Source: Chloroflexota bacterium (GTDB lineage: Bacteria; Chloroflexota; Anaerolineae; Anaerolineales; VGOW01). Taken from it: a stretch of 64,000 nucleotides of DNA. A program made the position numbers and the translations under genes. Shown piece by piece: positions 1 to 64,000 of the stretch. Location: positions 2,311-66,310 of the forward strand of contig VGOW01000015.1 in NCBI GenBank assembly GCA_016875735.1, given 5' to 3'. How positions within the stretch are numbered: the stretch's first letter is position 1; every line of letters starts with the position of its first letter. A model generated the notes under the pieces. That model did no database searches. It was given only the letters and a program-made list of their open reading frames with translations, and was not told where the DNA came from.

Positions 1-2
1 AC

Positions 3-635
3 AAAAAGAAAGCGAAGAGCGATGGCGAGAAAAAGCCGCTGAACATCGGCGGTCTCATCGTCAAACTGCTCGTCGCCCTCATGGTCGCCCTGCTGCTGGC
101 AATGATCGGGCTGGGCGTGTACATCTTCGTCTTCCCCGACGATTGGCCCAAACCGTTCTACGTCTCGATGGGCCCGCCCGCCGCAGAAGCCGCCGGGCAT
201 GCCGAATCCGAACCCACGCCCAAACCCGCCGGGCATGCGGAGGCCGCCCCCGAACTTCCGGCCGCGCTGCCGTTGCCGGGCGAGGGCCTCATGTTCGACA
301 CCGGAACCAAAATCGTCAACTTGGCCGACCCCGGCGGGCGGCGGTATCTCAAAATCAGCATCGTGCTGGAGTACGCGCCTCACGATGCCGCCTTCTACAC
401 ACTCGTAGGTGAGGAACGCACTGCCGAAGTCACCCTCTTCGCCGAAGAGATGAACTCGAAGAAACCCATCATCGACGATCTATTCAACACCCTCCTCTCC
501 AGCAAGACCTACGATGAGATTTACACGGTCGAAGGCAAAGAGCTTCTGCGGATGGACATCGTCGCTCGAGTCAACGCGCTGTTGCCCACCGAGCATCTCA
601 TGTACGTTTACTTCACCGAGTTCGTCGTCCAATAA
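3..635 (+). CDS. fliL: Flagellar basal-body-associated protein FliL (5' end probably outside window)
   Basis: ORF 81..635 stays open in frame back to nt 3 (KKKAKSDGEKKPLNIGGLIVKLLVAL: basic N-terminus plus a single TM, as in FliL). C-terminal part 'KIVNLADPGGRRYLKISIVLEY...LLRMDIVARVN' is FliL-like. Directly precedes fliM/fliN. Confidence 0.8.
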   Translation, partial: KKKAKSDGEKKPLNIGGLIVKLLVALMVALLLAMIGLGVYIFVFPDDWPKPFYVSMGPPAAEAAGHAESEPTPKPAGHAEAAPELPAALPLPGEGLMFDTGTKIVNLADPGGRRYLKISIVLEYAPHDAAFYTLVGEERTAEVTLFAEEMNSKKPIIDDLFNTLLSSKTYDEIYTVEGKELLRMDIVARVNALLPTEHLMYVYFTEFVVQ

Positions 636-638
636 CCT

Positions 639-1664
639 ATGCTCACCCAAGCCGAGATTGACGCCCTGCTCTCGGGGATAATCGAGAGCGAGCAGCAAGA
701 CCCAGACCAGCCGCCCATTGCCGCCGAGCGCCCCGCCGCCGCAACCGACAGCGCCGCTAGCGGCGAGCCGGCGCAGAAACAAGTTCGCCTCTACAACTTC
801 TGGTCGCCCGATCGCTTCTCGAAAGATCAGATGCGCGCGGTCGAACTGGTTCACGAAGAGTTGGCCGAGCGGCTCACCTCGTCGTTGCCCTCCTATTTGC
901 GCGCCGTGTTCCGCCCGCGCCTCATCCACATCGAGCAGGGCCGCTTCGACGACCTCGCCCAAGACATTCCGGCCAACACCCTTTACAACATCCTCGCCTT
1001 CGATCCGCTGCCCGGCCGGGCCCTGCTCATCTTCAGCCCCGAAGTGGCGTGGGTTGTGCTCGAGCGGTTGCTTGGCGGAACGGGGCGCACGCCGCCGCCC
1101 TCCTCCAAGCCCCTCACCGACATCGGCCAAAGCCTCATACGGGGAACGGTGGAATACACGCTCAACGACGTGAAAGCGGCTTGGAGCAAAGTGGTGACGC
1201 TCGAACCCCGATTAGAAGACGCCACCGTGAACAACCTTTGGGTCACCATGCTCATGCGCAATGCGCGCGTGGTGCTCATCGCCTTCGAGCTGCTCATTCA
1301 GGGCGTCACCGGAACGATGAGCATTTACATTCCGCTGTCCATGCTCAAGCCCGTCGCCGGAGCGCTCAACCCCACCGCGTGGATGGCCGGGCACGAGCAT
1401 CTGCGCGGCAACGACGAAGCCCGACAAGCCATCGTCCGCTCGCTGCGCGAAACTCACGTGCCGCTCACCGTCGAGCTCGGCGCAACCTCGCTCACCGTGC
1501 GGCAGCTCACCAAACTCACTCCCGGCGATGTCCTCTGCCTCGATACAACCATTCAACAAAAACTCAACATGAAGGTCGGCACACGGCCTCGCTACCAAGT
1601 GGTGCCGGGCACCCTCGGCACGCGAATGGTTGTCCGCATCGCCGGGAACGCAAACGGATCATAG
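639..1664 (+). CDS. fliM: Flagellar motor switch protein FliM
   Basis: 341 aa. N-terminal 'LTQAEIDALLSG' peptide, 'VRLYNFWSPDRFSKDQMRAVELVHEELAERL' core, and a C-terminal SpoA-like segment 'LTPGDVLCLDT'. Lies between fliL and fliN. Confidence 0.9.
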   Translation: MLTQAEIDALLSGIIESEQQDPDQPPIAAERPAAATDSAASGEPAQKQVRLYNFWSPDRFSKDQMRAVELVHEELAERLTSSLPSYLRAVFRPRLIHIEQGRFDDLAQDIPANTLYNILAFDPLPGRALLIFSPEVAWVVLERLLGGTGRTPPPSSKPLTDIGQSLIRGTVEYTLNDVKAAWSKVVTLEPRLEDATVNNLWVTMLMRNARVVLIAFELLIQGVTGTMSIYIPLSMLKPVAGALNPTAWMAGHEHLRGNDEARQAIVRSLRETHVPLTVELGATSLTVRQLTKLTPGDVLCLDTTIQQKLNMKVGTRPRYQVVPGTLGTRMVVRIAGNANGS

Positions 1665-1672
1665 GAGTCGCG

Positions 1673-2050
1673 ATGACTGAACACAACACCACTGCCACCC
1701 TTCCGGCGATCGCCGGAGAGCGAACCGAAGTGCCCGTTCGGCAGGTTCAATTCTCTGCCATCGACACCTCGCCCGCCGCGCCCTCTGCTTCTGGCGCCAT
1801 GGATATGCTCATGGACGTGTCGCTCCGCGTTTCGGTGGTTTTGGGCCGCGCGCAGATGTTGGTGAAAGACGTGCTGGCTCTGCAACACGGCTCGGTTGTG
1901 GAGCTAGATCATATGGCCGGAGAGCCGGTGGATGTGTTGGTGAACGACCGGCTCATCGCCCGCGGCGAAGTCGTGGTCATCGAAGACAAATTCGGCATCC
2001 GTATCACCGAAATCGTTTCGCCGACGGCCCGGCCCCCGCAGGACGAGTGA
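1673..2050 (+). CDS. fliN: Flagellar motor switch protein FliN
   Basis: ATG at 1673 preceded by AGGAG. 125 aa with SpoA domain 'LQHGSVVELDHMAGEPVDVLVNDRLIARGEVVVIEDKFGIRITEIV'. The longer tracked ORF (1049..) overlaps fliM out of frame and is not used. Confidence 0.9.
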   Translation: MTEHNTTATLPAIAGERTEVPVRQVQFSAIDTSPAAPSASGAMDMLMDVSLRVSVVLGRAQMLVKDVLALQHGSVVELDHMAGEPVDVLVNDRLIARGEVVVIEDKFGIRITEIVSPTARPPQDE

Positions 2051-2508
2051 TGGAAAAACTTCTCGCTGTTCTGCGCGCCGATCCGCGCTGGCGTTGGGCC
2101 GCCGCCGCGTTGGCCGTCGTCGTCGGGCTGGCCGTTCTGCTTCTGCTCGGCGGCGCAACCTCCGACGACTCATTTGCCGCCGCCGCCGTGCAGGCTATGA
2201 CCAAAACAGCCATCGTGCTTGGCCTTCTCTTCCTCACATTGGCCGTGCTCAAACGATGGCAAGTGACGGCGTCACGCGGAAAACAAATGTCGGTGGTCGA
2301 GACGCTTCGCCTCTCGCCCCGCCAGGCGTTACACATCGTGCGCGTCGGCGAACGCACACTCCTCATCGGCGCATCCGACACACAAATCTCACTGCTCACC
2401 GATGTTGAACCGATTGACTCGGCGGAACCGCCTGCGCCGCAAAACGCCTTCGCCGATTTTCTCGCTCAGTGGCAAAACCCTGCCTCTGCGAAAGCAACGA
2501 CGGAATGA
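2047..2508 (+). CDS. fliO: Flagellar biosynthesis protein FliO/FliZ-like
   Basis: 153 aa with one TM helix and 'LRLSPRQALHIVRVGERTLLIGASDTQISLL'. Start (GTG 2047 or ATG 2050) overlaps the fliN stop, and the stop overlaps the fliP ATG. Confidence 0.65.
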   Translation: MMEKLLAVLRADPRWRWAAAALAVVVGLAVLLLLGGATSDDSFAAAAVQAMTKTAIVLGLLFLTLAVLKRWQVTASRGKQMSVVETLRLSPRQALHIVRVGERTLLIGASDTQISLLTDVEPIDSAEPPAPQNAFADFLAQWQNPASAKATTE

Positions 2509-3272
2509 CACCGACACCGAGCCGCCGATCCCTGATCCTCCTCGCCGTGATTCTGATGGCTCTGCCGCTGGCGGCCTGCGCCGGCAACTCCAACCTGAGC
2601 GCTCCGGGGGTCACCGTCACTGTGGGAGATGGCGAAGAACCGGGCCAAGTGAGCGCCGGAGTGCAGCTGCTCATTCTCCTCACCGTGCTCAGCCTCGCCC
2701 CGGCTATCCTCATTTTGGCAACAGCCTTCACCCGCATTGTCATTGTCCTCTCGCTTCTGCGCTCGGCCATCGGCACCCAGCAAGTGCCGCCCGGCCAAGT
2801 GGTGGTGGGCCTCGCGCTGGTGCTAACGTTCTTCGTCATGGCCCCGGTGTGGAACGAAGTGAACGAAACGGCGGTCAAGCCTTTCACCGACGGCGACATT
2901 ACTCAACAACAGGCCCTCGATCGGGGCGTGAAACCGTTTCGCGAGTTCATGCTCCAGCAAACGCGCGAGAAAGATTTGGCCTTGTTCGTGCAGTTGGCGC
3001 ACCTGTCTGCGCCCAGCACAATGGACGACATCCCCACCTCGGTGGTTTTGCCCGCGTTCATCATCAGTGAACTGAAGACCGCCTTCCAAATGGGGTTCGT
3101 CATCTACATTCCGTTTTTGGTGATCGATATGGTGGTGTCGTCGGCGTTATTGAGCATGGGCATGATGATGCTGCCGCCATCCATCGTGTCCATCCCGTTT
3201 AAACTGTTATTGTTCGTCATGGCCGATGGCTGGTATCTCATCGTCCAATCGCTGGTGCTCAGTTTCCATTAG
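2505..3272 (+). CDS. fliP: Flagellar export apparatus protein FliP
   Basis: 'FTRIVIVLSLLRSAIGTQQVPPGQVVVGLALVLTFFVMAPV' and 'VIYIPFLVIDMVVSSALLSMGMMMLPP' are FliP hallmarks. ATG 2505 forms an ATGA overlap with the fliO stop and gives a signal-peptide-like N-terminus. A GTG at 2469 is an alternative start. Confidence 0.9.
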   Translation: MTPTPSRRSLILLAVILMALPLAACAGNSNLSAPGVTVTVGDGEEPGQVSAGVQLLILLTVLSLAPAILILATAFTRIVIVLSLLRSAIGTQQVPPGQVVVGLALVLTFFVMAPVWNEVNETAVKPFTDGDITQQQALDRGVKPFREFMLQQTREKDLALFVQLAHLSAPSTMDDIPTSVVLPAFIISELKTAFQMGFVIYIPFLVIDMVVSSALLSMGMMMLPPSIVSIPFKLLLFVMADGWYLIVQSLVLSFH

Positions 3273-3301
3273 CGGCGGCCCAACCCTCGAGGTGCATCGT
3301 T

Positions 3302-3571
3302 ATGACCGAAGCCTACATTATCACATTAGCGCAAAACTCTCTTCTGCTCGTGGCCGTCGTCGCCGGGCCGGTGTTGTTGTCGGGAATGGCGGTGGGCGTT
3401 TTGGTCAGCCTCCTTCAAGCGGCCACACAAATCACCGAACCCACGTTGACCTTTGTGCCCAAAGTGTTTGCCATCGGCCTCGTGCTCATCCTCTTCGGCT
3501 CGTGGATGGCTCAGCAATTGGTGGCCTTCACGGTGGGCCTGTTCACTTCTCTGCCCACTTTGGTGCGATAG
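3302..3571 (+). CDS. fliQ: Flagellar export apparatus protein FliQ
   Basis: 89 aa, two TM helices, 'LLQAATQITEPTLTFVPK' motif; GAGGTG Shine-Dalgarno upstream. Confidence 0.9.
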   Translation: MTEAYIITLAQNSLLLVAVVAGPVLLSGMAVGVLVSLLQAATQITEPTLTFVPKVFAIGLVLILFGSWMAQQLVAFTVGLFTSLPTLVR

Positions 3572-3572
3572 T

Positions 3573-4454
3573 ATGCCCGCGCCCTCTACTCAGAACGCTC
3601 GTGTGGTCGAAGCGCTGATGAAAGAAGTCAGCCGCTTGCGGCCACTGCCCGCTGCGGCCACTCAAGCCATTCAGATACTCGGCAACCCGCAGGTGGACAT
3701 CAAACATCTGGGCACGGTGCTCTCCGCCGATCAAGTGATCGCCGCGCAGATTCTGCGCCACGCCAACTCGGCTTATTATGGCGGCATCACTCCGTGCACC
3801 ACCGTAGCCGAAGGGATCGTGCGCATTGGCACCAAGCAGCTCAAAAGTGTGCTGTACGGCGTGGCCGCTGGCGGCATGTTGGGCAATCGACTCAGCGGCT
3901 ATCAAATGAAAGACGGTGAACTGTATCGGCACTCGCTCGTTGTGGCTACCGCCGCCCGCCGCTTGGGCATCTTGGTGCGTTATCCCGATCCCGAAGAAGC
4001 CTTCACTGCCGGCCTTTTGCACGACATCGGCAAACTACTGCTCGACCGCCACATGCAGCCCCGCTTTCAGAAAATGGCCGACGAAGTCAAACAGGGCAAA
4101 ACCATCATCCAAGTCGAAGAGACACACATTGGCACTGACCACGCCACCATCGGCGGCCTCATGGCCGAGCGCTGGTCCCTGCCGCGTGTGCTGGTGGACG
4201 CCATCGGTTTTCACCACGCGCCCACCCTCGCCGCCGCCCCGCGCCTTGCCGCCATCGTCGCCTTCGCCAACATCGTCGTGCTTCAGTCGGGAATCGGCCT
4301 CACCCCGTTGGGTGTCCCTCCTCTGCACCCCGAAATCGCCGCATTGCTCAAAATCGTCGAAGACGATATGGGCCGGCTGGCCTACACCCTGCGCCCCGAA
4401 ATCGAAGCCGCCAGCCGTCAGTTTCAAACAAACCTGCGGCCCGTGCCTGCCTAA
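3573..4454 (+). CDS. HDOD-domain signalling protein
   Basis: 293 aa from ATG 3573, 1 nt after the fliQ stop. 'LPAAATQAIQILGNPQVDIKHLGTVLSADQVIAAQILRHANSAYYGG...GLLHDIGKLLLD...IGTDHATIGGLMAERWSLP' matches the HDOD (HD-related output domain) pattern. Confidence 0.75.
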   Translation: MPAPSTQNARVVEALMKEVSRLRPLPAAATQAIQILGNPQVDIKHLGTVLSADQVIAAQILRHANSAYYGGITPCTTVAEGIVRIGTKQLKSVLYGVAAGGMLGNRLSGYQMKDGELYRHSLVVATAARRLGILVRYPDPEEAFTAGLLHDIGKLLLDRHMQPRFQKMADEVKQGKTIIQVEETHIGTDHATIGGLMAERWSLPRVLVDAIGFHHAPTLAAAPRLAAIVAFANIVVLQSGIGLTPLGVPPLHPEIAALLKIVEDDMGRLAYTLRPEIEAASRQFQTNLRPVPA

Positions 4455-4480
4455 AACTTTAGGCATTTCACTTTTCCTTT
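4449..4480 (+). terminator. Weak hairpin plus T-rich tract after the HDOD gene
   Basis: GCCTAAA-ac-TTTAGGC (4449..4464) followed by atttcacttttccttt. The stem is AT-rich, so its strength is uncertain. Confidence 0.3.
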
Positions 4481-4499
4481 AGTTTCCGTTCACGCGCGA

Positions 4500-4532
4500 T
4501 TTACTGACTAAAAAGGTTCGCTACAGTAGACT
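4500..4532 (+). promoter_or_regulatory. Promoter-like element TTTACTGACT-N17-TAGACT upstream of fliR
   Basis: CTGACT (4504..4509), 17-nt spacer, TAGACT (4527..4532), about 20 nt before the fliR ATG. Same architecture as the elements at 32194, 51241 and 52765. Confidence 0.4.
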
Positions 4533-4551
4533 GGCATGTAGGGCTTATCCC

Positions 4552-5316
4552 ATGTCCATTTCTATTGCGCGATTCCAAGACTTTTTTCTCGTTCTCACGC
4601 GGCTGTTGGCGATTCTTTCCGCAGTGCCGGTGCTGGGCGGGCGCGCGATTCCCATGCAAGTCCGGTTGGGACTCGGAGTGCTGGTGGCGATCATCATCTT
4701 CCCGTGGTCGCCCACTCTGCCCGCTGCCGACGATTATCAATCTCTCATTCCGTTTTTGTGGAGCATCGCCCAAGAACTGATCACGGGCATCTTGGCCGGA
4801 ATGGCCGCGCGATTTGCCTTCACCGCGCTCGACGCCGCCGGGCGGCTCATGGCCGAGAGCTCAGGGTTCGCCGCCGGTTCCGTCCTCAATCCGGCTATGG
4901 ACATCCCCGGCACCGCGCTCGATCAGTTTTACACCATGATGGTTGTCCTCATCTTCCTCATGACCAACGGCCACCACCAACTTTTGCGCGGCGTCGCTCT
5001 CTCGTTTGAGGTCGTGCCATTGCGCTCGCTGGCGCTCGATGCCGCCGGACAGGAAAACCTGATCCGAATGTCGGCCAACATGCTGCTCACTGCCACGCAG
5101 ATCGCCATGCCGGTGATGGCCCTTATGTTACTGCTCGATCTCGGTCTCGGACTCATGGCTCGCGCCGCGCCGCAGATGAACGTGTTTTTCGTCGGCGCTC
5201 CGCTCAAAGCCGGGTTGGCCTTCTTTGCCGTCGCGGCAGTTTTGCCCGCGCTCTTCCCAATCATCACCAATCTTTTTTCCCGAATGCCCTACGACGTTAT
5301 CCAACTCATTCGCTGA
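4552..5316 (+). CDS. fliR: Flagellar export apparatus protein FliR
   Basis: 254 aa polytopic membrane protein, 'FFLVLTRLLAILSAVPVLGGRAIPMQVRLGLGVLVA' FliR N-terminal pattern; followed by flhB. Confidence 0.9.
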   Translation: MSISIARFQDFFLVLTRLLAILSAVPVLGGRAIPMQVRLGLGVLVAIIIFPWSPTLPAADDYQSLIPFLWSIAQELITGILAGMAARFAFTALDAAGRLMAESSGFAAGSVLNPAMDIPGTALDQFYTMMVVLIFLMTNGHHQLLRGVALSFEVVPLRSLALDAAGQENLIRMSANMLLTATQIAMPVMALMLLLDLGLGLMARAAPQMNVFFVGAPLKAGLAFFAVAAVLPALFPIITNLFSRMPYDVIQLIR

Positions 5317-5347
5317 ACTCAAACTCAAACTCTAACTCACCCTCACC

Positions 5348-6442
5348 ATGGCCGACGACAAGACCGAAGCCCCAACCCCCCGAAAAATTTCGGAAGCGCG
5401 CGAACAAGGCTCTGTTCCCAAAAGCACCGAGTTGAACACCGCGCTTGGCCTGCTCGCCGCCTTCTGGCTTCTGCGCGGAGCCTTTGGCAACATTGCTCAA
5501 TCGCTCGGCGTCTTCATGCGGCAGATGCTCACCTCACTGCCCACTGGCGACCTTACCGCTGATTCAATCGCCGCCTTCCAGACCGGCGGCGTGTGGAACG
5601 TTTTGCTGGCGGCCATGCCTCTCTACCTCACCATCGGCGCGGTGGGCATCATCACCAGCGTCACCCAAACCGGCGGCCTGTTCACCACCGCCGCCCTCTC
5701 GCCAAAACTCGACCGACTCAATCCGCTCAACGGCCTCAGGCGCATCATCTCGCGGCAAGGGCTGGTTGAGATCGCCAAAGAATCCATCAAAGTGCTCATC
5801 GTCGGCTGGGTGGTGTACTCCACCGTGAGCGACAGCATCCCCCGCTTCCTCTCGATGACCACGTTGGATCTTAACAGCGCCATTGCCCTGTTTACCGACA
5901 TCGCCTTTGGCTTGGGCGCGCGCGCGGCATGGCTCTATCTCGTCTATGCCGCCGCCGACTACGCCTACCAACGCCGGCAGTGGTTCAACGCGCTGAAGAT
6001 GACGAAGCAGGAAGTGATGGAAGAAGTGAAACGGCAGGAGGGCGACCCGCAAATCAAAAGCCGCATCCGCGCCGAAGGGCGCCGAATCGCGCGACAGCGC
6101 ATGATGAACAAAGTGCCGCAGGCTAACGTGGTGCTCATCAACCCCACCCACCTTGCCATCGCCCTCATGTACGACCGCTCGAAAATGGCCGCGCCGAAAG
6201 TGGTGGCCAAAGGCGCAATGCACATTGCCGAACGCATCGTGTCGATTGCTCGCGCGCACGGCGTGCCGGTCATCCAAAACATCCCGCTGGCCCGCGCGCT
6301 CTACTCGGCGGTCGAAGTCGATCAGCAGATCCCGCCCGCGCTGTATCAAGCCGTCGCCGAAGTGTTGGCCTTCGTCTTCAGCCTCAAAACCAAACGGCGC
6401 ACCACCGTCTATCAAATGCCATCCCAGCCCGCCGCCCACTGA
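5348..6442 (+). CDS. flhB: Flagellar export switch protein FlhB
   Basis: 'MADDKTEAPTPRKISEAREQGSVPKS' N-terminus and the autocleavage site 'VVLINPTHLAIAL' (NPTH). Confidence 0.92.
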   Translation: MADDKTEAPTPRKISEAREQGSVPKSTELNTALGLLAAFWLLRGAFGNIAQSLGVFMRQMLTSLPTGDLTADSIAAFQTGGVWNVLLAAMPLYLTIGAVGIITSVTQTGGLFTTAALSPKLDRLNPLNGLRRIISRQGLVEIAKESIKVLIVGWVVYSTVSDSIPRFLSMTTLDLNSAIALFTDIAFGLGARAAWLYLVYAAADYAYQRRQWFNALKMTKQEVMEEVKRQEGDPQIKSRIRAEGRRIARQRMMNKVPQANVVLINPTHLAIALMYDRSKMAAPKVVAKGAMHIAERIVSIARAHGVPVIQNIPLARALYSAVEVDQQIPPALYQAVAEVLAFVFSLKTKRRTTVYQMPSQPAAH

Positions 6443-6472
6443 ATCACCGACTACTGATCACTGACTACTGCC

Positions 6473-8545
6473 ATGACCGTCATCGCCAACGAACAATCAC
6501 CGTTTGCCAGCCTGCGCACCCTCATGCGCTCCAACGACGCCATTCTGGCGCTGGCCGTTCTTCTCATCATCGGCCTCATGATCGTCCCCCTGCCGCCGCT
6601 GGCCGTGGACTTGCTCGTGGCCTTCAACTTCGCGCTCTCGGTGGGCATCATCCTCATCGCCATGTATATCCGCGAGCCGCTCGATTTCTCCGTGTTCCCC
6701 TCGGTGCTGTTGCTGGTCACTCTCTTCCGGCTCGGACTCAACGTGGCGACTTCGCGGTTGATTCTGCTCGAAGCCGAAGGCGGCAAAGTGGTGGACACCT
6801 TCGGCAACTTCCTCGTCGGCGGAAATTATGTGGTGGGCGTAGTCATCTTCCTCACCCTCATGATCATTCAGTTCGTCGTCATCACCAACGGCTCGGGGCG
6901 CGTGGCCGAAGTGTCGGCCCGCTTCACGTTGGACGCCATGCCCGGCAAGCAGCTTTCCATCGACGCCGACCTCAACGCCGGAATGATCACCGAAGTCGAA
7001 GCCCGCCAGCGCCGCAAAGCCATCCAAATCGAAGCCGACTTCTACGGCGCGATGGACGGCGCGAGCAAGTTCGTGCGCGGCGATGCGGTGGCCGCCGTGG
7101 CCATTGTGCTGGTGAACATCGTCGGCGGATTTCTCGTGGGCATGTTCCAGCTCAAACTCACGTTCATCGAAGCCCTGCAAACTTACACACTGCTCACGGT
7201 GGGCGCGGGCATGGTGGTGCAGATTCCGGCTCTGCTCGTCTCCACTGCCACCGGCCTCATCGTCACCCGATCCGAATCCGATGAGTCGTTGGGCGCGGAT
7301 GTGATGGGGCAGTTGGGCAACCCCAGCGCGCTGAGTGTCGTCACCATTCTCATACTCGGCCTCATGCTCGTGCCCGGCCTGCCCAAGATTCCGTTTCTGC
7401 TCATTGGCTCGGCCACCGGATCAGCGGCGTACTTTTTGTGGCGCAAGCAGCAGCAGGCCGCCGCCCTCCCGCCGCCCGAAGCCGCCGCCGCGCCCGCCGA
7501 ATCGCCCGACGATGTGACCGGCCTGCTCGGCGTCGATCCGCTCGAAGTGGAAATCGGCTACGGACTCATTCCGCTCGTCGGCGAAGAAAAAGCCGAAAAC
7601 CTCCTCCGACGGGTCACCGCCATTCGACGGCAAATCGCTGGCGAGCTGGGCGTCGTTCTGCCCAAAGTTCGCATCCGCGACAACCTCACGCTCACGCCGT
7701 ATGCTTATCGAATCAAACTGCGCGGCGAGGAGATCGCGCGCGGCGAATTGATCCCCGATCGTTATCTCGCCATCGGCGCTCCCGACGGCGGCCCCGAAGT
7801 GCAGGGCATCCGCGCTTCCGATCCGGCCTTTGGACTCCCGGCGTTGTGGATCACCGAGTCTCAACGGAACCAAGCCGAGATGGCCGGATACACAGTAGTC
7901 GATCCCATTTCGGTCGTCACCACGCACCTCACCGAGATCATCCGCTCATCGTCTTCCGCGCTATTGGGCCGCCAGCAAGTTCAGGAATTGATCGACCGGG
8001 TTCGCAAAGAGGCGCCCGCCGCTGTTGATGGCTTGATCCCCGATTTGCTCACGCTGGGCGAAGTGCAGGATGTTCTGCGAAACCTTCTGCGCGAGCGCAT
8101 CCCCATTCGCGATCTGCCGACGGTGCTGGAAGTGTTGGCGAACAATGCTCGGCTCACGCGCGACCCCGATGTGTTGTGCGAGGCGGTGCGGCAGAGCATG
8201 GCCCGGACGATCACCAACCTGTACCGCCACGACGATGGCCGCTTGCACGTGATCACTCTCGCGCCGTTGCTTGAGTCGCGGCTCAAGCAATCATTGTCGG
8301 CGTCGGAGCGCGGGCTGGGCTTGCAGATCGATCCGGCGACGGCGCAGCAGTTGTTGAGGAAGACGGGCGAAGAAATGGAAAAGATGGCGGCGCAGGGATA
8401 CCAACCGGCGCTGATGTGCGCGCGCGAAGTGCGTATGGCCTTCCGCCGATTCGCCGAACGGGTTCTGCCGAATTTGGTGGTGATTGCGTTTTCGGAAATT
8501 GCGCCGGGCGTGCAAGTGCAGGCGCACGGCGTGGTGGATGTGTGA
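6473..8545 (+). CDS. flhA: Flagellar export gate protein FlhA
   Basis: 690 aa. 'FPSVLLLVTLFRLGLNVATSRLIL', 'VVGVVIFLTLMIIQFVVITNGSGRVAEVSARFTLDAMPGKQLSIDADL' (FHIPEP family) and a typical cytoplasmic C-domain. Confidence 0.95.
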   Translation: MTVIANEQSPFASLRTLMRSNDAILALAVLLIIGLMIVPLPPLAVDLLVAFNFALSVGIILIAMYIREPLDFSVFPSVLLLVTLFRLGLNVATSRLILLEAEGGKVVDTFGNFLVGGNYVVGVVIFLTLMIIQFVVITNGSGRVAEVSARFTLDAMPGKQLSIDADLNAGMITEVEARQRRKAIQIEADFYGAMDGASKFVRGDAVAAVAIVLVNIVGGFLVGMFQLKLTFIEALQTYTLLTVGAGMVVQIPALLVSTATGLIVTRSESDESLGADVMGQLGNPSALSVVTILILGLMLVPGLPKIPFLLIGSATGSAAYFLWRKQQQAAALPPPEAAAAPAESPDDVTGLLGVDPLEVEIGYGLIPLVGEEKAENLLRRVTAIRRQIAGELGVVLPKVRIRDNLTLTPYAYRIKLRGEEIARGELIPDRYLAIGAPDGGPEVQGIRASDPAFGLPALWITESQRNQAEMAGYTVVDPISVVTTHLTEIIRSSSSALLGRQQVQELIDRVRKEAPAAVDGLIPDLLTLGEVQDVLRNLLRERIPIRDLPTVLEVLANNARLTRDPDVLCEAVRQSMARTITNLYRHDDGRLHVITLAPLLESRLKQSLSASERGLGLQIDPATAQQLLRKTGEEMEKMAAQGYQPALMCAREVRMAFRRFAERVLPNLVVIAFSEIAPGVQVQAHGVVDV

Positions 8546-8552
8546 GGTGGCT

Positions 8553-9572
8553 ATGACCACGCAGGCAAAGACGTTCCGCGCTCCGACAATGCCCGAAGCA
8601 TTGGCCAAAGTTCAGATTGAACTGGGGCCAGAAGCGGTGGTGCTGGGCGTTCGCAAAGTGCTCGACGGCCCGGCCTGGCAAGTGTGGCGCGACCCCGAGT
8701 TCGAGGTGATGGCTCTGCCGGGCGACGAGTCGGCGTCCACCGGCGCGATGGTTTGGGAGCCGAGCACGGCGACGAGCGGATCGGTGATGCCGGAACCGGT
8801 GACTCATTTTTCGGCGCGTTTGATCGAGCAGGGGTTGGATGAGTCATTCGTCAACAAAATTATTGCGAGCGCGGTGGATGGGATGAGTTTGCGCGGACTG
8901 AGCGAACGGCGGATGGTGCGCGATTTTCTGTCGCGGGCGCTGGCTTCGCGGCTGACGGTGGGCGAGTTTTTGCCGCGCAAAGGAGAACAGCGAGTGGTGG
9001 CGCTGGTGGGAATATCCGGCGTGGGCAAGACGAGCGCGGCGGCGAAGTTGGCGGCGTATGCGCGATACAACTTGGGCCGCAGTGTGGCGCTGATCAGTGT
9101 GGACACGTTCCGCGTGGGCGCGTTGACGCAAATCCAAACCTTCGCCGAGATTCTCGATGTGCCGCTTTCGGTGTGCTACACGCCGGGCGAACTCTCGGCG
9201 GCGTTGGCCGCGCACGCCGACAAAGATTTGATCGTGGTGGACACGCCGGGCCGCAACACCCGCCGCGCGCTGGAAATGGTGGAGATCACCACCCTGTTTA
9301 CCCCGTTGCCGCAGTCGCGCCGCACCTATTTTGTCGCCAGCGCAACGTCGAAGACGGCTGACTTGGCGGAGGCAACGACTGCATTCAAAGGGCTGGGGTT
9401 GAACGGCCTGATCTTCACTAAGTTGGACGAGACCGGCGGCGTGGGCAGTCTGTATATGCTGGCGCAGGGCGTAGGGCTGGCGGTGAGTTACTTCTGCTCA
9501 GGGCCGCGCGTGCCCGAAGATATTGAGCCGGCTTCGGCGGAGCGAATGGCGGAACTTTTGTTGGGATGGTGA
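8553..9572 (+). CDS. flhF: SRP-type GTPase FlhF
   Basis: ATG 8553 after GAGGTGG. 'MTTQAKTFRAPTMPEALAKVQIELGPEAVVLGVRKV' FlhF N-domain, P-loop 'GISGVGKTSAAAKLAA', 'DTPGRN' and 'TKLDET'. Confidence 0.85.
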   Translation: MTTQAKTFRAPTMPEALAKVQIELGPEAVVLGVRKVLDGPAWQVWRDPEFEVMALPGDESASTGAMVWEPSTATSGSVMPEPVTHFSARLIEQGLDESFVNKIIASAVDGMSLRGLSERRMVRDFLSRALASRLTVGEFLPRKGEQRVVALVGISGVGKTSAAAKLAAYARYNLGRSVALISVDTFRVGALTQIQTFAEILDVPLSVCYTPGELSAALAAHADKDLIVVDTPGRNTRRALEMVEITTLFTPLPQSRRTYFVASATSKTADLAEATTAFKGLGLNGLIFTKLDETGGVGSLYMLAQGVGLAVSYFCSGPRVPEDIEPASAERMAELLLGW

Positions 9573-9584
9573 GGAGCATACGCA

Positions 9585-9959
9585 ATGGCTGACGATACTG
9601 AAGATGATGAGCTGCTCGAAGAGCAGGAGGAGACACAGAAGGGCGAGGCCAAACCCAAAAAGCGCGACGCGGCGAACAAGGATGGTAATGAGACGTTCAT
9701 GCCCGCGCCGCTTACGCTGGAAGCGGCGCAGGCAATCGCCCGGCTGTTGCCGATCTTTGCCACGCTGGTGGTGATGGCTCTCAGCACACTCGCCAGCGTC
9801 GATCCCATCATCATCGGCGCGCGGGCCGTCGTCACATTGATTGTGACCGGGCTCTTCAGTTGGGTCTTCACGTATTTGTATGCCCACTTCTTCTTGTGGC
9901 TCATGGCCAAACCCAAACAGGCCGAAGCCGTGACGAGCACGAAATCGTGGGAAGCGTGA
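9585..9959 (+). CDS. Hypothetical membrane protein with acidic N-terminus, in the position usually held by flhG
   Basis: 124 aa. 'MADDTEDDELLEEQEETQKGEAKPKKRD' followed by 2-3 hydrophobic helices. Has a Shine-Dalgarno (GGTGAGGAG). No P-loop. Confidence 0.5.
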   Translation: MADDTEDDELLEEQEETQKGEAKPKKRDAANKDGNETFMPAPLTLEAAQAIARLLPIFATLVVMALSTLASVDPIIIGARAVVTLIVTGLFSWVFTYLYAHFFLWLMAKPKQAEAVTSTKSWEA

Positions 9960-10040
9960 AGAAGCGAATAGCGGATGGCGAATAGATACCATTGCCATTT
10001 ACTACTTACTCTGACTTCTGACTACTGATTACTGCCTCCC

Positions 10041-10820
10041 GTGTCCACCCTCTCCGACGACAACGCCCTCTGGGCAAACTTTTTAGCAAGCCGCGATCCG
10101 GCCCTGCGCGAAGAAGCGATTCTGCGTTACGTGCCGTTGGTGCGCTACGTGCTGGGCCGCTTGGGTGTGGAGCCGGGGGGCGAATACGAAGACCTTGTGA
10201 GTCAGGGGTTGCTCGGCTTGATCGATGCAGTGGACAGATATGATCCTTCGCGCGGCACCGTTTTCAGCACCTATGCCACGCATCTCATCCGGGGCCGCGT
10301 GCTCGACGGACTCCGCTCGCTCGATCTGCTTTCGCGCCCGGCCCGCCGCCGCGTGCGCCAACTCCAGGCGGCGATGGCCGAACTTCAACAGCGTTTTGGC
10401 CGCCCGCCCGAAGAAGCCGAGGTGGCCGACTTCATGGGTTTGGAGATGAAGGCTCTCCAGCACACATTGGCCGACGCCGGGCGAGTCATTCTCTCGCTCG
10501 ACGCCAGCGAAGGCGACGACGAGAAGCCTGACCTGCACGAAACACTGGCCGACCCCGGCGACGACATGATCGACAGCCTCACCGAAGGCGACCTGCGCTC
10601 CGAACTCATGCAAGCCATTTCCGGGTTGCCGCTCCGCGAACAACAAATTCTCTCGCTGTACTATCGCGACGAGTTGACCATGAAAGAAATCGGCGAAGTA
10701 CTCAACCTCTCAGAATCACGCGTGTGCCAAATCCACGCCCGCTGTGTGCTGGCCCTCCGCTCGGCGATGGAGTTGCTCGACGCGCGTTCAGTGTCGGCTG
10801 AAACGGAGTTGTTGAGATGA
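10041..10820 (+). CDS. fliA: Flagellar sigma factor FliA/SigD (sigma-28)
   Basis: 259 aa, GTG start. Region 2 'YVPLVRYVLGRL...LVSQGLLGLIDAVDRYDPSRGTVFSTYATHLIRGRVLD', region 4 'REQQILSLYYRDELTMKEIGEVLNLSESRVCQIHARCVLALR'. Confidence 0.9.
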   Translation: MSTLSDDNALWANFLASRDPALREEAILRYVPLVRYVLGRLGVEPGGEYEDLVSQGLLGLIDAVDRYDPSRGTVFSTYATHLIRGRVLDGLRSLDLLSRPARRRVRQLQAAMAELQQRFGRPPEEAEVADFMGLEMKALQHTLADAGRVILSLDASEGDDEKPDLHETLADPGDDMIDSLTEGDLRSELMQAISGLPLREQQILSLYYRDELTMKEIGEVLNLSESRVCQIHARCVLALRSAMELLDARSVSAETELLR

Positions 10821-11260
10821 CGGAACGAATCGGCGCAAGCGATCTGCTTCGGGACACCGCTTACTTCGTGTCGCTGGCCCGCCGCGCCGCGCTCACATCC
10901 GATGACCCGGCGGTGCGCGAAAAGGCGATGCGACTCGGCCCGGTGGCGCGCGAACTGAAGGAAATCGCCAACGGCCAACCGCGCGATCTTGCCGCCGCCC
11001 CCGCACCCGTTGCCGCGCCGAAACCTTCGGCCAACGCGCCCGTTCCTCCCGCCGCCGCGGCCTCCGATTTTCGGACTCTGATCGATGCCGCCGCCCAAAA
11101 GCGTGAGCCTGCCGCCGCGCTCCGAAGCGACTCGCTAGATCGCACCACCGTTGCGCTGAGCATGGCGCAGGGCGGCGCGAACGGTATTGAGATCGCCAAA
11201 TCGCTCGGCATGACTCGCGGCGAAGTCGATCTTATCCTCAGCATTGCGAGGCAAAAATGA
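10817..11260 (+). CDS. Hypothetical protein translationally coupled to fliA (C-terminal HTH-like segment)
   Basis: ATGA overlaps at both ends (with the fliA stop and the next gene's start). 147 aa with an Ala/Pro-rich linker and C-terminus 'GGANGIEIAKSLGMTRGEVDLILSIARQK'. I recognise no family with confidence. Confidence 0.5.
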   Translation: MTERIGASDLLRDTAYFVSLARRAALTSDDPAVREKAMRLGPVARELKEIANGQPRDLAAAPAPVAAPKPSANAPVPPAAAASDFRTLIDAAAQKREPAAALRSDSLDRTTVALSMAQGGANGIEIAKSLGMTRGEVDLILSIARQK

Positions 11261-11865
11261 AAACGAAAACGATTCAATCATTCGCGCTTGCTCTCCTCCT
11301 CTTGTTAGCCATTGCGCCGTGGGTCTCGGCCAACGGCAACAATCAAGTGATCTTCCTCACCTTTCTGCCCGACGTGTCGAACTTCGGCAATCAATCGGCG
11401 TCGGGCATCGCCATCGTGGATTTGCACACGGGCGAAGTGTCGGTGCAGGCCACCAGCCTCACGCCAGTGAGCGGGAGCGCCTATCACGTTTGGCTCGCTG
11501 GACCCAATCTCTCTGGCGCGGTGCATATCGCCTCGCTGACGAGCGACGGCCACTTGCCCACCACCATTACTCAATTGCCATCGCAGGAATATCGATACAT
11601 TCTTCTCACATTGGAAGCCGATGGCGAAGCGCCCTCGGCGCCCGGTGAGAAACGATCTCTGGCGGGAGTCTTTCCCAATTCCGAGGCCCTCGCCCCCGTG
11701 GAAGGTGTGGGCAGCAGCGGGCAGGCCGTGGTCACCGATCCGCCCAAGTCGCAATTGCCGAACACGGGCGCAATCATTCCCGACCGCTGGTTATGGGCGG
11801 GCGCGGGTGTGCTGGCCGTGCTTGCGGTAGTGGCGGCGGGCGCGGTCATTGTCAAACGGAGGTAA
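11257..11865 (+). CDS. Secreted, sortase-anchored (LPXTG) protein with RskA-C-like extracytoplasmic domain
   Basis: Signal peptide 'MKTKTIQSFALALLLLLAIAPWVSA'. 'SAYHVWLAGPNLSGAVHIASLTSDG...YRYILLTLEADGEAPSAPGEKRSLAGVF' resembles the anti-sigma-K RskA C-terminal domain. C-terminal sorting signal: LPNTG (11755..11769), hydrophobic stretch, then KRR. Confidence 0.7.
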   Translation: MKTKTIQSFALALLLLLAIAPWVSANGNNQVIFLTFLPDVSNFGNQSASGIAIVDLHTGEVSVQATSLTPVSGSAYHVWLAGPNLSGAVHIASLTSDGHLPTTITQLPSQEYRYILLTLEADGEAPSAPGEKRSLAGVFPNSEALAPVEGVGSSGQAVVTDPPKSQLPNTGAIIPDRWLWAGAGVLAVLAVVAAGAVIVKRR

Positions 11866-11867
11866 CA

Positions 11868-12623
11868 ATGGTTCGAGGTTTTTATTCGGCGGCGTCGGCG
11901 TTGCTGGCCGGGCTGTTCCGCCAAGAGTTGCTCTCGCACAATATCGCCAACATCAACTTGGCCGGATACAAATCGCTCAACACCAGCATGGATGAGTTCG
12001 AGCCAAAACTGTTGTCGCGTATGCCCGGCGTGTCGATGCCCGGCACGGTGGGCGTTGAAGTGGGGCAGACGAGTTTGGGCGTGGCGCCCATCGGCACGGA
12101 GACATATTTCGCCGAAGGCTCACTGCGCGACACCAAACAGCCTTTCGATCTGGCGATCAACGGTGACGGATTCTTTCGGATATCGACTCCGAATGGCGAG
12201 CGTTTCACTCGCGACGGGCGTTTCACTCGCGATGAGAACGGCAACTTGGCGACGGTGGACGGATACTTGTTGCTAGGGGTTGACGGCCAGCCCGTGGTCG
12301 TGCCGCAGGGCGAAACGGCCATCGACGCCGACGGCGTCATCCGAGTGGATAATCAAGCCGGAGATCAAATTGCGCTGGCGGCGTTCGCCAACCCCGTCAC
12401 CGATCTTCAACGGGACGGCGCCAACACCTTTGCCGCGCTCGGCGAGGCCACAGCCTCCACCGCCGCCATTCGGCAGGGGATGCTGGAAATGTCGAATGTG
12501 GATGCCTCGCGCACGATGGCGCAGATGATCTCGGTTGCCCGGGCGTACGAAGCCGCTCAACGCGCCGTGCAATTGCAGGACGAGATGACGGGCAAAGCCG
12601 TCAACGAAATCGGGCGGCTGTAA
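11868..12623 (+). CDS. flgF: Flagellar rod protein (FlgF-like)
   Basis: ATG 11868 after GGAGG. 'MVRGFYSAASALLAGLFRQELLSHNIANINLAGYK' and C-terminal 'MISVARAYEAAQRAVQLQDEM' rod/hook family motifs. Confidence 0.8.
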   Translation: MVRGFYSAASALLAGLFRQELLSHNIANINLAGYKSLNTSMDEFEPKLLSRMPGVSMPGTVGVEVGQTSLGVAPIGTETYFAEGSLRDTKQPFDLAINGDGFFRISTPNGERFTRDGRFTRDENGNLATVDGYLLLGVDGQPVVVPQGETAIDADGVIRVDNQAGDQIALAAFANPVTDLQRDGANTFAALGEATASTAAIRQGMLEMSNVDASRTMAQMISVARAYEAAQRAVQLQDEMTGKAVNEIGRL

Positions 12624-12635
12624 AGGATGTGAGTC

Positions 12636-13400
12636 ATGACAACCACCGCGCTCACCGCGCTTCATGTTAGTGTGTCGGCCATGCTGGCCCGGCAGTTCGA
12701 GATGGATGTGATCTCGAACAACCTCGCCAATGTGAATACCACTGGCTACAAACCATCGCGGGCCGACTTTCAAGAATTGTTTGTCGAAGGCGTTCCCGAC
12801 AACCGATCCACCACGCCCTATCGCGGCACGGGGCCGGGCGTCACCCGGCGATCCACGTTGCCGGGCGCTCTCGCTCCGGCCAGCTCGCCGCTGGAGATGG
12901 CGATTGAGGGCGATGGCTTCTTTGCCGTGACTCAGCCCGACGGCACAACGGCGTACACGCGCGATGGGCGCTTTCTTCAGGACGGCGCCAATCAATTGGT
13001 GACGGTGACCGGCCAGCCGGTGGTGTGGGATGGAGCGCTTCCGCAAGAGGCCGAAGCCCTGCACGTCAATGTGGATGGCACGGTGATGGCCAGAGCGAAC
13101 GGGCAATGGACTCAGGTGGGCGCCATCGCCGTGTTTCGCTTCGACAACCCCGGCGGCCTTTTGGCGGCCGATGACAATCTGCTGGTGGTGTCGGAAGCGT
13201 CGGGCGATCCGGCGCAGGGGGTGGGGGGGCAGAATGGGTTCGGGCGAATCATCTCCGGCGCCACCGAGAACTCGGCCATCGATTACGCCGAAGAAGTCAC
13301 TTCGATGATTCTGGCTCAACGGGCCTACACAATGTCCATCAAAGCCTTTCAGCAGACGGATGAGATGATGGGTATGGCAAACCGCCTGCGAAGCGGATAA
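12636..13400 (+). CDS. flgG: Flagellar distal rod protein FlgG
   Basis: 'DVISNNLANVNTTGYKPSRADFQELF' and C-terminal 'IDYAEEVTSMILAQRAYTMSIKAFQQTDEMMGMANRL'. Confidence 0.85.
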   Translation: MTTTALTALHVSVSAMLARQFEMDVISNNLANVNTTGYKPSRADFQELFVEGVPDNRSTTPYRGTGPGVTRRSTLPGALAPASSPLEMAIEGDGFFAVTQPDGTTAYTRDGRFLQDGANQLVTVTGQPVVWDGALPQEAEALHVNVDGTVMARANGQWTQVGAIAVFRFDNPGGLLAADDNLLVVSEASGDPAQGVGGQNGFGRIISGATENSAIDYAEEVTSMILAQRAYTMSIKAFQQTDEMMGMANRLRSG

Positions 13401-13417
13401 AGGCTGTGTGAATTGAT

Positions 13418-13444
13418 GAAAGTTTTACGCGGGAGAGCCGATAA
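13418..13444 (+). promoter_or_regulatory. Sigma-28 (FliA) type promoter for flgM-flgN-flgK...
   Basis: GAAAGTTT-N11-GCCGATAA against the enteric/Bacillus consensus TAAAGTTT-N11-GCCGATAA. Lies 54 nt upstream of the flgM ATG. Confidence 0.65.
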
Positions 13445-13497
13445 CGTAAAAGGTTGCAAACCGCCTGTTTGTTGTTAAAAAAGGAGATCGCACAAAC

Positions 13498-13800
13498 ATG
13501 AAAATTAACGGCTCACTCGACCCTCGCCTCAACGGTTCGGCTGGCGCCAGCGGCGCGGAAAGCGCCCAGAGCGTTGACGCGCGCCGCGCCGAAAAGGCCG
13601 CCGAAACGAAACGGCAGAACGCGGATCACGCCAGCCTTTCGGAGCGGGCGCGGCTGTTGCAGCGGGCGCGCACCGCGCTGGAAGCCTCCTCCGATGTGGA
13701 TTATGAGCGCGTGAACAAGGCGCGCGAAGCGGTGACCAACGGCACATACAAGATCGACCTCCGCTCACTGGCAGACAAACTGATGAGTCTGGTGAAGTAG
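13498..13800 (+). CDS. flgM: Anti-sigma-28 factor FlgM
   Basis: 100 aa. C-terminal 'DVDYERVNKAREAVTNGTYKIDLRSLADKLMSLV' matches the FlgM sigma-binding region. AAGGAG Shine-Dalgarno. Confidence 0.8.
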   Translation: MKINGSLDPRLNGSAGASGAESAQSVDARRAEKAAETKRQNADHASLSERARLLQRARTALEASSDVDYERVNKAREAVTNGTYKIDLRSLADKLMSLVK

Positions 13801-13803
13801 GCG

Positions 13804-14310
13804 ATGACAACCCCGTTTCTTTCAACCATCGAAGAAACACTATTCGCCGAGTTGCGAATCTTGCAGACACTGGTCAGCCTCACCGAGAAAGAACGGGCGG
13901 CATTGCAGGCCGATGATGTTGATTGGCTCGCTACCGTGCTTGAGCAAAAGGACATACAGATGAACGATCTCAACCGGTTGGAAACCGCGCGAGAACTGGC
14001 TATCGGCGATTGGGCGCGCGCCGAAGGCCTGGAAGTGGAGCCGCCTCTCACGCTCGACTTGGCGCTGGCGCAACTGGATCGGGCCTCTGCCCGCCGACTG
14101 CGCAGTGTGCGCGACGGCATTCTGGCGCATTTGGATCGAGTGCGCTCGCTCGGAGTTGCCAACCGTTTGCTGGTGAACACTGCGCTGGAGCGCAACGCCG
14201 CTGTTCGCGCCTTCCTTGTGCATATGGTGTCCGGCGGCGATACCTATGGCCCCGCCGGAATTGTTCACCCGCACGGACCAGTGAGCAACCTGATGGAGTG
14301 GAGCGGTTAG
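13804..14310 (+). CDS. flgN: FlgN-like export chaperone
   Basis: 168 aa helical protein, 'LRILQTLVSLTEKERAALQADDVDWLATVLEQKDIQMNDLNRLE', in the conserved flgM-flgN-flgK position. Confidence 0.6.
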   Translation: MTTPFLSTIEETLFAELRILQTLVSLTEKERAALQADDVDWLATVLEQKDIQMNDLNRLETARELAIGDWARAEGLEVEPPLTLDLALAQLDRASARRLRSVRDGILAHLDRVRSLGVANRLLVNTALERNAAVRAFLVHMVSGGDTYGPAGIVHPHGPVSNLMEWSG

Positions 14311-14346
14311 CGGCCTGCTGTAACGGACTGCCGCAAGGATGCGACG

Positions 14347-15756
14347 ATGACAACGATATTCTCCGGCCTCAACTTGGCTCTGCGCGCGATGCTGGCTCAT
14401 CAGCAAGCGCAGTTGGTGACCGATCACAACATCTCCAACGTCAATACGCCCGGCTACACACGCCAAGAGGCCGTCCTCGCCACCGCCGCCCCCTACACTC
14501 GCAACGCTTTCAACAGGCCCGAGACCGGTTTGCAGTTGGGCATGGGCGCGTATGTGTCGAGCATTCGCCGCTTCACCCTCGACTTCTTCGACCGCCGCCT
14601 GCGCGAAGAAATTGCCTCCACCGCCGATTGGGGCGAGCGATCACAAATCCTTCAGCAGATCGAATCTGTTCTGCACGAATCCGAAACCTCCGGGCTGGGG
14701 CGCCAACTCAACCAATTCTGGAGCGCGTGGCAGAATCTCAACAATGATCCGGCCAGCATGGTCGCTCGCGGCGCCGTCATCAGCTCGGCTGAAGCCCTCA
14801 CCCAAACCATCCACGATCGCCATGTGGCGCTGGATGCGATGCGCCGCGATGAAGACGCCCTCATCGGCTCGCTGGTCGGCGACATCAACACAAAGGCCAA
14901 CGCCATCGCCGGACTCAATATCCAAATCATCAATGCCATCGGCGCGGGGGATAACCCCAACGATCTTCTCGACCGGCGAGATGTGCTCCTCAACGAACTG
15001 GCCGAAGTCGCTGGCACCACCGTGCACTTCGAACCGAACGGCGACGCCTATGTTTCGCTGGGCGGCCATATCCTTGTGGCCACCGGCAAAACTCAAACGC
15101 TGAGCACCGCCCCCGACGGCGCGAACCCGGGCATGTCCAAAGTGGTGTGGGCCGACGGCACGGACGCGATCATCCGAAACGGGCGCATTGCCGGAGCCGT
15201 TGATGCGCGGGACACCGACATTCGCTCGCGCATGACGGCCCTCGACACGTTGGCCTCCGCACTCATCACTCAAGTCAATGACATTCACAACGCCGCCTTT
15301 GGCCTCGACGGCAGCAACGGCCGCCTTTTCTTTTCCGGAAGCACTGCCACCGACATCGCCGTGAGCTCGGCGCTGGCCGCCAACCCCACCCTCATCGGCG
15401 CGGCGCAATCCGCCGCCACCATTCCCGGCGACGGAAGCCAAGCGCTGGCGATTGCTCAATTAGGCAATGCCTTGGTGATGTCGGACGGCACGCGCACCAT
15501 GAACCGCTATTGGGCCGACACCATTGCGCAACTCGGCCTCGACACCCAACGGGCCGATTACGAAAGCGAGAATCATAAAACCGCCCGCGAGGCTATGGAG
15601 AGACAAAAGCAATCGGTCACCGGCGTGTCGCTCGACGAAGAGGCGGCTCGGCTGGTGCAGTCGCAACGCGCCTACGAAGCCGCCGCGCGCGCCCTGACCG
15701 CCTTCGATCAAATGGCCGACACTATCATCAATCGAATGGGAATTGTGGGCAGATGA
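14347..15756 (+). CDS. flgK: Hook-associated protein 1 FlgK
   Basis: 'LVTDHNISNVNTPGYTRQEAVLA' N-terminus and 'SVTGVSLDEEAARLVQSQRAYEAAARALTAFDQMADTIINR' C-terminus. Confidence 0.9.
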   Translation: MTTIFSGLNLALRAMLAHQQAQLVTDHNISNVNTPGYTRQEAVLATAAPYTRNAFNRPETGLQLGMGAYVSSIRRFTLDFFDRRLREEIASTADWGERSQILQQIESVLHESETSGLGRQLNQFWSAWQNLNNDPASMVARGAVISSAEALTQTIHDRHVALDAMRRDEDALIGSLVGDINTKANAIAGLNIQIINAIGAGDNPNDLLDRRDVLLNELAEVAGTTVHFEPNGDAYVSLGGHILVATGKTQTLSTAPDGANPGMSKVVWADGTDAIIRNGRIAGAVDARDTDIRSRMTALDTLASALITQVNDIHNAAFGLDGSNGRLFFSGSTATDIAVSSALAANPTLIGAAQSAATIPGDGSQALAIAQLGNALVMSDGTRTMNRYWADTIAQLGLDTQRADYESENHKTAREAMERQKQSVTGVSLDEEAARLVQSQRAYEAAARALTAFDQMADTIINRMGIVGR

Positions 15757-16967
15757 CGTTGACAGACTCGATTTCGACTATGGCAAGATTCTTACCGATT
15801 ACTCCCATCTCCAGCGCTCAATCTCTCGTGCCCCCGCTGGAGAAGCATCTGGTGCGGGGAGCAGACGAGGAAAGCGGCCGCGTGCTCATTGTGGACGACG
15901 ACACCGACGCGCGGGCATGGCTCTCCGATCTGCTCGCGGCCGAGGGCTACCGTTGCGATGGCGCAAGCGAAAGCCAAGACCCGTTGAACTGCATCAACGA
16001 ACTTACGGCGTTGGTGATTTTGGATTTGCACTCGCCTGCCATGTACGGAATGGAACTGCTCCGGCGCATCACAATGGAGCATCCCGGCATTGCCGTTCTC
16101 GTCGTGGGCGGGCAGGGCGATGTAGCGGTGGCCGTGCGGGCCATGCGGTTGGGCGCATATGATTTTGTGCCGCGCCCCTTCTATCCCGACGATTTGATCC
16201 TGCGCGTTCAACGCGCCTTCGCATGGCGGCGGCTCATTGTGCGCAACCATCTTTATCAGCACGAGCTTGAGTCGGCCATCGAGCTTCAACGCGAAGCGCT
16301 CACGCTGGCGCTCGGCGAACTCCGGCGCACCTATCAAGCCACGCTCGAAGCCCTCACCGGCGCGCTCGACCTGCGCGACAAAGAAACGGAGGGCCACTCG
16401 CGCCGCGTCACCGAATACTCCACCGTGCTCGCCCGAGCCATGAACGTGGACGACGACGCCCTTGACGTGATCCGGCAGGGCGCGTTACTGCACGACGTGG
16501 GAAAGATCGGCATCCCCGATTCGGTGCTGCACAAACCGGGGCCGCTCACCACCGAGGAATGGGCGCTGATCAGAAAGCATCCGCAGATCGGATACGATCT
16601 GCTCAAGGGCATCGGCTTCCTCAGTGAAGCCGTCTCCACCATCGTGCTGAGACACCATGAGCGATACGATGGAACCGGCTACCCCGATGGACTGCGGGGA
16701 AACGACATTCCGTGGGGAGCGCGAATCTTCGCCGTGAGCGACACGCTCGACGCCATCACCGCCGACCGGGTGTACCGCAAAGGGAGATCTTTGGCGGTGG
16801 CTCGCGCCGAGATCAGCCGCCTCTCCGGAAAGCAATTCGATCCCAAGGTTGTCGAAGCCTTCATGTCCATCCCCGATCAAACGTGGTACACCATCCAAAA
16901 CGCGGTGGCAATTCTGTGCTCGCGGATGCAAGGAGTGAACTATGCGCATTACCGATCGCATGATTAG
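15753..16967 (+). CDS. Response regulator with canonical HD-GYP c-di-GMP phosphodiesterase domain
   Basis: REC: 'RVLIVDDDTDA...LVILDLHSPAMYGMELL...YDFVPRPF'. HD-GYP: 'HSRRV','LLHDVGKIGIP','HHERYDGTGYPDGLRGNDIPWGARIFAVSDTLDAITADRVYRKG'. ATGA overlap with the flgK stop; the 3' end overlaps the flgL start by 26 nt. Confidence 0.85.
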   Translation: MTLTDSISTMARFLPITPISSAQSLVPPLEKHLVRGADEESGRVLIVDDDTDARAWLSDLLAAEGYRCDGASESQDPLNCINELTALVILDLHSPAMYGMELLRRITMEHPGIAVLVVGGQGDVAVAVRAMRLGAYDFVPRPFYPDDLILRVQRAFAWRRLIVRNHLYQHELESAIELQREALTLALGELRRTYQATLEALTGALDLRDKETEGHSRRVTEYSTVLARAMNVDDDALDVIRQGALLHDVGKIGIPDSVLHKPGPLTTEEWALIRKHPQIGYDLLKGIGFLSEAVSTIVLRHHERYDGTGYPDGLRGNDIPWGARIFAVSDTLDAITADRVYRKGRSLAVARAEISRLSGKQFDPKVVEAFMSIPDQTWYTIQNAVAILCSRMQGVNYAHYRSHD

Positions 16968-17844
16968 CGACGACACGATGGCTAACGTGGCGCGCAACAA
17001 AGAGCGGCTGGCTGAACTGCAAGCGCAAGCCTCTTCCGGCAAACGGATCATCGATCCGCATGATGATCCGGCGGGCGCAGGGCAAGTGCTCAGCCTCCGG
17101 ACGTCGCTGGCCGCCAATGAAACGTATCTTCGCAACATTCACTCGTCGAAAGAGTGGCTCTCGGCCACCGAGTCGGCGCTGCAAAATGTGGTGACGGTTT
17201 TGCAGCGCGCGTTGAGCAATGCGCGGCAGGACGCGAGCGACAACGAGCGCGCGACGCTGGCCTCTCACGTTGACGGCTTGATCGACGATGCGCTCACGCA
17301 GTTCAACGCCCGCTACCGCGATGCCTATCTGTTCGCCGGTTTTCAGACTAATACCCAACCGTTCGTCACGGTTGGCTCGCCCGTGACGGCAGTGAATATG
17401 GCCGGAGCGCCTCCGGCGAGCAACGGCGTGCGCACGGTTGAGATGGAGCGCGGGCAAACGGTGGCGGTGAATGTGGTGAACGACGCCGCCGGCCAGTTTG
17501 GCGCGTTTGCCTCGAATGTATTCAATGCGCTGATCACTCTGCGCGATGATCTGAATGCCAACAACGTGAATGCGATCGGCGCAGATATTGCGACTCTGCA
17601 AACTGCGTTGGACGGCGTGACGGCGGTGATTGGCGACATCGGCGCACGGCAACAACGCCTCACCGACGCCCGCACCCGGCTGGAGCGCGTGCAGCTCGGG
17701 TTGCGCGATTTTCTCAACCGCACCGAAGACGCCAATCTGGCCGAGACCATTATGCATTTGAGTGAGCAAGACACCGTTTATAAGGCGTCGTTGCGGGCGG
17801 CGGCTCAAATCGGCCGCACCAACCTATTCGACTTTCTGAGGTGA
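16942..17844 (+). CDS. flgL: Hook-associated protein 3 FlgL
   Basis: 'MRITDRMISDDTMANVARNKERLAELQAQASSGKRI' and C-terminal flagellin-like 'EQDTVYKASLRAAAQIGRTNLFDFL'. Confidence 0.85.
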   Translation: MRITDRMISDDTMANVARNKERLAELQAQASSGKRIIDPHDDPAGAGQVLSLRTSLAANETYLRNIHSSKEWLSATESALQNVVTVLQRALSNARQDASDNERATLASHVDGLIDDALTQFNARYRDAYLFAGFQTNTQPFVTVGSPVTAVNMAGAPPASNGVRTVEMERGQTVAVNVVNDAAGQFGAFASNVFNALITLRDDLNANNVNAIGADIATLQTALDGVTAVIGDIGARQQRLTDARTRLERVQLGLRDFLNRTEDANLAETIMHLSEQDTVYKASLRAAAQIGRTNLFDFLR

Positions 17845-18317
17845 TGATTATGGATACGATAGACACTGCCCCATCGGTTCGCGTGCTGCCCACAGAGTTC
17901 GGCGCTCCGGCGCTGAACATCACGTTGGAGGAAGGGCTGATCGGTTGTGAGATGTGGCAGCACTTCACTCTCGAAGCCCCCGCCGACACTGCGCCACTGA
18001 TGCTGTTGCGTTCGTTGGATGAGCCGGACATCTCGTTTATCGTCTGCGACCCGCGAGCGATTGAGTCAGATTATTCCCTCGCCTTGTCCGACACCGAGAT
18101 GGATATTTTGGGCGGGCCCTCTGCCGATGAGTTGGCGATGTTCGTCATCATGAATGTGAAGATGATCGAGAATCGCACGCAGGTCACCGTCAATTTGCTT
18201 GGCCCGGTTGTGGTCAATCTGGCTAATAGAGCGGCGCGGCAAGTGATCAACCCCGATCATCTGGCGCATCACCCGGTAGGAGACTTGTCGCATGTTAGTG
18301 CTGACGCGAAGGCCTGA
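17841..18317 (+). CDS. fliW: Flagellar assembly factor FliW
   Basis: 158 aa. 'ITLEEGLIGCEMWQHFTL...LRSLDEPDISFIVCDP...VTVNLLGPVVVN' FliW pattern. Immediately upstream of csrA, as in Bacillus. Confidence 0.8.
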   Translation: MMIMDTIDTAPSVRVLPTEFGAPALNITLEEGLIGCEMWQHFTLEAPADTAPLMLLRSLDEPDISFIVCDPRAIESDYSLALSDTEMDILGGPSADELAMFVIMNVKMIENRTQVTVNLLGPVVVNLANRAARQVINPDHLAHHPVGDLSHVSADAKA

Positions 18318-18543
18318 TGAGTCGTTGAGTATCAACTCCGGCGAGATCATTATCACCGTTCTCGGCGTGGAAGGGGACAGGGTGAAGCTGGGAATCTCGG
18401 CGCCGCGGCATGTGAGCATTCTGCGCCAAGAGTTGTGCGAAGAAGTGCGGGAGCAGAATCGGGTGTCGGCTCTGCCCGTTCAAGCGTCGGGCCAGTTGGC
18501 GGCGGTGGTGCGCGGACTCGTAGCCACGCAGCCCGTGCCATAG
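18292..18543 (+). CDS. csrA: Carbon storage regulator CsrA (flagellar type)
   Basis: 'MLVLTRRPDESLSINSGEIIITVLGVEGDRVKLGISAPRHVSILRQEL'. Confidence 0.9.
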   Translation: MLVLTRRPDESLSINSGEIIITVLGVEGDRVKLGISAPRHVSILRQELCEEVREQNRVSALPVQASGQLAAVVRGLVATQPVP

Positions 18544-18553
18544 TTCTTGTGGA

Positions 18554-19864
18554 GTGTCTATGACGATTCTGCCCGTTGCCTCAACCATACCGATGCTCAA
18601 ATTTGCCTCCAGCCGTGCCGCCACCAGCCCCTTTTCGGCGACCGACCACACCCTTCTGGTCGTGGACGACGAAGTTTACACGCTTCATCTTCTCGAATTG
18701 CTTTTCCGGCACGATGGGTATCGAGTGCTCACGGCGAGTTCGGCGGAAGAAGGGCTGGATGTGCTGGGGCGGCATCAAGTGTCGCTGGTCATCTCCGACG
18801 AACGGCTTCCCGGAATGAGGGGCGTGGAATTTTTGATGCGCGTTCGGCAGAATTGGCCCGATACCTTTCGGATCATTTTGACTGCGTACGCTGACACACA
18901 GGCGGTGATTAATTCCATCAACGACGGGCACGTGTACCGCTTCATTACCAAGCCGTGGGATAACAACGACCTGCGGCAGATCGTTCGCGATGCTTTGCGC
19001 CGGTTCGACATTACCAAAGAAAACCGGCGCCTCAATGCGCTCATTCTTCAGCAGTTCGCCGAACTGCGGACGATGAATGAATCGCTGGAACAAAAAGTTG
19101 CCGAGCGCACTGCCGAAGTGGAAACTAAGAATCGGCACTTGCAGGAAACCATGCTGGAGGTGGTGCGCACGCTGAGCGGCATTTTGGAAATGCGCGGCGT
19201 GGGAGCCAAAGGCCATGCCCTGCATGTAAGCCAGGCGTGCGATTGGGTGGCGGGCTTGCTGGCGCTTTCTGCCGAGCAACGGTTGGAATTGGGCATGGCG
19301 GCCATGCTTCACGATATTGGCAAAGTGGGCTTGCCCGATGAGTTGCTGCGCAAAGATTCGATGGCCTACACTCGCACCGAGACGGCGGTGTTCCGCGAAT
19401 ACTGTGTGCTGGGGCAATCCATCATTTCCGGGATCCGGCAATTGGAGAACGTCGGGCGCATCATCCGCCACCAGCGCGAATGGTGGAACGGAGCCGGTTT
19501 CCCCGACGGGTTGGCCGAAGAGCAGATTCCGATTGAGTCGCGCATTATCGCGGCGGTCGATGCCTACGAGGAGCGCCCCGATCAAGCGTTGTTGGAGCAG
19601 GGGAGCGGGCGGCGGTTCGATCCGGAAGTGGTGACGGCCTTCGTGGCTTACTTGGCCGATCGGGCGAGTGTGCGCGGCGAGTCGGCGCGCGCGATGCTGC
19701 CACACGAATTGCGCGAAGGCATGATTCTGATGAACGATGTGTACACCGGGCGCGGGCTGTTGTTGTGCACGGGCGGCAAGGCCATCGACAAGACAACGCT
19801 GGAGAAGATTCGCAACTTCAATCGAGTCGATCCGATCTTGGGCAAGATTTATGTGAGGGGCTGA
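18554..19864 (+). CDS. Response regulator with degenerate HD-GYP domain
   Basis: REC: 'TLLVVDDEVYT...LVISDERLPGMRGVEFL...YRFITKPW'. The HD part is intact ('MLHDIGKVGLP'), but the HHExxDGxGYP block reads 'HQREWWNGAGFPDG'. Extra C-terminal segment 'LREGMILMNDVYTGRGLLLCTGGKAID'. Confidence 0.8.
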   Translation: MSMTILPVASTIPMLKFASSRAATSPFSATDHTLLVVDDEVYTLHLLELLFRHDGYRVLTASSAEEGLDVLGRHQVSLVISDERLPGMRGVEFLMRVRQNWPDTFRIILTAYADTQAVINSINDGHVYRFITKPWDNNDLRQIVRDALRRFDITKENRRLNALILQQFAELRTMNESLEQKVAERTAEVETKNRHLQETMLEVVRTLSGILEMRGVGAKGHALHVSQACDWVAGLLALSAEQRLELGMAAMLHDIGKVGLPDELLRKDSMAYTRTETAVFREYCVLGQSIISGIRQLENVGRIIRHQREWWNGAGFPDGLAEEQIPIESRIIAAVDAYEERPDQALLEQGSGRRFDPEVVTAFVAYLADRASVRGESARAMLPHELREGMILMNDVYTGRGLLLCTGGKAIDKTTLEKIRNFNRVDPILGKIYVRG

Positions 19865-19892
19865 TTGCCCCTGCGTGAAGCCACCTTTCCGA

Positions 19893-19933
19893 CGGGAGCC
19901 GGGGCGCGTTGTATGCCCCGGCTCCCGTTTTTT
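19893..19933 (+). terminator. Rho-independent terminator ending the flgM...csrA-RR operon
   Basis: 12-bp stem CGGGAGCCGGGG/CCCCGGCTCCCG followed by TTTTTT. Confidence 0.65.
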
Positions 19934-19938
19934 GATCG

Positions 19939-19967
19939 TTGCCAAATTTGGCGATGATCAATAGAAT
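19939..19967 (+). promoter_or_regulatory. Sigma-70-like promoter giving a leaderless or near-leaderless mRNA
   Basis: TTGCCA-N17-TAGAAT, with the ATG of the next ORF (19974) only 6 nt after the -10 element. Confidence 0.35.
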
Positions 19968-19973
19968 ACGATC

Positions 19974-20327
19974 ATGAGATTGCGCTGGGCGCGACTTGCG
20001 CAGATGGTGCGCTGGCTGTTGGCGTTGATTCTTTTGACCGCGGCCCTGGCTGCCTGCCAAACTGAAGAAGCCACGCCGTCGGCCAAGTTTCCGGTGGGCA
20101 GCCGGGTGCGGTTTGTCGGCGACACCGAGAGCATCATTTTGTATATTGACTGCGGATCGGTCATCAACAAGATTGCGGGCGTGGCGAATATGGATGACGC
20201 CGCCGTGACTTTGGATCGCAAGTATTGCGACGGGCGATGGTGGTATCAGGTTCAGGTGCCAGCGCTGAAGGACGAAGACTGGAAAGGCATTGGCTGGGCG
20301 GCAGAGGAGAATCTCAAGGCGAAGTGA
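19974..20327 (+). CDS. Small putative lipoprotein
   Basis: 117 aa. Lipobox 'LTAALAAC' after a hydrophobic signal sequence; C-terminal 'WKGIGWAAEENL' is SH3-like. No recognisable family. Confidence 0.5.
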   Translation: MRLRWARLAQMVRWLLALILLTAALAACQTEEATPSAKFPVGSRVRFVGDTESIILYIDCGSVINKIAGVANMDDAAVTLDRKYCDGRWWYQVQVPALKDEDWKGIGWAAEENLKAK

Positions 20328-20332
20328 GCAAA

Positions 20333-20365
20333 GAGAGGCCGCCGGGGTCGTCCCGGCGGCCTCTC
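20333..20365. terminator. Bidirectional hairpin between convergent operons
   Basis: Perfect 14-bp stem GAGAGGCCGCCGGG/CCCGGCGGCCTCTC between the lipoprotein stop (20327) and the flgE stop (20389). Confidence 0.55.
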
Positions 20366-20388
20366 TTCAGTGTGCGCGCCGTTCGGGG

Positions 20389-21693
20389 TTAGCGCTTCAT
20401 GCTCATCAGCTCTTGCAGCATTTCATCCGAAGCAGTGATCACTCGTGAGTTGGCTTGGAAGCCGCGCTGCGCCGTGATCATGTTGGTGAACTCTTGAGCC
20501 AGATCGACGTTCGATCCTTCGAGGTGACCCGACACCACCGTGCCGCGAGTGCCTGTGCCGGGCAGGCCGACATTCGGATCGCCGGAGTTGATCCATGCGC
20601 GGTAAAGGTTCTGCCCGGCGGAGATCAACCCGGCCGGGTTGATGAACGTCGCCAGCGCAATCTGGCCGAGCTCCTGCCTGAGGCTATTGGAATACAACCC
20701 GAACACGCGGCCCGTTTCACTCACTATGTCGAGGCTGGAGAGCGTGCCGGGCGCGAGGCCGTCTTGCGTGACTTGCGATACGGTGCTGGTCTGCCCAAGC
20801 TGTGTGAGTTCCGAGAAGTCGATGGTGATGGTGCCCGGATCGGTGGGCGGCTGATTGACTCCCGCGCCGTTGACGAGATCGATGGTGAGCGTGCCGGTGG
20901 TGGAGCCGGCAGTGGAGAGCTGCCCGGACACGTCGAAGATTAGCGTGGTGGCCGAGAGTGTGGGCGCTGAGGCGAACGGCGGGTTGGCATAGGTGCCGGT
21001 GACAGCGGCCGTCCATTGATTGGCGGTCGCCGTTTTGGTTAACCGAAGCGTGACATTGTGCTGATTGCCTTGCGAGTCGTACACCGCCATGGTGGTGTCC
21101 ACGTAGTTGGGAACCGATGTGGAGAGGGTAGCGGCGTCCAAGTTTCCGGCTAGGGTGACGTTTGCGGTGGCGCGAGCCAGGGTCGTATCGACCGGGATGG
21201 CGATGGGGCCGACGGCCCCCGTGGTGTCGATGAGGCCGGTGTCCGGATCGACATCCCCCTGATCCCAGCCCAGCACGTGCAGGCCGGTGTTCATGTGTGT
21301 CATCATCCGATCTTGCCCGACATCGAATGCGCCGTCACGAGTGAACGCGCCGGTTTCCACATTCTCGCCGACGATGAAGAAGCCATCGTCCTGAATGGCA
21401 ATATCGGTGGGGCGGCCTGTGGCGCGCAGGGTACCCTGAGTCATGATTTTGACGATGCCCCCAAGTTGGGTGCCCATTCCCGCTTGAATGGGATTGCGGC
21501 CGCCAGTGGGCGGGGTGGCGGTGGTGCTGGGCGCGTTGCCCGGATTATGGAATTGGCTGATCTGAATCTTGAAGTCAACGCGGCTGGCCTTGTAGGCTGT
21601 GGTGTTGACGTTAGCGAGGTTGTTGGCGACCACATCCATATATGTCTGATGCAGACCTAATGAACTAATGGCCGAGTACATTGAGCGTAACAT
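20389..21693 (-). CDS. flgE: Flagellar hook protein FlgE
   Basis: 'MLRSMYSAISSLGLHQTYMDVVANNLANVNTTAYK' and 'LEGSNVDLAQEFTNMITAQRGFQANSRVITASDEMLQELMSM'. Confidence 0.92.
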   Translation of the reverse strand: MLRSMYSAISSLGLHQTYMDVVANNLANVNTTAYKASRVDFKIQISQFHNPGNAPSTTATPPTGGRNPIQAGMGTQLGGIVKIMTQGTLRATGRPTDIAIQDDGFFIVGENVETGAFTRDGAFDVGQDRMMTHMNTGLHVLGWDQGDVDPDTGLIDTTGAVGPIAIPVDTTLARATANVTLAGNLDAATLSTSVPNYVDTTMAVYDSQGNQHNVTLRLTKTATANQWTAAVTGTYANPPFASAPTLSATTLIFDVSGQLSTAGSTTGTLTIDLVNGAGVNQPPTDPGTITIDFSELTQLGQTSTVSQVTQDGLAPGTLSSLDIVSETGRVFGLYSNSLRQELGQIALATFINPAGLISAGQNLYRAWINSGDPNVGLPGTGTRGTVVSGHLEGSNVDLAQEFTNMITAQRGFQANSRVITASDEMLQELMSMKR

Positions 21694-21773
21694 GTTGTCC
21701 TCCCGAAGCGTTTCGCTTCAGAATCCACTGGGCTTCCTGCGAGAGGACCAGCCCGGCAGATGATTGATGTGGA

Positions 21774-22148
21774 TCACTTCGCGAACACGACGGTGTCCAC
21801 GTTGGTGAAAACTCCTTCGCGCTGACTGCGCGAGTCCATGGCGGTGACGATGGTTCGCTGTCGCACATCGACGATGAACGCAAGGTCGTCCATGAGGATG
21901 AGCGAGTCGCGACTACCCTTCTGTTCGGCGCGGCTCACCGCTTCGGCCAGCCGCTGCATATCAGGCGGCTGAATGGTGATGTCGCGCGCGGCCAGCCTCT
22001 TTTCGGCGTGCGCCGAGAAGCGCACGCGCGCCTCGTCGAGGGTGTTGGCAAAGTTCTGGCCGCTGCCTGCCTTCGGTGGCGGCATGGGGCGTGGCTGCGC
22101 GCCGACGCCCACGGACGGGCCATAGGCCACTGCTCTTGGCTCAGGCAT
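21774..22148 (-). CDS. Small 'flagellar operon protein' (flgD-flgE intervening family)
   Basis: ATG 22148 forms an ATGCCTGA overlap with the flgD stop. 'RFSAHAEKRLAARDITIQPPDMQRLAEAVSRAEQKGSRDSLILMDDLAFIVDVRQRTIVTAM' resembles the conserved small protein found between flgD and flgE in Firmicutes and Spirochaetes. Confidence 0.6.
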   Translation of the reverse strand: MPEPRAVAYGPSVGVGAQPRPMPPPKAGSGQNFANTLDEARVRFSAHAEKRLAARDITIQPPDMQRLAEAVSRAEQKGSRDSLILMDDLAFIVDVRQRTIVTAMDSRSQREGVFTNVDTVVFAK

Positions 22149-22569
22149 AGAACCCCTCCTGAACGGTTTGCACGTCCGACAGTTTTGCCGTGGCGCCGCC
22201 GATGTCGAGCACCACATCAGCGCCCATCAGCCGCACCGACCCGACGATGCCTCTCACTTGCTGGCCGGTTGCGTCTTGGGCTTGCACCATCTTGCCGATC
22301 AGGCTTGCGCCCTGCACGAGCGATTGCGTCCGGCTCATGGCCTCGATGTTCTTGTTCAGCTTCTGCATCTCGGCCAGCGTGTTCATCTGCGCCAGCTGCC
22401 CCATGAATTCCTGATCCTTCATCGGGTTCATCGGGTCCTGATGCTTCAACTGCGCCATCAGCAGTTTCATGAACGCTTCGCCGTCGAACGCAGTCGACGG
22501 AGCGGCGCTGGCCGCAGTGCGCGTGGCATTGCCTGTCGGCGCTAAAGACGTTGGTGATGTTGTCGGCAT
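22141..22569 (-). CDS. flgD: Hook assembly (capping) protein FlgD
   Basis: 'FMKLLMAQLKHQDPMNPMKDQEFMGQLAQMNTLAEMQKL' FlgD N-domain signature. Confidence 0.88.
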   Translation of the reverse strand: MPTTSPTSLAPTGNATRTAASAAPSTAFDGEAFMKLLMAQLKHQDPMNPMKDQEFMGQLAQMNTLAEMQKLNKNIEAMSRTQSLVQGASLIGKMVQAQDATGQQVRGIVGSVRLMGADVVLDIGGATAKLSDVQTVQEGFYA

Positions 22570-22618
22570 ATTGACCTCCTTTCTTGAAAATTGGCGTGAA
22601 GCGAGCGTAAAGCCCGCC

Positions 22619-23707
22619 TTACACTCTCAAATCCAGTCTCGACGATTTGCGGTCGGTCGGGGTGGCGGCCGCCACCGGAGCGGCGGCTGGCGCGATCACG
22701 GTGGGGCGGCGCGCGAGTTCGTCGAACAAGTGCCGGCGATCTTGCTGTTGGCCGTTGCCCACCGACACCGATAGCTGCCCCACTGCCACGCCCGCTTCGG
22801 ACAGCGCAACGCGCAGATCGTTTTGATGCTTGCGAATGAGCGCACCCGTGGGCGCAGTCTCGGTGGTGACGTGCACGCGCACTTCGTTGCCGCTGTAAGC
22901 CAGCCGAACTTCCACGCGCCCCAGCGATTCCGGCTGCAACTGCAAGCGCACCTCTTGGCCGCCCTCGGCGCTCAACTGGCGAATGGCCATTGCCACACGC
23001 TGCACAGGTTCGGGCAGGCGTGCGGCTGTCGAAGGTTGATCGGCGGATTCGATCTTGACCTCGGTCGGCTGGGGAGGAGCGGGGGGCCGGTTTTCGGCCT
23101 GCACGTTGATTTCAACTTTTGTCGGCGCGGGGAAGTCGTCACGACCCTGTCCCGCTGCCGGGCGAATGTTGAGGGACTCAGCCTTCGACGCCTCGCCCTC
23201 TTTGCCGTTGCGGTTGGCATCCTCGTTTCCCTTTTGTGAGGCGGCGAGCAGCGTGGAGAACGCTTCGGGTTGTGGCCCGGGGTCGGGGGCGGCTTCGAGC
23301 AGTGTGTCGGCCTCCACCGGAGAGTCGGCATCAGTCGGTTTCTGTTTCGGCTCCGCTTTTGTCGTCAGGCTATTGCTCTCGGAGAGCAATTCATCGCCGC
23401 CGTTTTCACTGCCCGCATCCACCGTGAGTTGTTGTTGCGCGACGAGCGCCTCTGCCAATGCTGATTCTTCCGTGGCCTTCACCGTTTCGGCGGCGATAGT
23501 GACGAGCGGCATTACCGGCACGACGAGTGCGGCCAGCGCGGCCAATGCCGCCGGGTCTTTCACTTCGTATTCGGGGGCGGCGGCTTCGGGCTTCGCCGAT
23601 TCGGTCACGGTGGAGAGCACCGCGTCGAACTCGCCGGGCTTGCCGGTCGGTTTCTGCGGAGCGACGACGAACACTTCGGGGATGACGTTGGATACGTTTG
23701 GCGGCAT
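22619..23707 (-). CDS. fliK: Hook-length control protein FliK
   Basis: 362 aa with a low-complexity N-terminal half. C-terminal Flg_hook-type 'VRLQLQPESLGRVEVRLAYSGNEVRVHVTTETAPTGALIRKHQNDLRVALSEAGV'. Confidence 0.75.
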   Translation of the reverse strand: MPPNVSNVIPEVFVVAPQKPTGKPGEFDAVLSTVTESAKPEAAAPEYEVKDPAALAALAALVVPVMPLVTIAAETVKATEESALAEALVAQQQLTVDAGSENGGDELLSESNSLTTKAEPKQKPTDADSPVEADTLLEAAPDPGPQPEAFSTLLAASQKGNEDANRNGKEGEASKAESLNIRPAAGQGRDDFPAPTKVEINVQAENRPPAPPQPTEVKIESADQPSTAARLPEPVQRVAMAIRQLSAEGGQEVRLQLQPESLGRVEVRLAYSGNEVRVHVTTETAPTGALIRKHQNDLRVALSEAGVAVGQLSVSVGNGQQQDRRHLFDELARRPTVIAPAAAPVAAATPTDRKSSRLDLRV

Positions 23708-23710
23708 GGC

Positions 23711-24115
23711 TTATCGTCCCATCGCGATGGCTTTGAGCAGAGCCAATTTACGCGAAACTAGTTGTGTGAGCGATTGATATTGAATGGATGTTTCGGCCAA
23801 CTGCGACATTTCGAGATCGATGTCCACGTTGTTGCCGTCGAGCCGCATACTACTGGTCTGGCGCGGGGTGACGTTCGGCCCCTGCTCTCGTGTGGCGGGC
23901 GAGGCCAAGTGCCCCGTGTGAGTCTGAGCCATCTTGAATTTTGACTCTTGGCCTATTGCTTCTCTCAACTGCCGGTCGAAAGTGACAGCCAGCGCCTGAT
24001 AGCCGGGCGTCTCGGCGTTGGCAATGTTGTGGCCGACGATTTGCTGGCGTGAGGCCAATCCGTCGAGCGCGGCCTCGAGAACTTTCGTGGTGGTGTCATT
24101 GATCAGGTTAGGCAT
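23711..24115 (-). CDS. flgB: Proximal rod protein FlgB
   Basis: 'LDGLASRQQIVGHNIANAETPGYQALAVTF...LDGNNVDIDLEMSQLAETSIQYQSLTQLVSRKLALLKAI'. Confidence 0.85.
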   Translation of the reverse strand: MPNLINDTTTKVLEAALDGLASRQQIVGHNIANAETPGYQALAVTFDRQLREAIGQESKFKMAQTHTGHLASPATREQGPNVTPRQTSSMRLDGNNVDIDLEMSQLAETSIQYQSLTQLVSRKLALLKAIAMGR

Positions 24116-24117
24116 GG

Positions 24118-24666
24118 TTATCCTCCTCCCCGATAAGCCGAATAGAGATTGAGGATGCGCGGCACGTATCGCTGTGTCTCGGCGTACGGGGGGATGCCGT
24201 TGTACTTGTCCACTGCGCCCGGCCCGGCGTTGTAGGCCGCCAGCGCGAGCGAAACATTTTGATCGTAGCGGTCGAGCAGCTGCCGAAGAAGTTTCGCGCC
24301 GCCCTCCACGTTTTGCGTTGGGTCGAAAGAATTGCTCACGCCGAGTCCGGCGGCGGTGCCGGGCATGAGCTGCATGAGGCCGCGCGCGCCCGCTTTAGAA
24401 ACGGCGCCCGAATTGAAATTCGATTCGGCGTGCACGACGGCCTTCACCAGCGCGGGATCGAGCCGGTAGCGTTGCGAAGCCTGCGCGATGAGCGAGTCGA
24501 ATGCCGAAGGGTTGCGCGCGCCGATGTCACGCGCGGCGGGATACACCCATTCGCCGTTGGCGAGGGCGGGGGCGCTGGTGGTGCTGAACTGCTGAAGCAT
24601 TTGCATGATAAGCCGCACGAGCATCAGTTGTAACTGCGTATCCGGGCCGTTGATCATTCCGAACAT
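24118..24666 (-). CDS. Flagellum-associated lytic transglycosylase (SLT domain)
   Basis: ATG 24666 lies just after the fliJ stop. 'VHAESNFNSGAVSKAGARGLMQLMPGTAAGLGV...LAAYNAGPGAVDKYNGIPPYAETQRYV' is an SLT/goose-lysozyme fold signature. N-terminal 'QLQLMLVRLIMQMLQQF' is reminiscent of a FlgJ rod-binding motif. Confidence 0.8.
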   Translation of the reverse strand: MFGMINGPDTQLQLMLVRLIMQMLQQFSTTSAPALANGEWVYPAARDIGARNPSAFDSLIAQASQRYRLDPALVKAVVHAESNFNSGAVSKAGARGLMQLMPGTAAGLGVSNSFDPTQNVEGGAKLLRQLLDRYDQNVSLALAAYNAGPGAVDKYNGIPPYAETQRYVPRILNLYSAYRGGG

Positions 24667-24676
24667 GGCTGCCGTC

Positions 24677-25132
24677 CTATTGCTGACTCTTTTGATAAGC
24701 CTGCGCGATGTAAATGTCGTCGCGTTCGGCGGCTTCGCGGCGGGCCTCTTCGGCCAGCCAACGTTCACGCTCGCGCGCCTTCAGCTTCTCCAACGTCTCT
24801 TTGGCTTGCTGGGCCAGAACCACTTCCTGCCGTTTGGCCGTGATCTGCGGCTGAAGATCGTTGAGCTGCCGCGAAAGCGCAGTGATCTGCAACTGCACGC
24901 CGCGAATCTGGGCCCGCAGTTGATTGATGGTCATCATGTCAAGGATGCCAATCTGGCGCTGGGCCAATGTGCCGAACAAATCCTGCTCGGCCAAATGCAG
25001 TTTTTGGATAGCCACTTTGAGCATTTGCTCGGCGGCGAGCAATTGCGCCAACGCAATTTCGAGCGACTCGACGATGCGATGGCGATAATTGAGAACGGGC
25101 TGAAGCGAGAATTGTTTTGGCATATGAATCAA
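24677..25132 (-). CDS. fliJ: Flagellar export chaperone/stalk protein FliJ
   Basis: About 150 aa coiled-coil protein 'LQPVLNYRHRIVESLEIALAQLLAAEQ' directly after fliI. Start is TTG 25132 (overlaps the fliI stop) or ATG 25123. Confidence 0.7.
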   Translation of the reverse strand: MIHMPKQFSLQPVLNYRHRIVESLEIALAQLLAAEQMLKVAIQKLHLAEQDLFGTLAQRQIGILDMMTINQLRAQIRGVQLQITALSRQLNDLQPQITAKRQEVVLAQQAKETLEKLKARERERWLAEEARREAAERDDIYIAQAYQKSQQ

Positions 25133-26475
25133 CCTTGAAAGATGGCCCCGAGATGCTGTAACGTAGCTTCGTATGACGTGGGATCGACCCCCTGCTTGAG
25201 GAGCAGTTCCGCTTTGGGCAAAAGGGCGATCGCCTCATCAATCTGCGGATCGGAGCCTTTGACGTACGCGCCGATGTTGATCAGGTCGCGCGCCTTTTCG
25301 TACACGGCCAATACTTGTCTCAATCGCCCGGCAAAATGCCGATGCTCTGCGGACGTGACAGCGGGCATGACGCGGCTCACCGAATGCAAAACGTCAATGG
25401 CCGGATAATGATTGCGCGCGGCGAGATCGCGGCTCAAAGTAATGTGCCCGTCGAGAATGGATCGGGCGGCGTCGGCGATAGGCTCGTTGAAATCGTCGCC
25501 ATCCACCAACACGGTGTAAAAGCCGGTCATCGTTCCGCGCTCCGACGTGCCTGCGCGCTCCATCAGTTTCGGCATCAACGCGAACACCGACGGCGTGTAG
25601 CCTTTGCTGGCCGGCGGCTCGCCAATCGCCAGCCCAATCTCGCGCTGGGCCATCGCCACGCGAGTCACCGAGTCCATCATGAAGGTCACGTCGCGCCCTT
25701 CTTCGCGCAGGCCTTCGGCGATGGCCGTGGCCACCCACGCGCCTTTCACTCGCACCAACGCCGGCTGATCGGAGGTGGAGACGACGACCACCGATCGCGC
25801 CAAGCCGTCGGGGCCGAGACTGTGCTCGATGAACTCCTGCACTTCACGCCCGCGCTCGCCGATGAGTCCAATCACCGACACATCACTGCGCGAGTTGCTG
25901 GCGATAGAGCCCATGAGCGTGCTTTTGCCCACGCCGCTCCCGGCGAAGATGCCCATGCGTTGGCCTTTGCCGATGGTGATCAAACTGTCGATGGCGCGCA
26001 CGCCGGTAGCGAGCGGCTCGGTGATGGGCTGACGTTTCAACGGGTGTGGCGATGTCCCACTGGATACCGGCACCATGTTGGTAGCGTTGAGCGGCCCTTT
26101 GCCGTCAATCGGTTGCCCCAATCCATCGAGCACGCGCCCCAACAACCCGCGCCCCACCGGAACATGAAACGGCTGTCCCTCGGCGATCACCGGGCTTCCG
26201 GGTTGAATGCCGCGCATCTCGCCGAGCGGCATGAGCAGGGTGCGCTCATCTCTGAAACCGACGACTTCCGCCGGGAGGCGGCCATGTGAGTTGTAGCGGA
26301 TCTCGACCAACTCGCCGATCTCGCAATCTAACCCCTGCGCTTCGATGGTGAGGCCGACGATTTGTGTGACGCGGCCACACACCCGAAGCGTTCGGGCTTG
26401 GCGCAGCGCCGCGCTCACCCGATCGAGTTTGGGAGCCGGATGCCGTAGCATGAGCGGCGGGCTGGCGAGAGTCAT
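25129..26475 (-). CDS. fliI: Flagellum-specific ATPase FliI
   Basis: Walker A 'GIFAGSGVGKSTLMG', Walker B 'DVTFMMDSVTRVAMAQREI', F1/T3SS ATPase fold throughout. ATGA overlap with the fliH stop. Confidence 0.95.
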   Translation of the reverse strand: MTLASPPLMLRHPAPKLDRVSAALRQARTLRVCGRVTQIVGLTIEAQGLDCEIGELVEIRYNSHGRLPAEVVGFRDERTLLMPLGEMRGIQPGSPVIAEGQPFHVPVGRGLLGRVLDGLGQPIDGKGPLNATNMVPVSSGTSPHPLKRQPITEPLATGVRAIDSLITIGKGQRMGIFAGSGVGKSTLMGSIASNSRSDVSVIGLIGERGREVQEFIEHSLGPDGLARSVVVVSTSDQPALVRVKGAWVATAIAEGLREEGRDVTFMMDSVTRVAMAQREIGLAIGEPPASKGYTPSVFALMPKLMERAGTSERGTMTGFYTVLVDGDDFNEPIADAARSILDGHITLSRDLAARNHYPAIDVLHSVSRVMPAVTSAEHRHFAGRLRQVLAVYEKARDLINIGAYVKGSDPQIDEAIALLPKAELLLKQGVDPTSYEATLQHLGAIFQG

Positions 26476-27239
26476 GCCGCCTCCTGCATTTGACTCAGCA
26501 CGGCTTCATCGGCCAGCGTTTGGCCGATCTTTTCGAGCTGCACTTCGATTCGCCCATCCACCATTCCGCGCGCGGCCTTCACCACGCAGCCGCCCCGCCG
26601 CAGAGTGTCGTCGGGCGCGAGCGGCACGCTCGATGTCCAGAACGGTTTGAGCGCGGCCAGATCGTCGGGGTGAAGGTACACGGCGGCCTCCCCCAGTGTG
26701 CTGGCGTGATCGAGGGCGCGGGCGACGACGGAGCGCAGTTGATCCGGCGGCACGATAAATCCTTCGCCGAAAAGTTTCACGGCAATGTCGCCGACCATTT
26801 TGATGATTTGCGGCTCCGACATTTTTAGCATCGATTCCCACCACTCGGTGCTGTCGTCGAGCACGCGCTGCGCAGTAGCGATGAGCACGCGGGCTTCGCC
26901 GTCTCCGGCAATGCGGCCCTCGGCTCGCCCGGCCTCGAACCCTTGCGTTTGCGCGGTGCGCCGAATTTCGGCGGCTTCGCGTTGGGCATTCTCCAGCAAG
27001 CGGCTGGCTTCGGCGCGAGCCACTTCGGCTTCGATGCGCGCCGTGTCCAAAATAGCTTGCGCCTCTTGCAGAACTGATTCGGAAAGGTGTTGCTCGGCGT
27101 CGGTTGTTGCCGGAAGAGTATGCGACTCGGCGTGCCCCTCGCTGTGAGGGTGAGGGGCAGGCGCGTGCGGTTGCGGCGTCACCACGAACGGCACGTTGAC
27201 GTATTTGACTTGAGAGGATTTGAGAACGCTAGCCGACAT
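26472..27239 (-). CDS. fliH: Flagellar export protein FliH
   Basis: 'EAEVARAEASRLLENAQREAAEIRRTAQTQGFEAGRAEG' and C-terminal 'GGCVVKAARGMVDGRIEVQLEKI'. ATG 27239 is preferred over the TTG at 27269. Confidence 0.75.
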   Translation of the reverse strand: MSASVLKSSQVKYVNVPFVVTPQPHAPAPHPHSEGHAESHTLPATTDAEQHLSESVLQEAQAILDTARIEAEVARAEASRLLENAQREAAEIRRTAQTQGFEAGRAEGRIAGDGEARVLIATAQRVLDDSTEWWESMLKMSEPQIIKMVGDIAVKLFGEGFIVPPDQLRSVVARALDHASTLGEAAVYLHPDDLAALKPFWTSSVPLAPDDTLRRGGCVVKAARGMVDGRIEVQLEKIGQTLADEAVLSQMQEAA

Positions 27240-28266
27240 ATTCGGATTGCCCTTCGCGTTGGATGACAATCTCTTCGGCGGCTTCGAGCGCGCGCACCAC
27301 TTCCACCACGCGCTTCTGCGCTTCGTACACGTTCTTCAATCGCGCCGGGCCGCTGATCTCCAATTCTTCTCGCAAGGTTTGGGCGGCGCGGCTGGACATA
27401 TTCCTGAAGATCAAGTTGCGAACTTCCTCGCTTGCACCCTTGAGAGCCATGAGCAGGTCTTGCTTGTTCACGTCGCGCAGGATGCGCTGCACCGAACGGT
27501 CGTCGAGTTTGACAAGGTCTTCGAAGGTGAACATCTTTGAGCGCACATCTTCGGCCAACTGCGGGTTGCTGCTTTCCAACCCCTGCAGAATGCTTTTCTC
27601 GGTGCCCCGGTCAACCTGATTGAGAATCTTGATGAGGAAGGTGACGCCGCCAGCAGTCGGCATATCTACCGGGCTGACGACTGCCGAGAGTTTTCGCTCC
27701 AGGCCCTTTTCCACTTGCGAGACTACTTGCGGGCTGATGCGATCCATTCGGGCGATGCGCAGGGCCACTTCGCCGCGCATTTGCTCCGGCAGGGCGGCCA
27801 TCACTGCTCCGGCCTGTTTGGGTTCGAGATACGACATCACCACCGAGATCGTCTGCGGGTGCTCGTCCTGCAAAAACCCGGCCACTTGGGCCGGATCAGC
27901 GGCGCGGACAAAATCGAACGACGTCAGTTGATGCGCAGTGATGCGCTCCAAAATTTCGGAGCCGCGGCGCTGGCCCACAGCGCGCGAGAGGAGCTGCTTG
28001 GCGTATTCGATGCCGCCCACCTGCAAGCTCTCGGCGGCGTCCATCAGATTCAACGCTTCCATCATCACGTTGAACCGCAGATCGGGCTGCACCGGTCCGA
28101 GGCTGGAGAGCGAGAGCATCACTTTTTCGAGATGCTCTTCGGAAACATACTTGAGCACCTCCGCCGAATGCTCCACGCCCATGCTGGCGAGGAAGATGGC
28201 GGCCTTCTGCTCGCCCGTTAGGACGATGCCGGGGGCGGCGATGGGTTCGCTACTTTCGTTGGGCAT
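27229..28266 (-). CDS. fliG: Flagellar motor switch protein FliG
   Basis: 'LTGEQKAAIFLASMGVEHSAEVLKYVSEEHLEKV','MFTFEDLVKLDDRSVQRILRDV','MSSRAAQTLREELE'. Confidence 0.92.
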   Translation of the reverse strand: MPNESSEPIAAPGIVLTGEQKAAIFLASMGVEHSAEVLKYVSEEHLEKVMLSLSSLGPVQPDLRFNVMMEALNLMDAAESLQVGGIEYAKQLLSRAVGQRRGSEILERITAHQLTSFDFVRAADPAQVAGFLQDEHPQTISVVMSYLEPKQAGAVMAALPEQMRGEVALRIARMDRISPQVVSQVEKGLERKLSAVVSPVDMPTAGGVTFLIKILNQVDRGTEKSILQGLESSNPQLAEDVRSKMFTFEDLVKLDDRSVQRILRDVNKQDLLMALKGASEEVRNLIFRNMSSRAAQTLREELEISGPARLKNVYEAQKRVVEVVRALEAAEEIVIQREGQSEYVG

Positions 28267-29980
28267 CTTCGTCTAACCAGAGGCGGATGATTTCGGCGGC
28301 AATGGACGGGCGCTGTTCGATGGCTTTGCTCAGCGCCTTCTGCGTGCGCTCGGCTTCGGGCGACATGTGCTGCAGTGGATGCGGCACGTAAACCGGTATG
28401 GCGGGCGCGGGTGTTGCCGCAGGCGCGGCGGGCGCTTGCGGCGTCTCATCGGGAGCGGGGGTTGTGGCCGCTTGCGCGGCGGCCAGTGCGGCTATAGTTG
28501 CAGAAGCCGAATCGGTGGAAGCGCCCAACACTGCCGCGGGGGTAGCGCCAGCCACTGCGGGCCGAAGAGCACCGGGTGCGCCGATCAGCGGCGTCCACAC
28601 ATCTTGCCCGGCGCGCAAGCGCAGATTGGCGATGAGCTTCTGCATGTACCACAGCAGGGCGATGAGAACGAGGGCGATGGCAACCCATATGCCGATGCGG
28701 ATCAGCAAATCGATCAACTCGGCTTGCTGCATGTCTGCCTCTTGCGCTTCGATGGCGGTGCGGTCGAAGGCGATGGATTGCACCGTCACTTCGTCCCCGC
28801 GCGCCGTGTCGATCCCGGCGGCCATCACGACGATGGGGTTGAGCGCGTCGAGCGTGGCTTGATCAGTGACGCTGTCCACCAACACCGACACCGTGAGCCG
28901 ATCCACTTGCCCCGGCGCGACGAGGGTGTGCGTTTGAGTGGTGGTCACTTCGTAGTTGGTGGTCACTTCGCTGCGCTCATAGTTGGTGGCGGCGGTTTCG
29001 GTGGCGGTGGTTTGATAGGTGGGGGCCGTGTCTTCGGGCAGATTCGACGACGCGCCCGGAATCCCGCCGGGGAGGTCGCCACTGCCGGTGTACGTTTCGG
29101 TGATGGTGGACGACGAGCGGACGACGTTTTCGGGGTCGAACGACTCCAACGTTTCCTCGACTTTGTCCCAATTGAGTCGGGCATTCACTTTGACGATGGA
29201 TTTTTGGGGGCCGAGCGCCTGCTCCAACATTTCGGTGATCTTTGCTTCGACGGCGGCTTCGTATTTGCGCTGGGCTTGCTGCTGCTCTTCGCTTAGCGAC
29301 ATGCTCAACGCATCTTCGGATTGAAACGTGGCCGAAAGCATTTTGCCGTTGGTGTCCACGATGACCACGTTATCGGGGGTGAGCCCTTCCACACTCGAAG
29401 CGACGAGGTTGGTGATGGCCTGCACCTGCGTGGCGTTGAGGTTCTGCCCCGGCTTGAGTTGCACGGTGATGGAGGCCGTCGTGGGCTTTTGCTGTTCGGT
29501 GAAGAGCGCCGTTTCGGGGATGACGATGTGCACGCGCACGCCCTTCACCGGGTCGAGCGACTCGATGGTGCGGGCCAACTCACCTTCGAGCGCGCGCCGA
29601 TAATTCACTTTCTGGCTGAACTCGGTGAGGCCGAGCGTGTTGGAGTTGAACAACTCGAACCCGACGGTGGAGCCGTTGGGCAGGCCGTCTTTGGCCATCG
29701 ACAACCGCACGTCGTACACCTGATTCGATGGCACAAGGATCGTGCCGCCGTCTTCCAACTTGTAGGGGATGCCCTGCGCTTTCAGTTTTTCAACAATGGC
29801 TCCGGCATCGGCTTCGGAGAGGCCGGTGAAGGCCACACTATACACCGGCGTGCTGGCCCACCACGTGAACGCACCTACCAGCGCCACGCCCAACGCCATG
29901 AGCGTGATGAACACAATGCGCTGAACGCGCGTCATCCGCTGCCATACCGCAACCAGTTGAGTCCAGAGAGTCTTGAGCAT
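28250..29980 (-). CDS. fliF: MS-ring protein FliF
   Basis: 576 aa. N-terminal TM, 'GIPYKLEDGGTILVPSNQVYDVRLSMAKDGLP','ELARTIESLDPVKGVRVHIV', second TM, and a C-terminal FliG-binding tail. Confidence 0.9.
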   Translation of the reverse strand: MLKTLWTQLVAVWQRMTRVQRIVFITLMALGVALVGAFTWWASTPVYSVAFTGLSEADAGAIVEKLKAQGIPYKLEDGGTILVPSNQVYDVRLSMAKDGLPNGSTVGFELFNSNTLGLTEFSQKVNYRRALEGELARTIESLDPVKGVRVHIVIPETALFTEQQKPTTASITVQLKPGQNLNATQVQAITNLVASSVEGLTPDNVVIVDTNGKMLSATFQSEDALSMSLSEEQQQAQRKYEAAVEAKITEMLEQALGPQKSIVKVNARLNWDKVEETLESFDPENVVRSSSTITETYTGSGDLPGGIPGASSNLPEDTAPTYQTTATETAATNYERSEVTTNYEVTTTQTHTLVAPGQVDRLTVSVLVDSVTDQATLDALNPIVVMAAGIDTARGDEVTVQSIAFDRTAIEAQEADMQQAELIDLLIRIGIWVAIALVLIALLWYMQKLIANLRLRAGQDVWTPLIGAPGALRPAVAGATPAAVLGASTDSASATIAALAAAQAATTPAPDETPQAPAAPAATPAPAIPVYVPHPLQHMSPEAERTQKALSKAIEQRPSIAAEIIRLWLDEDAQRK

Positions 29981-29983
29981 GGC

Positions 29984-30298
29984 TTACACCTGCATCCTCA
30001 TCACTTCGTGATAAGCCTCCACGAGTTTGTCGCGCATGGAAATGGCGACGCGGAAAGCGATGTCGGTCTGTTCGGCGCCGATCATCACTTGATGCAAGTC
30101 CACGTTCTCCCCGGCGGCCAACTGTTGGATGGCGCTGTCGGAAGAGGCTTGCATTTGGCTGAGGCTGTTGAGCGCTCCGTTGAGAGCCGAGCCAAAGGCC
30201 TGCCCGGCTTTGTCGGTTTGCGCCGCATTGTTTTTCGATGCGCCCGCGATCTGTTGAGCGTTCTGAAGTTGGGAGAGTGCCACGGATGGGATGGGCAT
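29984..30298 (-). CDS. fliE: Hook-basal body complex protein FliE
   Basis: 104 aa. 'DLHQVMIGAEQTDIAFRVAISMRDKLVEAYHEVMRMQV'. Confidence 0.85.
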   Translation of the reverse strand: MPIPSVALSQLQNAQQIAGASKNNAAQTDKAGQAFGSALNGALNSLSQMQASSDSAIQQLAAGENVDLHQVMIGAEQTDIAFRVAISMRDKLVEAYHEVMRMQV

Positions 30299-30331
30299 GG
30301 GAACCTCAAACTTCTAATCTCAAAATCCAAA

Positions 30332-30796
30332 TCACCCTCGGCCGATTTCCAGCGTCTTCAAGGCCATTTGCTTGATGGCGTTGAGCACGGTGACGTTGGC
30401 CTCGTAGGATCGGGTGGCCGAGAGCATGTCGGTCATCTCGGTGACGATGTTGACGTTGGGGTAGGTGACGAATCCCTCTTCGTCGGCGTCGGGGTGAGAA
30501 GGGTCGTACACGCGCGAGCCGATCTCTTCGTTTTTCACTACTTCGGTCACTTGCACACCGCCGTTGGCGCCCACAAGGCTTTGCAGGTCGGCGCGCGCGC
30601 CGCGCACGAAGTTGGGCAGGGCGAAGTGCGGCGCGCTGCCGCGCGGCTGAAACACAACGGCTTGCCGCTGATAGGCCTCGCCCGATTCGGTGTGGGTGGT
30701 TTCGGCGTTGGCGATGTTGTTGGCGATCACATCCATGCGCAGTCGCTGCGCTGTGAGCGCCGAGGTGGTGATATGAAATGCGTTGAAGATGCTCAT
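30332..30796 (-). CDS. flgC: Proximal rod protein FlgC
   Basis: ATG 30796 gives 'MSIFNAFHITTSALTAQRLRMDVIANNIANAETTHT...YPNVNIVTEMTDMLSATRSYEANVTVLNAIKQMALKTLEIGR'. The longer tracked ORF (to 31162) overlaps the upstream gene and is not used. Confidence 0.9.
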   Translation of the reverse strand: MSIFNAFHITTSALTAQRLRMDVIANNIANAETTHTESGEAYQRQAVVFQPRGSAPHFALPNFVRGARADLQSLVGANGGVQVTEVVKNEEIGSRVYDPSHPDADEEGFVTYPNVNIVTEMTDMLSATRSYEANVTVLNAIKQMALKTLEIGRG

Positions 30797-30807
30797 GTGG
30801 CCTCGCT

Positions 30808-32163
30808 TTACATTCCTTTGAGCGCATCCACAATGGGGCTGGTGTGGTTGGGTTGGAAGAGCGCTTGCCATTCCCACGCCGAGTCGCTGCTGCCGCCCAG
30901 CGAATTGGCCAGCACCCAATAGGTGTAGGCGAAGTTGTGCGGCGCGCGCGAGTCCTGCATGTATTTCATCGCGCTGGCCACCAGCGATGTCTGCGCGGCT
31001 TCGCTCATCGTCTCGCCGACGAAACTGCCGCCCTCGGTGCCGATGATGGGCATCTGCCGTCCCAGCTCCTCGCGGATGATCGAATCGTATTGATCGACGC
31101 GAAGCAGGCCATCGGCATCGGCTAGCGGTTTGTCGCCCATGTAGTTGTGCGCCGCCAGCCAAGCATTATCGAGCACCGGAGTTTCGCCGCGCGCTTTGAT
31201 GCCGCGCAGAGCCTCGCGCAAGAATTGGCGGTCGTCGGCGCGCAATGGCGAATCGGGCGCGGGGCCGCCGGGCGAGAGCGCACCGAATCCCGGCAGGCCG
31301 CCGTTCTCGGCCACCACCTTCGCCGCCGGAATCCACGCGTCGAGGTAACGGTTCACATCGGGGGCGTGGCCGTTGTTTTCGATTTCGTGATTCGGCTCGT
31401 TGTAAAGTTGAAAGTAACTCACGCCCATCGCCCGATAATGCCGAACCATTGCGCCGAGATCGCCGCCGATTGGGTCCAGCCCCGACGTGTACACGCGCAT
31501 GATCGGCTCGATGCCGTTGGCCGCGAGTTTTTGCACGAGATAATCGTTGCGCCCGATGTCCGCGCCGTCGTTGAGGATCACCGTCCATTTCACTTTCATA
31601 TCGGCCAGTTCTTGCGCAAATTGATCGACGACTTCGGGTGTGGATGATTTGGTGGGGATCCAATGGATGCCGCGACCGTTATCGCCCGCCGGGCGGGGGA
31701 ACGCGCTGAGGGGCATTGCGCCAGTGGGCGCAGTGGGAGTGGGCGCCGCCACCGGAGCGAGGCTTTGACTCTGAGCCTGTTGCGCGGGGAACGGTTGGGA
31801 AACGAGGTCGGTGAGAGTCGGAGTCGATGCCCCTTCGGGAATGTAAACGGGGATGAATGTCCAGCGTCCGGCGTTCTGATAGGCGCGGGTGGCGACGGCG
31901 GGCGCGTATGTCATTCCCATCAAATTGTTGAGAGGCGTGGGCGTCGAATTGAAAGAGTTGAATGAGTTATCGAAGAACGGCAGTGATGGCATCGAGTACG
32001 GCGATGCGGTTTGCAGTTCTTGCGCCATGCGAACGAGCGCTTGCCCCAACAGCATGGCGAAGGAGGCGAACTGCGAGCCTTGCCCCGCGCCCGGCTGTCC
32101 GTTGCTCAGCAGGGCGGAGGGGAAATATGTTGGCAGCGATGGGAAATTGAAGGAATCGGTCAT
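30808..32163 (-). CDS. Putative clan GH-A-like glycoside hydrolase with disordered, signal-peptide-less N-terminus (first gene of the flgC...flgE operon)
   Basis: 451 aa. About 150 aa of Pro/Ser/Gln-rich N-terminus containing 'FASFAMLLGQALVRMAQEL'. Then a TIM-barrel-like region with 'YFQLYNEPNHE' (NEP acid/base-like) and 'MPIIGTEGGSF' (TE-G nucleophile-like). Family assignment is by motif only. Confidence 0.5.
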   Translation of the reverse strand: MTDSFNFPSLPTYFPSALLSNGQPGAGQGSQFASFAMLLGQALVRMAQELQTASPYSMPSLPFFDNSFNSFNSTPTPLNNLMGMTYAPAVATRAYQNAGRWTFIPVYIPEGASTPTLTDLVSQPFPAQQAQSQSLAPVAAPTPTAPTGAMPLSAFPRPAGDNGRGIHWIPTKSSTPEVVDQFAQELADMKVKWTVILNDGADIGRNDYLVQKLAANGIEPIMRVYTSGLDPIGGDLGAMVRHYRAMGVSYFQLYNEPNHEIENNGHAPDVNRYLDAWIPAAKVVAENGGLPGFGALSPGGPAPDSPLRADDRQFLREALRGIKARGETPVLDNAWLAAHNYMGDKPLADADGLLRVDQYDSIIREELGRQMPIIGTEGGSFVGETMSEAAQTSLVASAMKYMQDSRAPHNFAYTYWVLANSLGGSSDSAWEWQALFQPNHTSPIVDALKGM

Positions 32164-32193
32164 TGCCCGCGAGAGTTTTTTGTCTACGCGAGC

Positions 32194-32226
32194 AGTGTAG
32201 CAGAGGGAGGTATGGCAGTCAGTAAA
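32194..32226 (-). promoter_or_regulatory. Promoter-like element TTTACTGACT-N17-TACACT upstream of the GH-like/flgC operon
   Basis: Minus strand reads gtTTTACTGACTgccatacctccctctgcTACACT, about 30 nt upstream of ATG 32163. Confidence 0.4.
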
Positions 32227-32312
32227 ACGACGGTGAAGGGGGAATGAATAATTTGTGAAGGGCTTAAGTTTTGGCGAGGGGTGTTCGGCGGGGTCGAAGC
32301 GTAAAGGCGGCG

Positions 32313-32975
32313 TTAACTCCCGGCGGGTTTGGCAATGATGATGACTCGATGACTGTTGGTGTAATAGGGCCAGCAGGTCACCAACGTGAGTCGCGTGTCG
32401 CGAGTGCGTTCGATGTAAGTTGAGTAGGCTCTCTCTTGTTCCGGCGAGATGCCCCAGTCGGGCAAGATGAGCCGCTCGACAACTTGAAAGTCGAGGGCTT
32501 GGCCCTGCGTATTGAGCACGATGTGTTCGCCGATGGGGATTTCGGAAATGCGCCGGAAGACTTCGCCCTGCGTATTGTGATGGCCGGCCAGCACGGTGTT
32601 GCCGGGCTGGCCGGGGTAGGCCGAATTCTCAAGCCAGCCCGCCGATCCATTGGGAACGATCCACTCGCCGCCGGGCGTCCAGTTGGTGGGGGCGACGGGG
32701 GCATCGAGGCCGATGCTGGCGACGACGACGCGCTCTGGGGGAAGGGTGGGGGCGGTTTCGGGGAGGAGGGCTGGCAGAGTGGCAATAGGCGCGGCGGCGG
32801 GCGCAGAGGGCACGCCGCCCGATTCGGCCAGCGCGGTGCTGAGAGGAACAGCGCCGCCCACTCGATGCGGCTCGCGGGTGGGCGCGGCGGCGCAGGCGGC
32901 GATGAAGATGGCGATTGGCAGATAGCGGATAGCAGATAGCGGATGACGAATTGAGGGGAGAAGAGTGTGACTCAT
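32313..32975 (-). CDS. Sortase-family transpeptidase
   Basis: N-terminal TM anchor, 'NTVLAGHHNTQGEVF' (catalytic His), 'RLTLVTCWPY' (TLxTC Cys) and 'SHRVIII' (Arg). Confidence 0.8.
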   Translation of the reverse strand: MSHTLLPSIRHPLSAIRYLPIAIFIAACAAAPTREPHRVGGAVPLSTALAESGGVPSAPAAAPIATLPALLPETAPTLPPERVVVASIGLDAPVAPTNWTPGGEWIVPNGSAGWLENSAYPGQPGNTVLAGHHNTQGEVFRRISEIPIGEHIVLNTQGQALDFQVVERLILPDWGISPEQERAYSTYIERTRDTRLTLVTCWPYYTNSHRVIIIAKPAGS

Positions 32976-32993
32976 GGATGTGCGCCGGTTTCT

Positions 32994-33024
32994 GAAAACC
33001 TCCCGAAGGTTGGGCTTCGGGAGG
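32994..33024 (-). terminator. Hairpin plus T-run between fliS and the sortase gene
   Basis: Minus strand: CCTCCCGAA-gcccaac-TTCGGGAGG followed by TTTTC. Ends 19 nt before the sortase ATG. Confidence 0.5.
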
Positions 33025-33035
33025 TTGGGTGTTCG

Positions 33036-33425
33036 TTAGCGGACTCCCGCCAATTGGAGTTCCAGCGCGGGGGTGGATCTGGGGGGCGCGGGGGTGGCGG
33101 CGCGGGCCGTGTTCGTTTGTTGATCGGCTTGCGCCCATGCGTTGCGAAGGTCGCGCAGAATGGCGGCGGCCTCATCCCATTTGCCCTGCCGGGCCAGTTC
33201 ACCACACCATTGATAAAGAGAATGAAAGCGATAGGCGAGTTCGCGTTGGCTGAAATCGAGGCTGTTGCTGAGGACGGAGAGGGCGTGGGTGGTTCGTTCG
33301 AGGTCGCGTGTCTGGCACCCGCCGATGGCTACATCGTAGGCGATGATCAGCAGCTGGACGGGGCTGGCTGTCATGATCTCTTGGTATCGGTATTCCTTGG
33401 CTTGGCGCACATACGGGTTTGTCAT
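33036..33425 (-). CDS. fliS: Flagellin-specific chaperone FliS
   Basis: ATG 33425 preceded by GGAGGT. 'YQEIMTASPVQLLIIAYDVAIGGCQ...LSNSLDFSQRELAYRFHSLYQWC'. Confidence 0.8.
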   Translation of the reverse strand: MTNPYVRQAKEYRYQEIMTASPVQLLIIAYDVAIGGCQTRDLERTTHALSVLSNSLDFSQRELAYRFHSLYQWCGELARQGKWDEAAAILRDLRNAWAQADQQTNTARAATPAPPRSTPALELQLAGVR

Positions 33426-33446
33426 GTCAATTACCTCCGTCACCGG

Positions 33447-33473
33447 TATCGGTAAGCGGGCGAAATCACTTCA
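33447..33473 (-). promoter_or_regulatory. Weak sigma-28-like promoter upstream of fliS
   Basis: Minus strand TGAAGTGA-N11-TACCGATA against TAAAGTTT-N11-GCCGATAA. The match is only partial. Confidence 0.3.
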
Positions 33474-33604
33474 GAGCAGTGTTGTAAAAACTCCATGAAA
33501 CTCCAACGAAGCAGGCATGCTCACAGGCGGCATAAATGGCAATTGCGCGGCCTCTCTTCAGCGAGGCGGCACGCGGCATGGCTGTGAGCCGGCGCGGGCA
33601 GGCT

Positions 33605-34021
33605 TTAGGCCAGTCCTTCGAAAATGCGATCCACGCCCATCTTCAGGAGTTCCTCCGGCGGCAGGGTGCGGATGACCTCGCGCGACTTGCGATCGATGAT
33701 CAGCAGCATCATCTTCTGCGTGTCCGGATCCATCTGGTAACGCAGAGTGACATCGCGCAAAACATTGGCGGAGACGGTGTTGGCCGCTCGGTTGGCGACA
33801 GTCGTGGTTGTATCTTGCAGCTGTTGCTTGGCGGCAGTCGTGGTTGTATCTTGCGGCTGTTGCTTGGCGACAGTCGTGGTTGTATCTTGCGGCTGTTGCT
33901 TGGCGGCTTCTGTTTGCCTCTGCTCGGTCTGCGCCGGTTTCTGCTCGGGCGCGGGCGGCAGGGGGGCCGTCTTGGGCGAGGCCCGGCTGGTGACTGCTGT
34001 GACTGAAGAGATGGTTGTCAT
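33605..34021 (-). CDS. flaG: FlaG-family protein with Thr-rich tandem repeats
   Basis: ATG 34021 preceded by AGGAGG. C-terminus 'VTLRYQMDPDTQKMMLLIIDRKSREVIRTLPPEELLKM' is the FlaG signature. Lies in the fliD-flaG-fliS arrangement. Confidence 0.7.
   Translation of the reverse strand: MTTISSVTAVTSRASPKTAPLPPAPEQKPAQTEQRQTEAAKQQPQDTTTTVAKQQPQDTTTTAAKQQLQDTTTTVANRAANTVSANVLRDVTLRYQMDPDTQKMMLLIIDRKSREVIRTLPPEELLKMGVDRIFEGLA
33794..33901. repeat. 3 x 36-bp in-frame tandem repeat inside flaG
   Basis: ggcg(a/g)cagtcgtggttgtatcttgc(a/g)gctgttgctt repeated three times, encoding (AKQQ[P/L]QDTTTT[V/A]) x3. Confidence 0.9.
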
Positions 34022-34046
34022 TGCGTTCCTCCTGGTAGGCTTCTCA

Positions 34047-35789
34047 TCATCCGTAGAAGTTGAACCCGCCAAAAGAGCTCAATTGTTGCTGCAAATAGAT
34101 GTTGCCGATCACCTGCGATTGGAGCACGGCATATTGATCGCGCAGGGCGCTCTCTCGATCCGTGAGTCTCTCTTCCATGAAGGTGATTTGATCGTTGATG
34201 TTGCTGATCTCGTCGGTGATGGCCTTCTTGCTCGATGTGAGCGTTCCCGACGTGGCATCCGTCATTCCATTGAGGGTTAGCGTCATGCGGTCGGCCACTT
34301 TGGCCAGCAGGGCCTTCACGCCGGCCGAGTCGTTCGTCAGCGCGGTATCAAACTTTGACGTGTCGCTGATCGTCATTTGCAGATTCTCGTCGAGCGTGAT
34401 GCCGATCTGAGCTAACGTGGTTGCCGACCCGGCAGGCAGGCCGGAGTAGCGGTTGGTGAGGTCGTCGATCAAATCACTGCGAAGGGTCGTATACGAGTAG
34501 TCGTCGGCGAGTACGCCGCGCGTGTACTTGGCCGTGGCGGTGGTGCTGCCGTCGCCGGTCACGCCGGTCTTGTCGGCGAGATAGGTGTTGAGGCTGTTGA
34601 CTTTGTTCAGCCAGTCTCCCGCCTCACTGCGCACGGCGGCGTTGTCGCGGGCAACGGTGATTTTTGCGGTCTGAGAGGCGGCGTCCGACGCGAAGTTGAG
34701 AGTGACGCCGGTGATCACGTCATCCAACCCGGTGTGCTTGCTTCGGGTGACGCTGAGTCCGTTGACGCTGAAGGTGGCGTTGCTCGCCGTTTGCATCACG
34801 TTCTTGAATGCGCCCGCGCCGGTTAGCACGCCGAGTGTCTGCAATACCGTGCCGCTTGTGTCGCTGGCGGTGATGCTGTGGGTTGCGCCGGTTTCGTTGG
34901 CGGCCAGCACGAGTTGCTTGTCCACCACACTCGCCGTCACCGTATCGCCGGAGGCGAAGGTTGCGCCGTTGATGGCGGAGGCGATGTCGTTGAGGGTGTG
35001 GGTGGCTGCTACGGTGATGCTCGCGCCCTGCGCGGTGTAGCTGAGTTGCGCCGCGCCTGCGCCTTTGCTGGCGGCAGTGTATTGTCCGCTGTCTGCGCCG
35101 AAGGTGATGGTGAGGCCGCGACCCGTGTTGTACGATCCGCCGCCGGTGGGGATGGATTGCCAGTTGCTGGTGTAATCGGTGGTCGAACCGGATTTCACGG
35201 ATACGGCTTTGCCATCGGCATCCACCATTCGGAACTGCCAGCCGCTTGTCGCATCGTTGCGTGTTTCGACATAGTACGCGCCTTTGCCCAGTTCCTTCTG
35301 GCCGCTGGCGATGGAGGCAACGTCGAAGGCGGTGACGGTGTTGGCGATGGTGGAGGTGGTGGTTTGGGATCGGGAGGCAGCGCCGCCGATGACGAATGTG
35401 CCGCTGAAGTTGAGGGCCTGATCGGCGTAGGTTTGCTGGTCGGATCGAACGCGGTGTTCTTTCGCCAGCACGATGTCGGCGATGTTGTAAACACCGGCGG
35501 TGGCTGTGCTGGAGGCGGTGGCGGTGAGCACGGTTTTGCCGGTGGGTTGATCGGAAACCGTGACGGCGCGTTGATCGAAAACGGAGGCGAGGGCGGTGCT
35601 GGCGAACTTGTCAACAACGGCGCGAAGCGAACTGAGTTTGGCGCCCAGATCGCTGAAGACGGCGCCCTTGGCTTGCAGTTCGCTCCGGCGCGATTGGAGA
35701 GTCTGCAAAGGCTGCCGTTCCACCGTCATCAGTTGGGTGATGAGGCTGGTGAAGTAGGTGTTGACGTTGCTGATGGATGCCGTGGTCAT
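34047..35789 (-). CDS. fliD: Filament cap protein FliD
   Basis: 580 aa. 'FTSLITQLMTVERQPLQTLQSRRSELQAKGAVFSDLGAKLSSL' and C-terminal 'RLTDRESALRDQYAVLQSQV'. Confidence 0.88.
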   Translation of the reverse strand: MTTASISNVNTYFTSLITQLMTVERQPLQTLQSRRSELQAKGAVFSDLGAKLSSLRAVVDKFASTALASVFDQRAVTVSDQPTGKTVLTATASSTATAGVYNIADIVLAKEHRVRSDQQTYADQALNFSGTFVIGGAASRSQTTTSTIANTVTAFDVASIASGQKELGKGAYYVETRNDATSGWQFRMVDADGKAVSVKSGSTTDYTSNWQSIPTGGGSYNTGRGLTITFGADSGQYTAASKGAGAAQLSYTAQGASITVAATHTLNDIASAINGATFASGDTVTASVVDKQLVLAANETGATHSITASDTSGTVLQTLGVLTGAGAFKNVMQTASNATFSVNGLSVTRSKHTGLDDVITGVTLNFASDAASQTAKITVARDNAAVRSEAGDWLNKVNSLNTYLADKTGVTGDGSTTATAKYTRGVLADDYSYTTLRSDLIDDLTNRYSGLPAGSATTLAQIGITLDENLQMTISDTSKFDTALTNDSAGVKALLAKVADRMTLTLNGMTDATSGTLTSSKKAITDEISNINDQITFMEERLTDRESALRDQYAVLQSQVIGNIYLQQQLSSFGGFNFYG

Positions 35790-35824
35790 GTCGCCGCTCT
35801 CTCTGCCGCTCCGCTAAAGGTCTG

Positions 35825-35854
35825 CTCCCTCTCCCGCGGGGGCGGGAGAGGGAG
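35825..35854 (-). terminator. Hairpin downstream of the flagellin gene
   Basis: Perfect 13-bp stem CTCCCTCTCCCGC/GCGGGAGAGGGAG, about 50 nt after the fliC stop. No strong U-run. Confidence 0.45.
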
Positions 35855-35903
35855 AGGGAGAGAATTGGAGGTAATTCAGGCGGGGCGCCTGTGATGACCG
35901 GGA

Positions 35904-36758
35904 TTACCGGAACAGCGAGAGGATGTACTGCGGGCCGGCGTTCGCCTGAGCCAACATCGCCGTCGAGGTCTGTTGCAGGATGGTGAACTTGGTCGCGTTT
36001 ACCTGCTCTTGGGCCATGTTGGCGTTCATGATGCGGTTGTAGGCCGCTTCGGTGTTGGCGTGGGCCACTTGCAGGTTCTGCTCTTGGAAGGAGAGCCGGG
36101 ACATGGTGGAGCCAACCGAGGCGATGCTGGTGCCCAGCGTGTCGAGGGCGGCGTTGACGCTGGTGAGGTAGACGGAGAACGTTTCCGCGCTCGCGCTCGA
36201 CAGAGAAGTCGTCGCCAGATCGAGGCCAGCGGTGCCCGAGGCCGAGTAGGTGTGGGCTTGCCCGAATTGGAAGTTGATGCTGTCGCCAGCGTCCGCGCCG
36301 ATGCGGAGGTTCTTGTCGGTGTACGTGCCGTCCAACAGTTTCTGGCCGTTCCACTTCGTCTGATCGACGATGGTGTCCACCTGCTCCAGGTATTGGTTCA
36401 TCTGAGCCATGATGATCTTGCGCTCCGATGAGCCGATGGTGTCGCCAGCGGCTTCGAGCACTTTGTTGCGGACTTTGACCATAATGTCGTTGATCTTGCG
36501 CAGGCCGCCTTCGGCCACGGAGAGCAAGTTCTTCGCGTCGGCGATCATGTCTTGCGCGACCAGCATGCCTTCGGAGCGAAATTGGAATTTGGCGGCAAAT
36601 TGGAAGCCAGCCGGATCATCCTCCGCCGAGTTGATGCGCTTGCCGGTGGACAGGCGGGTCTGGGCGACGGTCAATTGAGAGTTGATGTTTTGGAGCGAAT
36701 AGAGGGCGTTGAGTGCGCCAATGTTGCCGGCAATGCGGCTGAGATCTGGGGATGCCAT
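35904..36758 (-). CDS. fliC: Flagellin (short, 284 aa)
   Basis: 'IGALNALYSLQNINSQLTVAQTRLSTGKRINSAEDDPAGFQFAAKF' and 'NRIMNANMAQEQVNATKFTILQQTSTAMLAQANAGPQYILSLF'. The central region is Ser/Thr-rich. Confidence 0.92.
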   Translation of the reverse strand: MASPDLSRIAGNIGALNALYSLQNINSQLTVAQTRLSTGKRINSAEDDPAGFQFAAKFQFRSEGMLVAQDMIADAKNLLSVAEGGLRKINDIMVKVRNKVLEAAGDTIGSSERKIIMAQMNQYLEQVDTIVDQTKWNGQKLLDGTYTDKNLRIGADAGDSINFQFGQAHTYSASGTAGLDLATTSLSSASAETFSVYLTSVNAALDTLGTSIASVGSTMSRLSFQEQNLQVAHANTEAAYNRIMNANMAQEQVNATKFTILQQTSTAMLAQANAGPQYILSLFR

Positions 36759-36762
36759 GGTA

Positions 36763-36808
36763 GAAAACCTCCTTGTTTTCTAGGGTGTTGGCCGGGGATC
36801 CTTCCCCG
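36763..36808 (-). promoter_or_regulatory. Two candidate CsrA-binding hairpins in the flagellin 5' leader
   Basis: Minus strand: CGGGG-AAGGAT-CCCCG (36793..36808) and GAAAAC-AAGGAG-GTTTTC (36763..36780; the loop is the Shine-Dalgarno). Each presents GGA in a hexaloop. Confidence 0.55.
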
Positions 36809-36928
36809 ATGGTTGTGATGTTCTGCCCGATTGTGTTTGCCCAGTGGCGGGCAGATTACCGCTGGGCGTTGGGGCGCTGGCCGCGTCCGTTATCACCTCC
36901 GTTTGGGTCTGTTTCGCTGTTGAGTGCA

Positions 36929-36955
36929 TTATCGGCAGGGGCAGGCCCAACTTGG
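36929..36955 (-). promoter_or_regulatory. Sigma-28 (FliA) type promoter of the flagellin gene
   Basis: Minus strand CCAAGTTG-N11-GCCGATAA, about 170 nt upstream of the fliC ATG. Confidence 0.65.
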
Positions 36956-37012
36956 GTAAGCGCGAGTAAAGGAAGTGTGAAAATGGCCGGACGCGCCATA
37001 ACGGGCTAGAAA

Positions 37013-37042
37013 CAGAGAGACGACCGATCGGTCGTCTCTCTG
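37013..37042 (-). terminator. Strong hairpin ending the glycosyltransferase operon
   Basis: Perfect 13-bp stem CAGAGAGACGACC-gatc-GGTCGTCTCTCTG, followed by TTTC on the minus strand. Starts 26 nt after the stop of the 1664-aa gene. Confidence 0.6.
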
Positions 37043-37067
37043 TGGCGGTTGAGTTTGCCCGGCCTGC

Positions 37068-40000
37068 TCATGGCATCATCCGCAGGACATGTTCTCCCAG
37101 CGCATCTAAGGCTTCAGCCACCTCTGTGCCGCCGAGGATATGCGCGGCTTGAGCGTTAGATCGGACTATTGCCACGAAATCGCTGTTGAATCGATCTCGA
37201 TAGTGTTCTAGCGCCTCGTCCACATCGTTGGCATTGAGCAAGCATTGGAAGGTTTCTAGCGCGGGCGGTTGCAGTGCGGCCTTCAATGGAGATTGCAGTA
37301 GGCGGTCGATGTGGGCGGCAAGGTTGTACAGCGCGGATGCAAGTTCAGAGTTGCCGTCCGCTTCGGCCGTGTCCGCGTTGAGTCGGACGAGCGCCAACAT
37401 TTCGGTGTCCAACTGATCGACGTGTTTGGCAAGAGCGGCGGCCAGATCATTCTGACTGAGGAGGAACTGCAATGTGTTGACCGCTCGTTCGCTGAAGGTG
37501 GGCGTGATCTGTGGAGTGAGCGAGAATGAAATGGGGTATGGCTGCCATCCATCCTCGCCATCGCCGCCCAACTGTGAGCACAAGTGCATCCATGATTGGC
37601 GAACTATCAAATTGCCCGGCTGTAAATGGATGAATGCCCGCAGGCAGTCGCCGCACTCGGCGATGCGCTGTTGTTGCAAGTGCTCTTTCGCGGCGGTCAG
37701 TATCATTTCTGGCGATTGATTCATGGTTTGGCGGTTCAGCCAAACAGTGGCGCCTGCCGGGGAGCGCCGATAAGTTACCGCGCCGACTTGTGTGTAGCTC
37801 GGATCGTTGTGGATGGCCGTGCTTTCTGGGCAACACCGCACCCGGAAACCAGCGCGCAAGGCTCGCTGAGAGAAATCCACGTCCTCGTTGCGCCGGAAGC
37901 CCAGGTTTTCGTCCCAGCCGATTGCCTCCCAAACTCGGGCGCTGACCATTAGCAGGCCACTGGTGAGATATAGATGTTCGTCCGGCTGGCCGTATGGCAG
38001 GAGGTGGTGGCCCGTTGGGCCGCCGATGGTTGTCCAATCCCAATGCCGCGTGCCATCTACGTTCAGCAACCGACCAACGAGTATGTCGTGAGACTCGAGA
38101 TGGGGTTGGAGCCCGGCATACCAGCCGGGTTGCAGAACAATATCGTCGTCGCAAAAGACGATGTGGCTGTATTTGCTGTGGGCGGCGGCGCTGTTGCGAA
38201 GGGAACTGGTATTTCCAGCGTTGGCGGCATCGGGCATTTCCAGCGAGGCCACGCCGGGCATTGGTTCTGCGATCCCGGCCACAATGATTTCGTATGAAGG
38301 AATGTCCTGTTGGTGGATGCTCCGGATCAGCCGCCGCAGTTTCTCATTGCGCTGGCCGGCCGAGATGATGCAGAAGCTGACGCCAGATGGCCGCTCGGCG
38401 CTCTTCCGCGCAGGCTCGCTTGCGCTGGCTTGGTGCAACTCCAAACCGCTGCTCAGCGCCTCGGCGCGTATGCTTTTCATCAGGTTGACTGCGCTCGCCG
38501 GAGACGTGGGCTCGGCAGGCACTCGGCCCGACTCTATTATGCTTGCCCAGCGCTCCACAACACTTGACCATGCATGACACGCTTGCCAATACTGATATCC
38601 GGCTTCTCCCATAGACTGCCGCAGGGCAGGGCGCTCCGCCAAAAAGGCCAGCGCCTGAGGGAAGTGGCGCAAGGGCACAATGAGGCCGCCAGCCTGCTCG
38701 GTCGCCGCGCCGCATTCGGGCGTGACTAACCAAGGCTTGCGATGACTCATGGCCTCCAATATGGTAACGGGCGAGACCTCACCTTTGGATGCCAGCACGA
38801 CCACGTCTGCGGCCTTCATGGCCGCGGCTACATCTTGACGAGGCAACCCCGGGATGTAGAGCGCTCGTGGGTTTTTTCGGATAGCCTCCATCACTGCGGC
38901 GCCGTACGCCGCCTCGCCGGACTCGCGGGCCGGATGTCCAATCATCACCAACCGCCAGTTATCTGGCAGTGAACGCAACGTTTCAAGCAAGCCAAGATGG
39001 TTTTTGACTGACCAGAGGTTGGCTACATGAAGAATGACGAACTCATCAGCGCCCAGCCCATGCTTAAGGCGGAAATCGCCGCTCGGTTCTATGGGCTCAG
39101 TGGCATGTGGCATGAAAGCATAAGGAATGCGATCCTCTTCGAGATATTGTGTATCCACACCGGAATGGCTGGCCGCCAGAACGGCAGTCGCATTGCGCAG
39201 AATGACGCCAAGCCGCTGGCGAAACTCGCGCCGATTGCGCCATGAGTTATAGCCATCTTGGTTGATCATCAACTGCACAATGAAACGAGTCTGTTTGGGC
39301 CACTGAGCCGATTCCACTGACCATATAAACTGGTTGCACGGATCGGCATACATGATCACAGCATCATATTGGCCAGACAAGGCTAACAGGCGCAACTGCA
39401 GCACCCACGCTGGCTCACCGCTGCGCCTCGGCTGTGTATCGAGTGGAAGTATGTGCACGCCGCGATAGATATGGTCCGCCCTATCGGGAATGGCAAATGT
39501 CGCCACCTCGACCGTGTAACCCTTATCAACCAAATGACCTCCAAGCGCCTCGACTTGCGCTTCCAACCCTCCCACAGAGGGCCAAAAATACGGGGCTGCC
39601 AGCAGCACTCTTTTTTGTTGCCTGCCCGACTCTGTTGTTGAAGCCGACACGAGAACGGATTCTTGATAGCGTGATCCGTCAAGGCCGAGCACACCCGCCC
39701 ACTCGTGCGCGACCCGACTCGCGTCGCTGGCCTCGAACAAATCGTTTTCGTGCGTGTGCGCGTCGAAGGCGACTGGCACAGGGCGAACCGCGATTGCAGC
39801 AGCCGAAGCGCTGGGTATTGCAGACTGCCCCGCCAACCCGCGAAGGTGCTCTGCAAGTCCTGAGATCGCGTCGCCGCGCGAGAGCATTGTGTCGGTCGCC
39901 CATGCTCGCAGTGATTCGCCGCTTTCGGTTGACGGTTGGCGGCAAGCGGTCAAAAAGGCATCGCGCGTGGTCAGGCGTGGCACGTGCTGATACCAGTCGG

Positions 40001-42062
40001 CGGCGAAGTCCTCGGTCAGTGGGATCGGCTCAACCATTGCGATTGGGCGCTTGGCGATGGAGGCCTCGATGAGCGAAGTTGAAAACGACGAGATGACCAC
40101 ATCACTTGCGAGAATCCATTCGCGAACCGAGCCGTCTTTGATGAAGTGTAACCCTTGCGCCGGCTGTGCGGACACATGTTTATCAAAGAAAGCCAGCACG
40201 TCTTTGCGATGAGTGGCCGGTTTCGGACGGAATATCACTTCGTGATCACCGGTTGCCCCAGCCGCCTGACACCACTGCAATAGAGCAATGAGTGAGTCGC
40301 GCGCGAAGTCTCGCATGGCGCGCATTTGTTTTGTGTCGGCTCCCCGCTCGGCGCGTTCATGCAAGTCTGAATCTCGCATGAATGCCCATCGGTAGTTTTC
40401 GGGCACGAAGACCCAGCGTCGATCTGGATGGAGCGCATATCGTTGCGCAAGAGATTGCCGGCTGGGGTATTTGTGGCGATATGGATCGAGATATAACTGA
40501 TAAGCAGGGTTGCCATTCAGAAAGATGTGATCTCCGGCTACCCCGTGTTGCAACAGATAGTCTTGGAAAAACTCTCCCCATGCGTGATGATGAACATGCC
40601 GTCGTGTGAAGTCGTCTGCCGGGGCTTTGATCTTGGTGTGGCCTTGATAGAATATCTCCTCCCATGCCAGATTGAAAAACAATGCGTTGGGCCAGCGCCG
40701 AAGAAACGTATTTGTTCCGGCATCATTAGTGCAATAGAAGTAGGGCACGGCGACCACGCGCGGCTCAAAGGCTTGAGTCAAGCGATCCACGTCAGCATAC
40801 ATGTTGCGGATTTCAACCCTCAGCCCATATTGGGTTTCCAGTATTGCCTTCACGGCGCAGGCCACATCCAATTCTCGCGCAACATGCTCGATGAGCCAAA
40901 GGATATCCACAGGTTGAGCAGTTTCAGCGGGCCACTTTGTGAGAGTTGGGCTTTGCTTATGTTGCCCCACCTGGAGGTAATGATCCCAACCCGAAACGAA
41001 CTGGCCGCTCTTCACGGCGGCGGCCCCATCGGGGTTGCAGGCCATATACGAAGACTCGTCGAATCTAGCGAAACGTGTTGGCTGTTTGGAATCAGTGTTG
41101 TTGACAACCGCTTCCCGTGAAGGATTGCGGCGAGACTCTGCTCTCGATGAGGGCCTACCCTGCATAAACGTCCAGTGGGGAAGTTGTTTGTCCAAGCCCC
41201 TTCGGGAATTGATCACCTCTGGGCGAGCGAAGATGCTGTTGATCACTTGCGGCCCGCGATCCCGCACAGCCAGCAGAGTCAAATCGGCCGCCTTGAGCAA
41301 CGATTGTATTCGCTCCAACACATCCCAGCCGCTGGCTTCGATCATGAGCGACTTGAGGCCTTGGGCCTTCAACAGGCTTTCCGCGCCCGTGAGAATGGTC
41401 TCCTCGCCGCCATCCACATCTATCTTGATGTGGTTGGGGAGCGCCGCGCCAAATTTGTTGACGAAGTCATCTGCAGTGATACACACTACCGATTGCCGAT
41501 AGGCCGGCTCAAATGCTGCCCCGCGATAGTCAACCGGCGCTCCCAGCGAATGGCTTGCCATGCCCGAATCGAGATGCGTGTAATTGAAAGTATCCAACCC
41601 CGTTCGCCCGTGCAGCGCAAGAATGTAAGGTGAGATACAGGCTTGAAACTTGTTCAAAAGCACGTTCCGGCAGAGTTGGGCATAAGTCGAAAACGCTGGC
41701 TCGAACGCGCTGATTGAGATATTGCCATGACAATGGGCGGCGGCTATCAAGGAATATGCGCCCACATTAGCGCCCACGTCCCACACCACATCGCCGGGCT
41801 CAACAAAACCTTCAATCCACTCTATCGTTTCGGGCTCCTTGCGGCAGGCCTGCGCGCGATAACGATCCATCTCGGAATCAGCGTGAAGGAAGAGAGTGTG
41901 CTTCGGGTAGTCTAGTTGAATGGTTGCCGCCAACGCTTGGCGCACCCGAATGAGCGCTGGCAGCGAGATGCCCTGCAGGCTGGCCGGCAGACGAGCCACA
42001 AGGTCTTTTTCTGCCGGGCTCAGTTCAGCATCGGAATAGATTGGTGCGTAACTTTGATGCAT
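37068..42062 (-). CDS. 1664-aa multidomain enzyme: FkbM methyltransferase + unknown Rossmann-like domain + GT4 + GT2 + paired helical C-terminal repeats
   Basis: aa 85-260 'VVWDVGANVGAYSLIAA...ISAFEPAFSTY...HIKIDVDGGEETIL' (FkbM family). aa 385-705 uncharacterised. aa 818-1180 'RVLLAAPYFWPSVGGLEAQ...ASKGEVSPVTILEAMSHRKPWL' (GT4/GT-B). aa 1228-1420 'VSFCIISAGQRNEKL...IVFCDDDIVLQPGW...NEDVDFSQRA' (GT2/GT-A). No TM helix seen. Confidence 0.8.
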   Translation of the reverse strand: MHQSYAPIYSDAELSPAEKDLVARLPASLQGISLPALIRVRQALAATIQLDYPKHTLFLHADSEMDRYRAQACRKEPETIEWIEGFVEPGDVVWDVGANVGAYSLIAAAHCHGNISISAFEPAFSTYAQLCRNVLLNKFQACISPYILALHGRTGLDTFNYTHLDSGMASHSLGAPVDYRGAAFEPAYRQSVVCITADDFVNKFGAALPNHIKIDVDGGEETILTGAESLLKAQGLKSLMIEASGWDVLERIQSLLKAADLTLLAVRDRGPQVINSIFARPEVINSRRGLDKQLPHWTFMQGRPSSRAESRRNPSREAVVNNTDSKQPTRFARFDESSYMACNPDGAAAVKSGQFVSGWDHYLQVGQHKQSPTLTKWPAETAQPVDILWLIEHVARELDVACAVKAILETQYGLRVEIRNMYADVDRLTQAFEPRVVAVPYFYCTNDAGTNTFLRRWPNALFFNLAWEEIFYQGHTKIKAPADDFTRRHVHHHAWGEFFQDYLLQHGVAGDHIFLNGNPAYQLYLDPYRHKYPSRQSLAQRYALHPDRRWVFVPENYRWAFMRDSDLHERAERGADTKQMRAMRDFARDSLIALLQWCQAAGATGDHEVIFRPKPATHRKDVLAFFDKHVSAQPAQGLHFIKDGSVREWILASDVVISSFSTSLIEASIAKRPIAMVEPIPLTEDFAADWYQHVPRLTTRDAFLTACRQPSTESGESLRAWATDTMLSRGDAISGLAEHLRGLAGQSAIPSASAAAIAVRPVPVAFDAHTHENDLFEASDASRVAHEWAGVLGLDGSRYQESVLVSASTTESGRQQKRVLLAAPYFWPSVGGLEAQVEALGGHLVDKGYTVEVATFAIPDRADHIYRGVHILPLDTQPRRSGEPAWVLQLRLLALSGQYDAVIMYADPCNQFIWSVESAQWPKQTRFIVQLMINQDGYNSWRNRREFRQRLGVILRNATAVLAASHSGVDTQYLEEDRIPYAFMPHATEPIEPSGDFRLKHGLGADEFVILHVANLWSVKNHLGLLETLRSLPDNWRLVMIGHPARESGEAAYGAAVMEAIRKNPRALYIPGLPRQDVAAAMKAADVVVLASKGEVSPVTILEAMSHRKPWLVTPECGAATEQAGGLIVPLRHFPQALAFLAERPALRQSMGEAGYQYWQACHAWSSVVERWASIIESGRVPAEPTSPASAVNLMKSIRAEALSSGLELHQASASEPARKSAERPSGVSFCIISAGQRNEKLRRLIRSIHQQDIPSYEIIVAGIAEPMPGVASLEMPDAANAGNTSSLRNSAAAHSKYSHIVFCDDDIVLQPGWYAGLQPHLESHDILVGRLLNVDGTRHWDWTTIGGPTGHHLLPYGQPDEHLYLTSGLLMVSARVWEAIGWDENLGFRRNEDVDFSQRALRAGFRVRCCPESTAIHNDPSYTQVGAVTYRRSPAGATVWLNRQTMNQSPEMILTAAKEHLQQQRIAECGDCLRAFIHLQPGNLIVRQSWMHLCSQLGGDGEDGWQPYPISFSLTPQITPTFSERAVNTLQFLLSQNDLAAALAKHVDQLDTEMLALVRLNADTAEADGNSELASALYNLAAHIDRLLQSPLKAALQPPALETFQCLLNANDVDEALEHYRDRFNSDFVAIVRSNAQAAHILGGTEVAEALDALGEHVLRMMP

Positions 42063-42113
42063 GGTGTGTGCCTTTGCTTTTGGAAATTTCCACTAACCGC
42101 GCATGATGAACCA

Positions 42114-44276
42114 TCACCCCATCTTTGCCAGGCATCGCTTCGCTTCGGTCAAGTTCTTCTGGGCGATTTCGTTGGTCGGATCGAGAGTGAGGCACAGTTC
42201 GAACCAATTCGCCGCCTCTCTCAAATCACCATCTTTTGCATACAGCACGCCCACATCGTGCGCGCTCAGCGCGTGCTTGGGGTTGATCGACAACTCGGCC
42301 ACGAACGCCTGCGCGGCGCGAAGGCTGTCGCCCACCGCCGAATACAGCGCCCCCAATTCGTAATGCAGGCCGGGCAGTTCCGGCGCGAGCGCAACTGCGC
42401 GCTCGAATTCTATGGCGCTGTGAATGAGGTCGCCGCGATCTCGCAGCGCCCGCGCGTATTGCGCCAGTTCATTGGCGCGAGAGATTGGATTGCGCGCGGA
42501 TTGGCCGAGCCGGGCGCGGACGGCATCGGTGAGGCAATTGGCGGATTCCAGCCAGCGACAAAAGTCCGGGACGCGATCCCGGTTCCCGGTGGAGGCCGCC
42601 ACCGAGTCGATGGCCGCCATCGTTTCCTCAATAAGCGACTCGGCGCTCAATCGCCTCTTGGCTTCATCCCTTTTGCCGAGCGCGAACAGCAGGAAAACGA
42701 TCATGCTCTGCGCCAGCCGTTTGCGGTCGGCGGGTTGCCGATTGTCGATAGATTGATCGAAGTGTTGAATTGCCTCCGCGAATCGGCCGGTGAACGCCAG
42801 CGACTTGGCGAGTTCGTGATGCAAACTGGCGTCGCTCATATGCAACACGGTGGCTTCTGCGCCCGCGACATCATGCGCTTCGAGTGCGCGGACAAACGAC
42901 TCGATGGCCAGATGATGATTGCTCATTCCCGCCGCCACTTGCCCGCGATACGTCCACGCCATGCGATCTTTTGGATAGAGCGCGACGGCTTCCTCGGCGC
43001 ACTGCAGCGCAGCCTGTGGCTCCCCGTTGAGGGCGTGGGCGCGAATGAGCGAGAGATGCGAGTTGGCGCGCAATCGCCAGTGCAGGCGGCTGTCGGCGAT
43101 GGCCTTTTTTAATTCGGCGATGGCTTCGGCGGGGCGGCTGAGGGTGATGAGTGTTGTGCCGAGATAATAATGCGCTATCGGGTTGTCCCATCCCGACTCG
43201 ATGCGCTGCCGCAACGCGGCGAAGTTGCGGCTGGCGCGACGCTGAACCGCCTCGCGGCTGGCATAGCCGAAGTGATACACCACCACATCGGTGTGCGCCG
43301 GCTGAAGGCCCGCCGCTTGCAGCGATGGCAAGATGCGCTCGTGGATCGCGCCCTCCCATTCGACGCCGGGCGCGTTTTGGAACAGCCATGGCTGGGCCAC
43401 AATATCTTCGCTCACGCCGTCGGCCAGCGGGCTGTGGATGTTGATGTTGTACGCTCCGGCGATGCCCGAGGCGACTGCCGCCTGTATCTTCGCCGCGCCG
43501 CCTTCTTCGATGGCCATGTCGCCGTCGAGGAACAGTACCCATTGCCCGGTGGCATGTTTGAGGGCTTCGTTTTTTGCGGCGGCAAAATCGGCGCGCCATT
43601 CGTAGCGCACAACTTTGGCGTTGAACGATTTGCCGATAGCGACCGTGTCATCGGTGGAGCCGGTGTCCACCAACACGATTTCATCGACGGCCTCCCGCGC
43701 CGATTCGAAAAGTTTGGGGAGATAGGCCGCCTCGTTCTTGGCAATGAGGCAGAGGGTGATGGTGGGCCGATCCGCCGACGAATCGGGGTGGGGCGCTGGA
43801 GATGCGGCAAACGTATGGCGGCGGGCGGCGTCCCGTTCGCGCCGGGCGATTTCGAGATTCGCGTGAATGGCTTTGAGATGCGGCGCGGCGCGCGCGGCCC
43901 GCTCGAAGTATGGGATCGCCTCGTCGTGATTTCCCAATCGAAGCCACAACACGCCGAGATTGTTTTGCGCGTGCGGGTGGTCGGGGCGCAGTTCGAGCGC
44001 GCGCTTGAATTGGCTCATGGCCTCCGAAAGATTGTTTTGCCGCACGAGGGTGAGGCCGAGATCGTTGAGGGCGTCCACGAAATGCGGGTCGGCGGCAATG
44101 GCTTCGTGGAAGGCTTTGGCCGAGCCGTCGAGTTGATTGCGTTCGCGCAGCCGCATTCCGCGATCGTAGGCTTCGCGGGCGGCGGCGACACTGCTCTGCC
44201 CATTGCCCGCTGTGAGCAGTTGCACGACGTTGTTAGGCGTGCCCGTTTTGGGAGGTTTGTGTTTGTGCTTTGACAT
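42114..44276 (-). CDS. 720-aa TPR-GT2-TPR protein glycosyltransferase-like enzyme
   Basis: N-terminal TPRs ('ALELRPDHPHAQNNLGVLWLRLGNHDEAIPYFERA'). GT2 core 'ITLCLIAKNEAAYLPKLFESAREAVDEIVLVDTGSTDDTVAI...WVLFLDGDM'. Long C-terminal TPR array. Confidence 0.8.
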   Translation of the reverse strand: MSKHKHKPPKTGTPNNVVQLLTAGNGQSSVAAAREAYDRGMRLRERNQLDGSAKAFHEAIAADPHFVDALNDLGLTLVRQNNLSEAMSQFKRALELRPDHPHAQNNLGVLWLRLGNHDEAIPYFERAARAAPHLKAIHANLEIARRERDAARRHTFAASPAPHPDSSADRPTITLCLIAKNEAAYLPKLFESAREAVDEIVLVDTGSTDDTVAIGKSFNAKVVRYEWRADFAAAKNEALKHATGQWVLFLDGDMAIEEGGAAKIQAAVASGIAGAYNINIHSPLADGVSEDIVAQPWLFQNAPGVEWEGAIHERILPSLQAAGLQPAHTDVVVYHFGYASREAVQRRASRNFAALRQRIESGWDNPIAHYYLGTTLITLSRPAEAIAELKKAIADSRLHWRLRANSHLSLIRAHALNGEPQAALQCAEEAVALYPKDRMAWTYRGQVAAGMSNHHLAIESFVRALEAHDVAGAEATVLHMSDASLHHELAKSLAFTGRFAEAIQHFDQSIDNRQPADRKRLAQSMIVFLLFALGKRDEAKRRLSAESLIEETMAAIDSVAASTGNRDRVPDFCRWLESANCLTDAVRARLGQSARNPISRANELAQYARALRDRGDLIHSAIEFERAVALAPELPGLHYELGALYSAVGDSLRAAQAFVAELSINPKHALSAHDVGVLYAKDGDLREAANWFELCLTLDPTNEIAQKNLTEAKRCLAKMG

Positions 44277-45540
44277 ATCGAATCGCTTGCAGAAGATCGG
44301 GGTCGTTGTGCCCGGCGGCGACGGCGATGTTGAAATGAGTCAGGGCCTGCGCCGGGCGATTGGTTTCGGCGCACAGAAATCCGAGTTGACGGTGGGCGTC
44401 GGCGTGCGATGGATCGATGCCGAGCGCGGTGTCGAAAGCCATTTCGGCTTCGGCGTGGTTGCCCATAAGGCTGTGCGCCAATCCAAATGAGCAATACACG
44501 TCGGGCGTGCGCAAGCCGTCGTCGAGCACGCGATGAAAATGGTTGAGGGCTTCGGGCAGGCGGCCAAGATAGGTGAGGCATTCGGCGAGCTGCAAACGCA
44601 AATGCTCGTCGGAGCGGTCGAGCACTGCGCCCTCTGCCGCAGATTGGCGCGGAAGGCCGAGCGCGCGCTCCATTGCGGGCACGGCTAACTCCACCCGATC
44701 CAACTGCACGTACACATTGGCGGCGGCGCTCCAGATCATACGGTCGCCGGGGAAGGCGCGGGTGGCGTCTTCCACCCGCCGCAGAGTCGCCTCGCGGCTT
44801 TCGAGGCCGGGCGAGAGGTTGATGAGCATGGTGTGGGCGTTGGCTTTCATGCGCCGCTCGGCGCTGGGCGAGGTGATCACCCATACCAATTTTTTCAGCG
44901 CCTCCATCTTGCGGCCCACGCGCACGTAAGCGCGAGCCAGATAGTATTGCGAGAGCGTGTCGTTCGGGTCGGCCTGCGATTCTAAAATTCGCATGTCGCG
45001 TTCGCCGCGCGCGGCCATCGCCGCATCGGTCATGTAGCCGAAGTGCATCACCACGATATCGGTCATTTGCGGCGGCATCTTGCGGGCGATGAGCGATGGC
45101 AGAATGTCTTCGTGGACTCGGCCAATGAATTCGACTCCCGGCGCGCGCTTGAACAGCCACGGCTGTGAAATGATCTCGGTGGTGACGCCGTCGGCGCGCG
45201 GGCTGTGGATGTTGAGGTAATACGATCCGGCTGAGCCGGACTCGGCGGCGCGGCGAATCTTTTCCGCGCCCCCGGCCGCCACTTCCATATCGGCGTCGAG
45301 CATGAGCGCCCACTCGCCGCTGGCGCGGGCGATGGCCGCGTTCTTTGCCGCGGCGAAATCGTCGCGCCATTCGAAGCGGTGGACGATTGCGCCGAGCGTT
45401 TGGGCCAGCGCAACGGTGCCGTCGGCGGAGCCGGTGTCCACCAGCACAATTTCATCGGCGGCGCCTCGCGCAGAGTCGAAGAGCCGCCGCAGGTTGGCGG
45501 CTTCGTTCTTGGCGATCAGGCATAGCGAAATGCGAGTCAT
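44233..45540 (-). CDS. 435-aa GT2-TPR glycosyltransferase (paralog of the preceding gene's core)
   Basis: 'ISLCLIAKNEAANLRRLFDSARGAADEIVLVDTGSADGTVAL...WALMLDADME' followed by TPRs. ATGA overlap with the upstream 1884-aa gene. Confidence 0.8.
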   Translation of the reverse strand: MTRISLCLIAKNEAANLRRLFDSARGAADEIVLVDTGSADGTVALAQTLGAIVHRFEWRDDFAAAKNAAIARASGEWALMLDADMEVAAGGAEKIRRAAESGSAGSYYLNIHSPRADGVTTEIISQPWLFKRAPGVEFIGRVHEDILPSLIARKMPPQMTDIVVMHFGYMTDAAMAARGERDMRILESQADPNDTLSQYYLARAYVRVGRKMEALKKLVWVITSPSAERRMKANAHTMLINLSPGLESREATLRRVEDATRAFPGDRMIWSAAANVYVQLDRVELAVPAMERALGLPRQSAAEGAVLDRSDEHLRLQLAECLTYLGRLPEALNHFHRVLDDGLRTPDVYCSFGLAHSLMGNHAEAEMAFDTALGIDPSHADAHRQLGFLCAETNRPAQALTHFNIAVAAGHNDPDLLQAIRYVKAQTQTSQNGHA

Positions 45541-48500
45541 GCGGCGACCAGCGCTTCTCGGAGGGCGGCAATCGCTGGATGCGCCGGTTCGATTTTTTCG
45601 AGATTATTCAGCGCCATGCGCGCCGCCTCCGCGTCGCCGAGCTCGAGCCCCAGCCTGCCGAAGGCGATGAGCACATCGGGATTCTTCGGGGCCAGCCCGA
45701 CGGCGCGTTTCACGTTCTCGGCGGCGTCGGCGTAACGCTCTTGGGCGCGATACAACTCCACCAGATTCAACAGCGAGTCCACGTTGTCGGGTTCGAGTTC
45801 CAGCGCGTTGCGAAAAGCTTGCTCGGCGGCTTCGCCTTCGCCGTTTTGGTACAGCGCGACTCCGAGTTGATTGCGCAGGCCAATCTCAGCCGGGGCGAGT
45901 TGAACAGCGCGAGCGAAGGCGCGCGCGGCGGAGCCGTAATCGGCTTTGGCCAGCAGGGTGGAGCCGAGCGCGGCGTGGCCGCTGACGAGGTCGGGATACT
46001 CGCTAGTGAGAGTCTCGAAGATCATCATCGCCCGATCCCATTGCTGGGCAGAGGCGGCTTGTGTCCCATCGGCAAACAAAGCCTTCACCCGCTCCTGTGC
46101 TTTGTGCAGGGCATCGAACTCTGCGCCCTCGTCATCGGCCAGCGCATCGTGGTGAACATAGGCATCCACCGCCACCGCCAACTTGAATCCCGCCACCGCG
46201 ACTCGCGCGAAGTATTCCCACAACGACTCGGCGAACGGCAAGTCTTCGCGCAATGGCCCCACCGCGCGATGAGCCTTGCCATTGAACAGGGCGCAGAAGC
46301 CGCCGAGATAGGCGGCCTCCTTCACTTCGCCGTCATGTTTGCGCGCCCATTGTTTGGCGAACTGCCGCATCGGGCGGCCCGTGCCGTCGTATTTGCTTTT
46401 GATCGACTGCGGCGCCGGGGCGCGATTGGAGACCGGCCCCACGATGGCAATCGAAGAATCGCTGTCGAGCGCCAACCTCATTCGCTCCAGCCATCCGGCA
46501 GTCACAATCACATCGCTGGAAAGGAGCGCAACGGGATCTTCATTGGCGGCGCTCAGCGCTTCATTGAGCGCGCGCGCCAGCGATTGCTCGCTGGATCGCA
46601 CCCGCCAATCGTTCGCCGCTTGCGGCGGGGTGAAAATGGGCGACCCGGCGGAGACGAGGGTGATGTCCAGCGGACAGTCCGTATTGTTCTGAAGCGATGA
46701 CCAGGCTTCGGCGGACGGCTTGCCGGTGACGGCGACCACTGTCGCCAAACGTTTCATTTCGGGTTGCCGTTCACGCCGGATGGGGCGGCCTCTCACTTCG
46801 AGCAATCGCGCGCGGACTCGTTGCGCGGCGGTATCCCACGAGAAGTTCCGATGGATATGCTCGCTGGCGCGTTTCCCTTTGCTTCGCGCCTCAACCGGAT
46901 TCTCGAACACGTGCCGCATCCACTGCGCCGTCGCCGCGCGATCCGGCTCGAACACAAAAGGCTTGCCCGCCAATTCCCACTGGCCGATTCGATTCTCGGC
47001 CAACTCTTGCCGCGCCGCCGGAATGAGATAGGCGTTGGAGTCGTCGCAGAAATCGAGGCACGCGCCCGCGCCGGTGACGATGACCGGCAGGCCGCAGGCC
47101 ATCGCTTCGGCGATAGGCAGGCCAAAGCCCTCGCCGCGATACGGATGCACGAGGCAATCGCAAGCGGTGTACAGGTCGGGAATGTCGGCGGGCGCGATGG
47201 GATCGCTGAGATACAGGATCTCGGGCGCGTCGGGGTTGGCGGCGATTTGCTTGATCTGCTCGGCGAGGTTCTGGCCTTTGTAAAACGAGTCGCCGCCCAT
47301 ATCTTTGATCACGAGGCACACATCGTCTTGGGCGGTGAAGGCGCGCAAGTAGGCGTCGAGCAGCACATCGGGGCCTTTGCGCCAAATGGTGCCGCCGACG
47401 AAAAGGAACTTGAACTTCTTTTGCGTGGGCAGGGCCATGCGCGGCGCATTGGGGTTGAACAGACTCGCGTCGATGCCGTTGGGCACCACATGCACCTGAT
47501 CGGCAGGCAGGCCGCTTTCGATGTAACACTGGCGCACAAAGTTGCTGGGCGTCCACACCTCATCCACTTGCGGCTTCATCGCCTCGATCCATTTCTTGGG
47601 GATGCCGCCGTATTCCCACGGCTGAATGATCACCCAATGGCCTTCGGCGGGCGGGGCAAAGTTGGGCGGCCACTGATGGCGCACATGCACATCGGCGCGG
47701 GCCAGGGGCCGGTTCAATCGCTCATTGATGAGGTCGAAACGCGGATCGGCTTCGGGGCCGAACTGATGTAACTCGTACGGGATGATCGAGAGCGAGGTGT
47801 TTTCGTCCTGCGCCAGCCGGATGCACAATTCGCGGTTGACCAGCGCCAGCGAATGATGCACGAATTGTGATCCTTCCCAGCGCACGGCGAGAGGCCGGGC
47901 AAGGGGCTTAAGCTCCTTGCCTCCGTTCAGTTCGGCGTGAATGGCGCGGAGGCGGTCGGCGGCAATACGGCTGACCGCGCTCCATTGCCACTTGGCAATC
48001 ATGTCTTGCCGCGCTCTCGCGCCGATGGAGGCCGCTTCTGCCGGATGCTCACGCGTCCAGCGCAGAAGTTTGGTCAGGTGTGGCACTGATGGCTCGGCCC
48101 ACTGCTGGCCGCGATAGAAGGCGAACTCCATTCGGTCGTCAATCGTCGCCAGCCGCTCAACGTCGAGCAGCAGGCTGTTGCCGTCGTTCATGAATTCGAG
48201 ATTGCCGCTCCAGCGCGTGGCGATCACTGGCAACCCGCAGGCCATGGCCTGCATGTGAGGCCGCCCCCAACCTTCGCCGCGCGAGGGGGCCACGTACACA
48301 GTCGCCGCCGCGAAGAGGCGGGGCAAGTCGGCTTCGGGCACTTGCTCGCCCAACACAATGATGGGCGCGAGTTCGGAACGCTGGTATTTCAAATCATTGG
48401 TAATGAAATTGTCGATGCGCCGCTCGATCTCTGCGGTGTTGTCCACCGACTCGATAGCGTTGACCGGATAGGCGCGAATGACGAGACTCACATCGTCGGC

Positions 48501-51191
48501 GGCGCTGAACGCCTGCGCCCACGCGCGGAGCAGAACATCCCAACCTTTGCGATACACCCACTCGAAGATCGAAAGGAACACTGTGCCGCGCGCGCCCGGA
48601 ATGGGCAGGGGGTTGAGGCCGGGCTTGAATATGTCGGTGTCGATGCCGCCGGGAACTTTGAAGAGACGAGTCGTTACCCCCGCGCGCCGAAAGGTTTCCA
48701 TGTTGAAGTCGGTCGGCGCCCACACCTCATCCATTTGATTGCAGGCCGCCACCCATTCGGCCGGCAGGCCGTCGGTCTCGAACATCGCCCGCCCGATGTT
48801 GTACGAAGCGTTAGAGTTGCGCTGAAAGGCGTAGGCAGGAAAATGAATTACGCTGATCGATCCCGGCTGGGCAGGGGTGGAAATCATCGCGTCGAGTTGC
48901 GATAGCGTGGCCGGGTCGAGTTGTTTGCGGAACGTTTCCGAGTGGCGGCCAATGGCGCGGGCGGTGGGCGGCAGGCCGTGGGCGCGAAGGCCGATGAGGA
49001 AGTGACGCGCCTCGTCGGCGTAGCCGCTGGGATCGAAGATGGGCGCGCGCCACACCACTGCCGGATTCTCGAGCGGCGGCGCCGAGCGAGTCCGGGTTGC
49101 GGAGCGGCCAGTGTGCTTGGCCCGCCCCAGCGCTTTGATGCGCTCGATTATCCACTCTGCGGTGCGTGTCGGAGTCCAGGCCATTTTGATATCTCGGTGA
49201 GCCCGCAATCCCACGGCGCGGGAGTGGTCGCGATCATCGAAGACTTCGCGCAAGAGTGCGGCAGTGTGCTTGATCGAAGGCTGCGCCCAGCGTTGATCGG
49301 AAGTGTAAAACGGATTCTCCCGAGTCTGGTCGGCGTCGACCGGAACCAACCCCTCGACATTAATGAGATAACTATTCTCATCTGTCATGAAATCGAGATG
49401 ACTGCTCCAGCGTGTGCCGATGACAGGTTTGCCCATAGCCATGGCTTCCATATATGGAATGCCCCATCCCTCGCCGCGTGTAGGCAATACAAAGGCGTCG
49501 GCGGCGGCAAATAGAGACGGCAGAGATGCGTCGGGGATGAAGTCATCGAGCAGAATGATGGGCGGAATGCGCTTGGGGTTATGACCGAGTCGGCGAATAA
49601 AGGCATCGATGCGCTGAGGAATGGGAGGGGTTTTGATGCGGTCGGGGTACGTGCGCAGGTATAGGCAAACGTCGTCGTTCGCCGTGAACGCCGAAAGATA
49701 GGCCTCGATGAGGATGTCCCATCCCTTTCGCTTATTCCATTGAAACACCGAGAGGAAGTTGAAGCCGCGCCGTTGGGCCAGCGCCATCGGTTGGACGCGC
49801 GACGGATCATAAACTGTGCTGTCTATTCCAAAAGGGATCACCTGTATACGTTCTGCGCTTACACCGGAAGCGGCAAACAACTCTCGATTGAAAGAACTCG
49901 GCACCCACACTTCATCCATGCGGTTGAGCGAATCTGCCCAGCCGGAAGGCAGGCGGTCGGTTTCCCACATGGTGAGGCCGATATGGGAATCGAAGGAAGG
50001 GCTTTCTTGGCAAAGGCGGGCGAAGATATCCTTGCCGCTCCAAGAGACTGGGGGATGAAAATAGACACCCACTCCCCTTTGCACACGATTGTCCAATAGG
50101 CGATTCCAGAACTGCACTGCCTGTTGATCTTGGTTCAATCCTTGCGCAAAGTCCTTGTTCACTGAGAGCGGGTAAACTTGGATTAGGGTGCCGCAACGAT
50201 CCAGCGCCGGGAGAGTGTGGCGCGAGAGCCAGGCGTAGCCGCTGAAGTCGAAAACGTTGGCCACCCAACCAATAGAGAGGGCGGGCGAATCGGATACTGC
50301 ATCCAACGACCGACTCGTCGGTTGTCCTGCAAGGGCTCCGGCTTGGCCCGAATCGTCTCGCTGAAAACTCGCTCGGGGTGCGGGCGTGGCGGCTTCTGGT
50401 TTTGGGACGGCGACGAGGCGTACTATTGTTTCCGCTTGCTCGTCATTTGGATTGAGTTCGAGCGCCCGCCGCGCTGATGCTTCGGCTTCTGCCACAAATC
50501 CACTGTGCCATAGCACTGCGGCCAAATTACTGTGCCCCGGCGCGTATGCTGGATGTGACTGTGTGGCCCTGACAAACTCACGGCGAGCCAAATCTACCTC
50601 TCCGACGCGGAGCGAAATGTTGCCGAGGGCTACAAGCAATTGTGGATCATCGGGCACGATGCCAAGCGCCTGCGTGAGCGCATCGCGAGCCGCGGCGAAA
50701 TCGCCCATAGCGAAATACTCGTCGGCTTGCCTTCGCAATTCTTCGCGCACAATGTTGAGAATGTATTGCAGATGATCGGCTTCGAGGGATGGGCCTTTTT
50801 CGACGGCGGTTTGATAGTTGATCGCCAACATGGCCTTGAACACATCGCCCACTTCGGCCATGCGTTGGCGGAGAAGAATGGCGGGCGTGTTCGAGGCGAG
50901 CAACTCGGCGAGGAATCCGGCGGCGTGATCCACATCGGCTACCGAGACGGCAACACTGCCGCCAAGCATTTGCTCGATGGCCGCGGCGAGTTGTTGCAGT
51001 TGATCGGGATCGGGCGGGGCAGGCGGATCGGTTGTGACGGCTACGTTGCGCAGTAGATGTTGGTAGGGTGGGCTCGCAGGATAGGCTCTCGCTGGATCGT
51101 CATTCTTGCCAATGTTGCCATGGCCCGCTCGGGCTTTCATCGAGCGGTGCCATTTCACGAGATTATCCCAATTGAAATGACGAGTTTCCAT
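45537..51191 (-). CDS. 1884-aa multidomain enzyme: helical motif + TPR + three tandem GT4 modules + GT2-like domain + TPR
   Basis: Three GT-B modules with repeated motifs: 'MDEVWVPSSF...LPTRGEGWGIPYMEAMAMGKPVIGT', 'MDEVWAPTDF...APSRGEGWGRPHMQAMACGLPVIAT', 'VDEVWTPSNF...HPYRGEGFGLPIAEAMACGLPVIVT'. Then 'VALLSSDVIVTAGWLERM...IAIVGPVSN' (GT-A-like). TPRs at both ends. No TM helix seen. Confidence 0.8.
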   Translation of the reverse strand: METRHFNWDNLVKWHRSMKARAGHGNIGKNDDPARAYPASPPYQHLLRNVAVTTDPPAPPDPDQLQQLAAAIEQMLGGSVAVSVADVDHAAGFLAELLASNTPAILLRQRMAEVGDVFKAMLAINYQTAVEKGPSLEADHLQYILNIVREELRRQADEYFAMGDFAAARDALTQALGIVPDDPQLLVALGNISLRVGEVDLARREFVRATQSHPAYAPGHSNLAAVLWHSGFVAEAEASARRALELNPNDEQAETIVRLVAVPKPEAATPAPRASFQRDDSGQAGALAGQPTSRSLDAVSDSPALSIGWVANVFDFSGYAWLSRHTLPALDRCGTLIQVYPLSVNKDFAQGLNQDQQAVQFWNRLLDNRVQRGVGVYFHPPVSWSGKDIFARLCQESPSFDSHIGLTMWETDRLPSGWADSLNRMDEVWVPSSFNRELFAASGVSAERIQVIPFGIDSTVYDPSRVQPMALAQRRGFNFLSVFQWNKRKGWDILIEAYLSAFTANDDVCLYLRTYPDRIKTPPIPQRIDAFIRRLGHNPKRIPPIILLDDFIPDASLPSLFAAADAFVLPTRGEGWGIPYMEAMAMGKPVIGTRWSSHLDFMTDENSYLINVEGLVPVDADQTRENPFYTSDQRWAQPSIKHTAALLREVFDDRDHSRAVGLRAHRDIKMAWTPTRTAEWIIERIKALGRAKHTGRSATRTRSAPPLENPAVVWRAPIFDPSGYADEARHFLIGLRAHGLPPTARAIGRHSETFRKQLDPATLSQLDAMISTPAQPGSISVIHFPAYAFQRNSNASYNIGRAMFETDGLPAEWVAACNQMDEVWAPTDFNMETFRRAGVTTRLFKVPGGIDTDIFKPGLNPLPIPGARGTVFLSIFEWVYRKGWDVLLRAWAQAFSAADDVSLVIRAYPVNAIESVDNTAEIERRIDNFITNDLKYQRSELAPIIVLGEQVPEADLPRLFAAATVYVAPSRGEGWGRPHMQAMACGLPVIATRWSGNLEFMNDGNSLLLDVERLATIDDRMEFAFYRGQQWAEPSVPHLTKLLRWTREHPAEAASIGARARQDMIAKWQWSAVSRIAADRLRAIHAELNGGKELKPLARPLAVRWEGSQFVHHSLALVNRELCIRLAQDENTSLSIIPYELHQFGPEADPRFDLINERLNRPLARADVHVRHQWPPNFAPPAEGHWVIIQPWEYGGIPKKWIEAMKPQVDEVWTPSNFVRQCYIESGLPADQVHVVPNGIDASLFNPNAPRMALPTQKKFKFLFVGGTIWRKGPDVLLDAYLRAFTAQDDVCLVIKDMGGDSFYKGQNLAEQIKQIAANPDAPEILYLSDPIAPADIPDLYTACDCLVHPYRGEGFGLPIAEAMACGLPVIVTGAGACLDFCDDSNAYLIPAARQELAENRIGQWELAGKPFVFEPDRAATAQWMRHVFENPVEARSKGKRASEHIHRNFSWDTAAQRVRARLLEVRGRPIRRERQPEMKRLATVVAVTGKPSAEAWSSLQNNTDCPLDITLVSAGSPIFTPPQAANDWRVRSSEQSLARALNEALSAANEDPVALLSSDVIVTAGWLERMRLALDSDSSIAIVGPVSNRAPAPQSIKSKYDGTGRPMRQFAKQWARKHDGEVKEAAYLGGFCALFNGKAHRAVGPLREDLPFAESLWEYFARVAVAGFKLAVAVDAYVHHDALADDEGAEFDALHKAQERVKALFADGTQAASAQQWDRAMMIFETLTSEYPDLVSGHAALGSTLLAKADYGSAARAFARAVQLAPAEIGLRNQLGVALYQNGEGEAAEQAFRNALELEPDNVDSLLNLVELYRAQERYADAAENVKRAVGLAPKNPDVLIAFGRLGLELGDAEAARMALNNLEKIEPAHPAIAALREALVAA

Positions 51192-51240
51192 GCTGTCTCT
51201 CCATGCAGGTTATTCAACGACCGACAAAGCGGTCGCCGCC

Positions 51241-51273
51241 AGTGTATTACCGGGGGCGATTGTCGTCAGTAAA
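51241..51273 (-). promoter_or_regulatory. Promoter-like element TTTACTGACG-N17-TACACT upstream of the 1884-aa GT gene
   Basis: Minus strand agTTTACTGACGacaatcgcccccggtaaTACACT, about 50 nt upstream of ATG 51191. Confidence 0.4.
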
Positions 51274-51331
51274 CTTCGGGTAAACCCTGCGTTAAGTTGA
51301 GGTGAATTGGCTAAAGTTTTGCGCGGGGCGG

Positions 51332-51946
51332 TTACACGGCGGCGCGCTCGGCGAGGATGAGCAGGGCTTGGGCGCGGCGGGGGTCGCCTTCGTGTTCGGC
51401 TTGCGAGGCGGCCAGAGCAATGATATCGGGCAAGTGATGCAAAACGTCGTCGAGGCGTTGGCGCATGGCGGCGGAGGGGTCGGGGGCGCACATGATTTCT
51501 TCGAGGAGGAGGGTTGCTTGCCGAGCGTCGCCGCGAGTGATGTTGAGGGCGGGCGTGGAACGGAGCGGCTCGACTGAGCTCGCCGAAGTCGGCGCGGCGT
51601 GGCGAAGTGTGTCGAGATAGGCTTGTGTTTGCTGTGCGCCGACGGGGCATCCGGATTGGATGAGCCACGGGGAGGATGGGCCGCCAGCGACTCCGGCGGC
51701 GAGGTTGCGGCGGAGCCGCGCGCGCGAAGGGTCGAGGCCGACTTGGCTGGCGCGTTGGTAAAAAACGTCGGCGGCGGGCGTGTCGTTGGCGGCGAGGTAA
51801 CAGTCGCCCAGCGTGAGCAGGGTGTCGAGGTCTGTCGGATCGGATTCGAGCAATCGAAAGAGGAGCCGGATCGCTTCGACGGGTTTGTTGGCGGTGAGTT
51901 GGGCGAGGGCGCGCTCGCGCAGAAGACGATGATCGGTCAGAGTCAT
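51332..51946 (-). CDS. 204-aa TPR-like/helical protein
   Basis: ATG 51946. 'KPVEAIRLLFRLLESDPTDLDTLLTLGDCYLAANDTPAADVFYQRA' is TPR-like. The C-terminal about 60 aa share a helical motif with both giant GT proteins. The longer tracked ORF (to 52402) overlaps the FGE-like gene and is rejected. Confidence 0.5.
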   Translation of the reverse strand: MTLTDHRLLRERALAQLTANKPVEAIRLLFRLLESDPTDLDTLLTLGDCYLAANDTPAADVFYQRASQVGLDPSRARLRRNLAAGVAGGPSSPWLIQSGCPVGAQQTQAYLDTLRHAAPTSASSVEPLRSTPALNITRGDARQATLLLEEIMCAPDPSAAMRQRLDDVLHHLPDIIALAASQAEHEGDPRRAQALLILAERAAV

Positions 51947-51951
51947 GCGTG

Positions 51952-52755
51952 TTACCCGATGGCGATGCGAAAGCCGATGGTGGTCAAGGCCACGTCGGGG
52001 GGAGCGCCTTCGCGCGCGGCGCAGCGAGCGAGGCGGTGCGAATACATGTACGACCCGCCGCGCACGGTGCGCGGTCCTTGGGCGGCCGGGTCTTCGCGCC
52101 CGTCGTTGGCATCGTAAGGGTAGGGAGCGAACAGACTGTTTGTCCACTCCCAAGAGTTGCCGCTGAGGCCCACCACACCGAAAGGGCTGTCGCTGGCCGG
52201 GGAGTGCAGGAAAACCGGCGTGGTGACTCGGGTGTAGGCCTCGATAGTGTTGATGCGATAGGGGTTGAAGTCGGCGCCCCACGGAAAGAGGCGGGCGTCG
52301 TCGCCGCGGGCGGCGCGTTCCCACTCGGCTTCGGTGGGCAGTCGGCAATTCAGGCCAGTGATGCCGCTGAGCCACGCGCAGTATTTTTGCGCGGTGTGCC
52401 ACGATGCGGACACCACCGGGTGCTCGCCTTGCCCTTCAGCGTAAATGAGGCCTGTCCAACTGCGCGGGAAAGGCGCGCCGGTGGATTCGACGAAGGCAAG
52501 ATATTGGACGTTGGTGACTGCGGTGAGGCCGATGGCGAACGCCGGGACGTGGACCTTGTGTTGAGGCTGCTCATCGCGAAAGAAATCGAAACGCTCCGAG
52601 CGCGGCCAGTCCGGCTCCGATTCGAGTTCGATGATTTGAAGGTCGCTCGTGCCCAACGTGACGGCGCCATCCGGGATGCGAACGGCTTTTATTCCGGTGC
52701 GATCATTCGGCAAATCAAATATCGTGCTGGCGACAGTCTGCACGCTAAGAGTCAT
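51952..52755 (-). CDS. FGE-sulfatase (SUMF1/EgtB-C/PvdO-like) domain protein
   Basis: ATG 52755. 'HKVHVPAFAIGLTAVTNVQYLAFVESTG','CRLPTEAEWERAARG','GNSWEWTNS','VRGGSYMYSHRLARCAAR...IGFRIAI' are typical of the family, but the canonical FGE Cys pair is not evident. Confidence 0.75.
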   Translation of the reverse strand: MTLSVQTVASTIFDLPNDRTGIKAVRIPDGAVTLGTSDLQIIELESEPDWPRSERFDFFRDEQPQHKVHVPAFAIGLTAVTNVQYLAFVESTGAPFPRSWTGLIYAEGQGEHPVVSASWHTAQKYCAWLSGITGLNCRLPTEAEWERAARGDDARLFPWGADFNPYRINTIEAYTRVTTPVFLHSPASDSPFGVVGLSGNSWEWTNSLFAPYPYDANDGREDPAAQGPRTVRGGSYMYSHRLARCAAREGAPPDVALTTIGFRIAIG

Positions 52756-52764
52756 GTCGAGTTG

Positions 52765-52797
52765 ACAGTAGCACGCTGGCCGAATGACGTCAGTAAA
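52765..52797 (-). promoter_or_regulatory. Promoter-like element TTTACTGACG-N17-TACTGT upstream of the FGE-like gene
   Basis: Minus strand ctTTTACTGACGtcattcggccagcgtgcTACTGT, with the ATG only 9 nt after the -10 element (near-leaderless). Confidence 0.4.
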
Positions 52798-53319
52798 AGA
52801 GCCGTGAAGAGGCTGTGAAAGTCGGCTGAAGATGGACGGCGGCGGCGCGCGGTGAAAGCGGTTCAGTTGCGCCGCCGGGCAGTATCGCGGACGAGGCGGA
52901 AGGTGACGAAGGAGTAACCGTGATCGGCCAGCGCCCCGTGACATTCATGCGAGTCGCGCCGGGCCATCAACCATGATGGAGCGACGATCTCGGCCATGCC
53001 GTTGCCGTGGCGCGAGTCATCGGTGTCCACCCATTCACTCAGGCATCCGCCGGGGCAGGGGTGTTCGGCGCAACTGCTTGACCAGCACGGCCAGGGGTGA
53101 TGTTCGCCGAGGTCTTGCTTGGCGAGCAGTTGTATTTCTTCCAACGTGGGCAGGCGGTAGCGCGAACCGTTCCGCCTTCACGCTCTTTTTACTCAAGGTT
53201 TAGACCATGCTTACAGACTTTGAGGGTTGAGTAGCGGTAAAAAGGTAGCGTGCTGGCGCGCCTTGCGGCGCACGGGTGAGACTGATGCCCAGCGCATTTG
53301 AGAGCCTGAGTGAGCCAAT

Positions 53320-55566
53320 ATGAATCTAGTATTTGATCTTGCCGAAGATGAGTTGCAGGTGTGGTTGGTTGAAGCGGACGAGCACCTGCAAATGTTGGAT
53401 GAAGGTTTCGTTCAATTAGAACGGCTGGGCGACGACCCCGAATTGTTGCAGGCCATCTTCAGAGCCGCGCACACGCTCAAAGGCTCGGCGGGCGTGATCG
53501 GCCACCGGCGCATGGCTGAATTAACCCATGCGCTCGAAACCGTGATGGACGGTTTGCGCAAGGGCACATTATCGGTGACTGTCGAAGTGGTGGATACCTG
53601 CCTCGAAACGCTCGATGTGCTCAAGCTCCTCCGCAATGAAGTGATCGAGCGCGATTCGAATCCGGTGGATGTGGCTCCGCTGGTGGAACATTTGACTGCT
53701 ATTGGCAAACAAGCCGCCCCGATCTCGCCCGCTCCCTCCAGCGGAAACGGATCCAATGTTGCCTCTGCTCCTCAAAATGGGAAGAGCGTCTCGACTCCGC
53801 GAGTGGTTGTTGTCCCGGCCACTTCGGTGAAGCCGCCTCGCCTCGCAGCTAAACCCAATGGCCGCAAGAATGGCAATGGCCGCAAAGGCCGCAAGAATGG
53901 CAATGGCCGCAAAGGCCGCAAGAATGGCAAGTCCAGCGGGCGGAAGAATGGCCGGGTCAGGGCGGCGAAGGTCGCCGGGCGGAAAACGGTAAAGGCGGCG
54001 CTCCTTCAGAGACAAAGGGCTCCTGAGGCAGTGGCCGAAGACTCTCTCACCCCGCTTGTGTCCGTTTGCGTTGACATCGCTCCCGATAGTGTGGCTTCGG
54101 CGGCGCGCGCATTTCAAGTGCTCATGGCCTTGCAATCGCTGGGCGATGTGCGCGACCTTCAGCCGCCGCAGTCGGATATTGAATCGGCTATGCCGGTTCC
54201 TCGACTCACTGCCTCGCTCGCTACCGAGCATTCTATTGAAGAGGTCGCCTGCGCGCTCAAATCCGTTTCGGAGGTTACGCGTGTCGCCCTCAATGGTGAG
54301 GCGGTTTTTTGCGTAGCCGACACTGCTCCCGCTCAGATTGCCGACGCTCAGAATGTGGCCGAGAGAGCCAAGAGCCGGGTGGCCGAGAAAACAGTGCGCA
54401 CCAGCGTGGAGCGATTGGATTCGCTGATGGATCTGGTGGGCGAACTGATTACCGATCGCAATCGCTTGAATCAGATTCGGGTTGACTTCGAGTCGCGTTT
54501 CCGCAGCGATGATCAAGTGGACAATTTGGTGCAGACGGTGGTTCATGTGGGCCGCATCACCGATCAGTTGCAAGAAGAGGTGATGCGCATTCGGATGCTG
54601 CCCGTCTCCAGTGTGTTCAACAGGTTCCCGCGCCTGGTGCGTGACTTGGCGCGCAAGGCGGGCAAAGAAGTTGAATTGGTGATGCGCGGCGAGGATACGG
54701 AATTAGATCGGTCGGTGATCGAGGAGATCAGCGACCCGCTGGTGCATTTGCTCCGCAACTCCATCGATCACGGCCTTGAGTCGCCAGCCGATCGCGCCGC
54801 CGCTGGCAAGCCAGCGCGGGGCACGGCGCTGCTCACGGCCCGCCACGAAGAGAACCACATTATCCTGACGGTGGAGGATGATGGGCGGGGCATCGATGAG
54901 CAGAAAGTGAAGGCCAAAGCCCTGAGCAAGGGTTGGATCACGGAAGCCGAGTCGGCCTCCATGTCGCACGACAAGGCTATCGATCTGATCTTCCGGTCGG
55001 GTTTGTCCACCGCCACAACTGTCACCGATATATCGGGGCGCGGCGTGGGGTTGGATATTGTGCGAGCCAACATCGAGCGGCTCAACGGCAGTGTGGTGGT
55101 GGAGACTTGGCCGGGAAAGGGAACGCGATTCCAGATCGTTCTGCCGCTTACGTTGGCGATCGTCCCGGCGCTGTTGGTGAAGGTGGGGCAGGCAACGCTG
55201 GCTGTGCCGCTGGTGACGGTGATGGAGACTCTGCGGGTGCCGGTGGAAACGGTGCGCACGGTGACCACCAAGCCCGTCATTCAGCTGCGCGGGCATGTGC
55301 TGCCGCTGGTGCGGTTGAGCGAGGTGTTGCAGTTTGCCGTGCCGCCCAGCAAGCGACGATACGAATACGTGGTGGCTGTGCGCTGGGGGAAGTTGGAAGT
55401 GGGGTTGATGGTGGACACGTTGGTGGGCGAGCAAGAACTGGTGATCAAGTCTTTGGGCGCTCTGTTAGCCGACACACCCGGTGTGTCGGGGGCGGCCATT
55501 TTGGGCGATGGGCGGGTGGCGTTGATTATTGATGTGCCCAGCCTGTTCAATCTGGCCGGATCATGA
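53320..55566 (+). CDS. cheA: Chemotaxis histidine kinase CheA
   Basis: Hpt 'FRAAHTLKGSAGVIG', dimerisation and HATPase domains ('HLLRNSIDHGLE','DDGRGID','GRGVGLDIV'), and a CheW-like C-terminal domain. Confidence 0.95.
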   Translation: MNLVFDLAEDELQVWLVEADEHLQMLDEGFVQLERLGDDPELLQAIFRAAHTLKGSAGVIGHRRMAELTHALETVMDGLRKGTLSVTVEVVDTCLETLDVLKLLRNEVIERDSNPVDVAPLVEHLTAIGKQAAPISPAPSSGNGSNVASAPQNGKSVSTPRVVVVPATSVKPPRLAAKPNGRKNGNGRKGRKNGNGRKGRKNGKSSGRKNGRVRAAKVAGRKTVKAALLQRQRAPEAVAEDSLTPLVSVCVDIAPDSVASAARAFQVLMALQSLGDVRDLQPPQSDIESAMPVPRLTASLATEHSIEEVACALKSVSEVTRVALNGEAVFCVADTAPAQIADAQNVAERAKSRVAEKTVRTSVERLDSLMDLVGELITDRNRLNQIRVDFESRFRSDDQVDNLVQTVVHVGRITDQLQEEVMRIRMLPVSSVFNRFPRLVRDLARKAGKEVELVMRGEDTELDRSVIEEISDPLVHLLRNSIDHGLESPADRAAAGKPARGTALLTARHEENHIILTVEDDGRGIDEQKVKAKALSKGWITEAESASMSHDKAIDLIFRSGLSTATTVTDISGRGVGLDIVRANIERLNGSVVVETWPGKGTRFQIVLPLTLAIVPALLVKVGQATLAVPLVTVMETLRVPVETVRTVTTKPVIQLRGHVLPLVRLSEVLQFAVPPSKRRYEYVVAVRWGKLEVGLMVDTLVGEQELVIKSLGALLADTPGVSGAAILGDGRVALIIDVPSLFNLAGS
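53860..53930. repeat. 2.6 copies of a 27-bp in-frame tandem repeat in the cheA linker
   Basis: ggccgcaagaatggcaatggccgcaaa repeated, encoding 'GRKNGNGRK GRKNGNGRK GRKNGK'. Confidence 0.9.
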
Positions 55567-55588
55567 CTCTACGAGAGGAATACATTGC

Positions 55589-56215
55589 ATGGCCGAAGCA
55601 CCAGTTGGCGTAGACGAGCAAATACGGGTTCTCCTGCAAGTAATGGCAGGCGAGGGGATTCGCAAGGCGGCGGAGGGATTCTCTGGCATGTTGGGTGAGG
55701 AGTTGTCGGTGTCTCACTCGCAAGTTGTGTTGATCCCGTTGGTTGAAATTCCCATGCTGCTGGGCGGCCCGGAGGCCGAGTCGGTGGGCATCTATCTGCA
55801 AGTGCATGGCGAACTCGGCGGGCAGATGATGTTGGTGCTGCCGTATCAGAAGGCAATGGAGTTGACCGATCTGATGATCGGCGCTCCGGTTGGAACGACC
55901 ACGCATTTAGGCTCGCTGGAGCGCTCGGCTTTGGCCGAAGCCGGAAACATTACCGGCACGTTCTTCCTCAACACGGTGGCCTCGCTCACCGGGCTGGGCG
56001 CGCGCCCGTCGCCGCCCGCTGTGATGGTGGATATGGTCGGCGCCATCATCGACATCATCATCGCCGTTTCCGGGAGCGTGAGTGATCATGTGTTGATGAT
56101 CAGCTCGTCGTTCTTGCGGGGTGGCAGAGAAGTGGAAGCCAGCTTTTGGGTGATTCCCGATGTGGCGACGCTGGAAGCCTTTGTCAAACACGAGGCGGAA
56201 TATGACCGGGGATAG
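55589..56215 (+). CDS. cheC: CheY-P phosphatase CheC
   Basis: 'IRKAAEGFSGMLGEELSVSHSQVVLIPLVEI' and 'ALAEAGNITGTFFLN' (E-x2-N motif). Followed by cheD. Confidence 0.8.
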   Translation: MAEAPVGVDEQIRVLLQVMAGEGIRKAAEGFSGMLGEELSVSHSQVVLIPLVEIPMLLGGPEAESVGIYLQVHGELGGQMMLVLPYQKAMELTDLMIGAPVGTTTHLGSLERSALAEAGNITGTFFLNTVASLTGLGARPSPPAVMVDMVGAIIDIIIAVSGSVSDHVLMISSSFLRGGREVEASFWVIPDVATLEAFVKHEAEYDRG

Positions 56216-56690
56216 TTTGACGGTTGGATTGGGTGAGGTCAAACTCAGCCGCGATCCAAGCGATGTGCTGGTTGCTTACGGGTTGGGCTCCTGTGTGGGG
56301 ATCGGCATGTACGACCCGGCGGCAAAAGTGGCCGGGCTGTTGCATGCGGTGCTGCCGGAGCACAATAACGGAGCCGACCCCGCCTCCTCGAAGTACGTGG
56401 ACAGCGGCATCAAAGGCCTGCTGAATCAACTGGAGCGGATGGGCGCAGATCGCAAACGATTGATCGTGCGCATGGTTGGCGGCGCCAACATGCTCACCGC
56501 GCCCGGCTTCCAACAGACTCTGAGCATCGGCGACCGCAACGTGGCTTCGGCCCGTGCGGTTCTTGCCAACCTCAATCTCAGGATTCGAGCCGAGGAAGTG
56601 GGCGGCAACGTCGGGCGCACTATGCGGCTTTACGTGTGCGATGGACGAATGACTATGCGGATGCTTGGCGGGCAGGAACGAGAAATCTGA
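56202..56690 (+). CDS. cheD: Chemoreceptor glutamine deamidase CheD
   Basis: 'LVAYGLGSCVGIGMYDPAAKVAGLLHAVLP' (catalytic Cys/His context) and 'SIGDRNVASARAVL'. Confidence 0.85.
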   Translation: MTGDSLTVGLGEVKLSRDPSDVLVAYGLGSCVGIGMYDPAAKVAGLLHAVLPEHNNGADPASSKYVDSGIKGLLNQLERMGADRKRLIVRMVGGANMLTAPGFQQTLSIGDRNVASARAVLANLNLRIRAEEVGGNVGRTMRLYVCDGRMTMRMLGGQEREI

Positions 56691-56742
56691 ACGACACCCG
56701 GCGCCATCGAGCGCATCACACTAATCTAAGGAGAAACATCTG

Positions 56743-57099
56743 ATGCCCAAAATACTTATCGTGGACGACGCCGAGTTCTTGCGCCTGCGCATCTCCAAGA
56801 TGCTGACCGGCAACGGTTTCGATGTCATCGAAGCCGACAACGGCGCGGTTGCGGTCAACCGCTACAAGGCCGACAAGCCCGATGCGGTGCTGATGGATAT
56901 CACCATGCCCGAGATGGACGGCTTGGCGGCGCTCAAAGAGATCCGCGCTGGCGACCCGAACGCCCGGGTGGTGATGCTCACGGCCCTCGGACAAGAGACG
57001 ATAGTGCTCGAAGCGATCAAGTCGGGCGCGAAAGACTTCGTGGTGAAGCCGTTCCAGCCGGAACGGGTGATGGCGGCTCTCACCAAAGCCCTCGCCTGA
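56743..57099 (+). CDS. cheY: Chemotaxis response regulator CheY
   Basis: 118 aa. 'KILIVDDAEFLR...DAVLMDITMPEMDGLAALKEI...AKDFVVKPF'. Confidence 0.92.
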   Translation: MPKILIVDDAEFLRLRISKMLTGNGFDVIEADNGAVAVNRYKADKPDAVLMDITMPEMDGLAALKEIRAGDPNARVVMLTALGQETIVLEAIKSGAKDFVVKPFQPERVMAALTKALA

Positions 57100-57124
57100 C
57101 AGCGCTCGGCAGAAACGAACTCGC

Positions 57125-58222
57125 ATGTTGACCTTAGAGCGAAACAGCACAGAAGCGCAGGCTAGCCCCGTGCGGGTGCTGGTGGTGGACGACTCCGCCT
57201 ACATGCGCTTCACCATCTCCAAATATTTGGGTGAGGCGGCTGGCATCGAAGTGGTGGGCACGGCCCACGACGGTCATGAAGCCCTGCGTCTCATCCCCGA
57301 ACTTCAGCCCACGGTGGTGACGCTGGATATTCAGATGCCGCGCATGGATGGCTTGACTGCCCTGCGCGAGATCATGGCTCGCCACCCCATGCCCGTCGTC
57401 ATGCTGAGCAGCCTCACCACCGAAGGCGCGCAGGAAACCGTGCAAGCCCTCACTTGGGGCGCGGTCGATTTTGTGACCAAGCCCACCGCCAAAGCCAACG
57501 TCGCCGCCATCATCGACGAAGTGATCGCCAAAGTTCGCGGCGCGGCGTGCGCCCGCGTGTGGCCGACGAAATCCACTGCCGCACTGAAGGCCGCCGCCCG
57601 CAATAATGGCGGCCTCGAGTCGCGGCTCGGCGTGAAGACTCCGCGTCGGATGAAATCGTCCGACAAAGTGGTGGTCATCGGCACCTCCACCGGCGGCCCG
57701 CGCGCCCTCAACGCTGTTGTCCCCAACCTCCCCGCCGATCTGGCGGCGGCAGTGCTCATCGTCCAGCACATGCCGGTGGGATTCACCAAGTCGCTGGCCG
57801 AGCGGCTCAACAGCGTTTCACTATTGGCCGTCAAAGAGGCCGAGAACGGCGACCATTTGGAAGTGGGCCGCGGCCTGCTCGCGCCCGGCGGCTTTCACAT
57901 GATGGTGGACGACAACGATCTTGTCTCTCTCAACCGCAACCCCACCGTGCACGGGGTGCGGCCAGCGGTGGATGTGACCATGGCCTCGGTGGCGCAACGC
58001 TACGGCGCGTCGGCCATCGGCGTGGTGCTCACCGGCATGGGCCGCGACGGCACCAACGGCGCCTCCCTCATTCACGGCTCGGGCGGCCAAGTCATCGCCG
58101 AAGACGAATCGACTTGCGTAGTGTGGGGAATGCCGCGCAGTGTGGCCGAAGCCGGAGTGACCGATGCCGTCGTGCCGTTGGATGGCGTGGCCGAAGCCAT
58201 TGTGCGCGCCGTGAATTCCTGA
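57125..58222 (+). CDS. cheB: Protein-glutamate methylesterase CheB
   Basis: REC domain plus 'VVVIGTSTGGPRAL...IVQHMPVGFTKSLAERL...GMGRDG' catalytic Ser/His/Asp context. Confidence 0.92.
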   Translation: MLTLERNSTEAQASPVRVLVVDDSAYMRFTISKYLGEAAGIEVVGTAHDGHEALRLIPELQPTVVTLDIQMPRMDGLTALREIMARHPMPVVMLSSLTTEGAQETVQALTWGAVDFVTKPTAKANVAAIIDEVIAKVRGAACARVWPTKSTAALKAAARNNGGLESRLGVKTPRRMKSSDKVVVIGTSTGGPRALNAVVPNLPADLAAAVLIVQHMPVGFTKSLAERLNSVSLLAVKEAENGDHLEVGRGLLAPGGFHMMVDDNDLVSLNRNPTVHGVRPAVDVTMASVAQRYGASAIGVVLTGMGRDGTNGASLIHGSGGQVIAEDESTCVVWGMPRSVAEAGVTDAVVPLDGVAEAIVRAVNS

Positions 58223-58243
58223 GGTGGGCAGAAAGATTCGTCT

Positions 58244-59023
58244 GTGGAACAACAGGTTTACTCGCAAGTCAAACGCTCCATCAAAACCATCCTCGACATC
58301 GACCTCGAGCACTACAAAGACGAGCAGATGAAACGCCGCCTCGACTCGTGGCTGGTTCGGTCGGGGACGCCGTCGTGGACGGACTACTTTCAGCGGGTGC
58401 GCGCCGACACCATTGAGCTCGCCCGCTTCCGCGACTACCTCACCATCAACGTCTCATCCTTTTTCCGTGACATCGAACGCTGGCAAACCCTGCGCGCGCA
58501 GGTCATGCCCACATTGCTCGCCCATCGGCCCCGCCTGCGCCTCTTCAGCGCCGGCTGCTCCATCGGACTCGAACCGTACAGCCTTGCCATCCTTCTCGAT
58601 GAAATCACGCCTGCGCGCCGCCACTACCTCCTCGCCACCGATCTCGACCGGGGCGCGTTGGGCAAAGCCCGCGCCCGCGGCCCCTACACCGTCGAAGACA
58701 CACAAAACATCACATCTGCCCAGCGGCAGGCGTATTTCGATCCGGGCGGCCCGCCGCTCTTTGTCACCGACTCGCTGGCCAAGCGCATCACCTTCCGCGA
58801 GCAAAACTTGCTCGAGGACGACTTCGAGAAAGACTTCGATCTCATCGTCTGCCGCAACGTGGTGATCTACTTCACCGAAGCGGCCAAGAAAATTCTCTAC
58901 AAAAAATTCTACGACGCCTTGCGGCCCGGCGGCGTGCTGTTTGTCGGCGGCACCGAAATCATTCCCCGCTCGCAAGAAATCGGATTCCGCGGATTCGGAG
59001 TCTCTTTCTATCAGAAAGCGTGA
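58244..59023 (+). CDS. cheR: Chemotaxis methyltransferase CheR
   Basis: GTG start. 'YLTINVSSFFRD','LRLFSAGCSIGLEPYSLAILL','DLIVCRNVVIYF'. Confidence 0.9.
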   Translation: MEQQVYSQVKRSIKTILDIDLEHYKDEQMKRRLDSWLVRSGTPSWTDYFQRVRADTIELARFRDYLTINVSSFFRDIERWQTLRAQVMPTLLAHRPRLRLFSAGCSIGLEPYSLAILLDEITPARRHYLLATDLDRGALGKARARGPYTVEDTQNITSAQRQAYFDPGGPPLFVTDSLAKRITFREQNLLEDDFEKDFDLIVCRNVVIYFTEAAKKILYKKFYDALRPGGVLFVGGTEIIPRSQEIGFRGFGVSFYQKA

Positions 59024-59024
59024 C

Positions 59025-59447
59025 ATGGCGGGAACACGACTCGGCATCAGCGAATTGATTAGGCGGGCGGGCGATCTGCCGCCTCTGCAGCGCGTGGCGC
59101 AAAAGGCGTTGGAGATCATTCGCGACCTCGCCTCCGATATGGCCGATCTTGCCGAGATGCTGTCGCTCGACACGGCGCTGGCCGGCCTCGTGTTGCGCTG
59201 GGCCAACTCGCCCTATTACGGCCCGGCCTCCACCATTTCCACCGTCCAGCAAGCCGTCACATACCTCGGCCACAACGTGGAACGAATGAAATGGACAGAT
59301 GCCGCTTTCGGTGAATTGTGTCGAGAAGGTTGTGCCTTTCGTCAAAGAAGCCGAGCAATTCATCAAGAAGCGCAAATAACTCGATGTCTCGCGCACCGAG
59401 ACACTGAACTGTGCGCTGCGCCAGACGCGCGCCGAGGAGAAGCCTGA
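59025..59447 (+). pseudogene. Truncated HDOD-domain ORF (N-terminal about 85 aa only)
   Basis: 'LPPLQRVAQKALEIIRDLASDMADLAEMLSLDTALAGLVLRWANSPYYGPASTISTVQQAVTYLGHN' is HDOD-like. After about nt 59280 the similarity ends, the sequence turns Cys/Arg-rich, the local DNA looks less GC-rich, and no other frame continues the domain. Confidence 0.4.
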
Positions 59448-59448
59448 C

Positions 59449-59985
59449 ATGAACGTGAAGTTCTTGAATCCATTTGTCGAAGCCGCCAATGAGGTGCTGG
59501 AAGCCGAAGCGCAAACTGTCATGAAGCGCGGCAACCTCACTCTGCAAAAATCTTCGCTCACCGCCGATGAGGTGACCGTGATGCTCAGCCTCGTCGGGCA
59601 AGTGCAGGGGGTCGTGTTCTATGGCATGTCCGTCGCCACTGGCCTGGCTCTCGTGTCGCGGGTGATGGCGCAACAGTTTAAGACCTTCGACGCTTTGGCC
59701 CAGAGCGGGGTGGCCGAACTGGGCAACGTCATCACCGGACGGGCCAGCATTAAGTTGGCCGAAGCCGGCTATATCGCCAACATCTCGCCGCCGGCTCTGA
59801 TTCAAGGGCAATCGGTGACGATTTCCACTTTTGATTTTTCGCGGATCGTCGTGCCGCTCTCGTGCGAATTTGGCAACCTCATGGTGCATCTGGCTGTGCG
59901 CGAAAGCCCGTCCAATGCGCGCAATGCAAACTACGCGCCGGTCGTTGGCGGAATGGCGATGGCGGTGGGAGAACTTGGAAAATGA
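59449..59985 (+). CDS. cheX: CheX-type CheY-P phosphatase (copy 1)
   Basis: 'MNVKFLNPFVEAANEVLEAE...AQSGVAELGNVITGRASIKL' (single E-x2-N motif). Confidence 0.75.
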   Translation: MNVKFLNPFVEAANEVLEAEAQTVMKRGNLTLQKSSLTADEVTVMLSLVGQVQGVVFYGMSVATGLALVSRVMAQQFKTFDALAQSGVAELGNVITGRASIKLAEAGYIANISPPALIQGQSVTISTFDFSRIVVPLSCEFGNLMVHLAVRESPSNARNANYAPVVGGMAMAVGELGK

Positions 59986-60506
59986 ACGTCAAGTTTCTGA
60001 ACCCCTTTGTCGAAGCGGCCTATGAAGTTTTGCAGGCCGAAGTGGCCATCGAAATTGCGCGCGGCGAACTGAGCCTCGAGAAGGAAGCCTATGTGACCAA
60101 CGATGTCACTGCCATCATCAGCGTCGTTGGCTTGGTGGAGGGGACGGTTTTCTACGGCATGGATCAGCGGGCGGCGGTTAGCTTTGCTTCGCGGATGCTG
60201 AGCGAGCCTTTCGAGGCCTTCAACCATTTGGCGCAGAGCGGCATTGCCGAATTGGCTAACGTGATCACCGGGCGGGCTACCGTCAAACTGTCACTGTCCG
60301 GATACGAAGCCACCATCTCTCCGCCCACCATGCTCATCGGCAAGGGGTCCACCATCTCCACCCTCGACTTTGCCCGGCTGGTGGTGCCGCTCCAAAGCTC
60401 CATCGGCTCAATTGTGATCCATTTGGCCCTGCGCGAGGGAGCGCGCCAACTCGGACTCGCCGCGGCGACCATGCCGGTTCCGGCGCGGCCTTCGCTCATG
60501 CGATAG
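59982..60506 (+). CDS. cheX: CheX-type CheY-P phosphatase (copy 2, tandem paralog)
   Basis: ATGA overlap with copy 1. 'MNVKFLNPFVEAAYEVLQAE...AQSGIAELANVITGRATVKL'. Confidence 0.75.
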   Translation: MNVKFLNPFVEAAYEVLQAEVAIEIARGELSLEKEAYVTNDVTAIISVVGLVEGTVFYGMDQRAAVSFASRMLSEPFEAFNHLAQSGIAELANVITGRATVKLSLSGYEATISPPTMLIGKGSTISTLDFARLVVPLQSSIGSIVIHLALREGARQLGLAAATMPVPARPSLMR

Positions 60507-60648
60507 AACTGTGGCGCGCTGTGCCCGAGCTTGATTAACGGAGTTTTTATTTCTTAATTACTGCTTGTTTATGGACACAGTTCTCCGATTTAACTTACTC
60601 TGTGAATGCCTTGTGAAAACCTTGACATTACCGTAAGGAGCATAACCC

Positions 60649-61107
60649 ATGGAAGATCAACTTGTCGTATTCGACCTCGCCAACGAACACTACGGCCTGG
60701 ACATTGCGGCGGTGGAGGGCATCATCAAGATGCAAGCCATCACCGCCGTGCCGCGCGCACCCACGTTTGTGGAAGGCGTGACCAACCTTCGCGGCAAAGT
60801 GCTGCCGGTGATCGACTTGCGCAAGCGCTTTGGCCTGCCGAGCAACGAGACCACGAAAGACACCCGCATCGTCGTCGTGGAAATGGGCGGGGCGACGGTG
60901 GGCATTGTGGTGGACGGCGTGAGCGAAGTTCTGCGGGTCAACCGCGACGTTATCGAGCCGCCCTCGCCGATTGTCACCACCGTGGACTCGTCGTTCATCC
61001 GCGGCATCGCCAATCTGACCGAGCGGCTGGTCATCCTGCTCGACCTGGGCAAGGTGCTCAACACGCAGGAGAAGGTCGAGCTGCGCAGCCTGCCGGTGGC
61101 CGGCTGA
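60649..61107 (+). CDS. cheW: Chemotaxis coupling protein CheW
   Basis: 152 aa. 'LVVFDLANEHYGLDIAAVEGIIKMQAITAVPRAPTFVEGVTNLRGKVLPVIDLRKRFGL'. Confidence 0.92.
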   Translation: MEDQLVVFDLANEHYGLDIAAVEGIIKMQAITAVPRAPTFVEGVTNLRGKVLPVIDLRKRFGLPSNETTKDTRIVVVEMGGATVGIVVDGVSEVLRVNRDVIEPPSPIVTTVDSSFIRGIANLTERLVILLDLGKVLNTQEKVELRSLPVAG

Positions 61108-61166
61108 GGGCCAGTCACCGGACAAACTCTAGTGATTTGCTCCAAACGTGAAGAGGCGGTTATGAG

Positions 61167-63353
61167 ATGAAAACTTTTATGTCCTGGATACAGGCCAGCC
61201 TGAGTCGGCGGATGGGCCTGCCGTTGCTATTGGGTATGCTGGCGCTTGACGCGGCAGCCGTCTACGTCATCTACCGGGTCCAAATCCAAAACGTGGCGGC
61301 GCAGGCCGCCCGCCAGGCCCAGGTAGTCGTCGCTCAGACCCTGGCCACCCGCGCCGTCTACACTGAGAATGTTGTCGGCAAGCTGAAGGCGGACGGGGTG
61401 GCCGTGACGCCGTCGGCCGACTTCATCGATACTGTCGGGGGCATTCCCCTTCCGGCCACGCTGATTCATCGCATCTCCGATCGCGTCAACGAACAAGGTC
61501 TGTACCGGATCAGCCTCATCAGCCCCTGGCCCATCAACCCCGAAAAAGGGCCCAAATCGGACTGGGAGAGAGCGGCCGTCGCGGACCTGGTCAGCGACCC
61601 CCAGTCGAGACAAAGCAGCCTGGAGACGGTGAACGGCGAAAGCCGTTTGCTGTACATGAGCGCCGACTTCGCGTCGGCCGAAGGCTGCGTGGCCTGCCAT
61701 AACGCCCACCCGGCCAGTCCCAAGACGGATTTCAAAGTGGGCGACATGATGGGGGCATTGATCGTCGAAGTGCCGCTCACCGACGAGTTCGCCGCCGCTC
61801 GCGCGCAGGCGCTCTGGATGAGCGCGGGAATGATCGGCGTGTTCACAGCGCTCGTCGGGCTCATCCTGGCGTTCCAGCGCGCGGCAGTCATCCGCCCGAC
61901 TCAGCATCTGGCGCGGGCAGCCCAGAAATTGGCGCAGGGAGAGCTGGATGTAGATTTCGAGGTGAAATCCCAGGACGAGATAGGCCAGATGGCGCGCGCT
62001 TTTGCCCGTCTGGCTGACTATATCAAGGGGATCGCCTCAGTCTCTACCCTGATGGCAGCCGGCGACCTCAGCGCCGACGTCACTCCCCAATCCGAGCGCG
62101 ATGTATTGGGCAATGCCTTCGCGCAGATGACCGCCAATTTGAGGAATCTGATCGGCCAGGTGACCGCCAGCGCCAACAACGTCGGCGCCGCCTCCGGGCA
62201 ACTGGCTTCCGCCGCCAATCAGGCCGGGCAGGCCACTGCCCAAATCGCCGCCACTATCCAGCAGGTGGCGCAAGGCACGCAACACCAAACCGAGAGCGTG
62301 ACCAAGACCGCCGGTTCCGTCGAGCAGATGTCGCGGGCGATTGACGGGGTGGCCAGAGGCGCCCAGGAACAGGCCGCCGCCGTCACCAAGTCCTCCACCC
62401 TCACCGCCCTCATCTCCACCGCCATCCAACAGGTGGCCGCCAATGCCCAGTCCGGCGCCAAGGGCGCCGCCGAAGCCGCCCAGACCGCCCGCGCCGGCTC
62501 TTCCACCGTCCAAGCCAACGTCAAGGGCATGGAGAGCATCAAAGCCAAAGTCGGCCTGTCGGCAGAGAAAGTGAAAGAGATGGGGCGGCGCTCCGAGCAG
62601 ATCGGGGCCATCGTCGAGACCATTGACGACATCGCCTCCCAGACCAACCTGCTGGCCCTCAACGCGGCGATTGAAGCGGCGCGGGCGGGCGAGCACGGCA
62701 AAGGCTTCGCCGTGGTGGCCGACGAAGTCCGCAAACTGGCCGAGCGCTCCAGCGCCGCCACCAAAGAGATCGCCGGGCTGATCCGCGGCATCCAGCAGTC
62801 GGTGGCGGAAGCGGTGAATGCGATGGACGAGGGCGCGCGCGAAGTCGAAACGGGCGCGGCGCGGGCCAACGAGGCCGGGATGGCGCTCACCAGCATCCTG
62901 AAAGCGGCAGAATCCGTCAATCAGCAGGTGGAGAAGATCGCGGCGGCGGCGGCGGAGATGAGCGCGGCGTCGAACAAGTTGATGGACGCGATGGACGCGG
63001 TGAGCGCGGTGGTGGAAGAGAACACGGCGGCCACCGAAGAGATGGCGGCGGGCAGTGATGAGGTGTCTCGGGCGATTGAGAACATCGCCAGCGTGAGCGA
63101 AGAGAACAGCGCGGCGGTGGAGGATGTGAGCGCGGGGGCCGAGGAGATGAGCGCGCAAGTGGAAGAAGTGACGGCCTCGGCCCAGGCGCTGTCGGAGATG
63201 GCTCAGGCCCTGCAAGCGCTGGTGCGGCAGTTCAAGTTGGACGACGGCGGATGGGCGACCGCCGACCACCGTACGGTCAGTCGTCCGCCGTCTGCGGTCG
63301 CGGTGTCAGGGGACAATGGGCGGCGCTTCGAAGGCCTGGCGGAAATCAATTAG
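61167..63353 (+). CDS. Methyl-accepting chemotaxis protein with extracytoplasmic CxxCH (putative c-type haem) sensor domain
   Basis: TM1 (aa 17-37); about 175-aa domain ending '[35 protein letters not shown]' (CVACH at 61686..61700; DUF3365/Tll0287-like pattern); TM2; HAMP; MA domain '[39 protein letters not shown]'. Confidence 0.9.
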
Positions 63354-63473
63354 CTTGCGCAAGCGCTTTGGCCTGCCGAGCAACGAGACCACGAAAGACA
63401 CCCGCATCGTCGTCGTGGAAATGGGCGGGGCGACGGTGGGCATTACAGTGGACGGCGTGAGCGAAGTTCTGCG
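63354..63473 (+). pseudogene. 120-bp internal fragment of cheW (near-identical copy of 60816..60935)
   Basis: 117/120 identical by eye. All three differences fall in one codon (GTG to ACA, Val to Thr). It begins 1 nt after the MCP stop and lacks both CheW termini. Confidence 0.8.
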
Positions 63474-63503
63474 AGGGCGACGCTCCGCAACAAAGAGAGA
63501 AAT

Positions 63504-64000
63504 ATGAACGCATTCAACAACCTAAAAACCGGCGTCAAACTGGTGGGCGGATTCCTGCTGGTGGCCGCCATCATTGTCGTGGTGGCTGTGCTGGGCTACA
63601 GCGACATGAAGAGTCTCAACGATGGCATGCGTGGGATGTACTTCGAAAGCACGTTGCCCATTGAGGATTTGGGGCAGGCCGACGCGGCGATGTATCAACT
63701 CCGCGGCGATGTGTACAAGTACATTTTGCTCCCCGATGAGCGTGAGAAGGTCTTAGAGGCGATTACGGAAGCTACCCGGACGGCCAACGAGAGGGTCGAT
63801 AAATATCGGGCCACTTATCTGGTTGAAGAGGAAGTGCAGGGGCTGGCCGAATTCGATCTGGCTTGGGCAACGTATCAAAGCGAAGTGAAGGCTTTGCTGG
63901 CCAAGGTGGACGCTGGCGACGAGCAGGGCGCTATCGAAATGTTGCTCAGCGGTGGAAGCGCCTCGAACGCGCGCAAAGCCGTTGCCGCGGCGATCGATAA
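63504..64000 (+). CDS. Methyl-accepting chemotaxis protein, N-terminal 4-helix-bundle sensor (3' end outside window)
   Basis: ATG 63504. 'MNAFNNLKTGVKLVGGFLLVAAIIVVVAVLGYSDMKSLNDGMRGMYFESTLPIEDLGQADAAMYQLRGDVYKYIL' is typical of the 4HB_MCP sensor class. The frame is open to the window end, so it is absent from the ORF track. Confidence 0.7.
   Translation, partial: MNAFNNLKTGVKLVGGFLLVAAIIVVVAVLGYSDMKSLNDGMRGMYFESTLPIEDLGQADAAMYQLRGDVYKYILLPDEREKVLEAITEATRTANERVDKYRATYLVEEEVQGLAEFDLAWATYQSEVKALLAKVDAGDEQGAIEMLLSGGSASNARKAVAAAID

Follow-up and report, generated by a model that had tools for sequence, protein, structure and literature searches.

We have identified, between the flagellar genes fliA and flgF of a Chloroflexota bacterium, a gene (11257..11865, plus strand) for a 202-aa secreted precursor that carries an RskA_C-like domain and is predicted to be anchored to the cell wall. 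The ORF is a member of a protein family and not an isolated gene. The fixed position of the family gene, together with the frequent occurrence of a sortase gene in the same cluster, suggests a wall-anchored flagellar part that has not been described before. We hold it to be about an even chance that the product of the ORF is the precursor of a Chloroflexota-specific, predicted wall-anchored flagellar accessory protein that serves as a structural element at the rod.

Background

Little is understood of how a flagellum is held and guided through a monoderm envelope that has no L and P rings. The question was raised for Chloroflexota in the genome paper of Thermomicrobium roseum, in which the attachment of the flagellum was said to remain "ambiguous" (Wu et al. 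2009; PMC2615216). Chloroflexota lack flgH and flgI, and the envelope of Tepidiforma has 20-30 nm of peptidoglycan and an S-layer (PMC10284905). The stretch of DNA analyzed here, referred to as the window, is 64 kb long and contains a flagellar cluster. FlgH, FlgI and FlgA were absent from the window ORFs scanned, as expected for the organism without L and P rings that an earlier note on this DNA had proposed. The same note knew of no sortase-anchored flagellar component, and our literature searches likewise found no link between a sortase and a flagellum and no precedent for such a component.

Results

The gene opens with an ATG preceded by GAGG 6 nt upstream. Read by eye, residues 1-25 (11257..11331) form a putative Sec-type signal peptide composed of MKTKT, a hydrophobic core and a predicted cleavage site between VSA and NG. 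In the alignments the signal peptide is kept in every homologue, and the "ANG" at its junction is at least 90% conserved across the family (alignments A1, A2 and A4). An eight-stranded beta-sandwich of ~115 aa follows at about residues 28-140 (11338..11676), and leads into a low-complexity linker rich in Pro, Gly and Ser (residues 141-166; 11677..11754) that is marked by pLDDT values below 50 and by alignment gaps, its length and sequence varying among family members. The sortase recognition motif LPNTG occupies residues 167-171 (11755..11769), and a hydrophobic helix (residues 172-199) and the basic tail KRR (residues 200-202) complete the protein (11770..11862). The segment C-terminal to LPNTG reads AIIPDRWLWAGAGVLAVLAVVAAGAVIV and then KRR, with 28 mostly hydrophobic residues before the tail. 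NF033846, the NCBIfam NPXTG-anchor model, scored 24.0 bits against the window protein, above its cut-off of 23.5. Both the Sec signal peptide and the complete sorting signal reported in the earlier note are thereby borne out. Among all ORFs of the window, a C-terminal sorting signal is found in this gene only; since it is also conserved across the family, it is not a product of chance.

An exhaustive profile search at E<=1e-3 returned 173 cluster representatives of the family. LPx[TS]G together with the membrane helix and basic tail is present in 143 of the 157 members within the full-length range (91%), and in a set of 65 diverse members the L, P, T and G of the motif each reach a conservation of 90% or more. 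A few members have a plain membrane helix in place of LPXTG, which implies that covalent attachment to the wall may not be essential for the family protein. All named members belong to Chloroflexota. They are annotated as "hypothetical", with one NCBI record as "anti-sigma factor domain-containing protein". Over equal distances, identity was 25-35% for the LPXTG protein and 30-41% for FlgF; the similar divergence points to selection similar to that on the rod protein. A correlation between the identities of the two proteins (r 0.92) was discarded as evidence of co-evolution, as it reflects two clusters only and is uninformative in the distant set.

Pfam model PF10099 (RskA_C) matched 21 of 65 family members, with a best E of 2.3e-14, some of these matches being precomputed. 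The window protein itself had no match in Pfam and a weak one to the NCBIfam "antisigma" C-terminal model (E 1.1e-3; 19 bits against a cut-off of 100). The resemblance to the RskA C-terminal domain that had been noticed earlier thus reflects real homology at the level of the family, whose beta-sandwich, judged from these profile matches, is homologous to RskA_C, with the window copy a divergent representative. An AF2 model of the mature domain, built with alignment A4 (32 diverse sequences), reached a pLDDT of 78 (about 90 in the core) and a pTM of 0.72; it superseded a poor model of the full-length protein made with 13 close homologues (pLDDT 58). Foldseek searches of the PDB with the domain model gave no match at E<=1e-3. 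Geometrically closest was Cu,Zn superoxide dismutase (TM about 0.5), which was rejected as sharing only a generic Greek-key sandwich, and a profile search of PDB sequences returned noise only. By Pfam and NCBIfam, the LPXTG protein lacks the N-terminal arrangement of a cytoplasmic anti-sigma domain (zf-HC2/ASD) and a transmembrane helix behind it. Given this result and a signal peptide at the very N-terminus, the protein is not an anti-sigma factor. In Pfam, NCBIfam and the fold and profile searches of the PDB, it likewise showed no homology to FlgI or FlgH.

The gene upstream in the operon, fliA (10041..10820, plus strand), encodes a sigma-28 factor of the FliA/WhiG family, with Pfam Sigma70 regions r2, r3 and r4 and a TIGR02479 score of 209 bits, above cut-off. 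Between fliA and the LPXTG gene lies a small ORF (10817..11260, plus strand) for a 147-aa cytoplasmic protein with an HTH-like C-terminal segment, which resembles FipA-like proteins weakly (DUF6115, E 6.6e-5; DUF2802, E 1.4e-4; both under the Pfam cut-offs). The three genes are joined by ATGA overlaps, as the earlier note had read them: the fliA stop overlaps the start of the 147-aa ORF at 10817-10820, and the stop of that ORF overlaps the LPXTG-gene start at 11257-11260. These 4-nt overlaps are seen in relatives as well as in the window. Downstream, flgF for the proximal rod (11868..12623, plus strand; TIGR02490, E 1.5e-51; Pfam FlgE/F/G D1 and Flg_bbr_C) has its ATG at 11868, 2 nt past the TAA of the LPXTG gene (11863-11865), and is preceded by GGAGG; its TIGR02490 score of 175.1 bits is slightly below the 178.5-bit cut-off. 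It is followed by flgG for the distal rod (12636..13400, plus strand; TIGR02488, E 8.3e-62). Small membrane proteins are encoded next to fliA in many loci, and in the window a conserved 2-TM protein is encoded at 9585..9959.

A motif search located a sigma-28-type -10 box, GCCGATAA, 5' of flgM (13437..13444, plus strand), and the same box precedes fliC on the minus strand (36929-36936). The strict sigma-28 consensus TAAA-N15-GCCGATAA had no match, and only the -10 box is present at flgM and fliC. The box was not found upstream of the LPXTG gene or of the sortase gene, and no terminator-like sites were found on the plus strand from fliA to flgG. The box after flgG marks a transcription-unit boundary, which places the LPXTG gene in the upstream flhA..fliA..flgG unit. 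Across the phylum the family gene (X) is a constant member of this unit, whose order is flhA-flhF-fliA-X-flgF-flgG. Both flgM and flgN are present, and the cluster also encodes an SLT-domain protein (24118..24768).

Related loci were searched for in part with a 16-sequence sub-alignment centred on the YLxGVSNWGP motif. The family gene lies between fliA and flgF in 50 loci at 25-65% identity, all examined loci having been found via the family gene itself. Wherever the sequence extends about 580 nt or more upstream of the family gene (43 loci), fliA is there, and flgF lies directly downstream in 35 of the 36 loci with >500 nt of downstream sequence, the single exception (L043) holding a truncated copy of the family gene. 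The small gene between fliA and the family gene is optional, being missing from about 19 of 43 loci (~40%). The same order, with the family gene between fliA and flgF, was seen in close relatives (L001, L003, L004 and L007), in L011-L013 at 25-31% identity, and in 40 metagenome loci; a scan of a genome collection with the close-clade alignment returned one locus, from an uncultured Anaerolineales MAG. In the cultured T. roseum DSM 5159 the order is fliA, small gene, WP_012642757.1, flgF, flgG, flgM, where WP_012642757.1 carries LPQTG and is annotated as "hypothetical". Conservation of the neighbourhood had been set beforehand as the test of the flagellar link proposed in the earlier note. With fliA and flgF at these frequencies, T. 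roseum alike, and some 50 independent loci keeping the position at identities as low as 25%, that link is much stronger than could be told from the window by itself.

The sortase gene (32313..32975, minus strand; Pfam Sortase, 1.2e-23) encodes 220 aa, lies between fliS and a gene for an orphan 451-aa protein, and is a candidate for a dedicated transpeptidase. Across 21 homologues, the catalytic residues H132, C201 (in TLVTC) and R210 do not vary. The protein falls below the cut-offs of all NCBIfam sortase classes A-F, the best being class E at 64 bits against 160. By folding, a 12-bp GC-rich hairpin followed by UUUU separates the stop codon of fliS from the ATG of the sortase gene (32997..33026, minus strand). 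It is terminator- or attenuator-like (dG -25.7 kcal/mol; z -4.5; 0 of 200 shuffles equally stable), and went unflagged by a simple terminator scan because it has only four U. The earlier note had assigned the sortase to the fliS operon; the two genes do adjoin on the minus strand, but membership in that operon is uncertain for the window because this hairpin and U4 separate them. The sortase is also next to fliS in L008, L010 and L014/15. A two-component pair intervenes in L009, where the sortase lies about 3.5 kb past fliS, and in L018 the sortase is downstream of fliD. The sortase is always followed by an orphan protein of 450-560 aa and then by flgC-fliE-fliF. The 451-aa orphan of the window had no match in Pfam, NCBIfam or the PDB. 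T. roseum has no sortase embedded in its flagellar cluster, and its only megaplasmid sortase sits among housekeeping genes. Other substrates for the sortase within the window were considered and rejected, as no second ORF there carries a sorting signal; the large ORFs nearby encode glycosyltransferase/TPR proteins, not surface proteins.

Discussion

On the reading that we favor, the LPXTG protein would be a wall-fixed accessory of the flagellar basal body, probably located at the interface of the rod and the peptidoglycan. In the mechanism that we propose, Sec would export the precursor and the C-terminal helix would retain it in the membrane, whereupon sortase would cut LPNTG between T and G and the Thr would be joined to a peptidoglycan precursor, as in established sortase biology. 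A tether of about 26 residues would then hold the beta-sandwich within the wall zone. Its gene position and its co-translation with rod proteins suggest that the protein would act at the rod stage of assembly. There it may form a wall-fixed, non-rotating structural element beside the distal rod (a collar, bushing or anchor), and may stand in partly for the missing P ring in an envelope that consists of a membrane, thick peptidoglycan and an S-layer. A more specific form of this proposal, which we advance only tentatively and consider rather doubtful, is that a set of beta-sandwiches is fixed covalently around the distal rod by the cluster sortase, as a wall-bonded bushing or collar that functionally replaces the P ring. 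A more speculative extension is that the near-invariant mature N-terminus (Asn-Gly) might serve as the sortase nucleophile, with subunits joined head-to-tail in a closed ring.

Several observations weigh against a structural role. It is read from gene position alone, and the gene is linked to fliA as tightly as to flgF. The only known relatives of the domain are anti-sigma sensor domains rather than structural ring proteins, and Foldseek gave no significant match. A sortase in the cluster is not universal, as T. roseum shows, and the members with a plain membrane helix have no LPXTG. To our knowledge, moreover, Firmicutes flagella cross thick walls without any such protein. The protein might instead be an assembly factor and not a permanent part, namely a wall-tethered adaptor that marks or prepares the place at which the rod passes through the peptidoglycan, whether by recruiting or restraining wall hydrolases (the SLT-domain protein at 24118..24768 or the 451-aa orphan) or by chaperoning rod and hook subunits outside the membrane. 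We consider this unlikely. It would suit a gene that is transcribed with export-gate and rod genes and not with late genes, the invariable succession of sortase, orphan protein and flgC-fliE-fliF, and the SLT-domain gene within the cluster; yet the protein has no domain known for binding hydrolases or peptidoglycan, covalent anchoring seems needless for a transient role, and no fusion or co-variation links it to hydrolases.

Homology of the domain to an extracytoplasmic anti-sigma domain, and the NCBI record that names one member accordingly, also invite a reading as a regulator or checkpoint sensor on the envelope side, in which the RskA_C-like domain would sense the state of the wall or of assembly and signal to FliA or the export gate, with the 2-TM protein (9585..9959) or the DUF6115/DUF2802-like protein as candidate membrane partner. 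A sigma-factor gene stands upstream in all loci, as in sigma/anti-sigma pairs, small membrane proteins lie beside fliA in many of them, and gene call P0036 fuses FliA in frame with the family protein, although this is a lone metagenomic gene call that may be a sequencing error. We nevertheless judge such a role to be quite improbable. There is no cytoplasmic anti-sigma domain; the cytoplasmic part before sortase cleavage is KRR only, and after cleavage nothing is left in the membrane. FlgM and FlgN are present, flgM with its own sigma-28-type promoter, and about 40% of loci do without the small upstream gene, whose product resembles FipA/DUF6115-type proteins, not an anti-sigma factor. For these reasons, the option in the earlier note that the protein is the sensor half of a sigma-28 regulator is the less likely one. 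That it is an ordinary surface protein (an adhesin or wall protein), carried as a passenger in the flagellar operon, is highly improbable. LPXTG proteins usually serve surface display, but the position between fliA and flgF and the translational coupling are kept from 65% to 25% identity and across classes, Thermomicrobia included, and a passenger gene would not outlast such divergence.

The structural element that we favor can be set beside several known systems. RskA-type anti-sigma factors (PF10099; M. tuberculosis RskA/SigK) share the homologous beta-sandwich and the adjacent sigma-factor gene. The family protein differs in beginning with a cleavable signal peptide, in place of the N-in transmembrane helix of RskA, in being tethered C-terminally via LPXTG and not N-terminally via the membrane, and in lacking the cytoplasmic anti-sigma domain; its neighbouring sigma factor is FliA (group 3) and not an ECF factor, and it adds a conserved "SN(W/F)G(P/N)" loop and the "ANG" mature N-terminus. 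The substrates of dedicated sortases (SrtB-IsdC, class C pilin, class D sporulation and one-sortase/one-target systems) resemble it in having a complete sorting signal and a sortase in the same cluster. Here, by contrast, the cluster is flagellar, the sortase matches no NCBIfam class at cut-off, enzyme and presumed target are encoded about 20 kb apart on opposite strands, and T. roseum dispenses with a cluster-embedded sortase.

Like the P ring (FlgI), the spirochaete collar, the FlgT/FlgP rings and the FlgY E-ring, the LPXTG protein is predicted to be exported by Sec and not by the flagellar type III system. As with the P ring, its gene lies beside rod genes (flgF/flgG here, as flgH/flgI in the flgB-J operon), and the protein, found in organisms without FlgH/FlgI, is predicted to be at the level of the peptidoglycan. 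It differs from all of these in being unrelated in sequence and fold and in its predicted covalent attachment by sortase, which our literature searches found described for no flagellar part. Accessory genes specific to a lineage follow fliA elsewhere too, as swrB follows sigD in B. subtilis and fipA/DUF2802 follows the flhF-flhG-fliA operon; the domain of SwrB, like that of FipA, is cytoplasmic, whereas the LPXTG protein is predicted to be extracytoplasmic and wall-anchored. By its sequence, the small gene at 10817..11260 may belong with such genes. DUF2802 corresponds to FipA, a partner of FlhF with an N-terminal anchor and a cytoplasmic domain (PMC11620751). SwrB, a monotopic membrane protein, is described as an activator of the flagellar type III export apparatus (PMC4526659).

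Conclusions

The family is a phylum-wide, unannotated gene of a core flagellar operon that is constrained like a rod protein, and the flagellar cluster of several lineages has acquired a sortase. Within Chloroflexota the family can be used as a genomic marker of functional flagellar clusters. If the protein belongs to the motor, this would represent a new cellular role for sortases and a new type of anchoring for the flagellum, and an anti-sigma sensor domain would have been reused. Should the wall-bonded collar prove true, it would be the first part of a bacterial flagellum to be anchored covalently.

Results

An LPXTG protein gene coupled to fliA and flgF

The ORF at 11257..11865 (+) encodes a protein of 202 residues that begins with a standard Sec signal (MKTKT, a hydrophobic core and VSA/NG) and ends with LPNTG (11755..11769), a 28-residue hydrophobic stretch and KRR, and it passes the cut-off of the NCBIfam NPXTG-anchor model. 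ATGA overlaps join the fliA stop to the start of a small gene (10817-10820) and the stop of the small gene to the start of the LPXTG gene (11257-11260), and the flgF ATG (11868) lies two bases past the TAA of the LPXTG gene. Shine-Dalgarno-like GAGG and GGAGG precede the LPXTG gene and flgF, respectively. The Sec signal, LPNTG, KRR and both overlaps had been described in an earlier note and are all present in the sequence. The protein and the gene calls of 259, 147, 202, 251 and 254 aa are identical on nine contigs from several samples. No other ORF with a C-terminal sorting signal was found when all six frames of the window were scanned.

Conservation of the locus

The order ...flhA-flhF-...-fliA-(small gene)-X-flgF-flgG-flgM-flgN-flgK, in which X is the family gene, occurs in three close relatives and in three relatives at 25-31% identity, with overlaps of mostly 4 nt. 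Forty further metagenome loci were fetched by the family motif and mapped by tblastn with the window proteins. fliA is upstream of the family gene in 43/43 loci whose upstream sequence reaches about 580 nt or more, and flgF is directly downstream in 35/36 loci whose downstream sequence exceeds 500 nt. The exception (locus L043, 71..679) is a copy truncated at the linker, without linker and LPXTG, that continues into unrelated metabolic genes with an acyl-CoA dehydrogenase region; either the assembly is chimeric here or the cluster has decayed. The small gene is absent from ~19 of the 43 loci (~40%).

This order recurs on the megaplasmid of Thermomicrobium roseum DSM 5159, a cultured species, as fliA, a 127-aa membrane protein, WP_012642757.1, flgF, flgG and flgM. 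WP_012642757.1 is recorded as a 'hypothetical protein' and ends in LPQTG, a helix and ARRAR. In the paper on this genome, fliA (trd_A0041) and the rod genes (trd_A0044-5) are listed and the two genes in between are omitted; its authors note the lack of P- and L-ring genes and write that the mode of attachment of the flagellum 'remains ambiguous' (PMC2615216). Conservation of the gene neighbourhood, which the earlier note had put forward as a check, is thereby borne out. Over the same distances, divergence of the family protein (25-35% identity) is about equal to that of FlgF (30-41%).

The protein family and its domain

A word-indexed search returned 12 close homologues (54-65% identity), all of which keep LPxTG, and an exhaustive profile search returned 173 cluster representatives at E<=1e-3. 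Most representatives are 200-250 aa long and share a common plan of signal peptide, domain, variable linker, LPxTG, helix and basic tail, with a nearly invariant mature N-terminus (ANG) and a conserved domain loop, YLPxVSN(W/F)G(P/N). LPx[TS]G is present in 143 of 157 full-length-range members; the others are mostly truncated copies or carry a plain membrane helix and basic tail. Members are named 'hypothetical protein' or 'anti-sigma factor domain-containing protein' in public records. Three library representatives have unusual architectures: P0036 is a single gene call with a complete FliA in frame with a complete family member (signal peptide, domain and LPVTG), P0097 joins the family domain to a FlgF D1 domain, and P0014 has two tandem domain copies before LPETG. 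The P0036 and P0097 fusions could have arisen from errors in sequencing or gene calling; a genuine P0036 would be a sigma-28 tethered to the membrane.

The window protein alone has no Pfam match and matches weakly the C-terminal part of an anti-sigma model in NCBIfam. Pfam RskA_C is matched by 21 of 65 diverse family members (best E 2.3e-14), and the resemblance to RskA_C suggested by the earlier note is right at the family level. RskA-type anti-sigma factors are defined by a cytoplasmic anti-sigma domain and an N-in membrane helix; the LPXTG protein lacks both and is therefore not one of them. AlphaFold2 modeling of the mature domain with 32 diverse sequences gave an eight-stranded beta-sandwich (core pLDDT ~90) followed by a disordered linker, and searches of PDB folds and profiles with this domain gave no significant match.

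Gene content of the window

A flagellar and chemotaxis supercluster fills almost the whole 64-kb window, whose closest genome match is an uncultured Anaerolineales MAG and whose named relatives are all Chloroflexota. The plus strand carries fliM, fliN/Y, fliP, an HDOD gene, fliR, flhB, flhA, flhF, a 124-aa two-helix membrane protein, fliA, the 147-aa protein, the LPXTG gene, flgF, flgG, flgM, flgN, flgK, a REC-HD gene, flgL and a second REC-HD gene. The minus strand carries flgE, fliK, an SLT-domain gene, fliI, fliH, fliG, fliF, fliE and flgC, as well as a 451-aa orphan, a sortase, fliS, flaG, fliD and flagellin. Very large glycosyltransferase/TPR genes and then cheA, cheB, cheR, cheX and an MCP gene lie beyond. 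FlgH, FlgI and FlgA were not found among the window ORFs scanned.

flgB (…NIANAETPGY…; ~24000 (-)) follows the SLT-domain gene, distant from flgC, and its usual slot before flgC is occupied by the orphan. The HDOD-domain gene (3453..4454 (+)) separates fliQ from fliR, and flgL/fliW/csrA are flanked by genes for two REC-HD_5 response regulators (15753..16967 and 18554..19864 (+)); close relatives keep these positions, a hint that second-messenger control is part of the cluster. Four very large genes adjoining flagellin (37068..51191 (-); 1664, 720, 435 and 1884 aa) encode GT2 and GT4 glycosyltransferase domains in combination with FkbM methyltransferase and many TPR domains, and probably form an island for flagellin glycosylation; a gene with an FGE-sulfatase domain (51952..52944) comes after them.

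The small gene product (10817..11260 (+), 147 aa), translationally coupled between fliA and the LPXTG gene, has weak C-terminal matches to DUF6115 and DUF2802, both below Pfam cut-offs; DUF2802 is the FipA family of FlhF partners. Unlike the window version, the counterpart in T. roseum carries a membrane helix at its N-terminus. Between flhF and fliA, the 124-aa protein (9585..9959 (+)) is acidic at its N-terminus, with two membrane helices predicted, and small family-less ORFs (89-124 aa) occupy this slot in distant Chloroflexota loci and T. roseum. flhG (MinD-like) is missing after flhF in the window clade and present in locus L011; in several distant loci this place is taken by a PilZ gene.

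The sortase and its surroundings

The sortase ORF (32313..32975, 220 aa; Pfam Sortase E 1.2e-23) lies at the coordinates given in the earlier note but on the minus strand, and its His132, Cys201 (in TLVTC) and Arg210 do not vary across 21 homologues. Its membership of the flagellin/fliS operon, also claimed there, is uncertain in the window because a hairpin of 12 bp plus UUUU (32997..33026 (-); dG -25.7 kcal/mol, z -4.5), missed by a simple terminator scan, separates the fliS stop from the sortase start. In one more distant relative the fliS-sortase gap is 4 nt.

Sortases at 48-62% identity to the window sortase occupy the same slot (fliC-fliD-flaG-fliS-sortase-orphan(450-560 aa)-flgC-fliE-fliF), and a 47% homologue, in a cluster disrupted by transposases, is separated from fliS by 3.5 kb that include a two-component pair. 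Two cluster sortases share metagenomes with close homologues of the LPXTG protein, and in locus L018, where the family member has only 33% identity, the convergent fliS-fliD operon has a sortase as its last gene, ~5 kb away from the family gene. Housekeeping genes surround both an Ardenticatenia sortase with a similar score and the sortase of the T. roseum megaplasmid, so recruitment of the sortase into the cluster is lineage-specific and the presumed target gene is phylum-wide.

The orphan (30808..32163 (-), 451 aa) has a Pro/Ser/Ala-rich low-complexity N-terminal third and a later YNEPNHE motif, with no match in Pfam, NCBIfam or PDB and no Sec signal. Its homologues (54-66% identity, 450-560 aa) always lie directly after the cluster sortase and before flgC-fliE-fliF. 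As a guess, it might act as a wall hydrolase that leaves the cell through the flagellar type III system.

Predicted timing of expression

The sigma-28-type -10 box GCCGATAA is intergenic only upstream of flgM (13437..13444 (+)) and the flagellin gene (36929..36936 (-)), which suggests that late, FliA-dependent transcription of the cluster starts from these two promoters. No terminator-like site was found from fliA to flgG on the plus strand. From both observations, the LPXTG gene is predicted to be expressed with the export-gate and rod genes, before the FliA-dependent late genes.

Discussion

From established sortase biology, Sec is predicted to export the precursor, whose C-terminal helix would hold it back until cleavage on the C-terminal side of the LPNTG Thr and attachment to a peptidoglycan precursor; the beta-sandwich would then occupy the wall zone, held by a short tether. 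Fixed adjacency to flgF/flgG, translational coupling and rod-protein-like sequence constraint point to a putative basal-body function at the rod/wall interface. Judged by gene position alone, the likeliest of the roles considered is that of a wall-fixed collar, bushing or anchor. The envelope fits a basal-body function, as Chloroflexota lack FlgH and FlgI, and Tepidiforma has a peptidoglycan layer of 20-30 nm plus an S-layer (PMC10284905).

The earlier note had also offered the sensor half of a sigma-28 regulator, and a regulatory role is kept alive by the anti-sigma ancestry of the domain, an equally tight linkage to fliA and the one in-frame FliA fusion call. It is weakened, however, by the predicted mature protein having no cytoplasmic part, by the presence of FlgM and by the dispensability of the small neighboring gene. 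An assembly factor tied to the wall hydrolases of the cluster is possible, and a passenger surface protein is very unlikely.

LPXTG signals, sortases, RskA_C-like domains and lineage-specific flagellar accessory proteins are each familiar, but their combination is unfamiliar. Full-text literature searches combining sortase/LPXTG and flagellar terms, including recent reviews and preprints on flagellar diversity and Chloroflexota motility, did not yield any description of this family or of a flagellar component anchored by sortase. The family is relevant to researchers on both flagella and sortases.

Follow-up and report, generated by a model that had tools for sequence, protein, structure and literature searches.

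The window, that is, the whole 64-kb stretch of DNA analysed here, contains a flagellar and chemotaxis super-locus, in which a complete flagellar gene cluster encloses an island of glycosyltransferase (GT) and TPR genes at 37068-52755 on the minus strand. The six co-directional genes described in the initial annotation as lying between the che operon and fliC were all recovered as intact minus-strand ORFs; the che operon, however, is on the opposite strand and divergent from them. The features are as follows:

35904-36758, minus strand: fliC, encoding a 284-aa flagellin (Pfam Flagellin_N and Flagellin_C)
36929-36936, minus strand: exact sigma-28 -10 box GCCGATAA upstream of fliC, with a weak -35 match
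37013-37042, minus strand: perfect 30-nt palindrome, then TTTCT, just past the stop codon of the 1664-aa gene (folding)
37068-42062, minus strand: 1664-aa fused enzyme, in the order FkbM, GT-B, GT4, GT2, helical C-terminus (Pfam on segments, AF2)
42114-44276, minus strand: 720-aa enzyme, TPR-GT2-TPR (Pfam on segments, phmmer against PDB, AF2, Foldseek)
44233-45540, minus strand: 435-aa protein, GT2 (aa 4-187) then TPR (Pfam, phmmer against PDB)
45537-51191, minus strand: 1884-aa fused enzyme, TPR-GT4-GT4-GT4-GT2-TPR (Pfam on the whole protein and segments)
51332-51946, minus strand: stand-alone TPR protein, 204 aa (TPR_19, E 9e-7)
51952-52755, minus strand: FGE-sulfatase-domain protein, 267 aa, the first island gene (PF03781, E 1.7e-43)
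53320-55566, opposite strand to the island: cheA, in the divergent che operon

The FGE-like and small TPR genes are separated by 5 nt and the latter is followed, after 140 nt, by the 1884-aa gene, whose stop is overlapped by 4 nt by the start of the 435-aa gene; the 435-aa and 720-aa genes overlap by 44 nt, and a gap of 51 nt precedes the 1664-aa gene, the 3'-most of the island, which ends 309 nt upstream of fliC. The coupling of the middle genes by short overlaps, proposed at the outset, was confirmed. A sortase gene was also observed in the same flagellar operon.

The 53-nt stretch containing the palindrome folded with -26.1 kcal/mol (z = -5.4), and this hairpin is likely the terminator of the island transcript; a consensus terminator scan did not report it because its T-run (TTTCT) is short. 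The strong hairpin and the sigma-28 promoter of fliC beyond it had both been seen in the first reading of the locus, and the exact -10 box agrees with this. A second copy of GCCGATAA occurs at 13437, before flgM, the window also encodes a FliA-like sigma factor (10041-10820), and a sigma-70 promoter scan of 35700-37300 found nothing. The flagellin, which we propose as the acceptor of the glycan, was aligned with the flagellins of relatives; it contains no Cys by residue count, and its central segment (aa 145-215) consists of Ser/Thr to 30%.

Pfam scans of whole proteins and of segments gave, for the six genes together, four GT4, four GT2, one FkbM methyltransferase domain and many TPRs, precisely the inventory that had been read from the letters. 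To this is added a GT-B-fold domain in the 1664-aa protein (aa 366-800), so that about nine GT-like domains are present in the island, since this region models as a GT-B fold. The catalytic motifs are intact in three of the four GT4 domains and in at least three of the four GT2 domains. The early statement that the island lacks transmembrane helices and the genes of lipid-linked pathways also stood: the highest 19-residue Kyte-Doolittle mean in the island proteins was 1.64, within a GT4 core, with no TM-like segment, and no flippase, polymerase, oligosaccharyltransferase, priming transferase or nucleotide-sugar enzyme was matched in them by Pfam or NCBIfam. Export or lipid-carrier genes were not found in the island, and no genes for nonulosonic-acid (Pse/Leg) synthesis in the window. 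A lone Wzy_C_2 match (E 0.0014) is below the cut-off and falls on a TPR, and MAF_flag10 or DUF115 had no Pfam match in any island protein. Maf-type, oligosaccharyltransferase-type and lipid-carrier systems were ruled out, their defining domains being absent from the island proteins. A reading of the GT4 proteins as parts of an anti-phage conflict system was likewise rejected, because none of the six proteins matched a defence system in PADLOC; the PF20706 match corresponds to general GT4 similarity.

The two genes in the middle of the island encode relatives of GmaR, the flagellin O-GlcNAc transferase of Listeria, in which a GT domain is followed by TPRs (PMC9638930). Among PDB entries, GmaR was the best catalytic match for both GT2 domains: its GT domain (22ao) was found by phmmer with E 4.6e-23 for the 435-aa protein, the DxD motif (LDADME) being aligned, and with E 8.8e-24 for the 720-aa protein, again with the DxD aligned. 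In Pfam, the 435-aa protein matched GT2 (E 1.4e-19) and TPR, TPR families were above threshold in the GmaR-like proteins, and SunS and ThuS were the next-best PDB matches of the 435-aa protein. In the AF2 model of the 720-aa protein (pLDDT 84.6), the part beyond aa 341 is an all-helical repeat region; the top Foldseek matches were SunS and ThuS, followed by the TPRs of OGT and SPINDLY, and sub-threshold NCBIfam matches were to the SunS/ThuS type. As modelled, this fold resembles that of a peptide-directed glycosyltransferase. The 720-aa protein forms the island's conserved core and is likely the initiating flagellin O-glycosyltransferase, and the 435-aa protein is a candidate GmaR-like flagellin glycosyltransferase.

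The 1884-aa enzyme comprises TPRs (aa 150-253), three GT4 domains (GT4-a, about aa 301-690; GT4-b, 691-1080; GT4-c, 1081-1470), a GT2 domain (1471-1700) and a second TPR region (1701-1884), with EX7E motifs at aa 574 and 1354 and EX7Q at aa 973. Its relatives were searched with aa 300-1080 as query. All five close relatives have a GT4-c-like domain with 56-69% identity, and in all close relatives GT4-c is retained next to fliC and the GmaR-like genes.

The 1664-aa enzyme begins with the FkbM domain (aa 92-245), followed by the GT-B fold (366-800), a GT4 (811-1200), a GT2 (about 1237-1425, with a DDD motif) and two C-terminal helical repeats; TPRs are absent. The region between FkbM and GT4 had no Pfam match, and below-threshold matches were to the TIGR04396 and BFO_1060 families; in the AF2 model (pLDDT 79.5) the structural matches of aa 366-800 were GT-B. 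An exhaustive search placed this domain in a family with about 1000 representatives, most of which are stand-alone proteins around 440 aa long, and hence it is not an orphan. The gene itself has a GC3 of 0.63, against 0.71-0.83 in the neighbouring genes, and looks recently acquired. A counterpart is absent from all related islands, where partial matches of only 29-30% identity were found in two (L006 and L055), and a word-index search with the whole protein returned a single relative (P0200), in a sugar-acylation locus with no flagellin nearby. Without TPRs, with low GC3 and with no equivalent in related islands, this enzyme is the weakest link in reading the island as a flagellin glycosylation system.

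For the FGE-like protein we took the ATG giving 267 aa as the start, the mechanical ORF reaching 52944 and the relatives having 263 aa. Formylglycine-generating enzymes carry a catalytic cysteine pair in their motif. The C-terminal motif RGGSYMYSHRLARCAAR, read by eye, has a single Cys, and among solved structures the closest relative is ToxD (7spq, E 9e-35), which is not an FGE; on these sequence features, the protein is probably not a true formylglycine-generating enzyme. Orthologues with 67-69% identity are found at the same edge of the island in L002 and L004, where they are followed by orthologues of the small TPR protein (234-235 aa), and another, with 51% identity, adjoins a GT2-TPR pair in L078. 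The small TPR protein is a candidate adaptor or substrate-binding factor.

To what extent the island travels with fliC, a check proposed in the initial annotation, depends on the gene considered. Among the six close relatives (L001-L006), three of which are labelled Chloroflexota or Anaerolineales, the orthologue of the 720-aa enzyme lies directly upstream of flagellin in L001-L004 (49-55% identity) and in L005 (36%), and is separated from it by one ORF in L006 (38%); in L001-L005 it is followed by flagellin, fliD, flaG and fliS. The host is probably a member of the Chloroflexota, to judge by the labels of its closest relatives. Farther upstream there is a variable cassette of GT, methyltransferase and sugar genes, including proteins of more than 3009 aa. 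Linkage to flagellin with variable cassette content was observed in L001-L006, L055 and L089, and comparable islands are present in the cultured Desulfacinum infernum DSM 9756 (L055) and in a Brocadiales MAG. The linkage holds, therefore, for the 720-aa gene in all six close relatives, but not for the 1664-aa gene, nor for most of the 80 distant GT2-TPR homologues (24-41% identity, many phyla), of which 28 have fliC or fliD within 10 kb and 52 have no flagellin within that distance. In addition, homologues of the tandem GT4 and of the TPR/multi-GT cassette precede a prepilin-type gene, not flagellin, in L087, L088 and L090, which are Planctomycetota-like contigs, and the cassette is thus not intrinsically specific for flagellin.

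Comparison with GmaR brings out both likeness and difference. The N-terminal GT-A/GT2 domain (E about 1e-23), the conserved DxD, the TPRs that follow and the solubility are shared, as is a short flagellin substrate, of about 285 aa in Listeria (PMC9638930) and, as proposed acceptor, the 284-aa FliC here. On the other hand, the island proteins are without the linker/antirepressor domain and no MogR-type match was found among the scanned ORFs, an additional TPR block precedes the GT2 domain of the 720-aa protein, and GmaR adds a single GlcNAc, whereas here two paralogues are coupled to multi-GT enzymes. SunS and ThuS, the best structural matches of the 720-aa model, similarly combine a GT-A domain with a peptide-recognising helical repeat domain, but they S-glycosylate Cys in small bacteriocin peptides and the present FliC has no Cys. 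In Caulobacter FlmG and Shewanella Maf-1, modular proteins in which a separate catalytic domain transfers the sugar, binding of flagellin by the TPR domain has been demonstrated experimentally (PMC7591256; bioRxiv 10.1101/2023.12.03.569772). The 1884-aa protein follows the layout of the FlmG class, N-terminal TPR and then GT4 (GT-B) domains, a likeness of architecture only (PMC7591256); in FlmG and Maf one catalytic domain transfers pseudaminic or legionaminic acid, and MAF_flag10 is missing from the island.

As for longer glycans, the accepted model in Pseudomonas and Aeromonas is a carrier-free, stepwise cytoplasmic O-glycosylation of flagellin with methylated multi-sugar chains, whose enzymes are encoded upstream of fliC; in P. 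aeruginosa PAK the flagellin glycans reach 11 sugars, and the flagellin glycosyltransferase VioT has 1173 aa (PMC3958885, PMC3927599). The Pseudomonas islands (fgt1/fgt2, VioT/OrfN, orfA-N), which we compared by description, resemble the present one in their GT genes directly upstream of fliC and in their variable content, and they produce partly O-methylated multi-sugar glycans on Ser of the central flagellin with one large GT, VioT (PMC3927599, PMC3958885). They differ in carrying dedicated sugar-synthesis genes and mostly single-domain enzymes, whereas here there are three to five catalytic domains per polypeptide with TPRs, and no sugar-synthesis genes. FkbM methyltransferases and methylated flagellin glycans are also known from other islands (PMC5109656, PMC3927599). 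Those of Geobacillus are variable, apparently horizontally acquired and include FkbM-family methyltransferases, but are centred on Maf and nonulosonic-acid pathways, and the paper mentions neither TPR nor GmaR (PMC5109656). A literature search for multidomain flagellin glycosyltransferases returned nothing, and a full-text search gave no paper linking flagellin glycosylation with Chloroflexi.

Taken together, we suggest, with a probability of about three in four, that the locus represents a known type of flagellin O-glycosylation island with unusually large fused enzymes, because two of the six proteins encoded upstream of fliC are relatives of GmaR. Both GmaR-family GT2-TPR enzymes, above all the 720-aa one, would use their TPRs to bind FliC that is unfolded or chaperone-free, and would attach the first sugar to Ser/Thr in its central segment. 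The protein-attached glycan would then be lengthened by the 1884-aa enzyme, with its GT4 and GT2 domains and its own TPRs; the 1664-aa enzyme may add more sugars, and O-methylation or capping of the chain may be the task of its FkbM domain. All steps would take place in the cytoplasm, from housekeeping nucleotide sugars, before flagellar type III export and without a lipid carrier. What the analysis shows is the domain content, homology, fold, synteny and lack of membrane and export parts; which protein is the acceptor, in what order the steps run, which sugars are donated and how long the glycan becomes are what we infer. As to the direct, carrier-free hyper-glycosylation of flagellin put forward in the initial annotation, the flagellin target and the soluble route are supported by the homology to GmaR, with the peptide-glycosyltransferase fold and the synteny pointing the same way, but "hyper-glycosylation" and the number of sugars derive from domain count alone. 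A bolder reading, to our mind rather unlikely, is a true cytoplasmic assembly line, which would build about nine or more sugars, or a repeating glycan, methyl-capped, on a minimal D0/D1-only flagellin, the glycan replacing the missing outer domains as the filament surface; the TPR/multi-GT cassette would then be a portable module re-targeted to the downstream subunit gene, flagellin here and the prepilin-type protein in the Planctomycetota-like contigs.

It could also be that the enzymes modify another protein or structure, such as the S-layer, sortase substrates or pilins, or work as an OGT-like general system, the proximity of fliC being incidental or regulatory. The cassettes preceding a prepilin-type gene, the sortase gene of the flagellar operon and the 52 distant homologues away from flagellin would fit this possibility, which we regard as improbable, given that the 720-aa orthologue adjoins or closely precedes flagellin in every close relative and in several other phyla, that GmaR is a proven flagellin glycosyltransferase, and that no other candidate acceptor gene is present inside the island. 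Fused enzymes of the glycosyltransferase/methyltransferase style, such as WbdA, WbdD and WsaE, build O-antigens and S-layer glycans, and one may ask whether an envelope polysaccharide, free or lipid-linked, is the product of the large GT4/GT2/FkbM enzymes, with only the GmaR-like proteins acting on flagellin. The 1664-aa protein, TPR-less and with its relative P0200 in a non-flagellar sugar locus, would agree with this, as would the WsaF_C match and the kinase-like gene beside a methyltransferase in L005. Neither the island nor the rest of the 64-kb window, however, holds an ABC transporter, Wzx/Wzy, a priming transferase or a ligase, the 1884-aa enzyme has TPRs at both ends, GT4-c stays next to fliC and the GmaR-like genes in all close relatives, and translation of the genes is coupled to that of the GmaR-like ones, so that we give this explanation little credence.

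Since GmaR is bifunctional, a glycosyltransferase and an antirepressor (PMC9638930, PMC3150276), the GT2-TPR proteins might instead mainly regulate flagellar gene expression rather than act as enzymes. This is very hard to reconcile with the data: in the PDB searches with both proteins only the 204-residue catalytic chain was aligned, with no match at E <= 1e-3 to the linker/antirepressor part of GmaR (141-637), for which the 435-aa protein is in any case too short; no MogR-type protein was matched by Pfam or NCBIfam among the window ORFs scanned; and neither the nucleotide-binding motif nor the DxD motif varies within the family.

The flagellin glycosylation that we favour would be an extension and not a new mechanism, because carrier-free stepwise O-glycosylation of flagellin is already known. 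The size and domain count of the enzymes had appeared without precedent; the degree of fusion is indeed new, but the mechanism is described (PMC3958885, PMC3927599), and fused multi-GT proteins of 1000-3000 aa are common among the metagenomic relatives. The novelty lies in the extent to which domains are fused, in the phylum and in the low-GC3 1664-aa gene specific to this window. If confirmed, GmaR-type flagellin glycosylation would extend to uncultured environmental phyla, and it would be shown that elongation enzymes can be fused, with three to five domains per polypeptide, and carry their own substrate-binding TPRs, a feature that would be useful for understanding acceptor targeting and for cytoplasmic protein glyco-engineering; the idea can be tested in the cultured Desulfacinum infernum DSM 9756, which has a related island.

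Upstream of fliC, the island comprises six co-directional minus-strand ORFs, all intact (37068-52755); their domain layouts come from Pfam scans of the full-length proteins and ten segments.

Genes of the island and fliC, in order of transcription
51952-52755, minus strand: FGE-sulfatase-domain protein, transcribed first; 267 aa from the initially annotated start, 263 aa in relatives
51332-51946, minus strand: TPR protein of 204 aa, second
45537-51191, minus strand: 1884-aa protein, third; TPR, GT4, GT4, GT4, GT2, TPR
44233-45540, minus strand: 435-aa protein, fourth; GT2, TPR
42114-44276, minus strand: 720-aa protein, fifth; TPR, GT2, TPR
37068-42062, minus strand: 1664-aa protein, sixth; FkbM methyltransferase, a 430-residue Pfam-blank stretch, GT4, GT2 and a helical C-terminus of two repeats
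35904-36758, minus strand: fliC, 284 aa, downstream of the island and followed by fliD

The 1884-aa and 435-aa genes overlap by 4 nt, the 435-aa and 720-aa genes by 44 nt, and a gap of 5 nt separates the FGE-like and TPR genes, in agreement with the coupling by short overlaps proposed in the initial annotation. No membrane segment was detected in the island proteins (maximum 19-residue Kyte-Doolittle mean 1.64), and no Pfam or NCBIfam match to flippase, polymerase, oligosaccharyltransferase, priming transferase or nucleotide-sugar enzyme families was found in the island. The initial observation, six co-directional genes for soluble enzymes before fliC, is borne out. As judged from the sequence, the catalytic motifs are mostly intact, with DxD in the GT2 domains of the 435-aa (DAD), 720-aa (DGD) and 1664-aa (DDD) proteins; three of the GT4 domains have EX7E, and the second of the three in the 1884-aa protein has EX7Q. 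The approximately eight GT domains initially counted were all recovered, but that count was one short, as the stretch of the 1664-aa protein with a predicted GT-B fold brings it to about nine GT-like domains. The position between the che operon and fliC is correct, but the che operon runs divergently on the plus strand.

The entire window is a single flagellar and chemotaxis super-locus, including fliL, fliM, fliP, fliR, flhB, flhA, a FliA-type sigma factor, flgM, rod and hook genes, flgK, flgL, fliW, csrA and fliK. The ORFs between fliK and fliF were read, from size and position in the locus alone, as putative fliI, fliH and fliG; the order continues with fliF, sortase, fliS, flaG, fliD, fliC, the island, cheA, cheD, cheB, cheR and MCP. 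The sortase gene (32313-32975, minus strand) lies within the flagellar operon right after fliS, a position conserved in L001-L004 (four of the closest related loci), and no obvious substrate was identified. A 451-aa ORF (30808-32163, minus strand), which has no Pfam or NCBIfam match, has conserved counterparts of 456-460 aa in L002-L004, located between sortase and flgB/C; its motifs YNEPN and IGTEGG are reminiscent of clan GH-A glycoside hydrolases, and it could be a flagellar peptidoglycan hydrolase replacing FlgJ. One HDOD protein and two response-regulator/HD-GYP-type (HD_5) proteins among the flagellar genes (3453-4454, 15753-16967 and 18554-19864, plus strand) hint at cyclic-di-GMP control of motility.

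The strong hairpin and the sigma-28 promoter reported between the island and fliC are both borne out by sequence signals. The former is a perfect 30-nt palindrome (37013-37042) downstream of the 1664-aa stop codon, in a 53-nt stretch with a folding energy of -26.1 kcal/mol (z = -5.4), and the latter is represented by an exact GCCGATAA box at 36929-36936. A second exact GCCGATAA box (13437-13444, plus strand) is found just 5' of the gene of the anti-sigma-28 factor FlgM (13498-13800, plus strand), and the FliA-like sigma factor gene is at 10041-10820. The fliC 5' leader (36759-36830, minus strand) contains a GGGGAAGGAUCCCC hairpin whose loop includes GGA and an AAGGAGG Shine-Dalgarno which, together with fliW (17841-18317, plus strand) and csrA (18292-18543, plus strand) in the window, suggests a Bacillus-type FliW-CsrA-flagellin translational switch.

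The best catalytic match of the 435-aa and 720-aa GT2 domains was the solved catalytic domain of Listeria GmaR (E 4.6e-23 and 8.8e-24, respectively), with the VDTGSxD and DxD motifs aligned in both, followed by the peptide S-glycosyltransferases SunS and ThuS. GmaR is a flagellin O-GlcNAc transferase whose catalytic domain (~180 residues) precedes TPRs, then a linker and an antirepressor domain (PMC9638930); both proteins have its catalytic and TPR parts. An AF2 model of the 720-aa protein, built with 12 homologues as input (pLDDT 84.6), was nearest to SunS/ThuS in Foldseek (TM ~0.67 on target, rmsd 3.8 Å) and also resembled the TPR superhelices of OGT and SPINDLY; all of these enzymes attach sugars directly to polypeptides.

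Among relatives of the island proteins that carry an organism label, the closest are MAGs assigned to Chloroflexota or Anaerolineales. Five syntenic loci retrieved by exact-protein look-ups (L001-L005, of which L005 is labelled Chloroflexota) share a layout of divergent cheA, FGE-like, small TPR, variable cassette, 720-aa orthologue (645-728 aa), flagellin, fliD, flaG, fliS and sortase; the cheA/FGE-like/small-TPR edge is present in L002 and partly in L004, the remaining contigs ending before it. The cassette encodes a PglD-like acetyltransferase, a DegT aminotransferase and a 1350-aa MT-GT2-TPR-GT2 protein in L002 and L004, a >3009-aa protein with every domain of the 1884-aa enzyme plus methyltransferases in L003, and GT4, GT/methyltransferase, kinase-like and 868-aa GT4/GT2 proteins in L005. 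The Anaerolineales chromosome L006 carries three sugar epimerase/dehydratases, an O-methyltransferase, an 860-aa GT10-FkbM fusion, a GT2-TPR protein, the 720-aa orthologue and a 510-aa ORF of no assigned function, then flagellin. Since the third GT4 domain of the 1884-aa enzyme (GT4-c) is kept in five of five close loci (56-69% identity, tblastn) and the layout is shared, the conserved core is a GT4-c-type domain, one or two GmaR-like GT2-TPR proteins and fliC. The FGE-like gene is conserved at the island edge and also adjoins a GT2-TPR pair in a further locus (L078); its product is closer to ToxD than to true FGEs and seems to lack the FGE cysteine pair. FliC contains no Cys.

Similar arrangements were observed at greater distance. 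The cultured Desulfacinum infernum DSM 9756 (L055) has fused GT/methyltransferase/sulfotransferase proteins of 963, 989 and 782 aa, two GT2-TPR proteins, GT4, a 280-aa flagellin and fliD, and a Brocadiales MAG (L089, 979-21095) has fliW, csrA, GT2-TPR, a 2230-aa B12/radical-SAM/methyltransferase/GT2 protein, a 1153-aa triple GT4 and five consecutive GT2-TPR genes before flagellin. Among the 80 best distant homologues of the 720-aa family (24-41% identity, many phyla, contigs from one genome per species), 28 lie within 10 kb of fliC or fliD, a minimum count given how many of the contigs are short. This is far above what we would expect for a random 20-kb stretch, for which our rough, uncalculated estimate is ~1% or less. 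Homologous islands unlinked to flagellar genes had been named as evidence against the initial idea; the flagellin-linked relatives turn this point in its favour for the core enzymes. A contig binned as Sphingomonadaceae (L011, 6189-12265 and 346-1188) contains GT4 domains 65% identical to GT4-c and to the middle domain GT4-b, together with two GT2-TPR genes and a flagellin sharing 50% identity with FliC, which points to inter-phylum horizontal transfer or a binning error.

The 1664-aa enzyme is the odd member. Its Pfam-blank stretch gave sub-threshold matches to TIGR04396 ("surface carbohydrate biosynthesis protein") and to the BFO_1060 glycosyltransferase family, and models confidently as a two-Rossmann GT-B fold (pLDDT 79.5) with Foldseek matches to UDP-GlcNAc 2-epimerases, WaaG and TarL; the domain family has ~1000 representatives, mostly stand-alone proteins of ~440 aa. 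In the tblastn survey of related loci its domains had no close counterpart, the sole matches being partial (29-30%, FkbM and GT2 domains, L006 and L055). The gene, which separates the 720-aa gene from fliC, has the appearance of a recent insertion, given that its GC3 is low (0.63 vs 0.71-0.83 in its neighbours) and that L001-L005 have nothing there. No TPR was found in the protein; the C-terminus (37071-37655, minus strand, residues ~1470-1664) is formed by two helical repeats of ~65 residues each, with the pattern LLxxNDxxxALxxH...VRxNAxxA and no family match, which could be a non-TPR partner-binding module. A word-index search retrieved a 2663-aa relative (P0200) in which a TIGR04396-like GT-B plus GT2 module is repeated ~3 times; its locus (L086, 10001-17992) contains sugar modification genes of the acyl-carrier and ketoacyl-synthase type and lacks a flagellin gene within 10 kb. 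The neighbouring KAS III, AMP-ligase, SDR, methyltransferase and N-acetyltransferase genes are reminiscent of the Pseudomonas viosamine island.

The best-supported reading is a flagellin O-glycosylation island (probability about 0.75). The GmaR-like enzymes would recognise FliC via their TPRs and transfer the first sugar to Ser/Thr of its central segment; FliC residues 145-215 are 30% Ser/Thr vs 11-16% elsewhere. The 1884-aa enzyme would lengthen the glycan chain with its GT4 and GT2 domains, and the 1664-aa enzyme may attach more residues, which its FkbM domain may methylate. The donors are presumably housekeeping nucleotide sugars, which would account for an island without sugar-synthesis genes. 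In FlmG and Maf-1, the TPR domains bind flagellin and glycosylation depends on them; trans-acting adaptors, for example GlfM, are also known (PMC7591256; bioRxiv 10.1101/2023.12.03.569772). Flagellin O-glycans are made by sequential transfer without oligosaccharyltransferase and reach 7-11 sugars (PMC3958885); fgt1 and fgt2 lie upstream of fliC, VioT is an enzyme of 1173 aa, and flagellin glycans can include methylated sugars (PMC3927599).

It is unlikely that the enzymes modify some other protein or form a general glycosylation system. In favour of this reading, homologues of the tandem-GT4 enzyme (47-48% identity) occur on Planctomycetota-like contigs (L087, 10001-20018; L088; L090), in cassettes that also encode TPR-GT proteins, are preceded by dTDP-sugar genes and immediately precede the gene of a 272-aa prepilin-type protein (N_methyl + SBP_bac_10), not flagellin; this is the same cassette with a pilin-like gene in flagellin's place. 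That the large enzymes make an envelope polysaccharide is quite improbable, and no polysaccharide export genes were found elsewhere in the 64-kb window. We consider a purely regulatory, GmaR-like role very improbable; the 435-aa and 720-aa proteins, unlike GmaR, show no match to its linker/antirepressor part.

As a probable flagellin O-glycosylation island, the locus belongs to a kind of system already known, and "hyper-glycosylation" of flagellin would be a prediction from the domain count. What is new is the extent of domain fusion, each polypeptide combining three to five catalytic domains with TPRs and relatives having larger versions still, the recurrence of GmaR-like paralogues as a pair or series, and the phylum, as no paper linking flagellin glycosylation with Chloroflexi was found in the literature searched. 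Metagenomic data commonly contain fused enzymes of similar style (of the 8000 candidates scored, 650 proteins reached E <= 1e-20), so the locus is one member of a widespread, uncharacterised variant rather than a unique machine.
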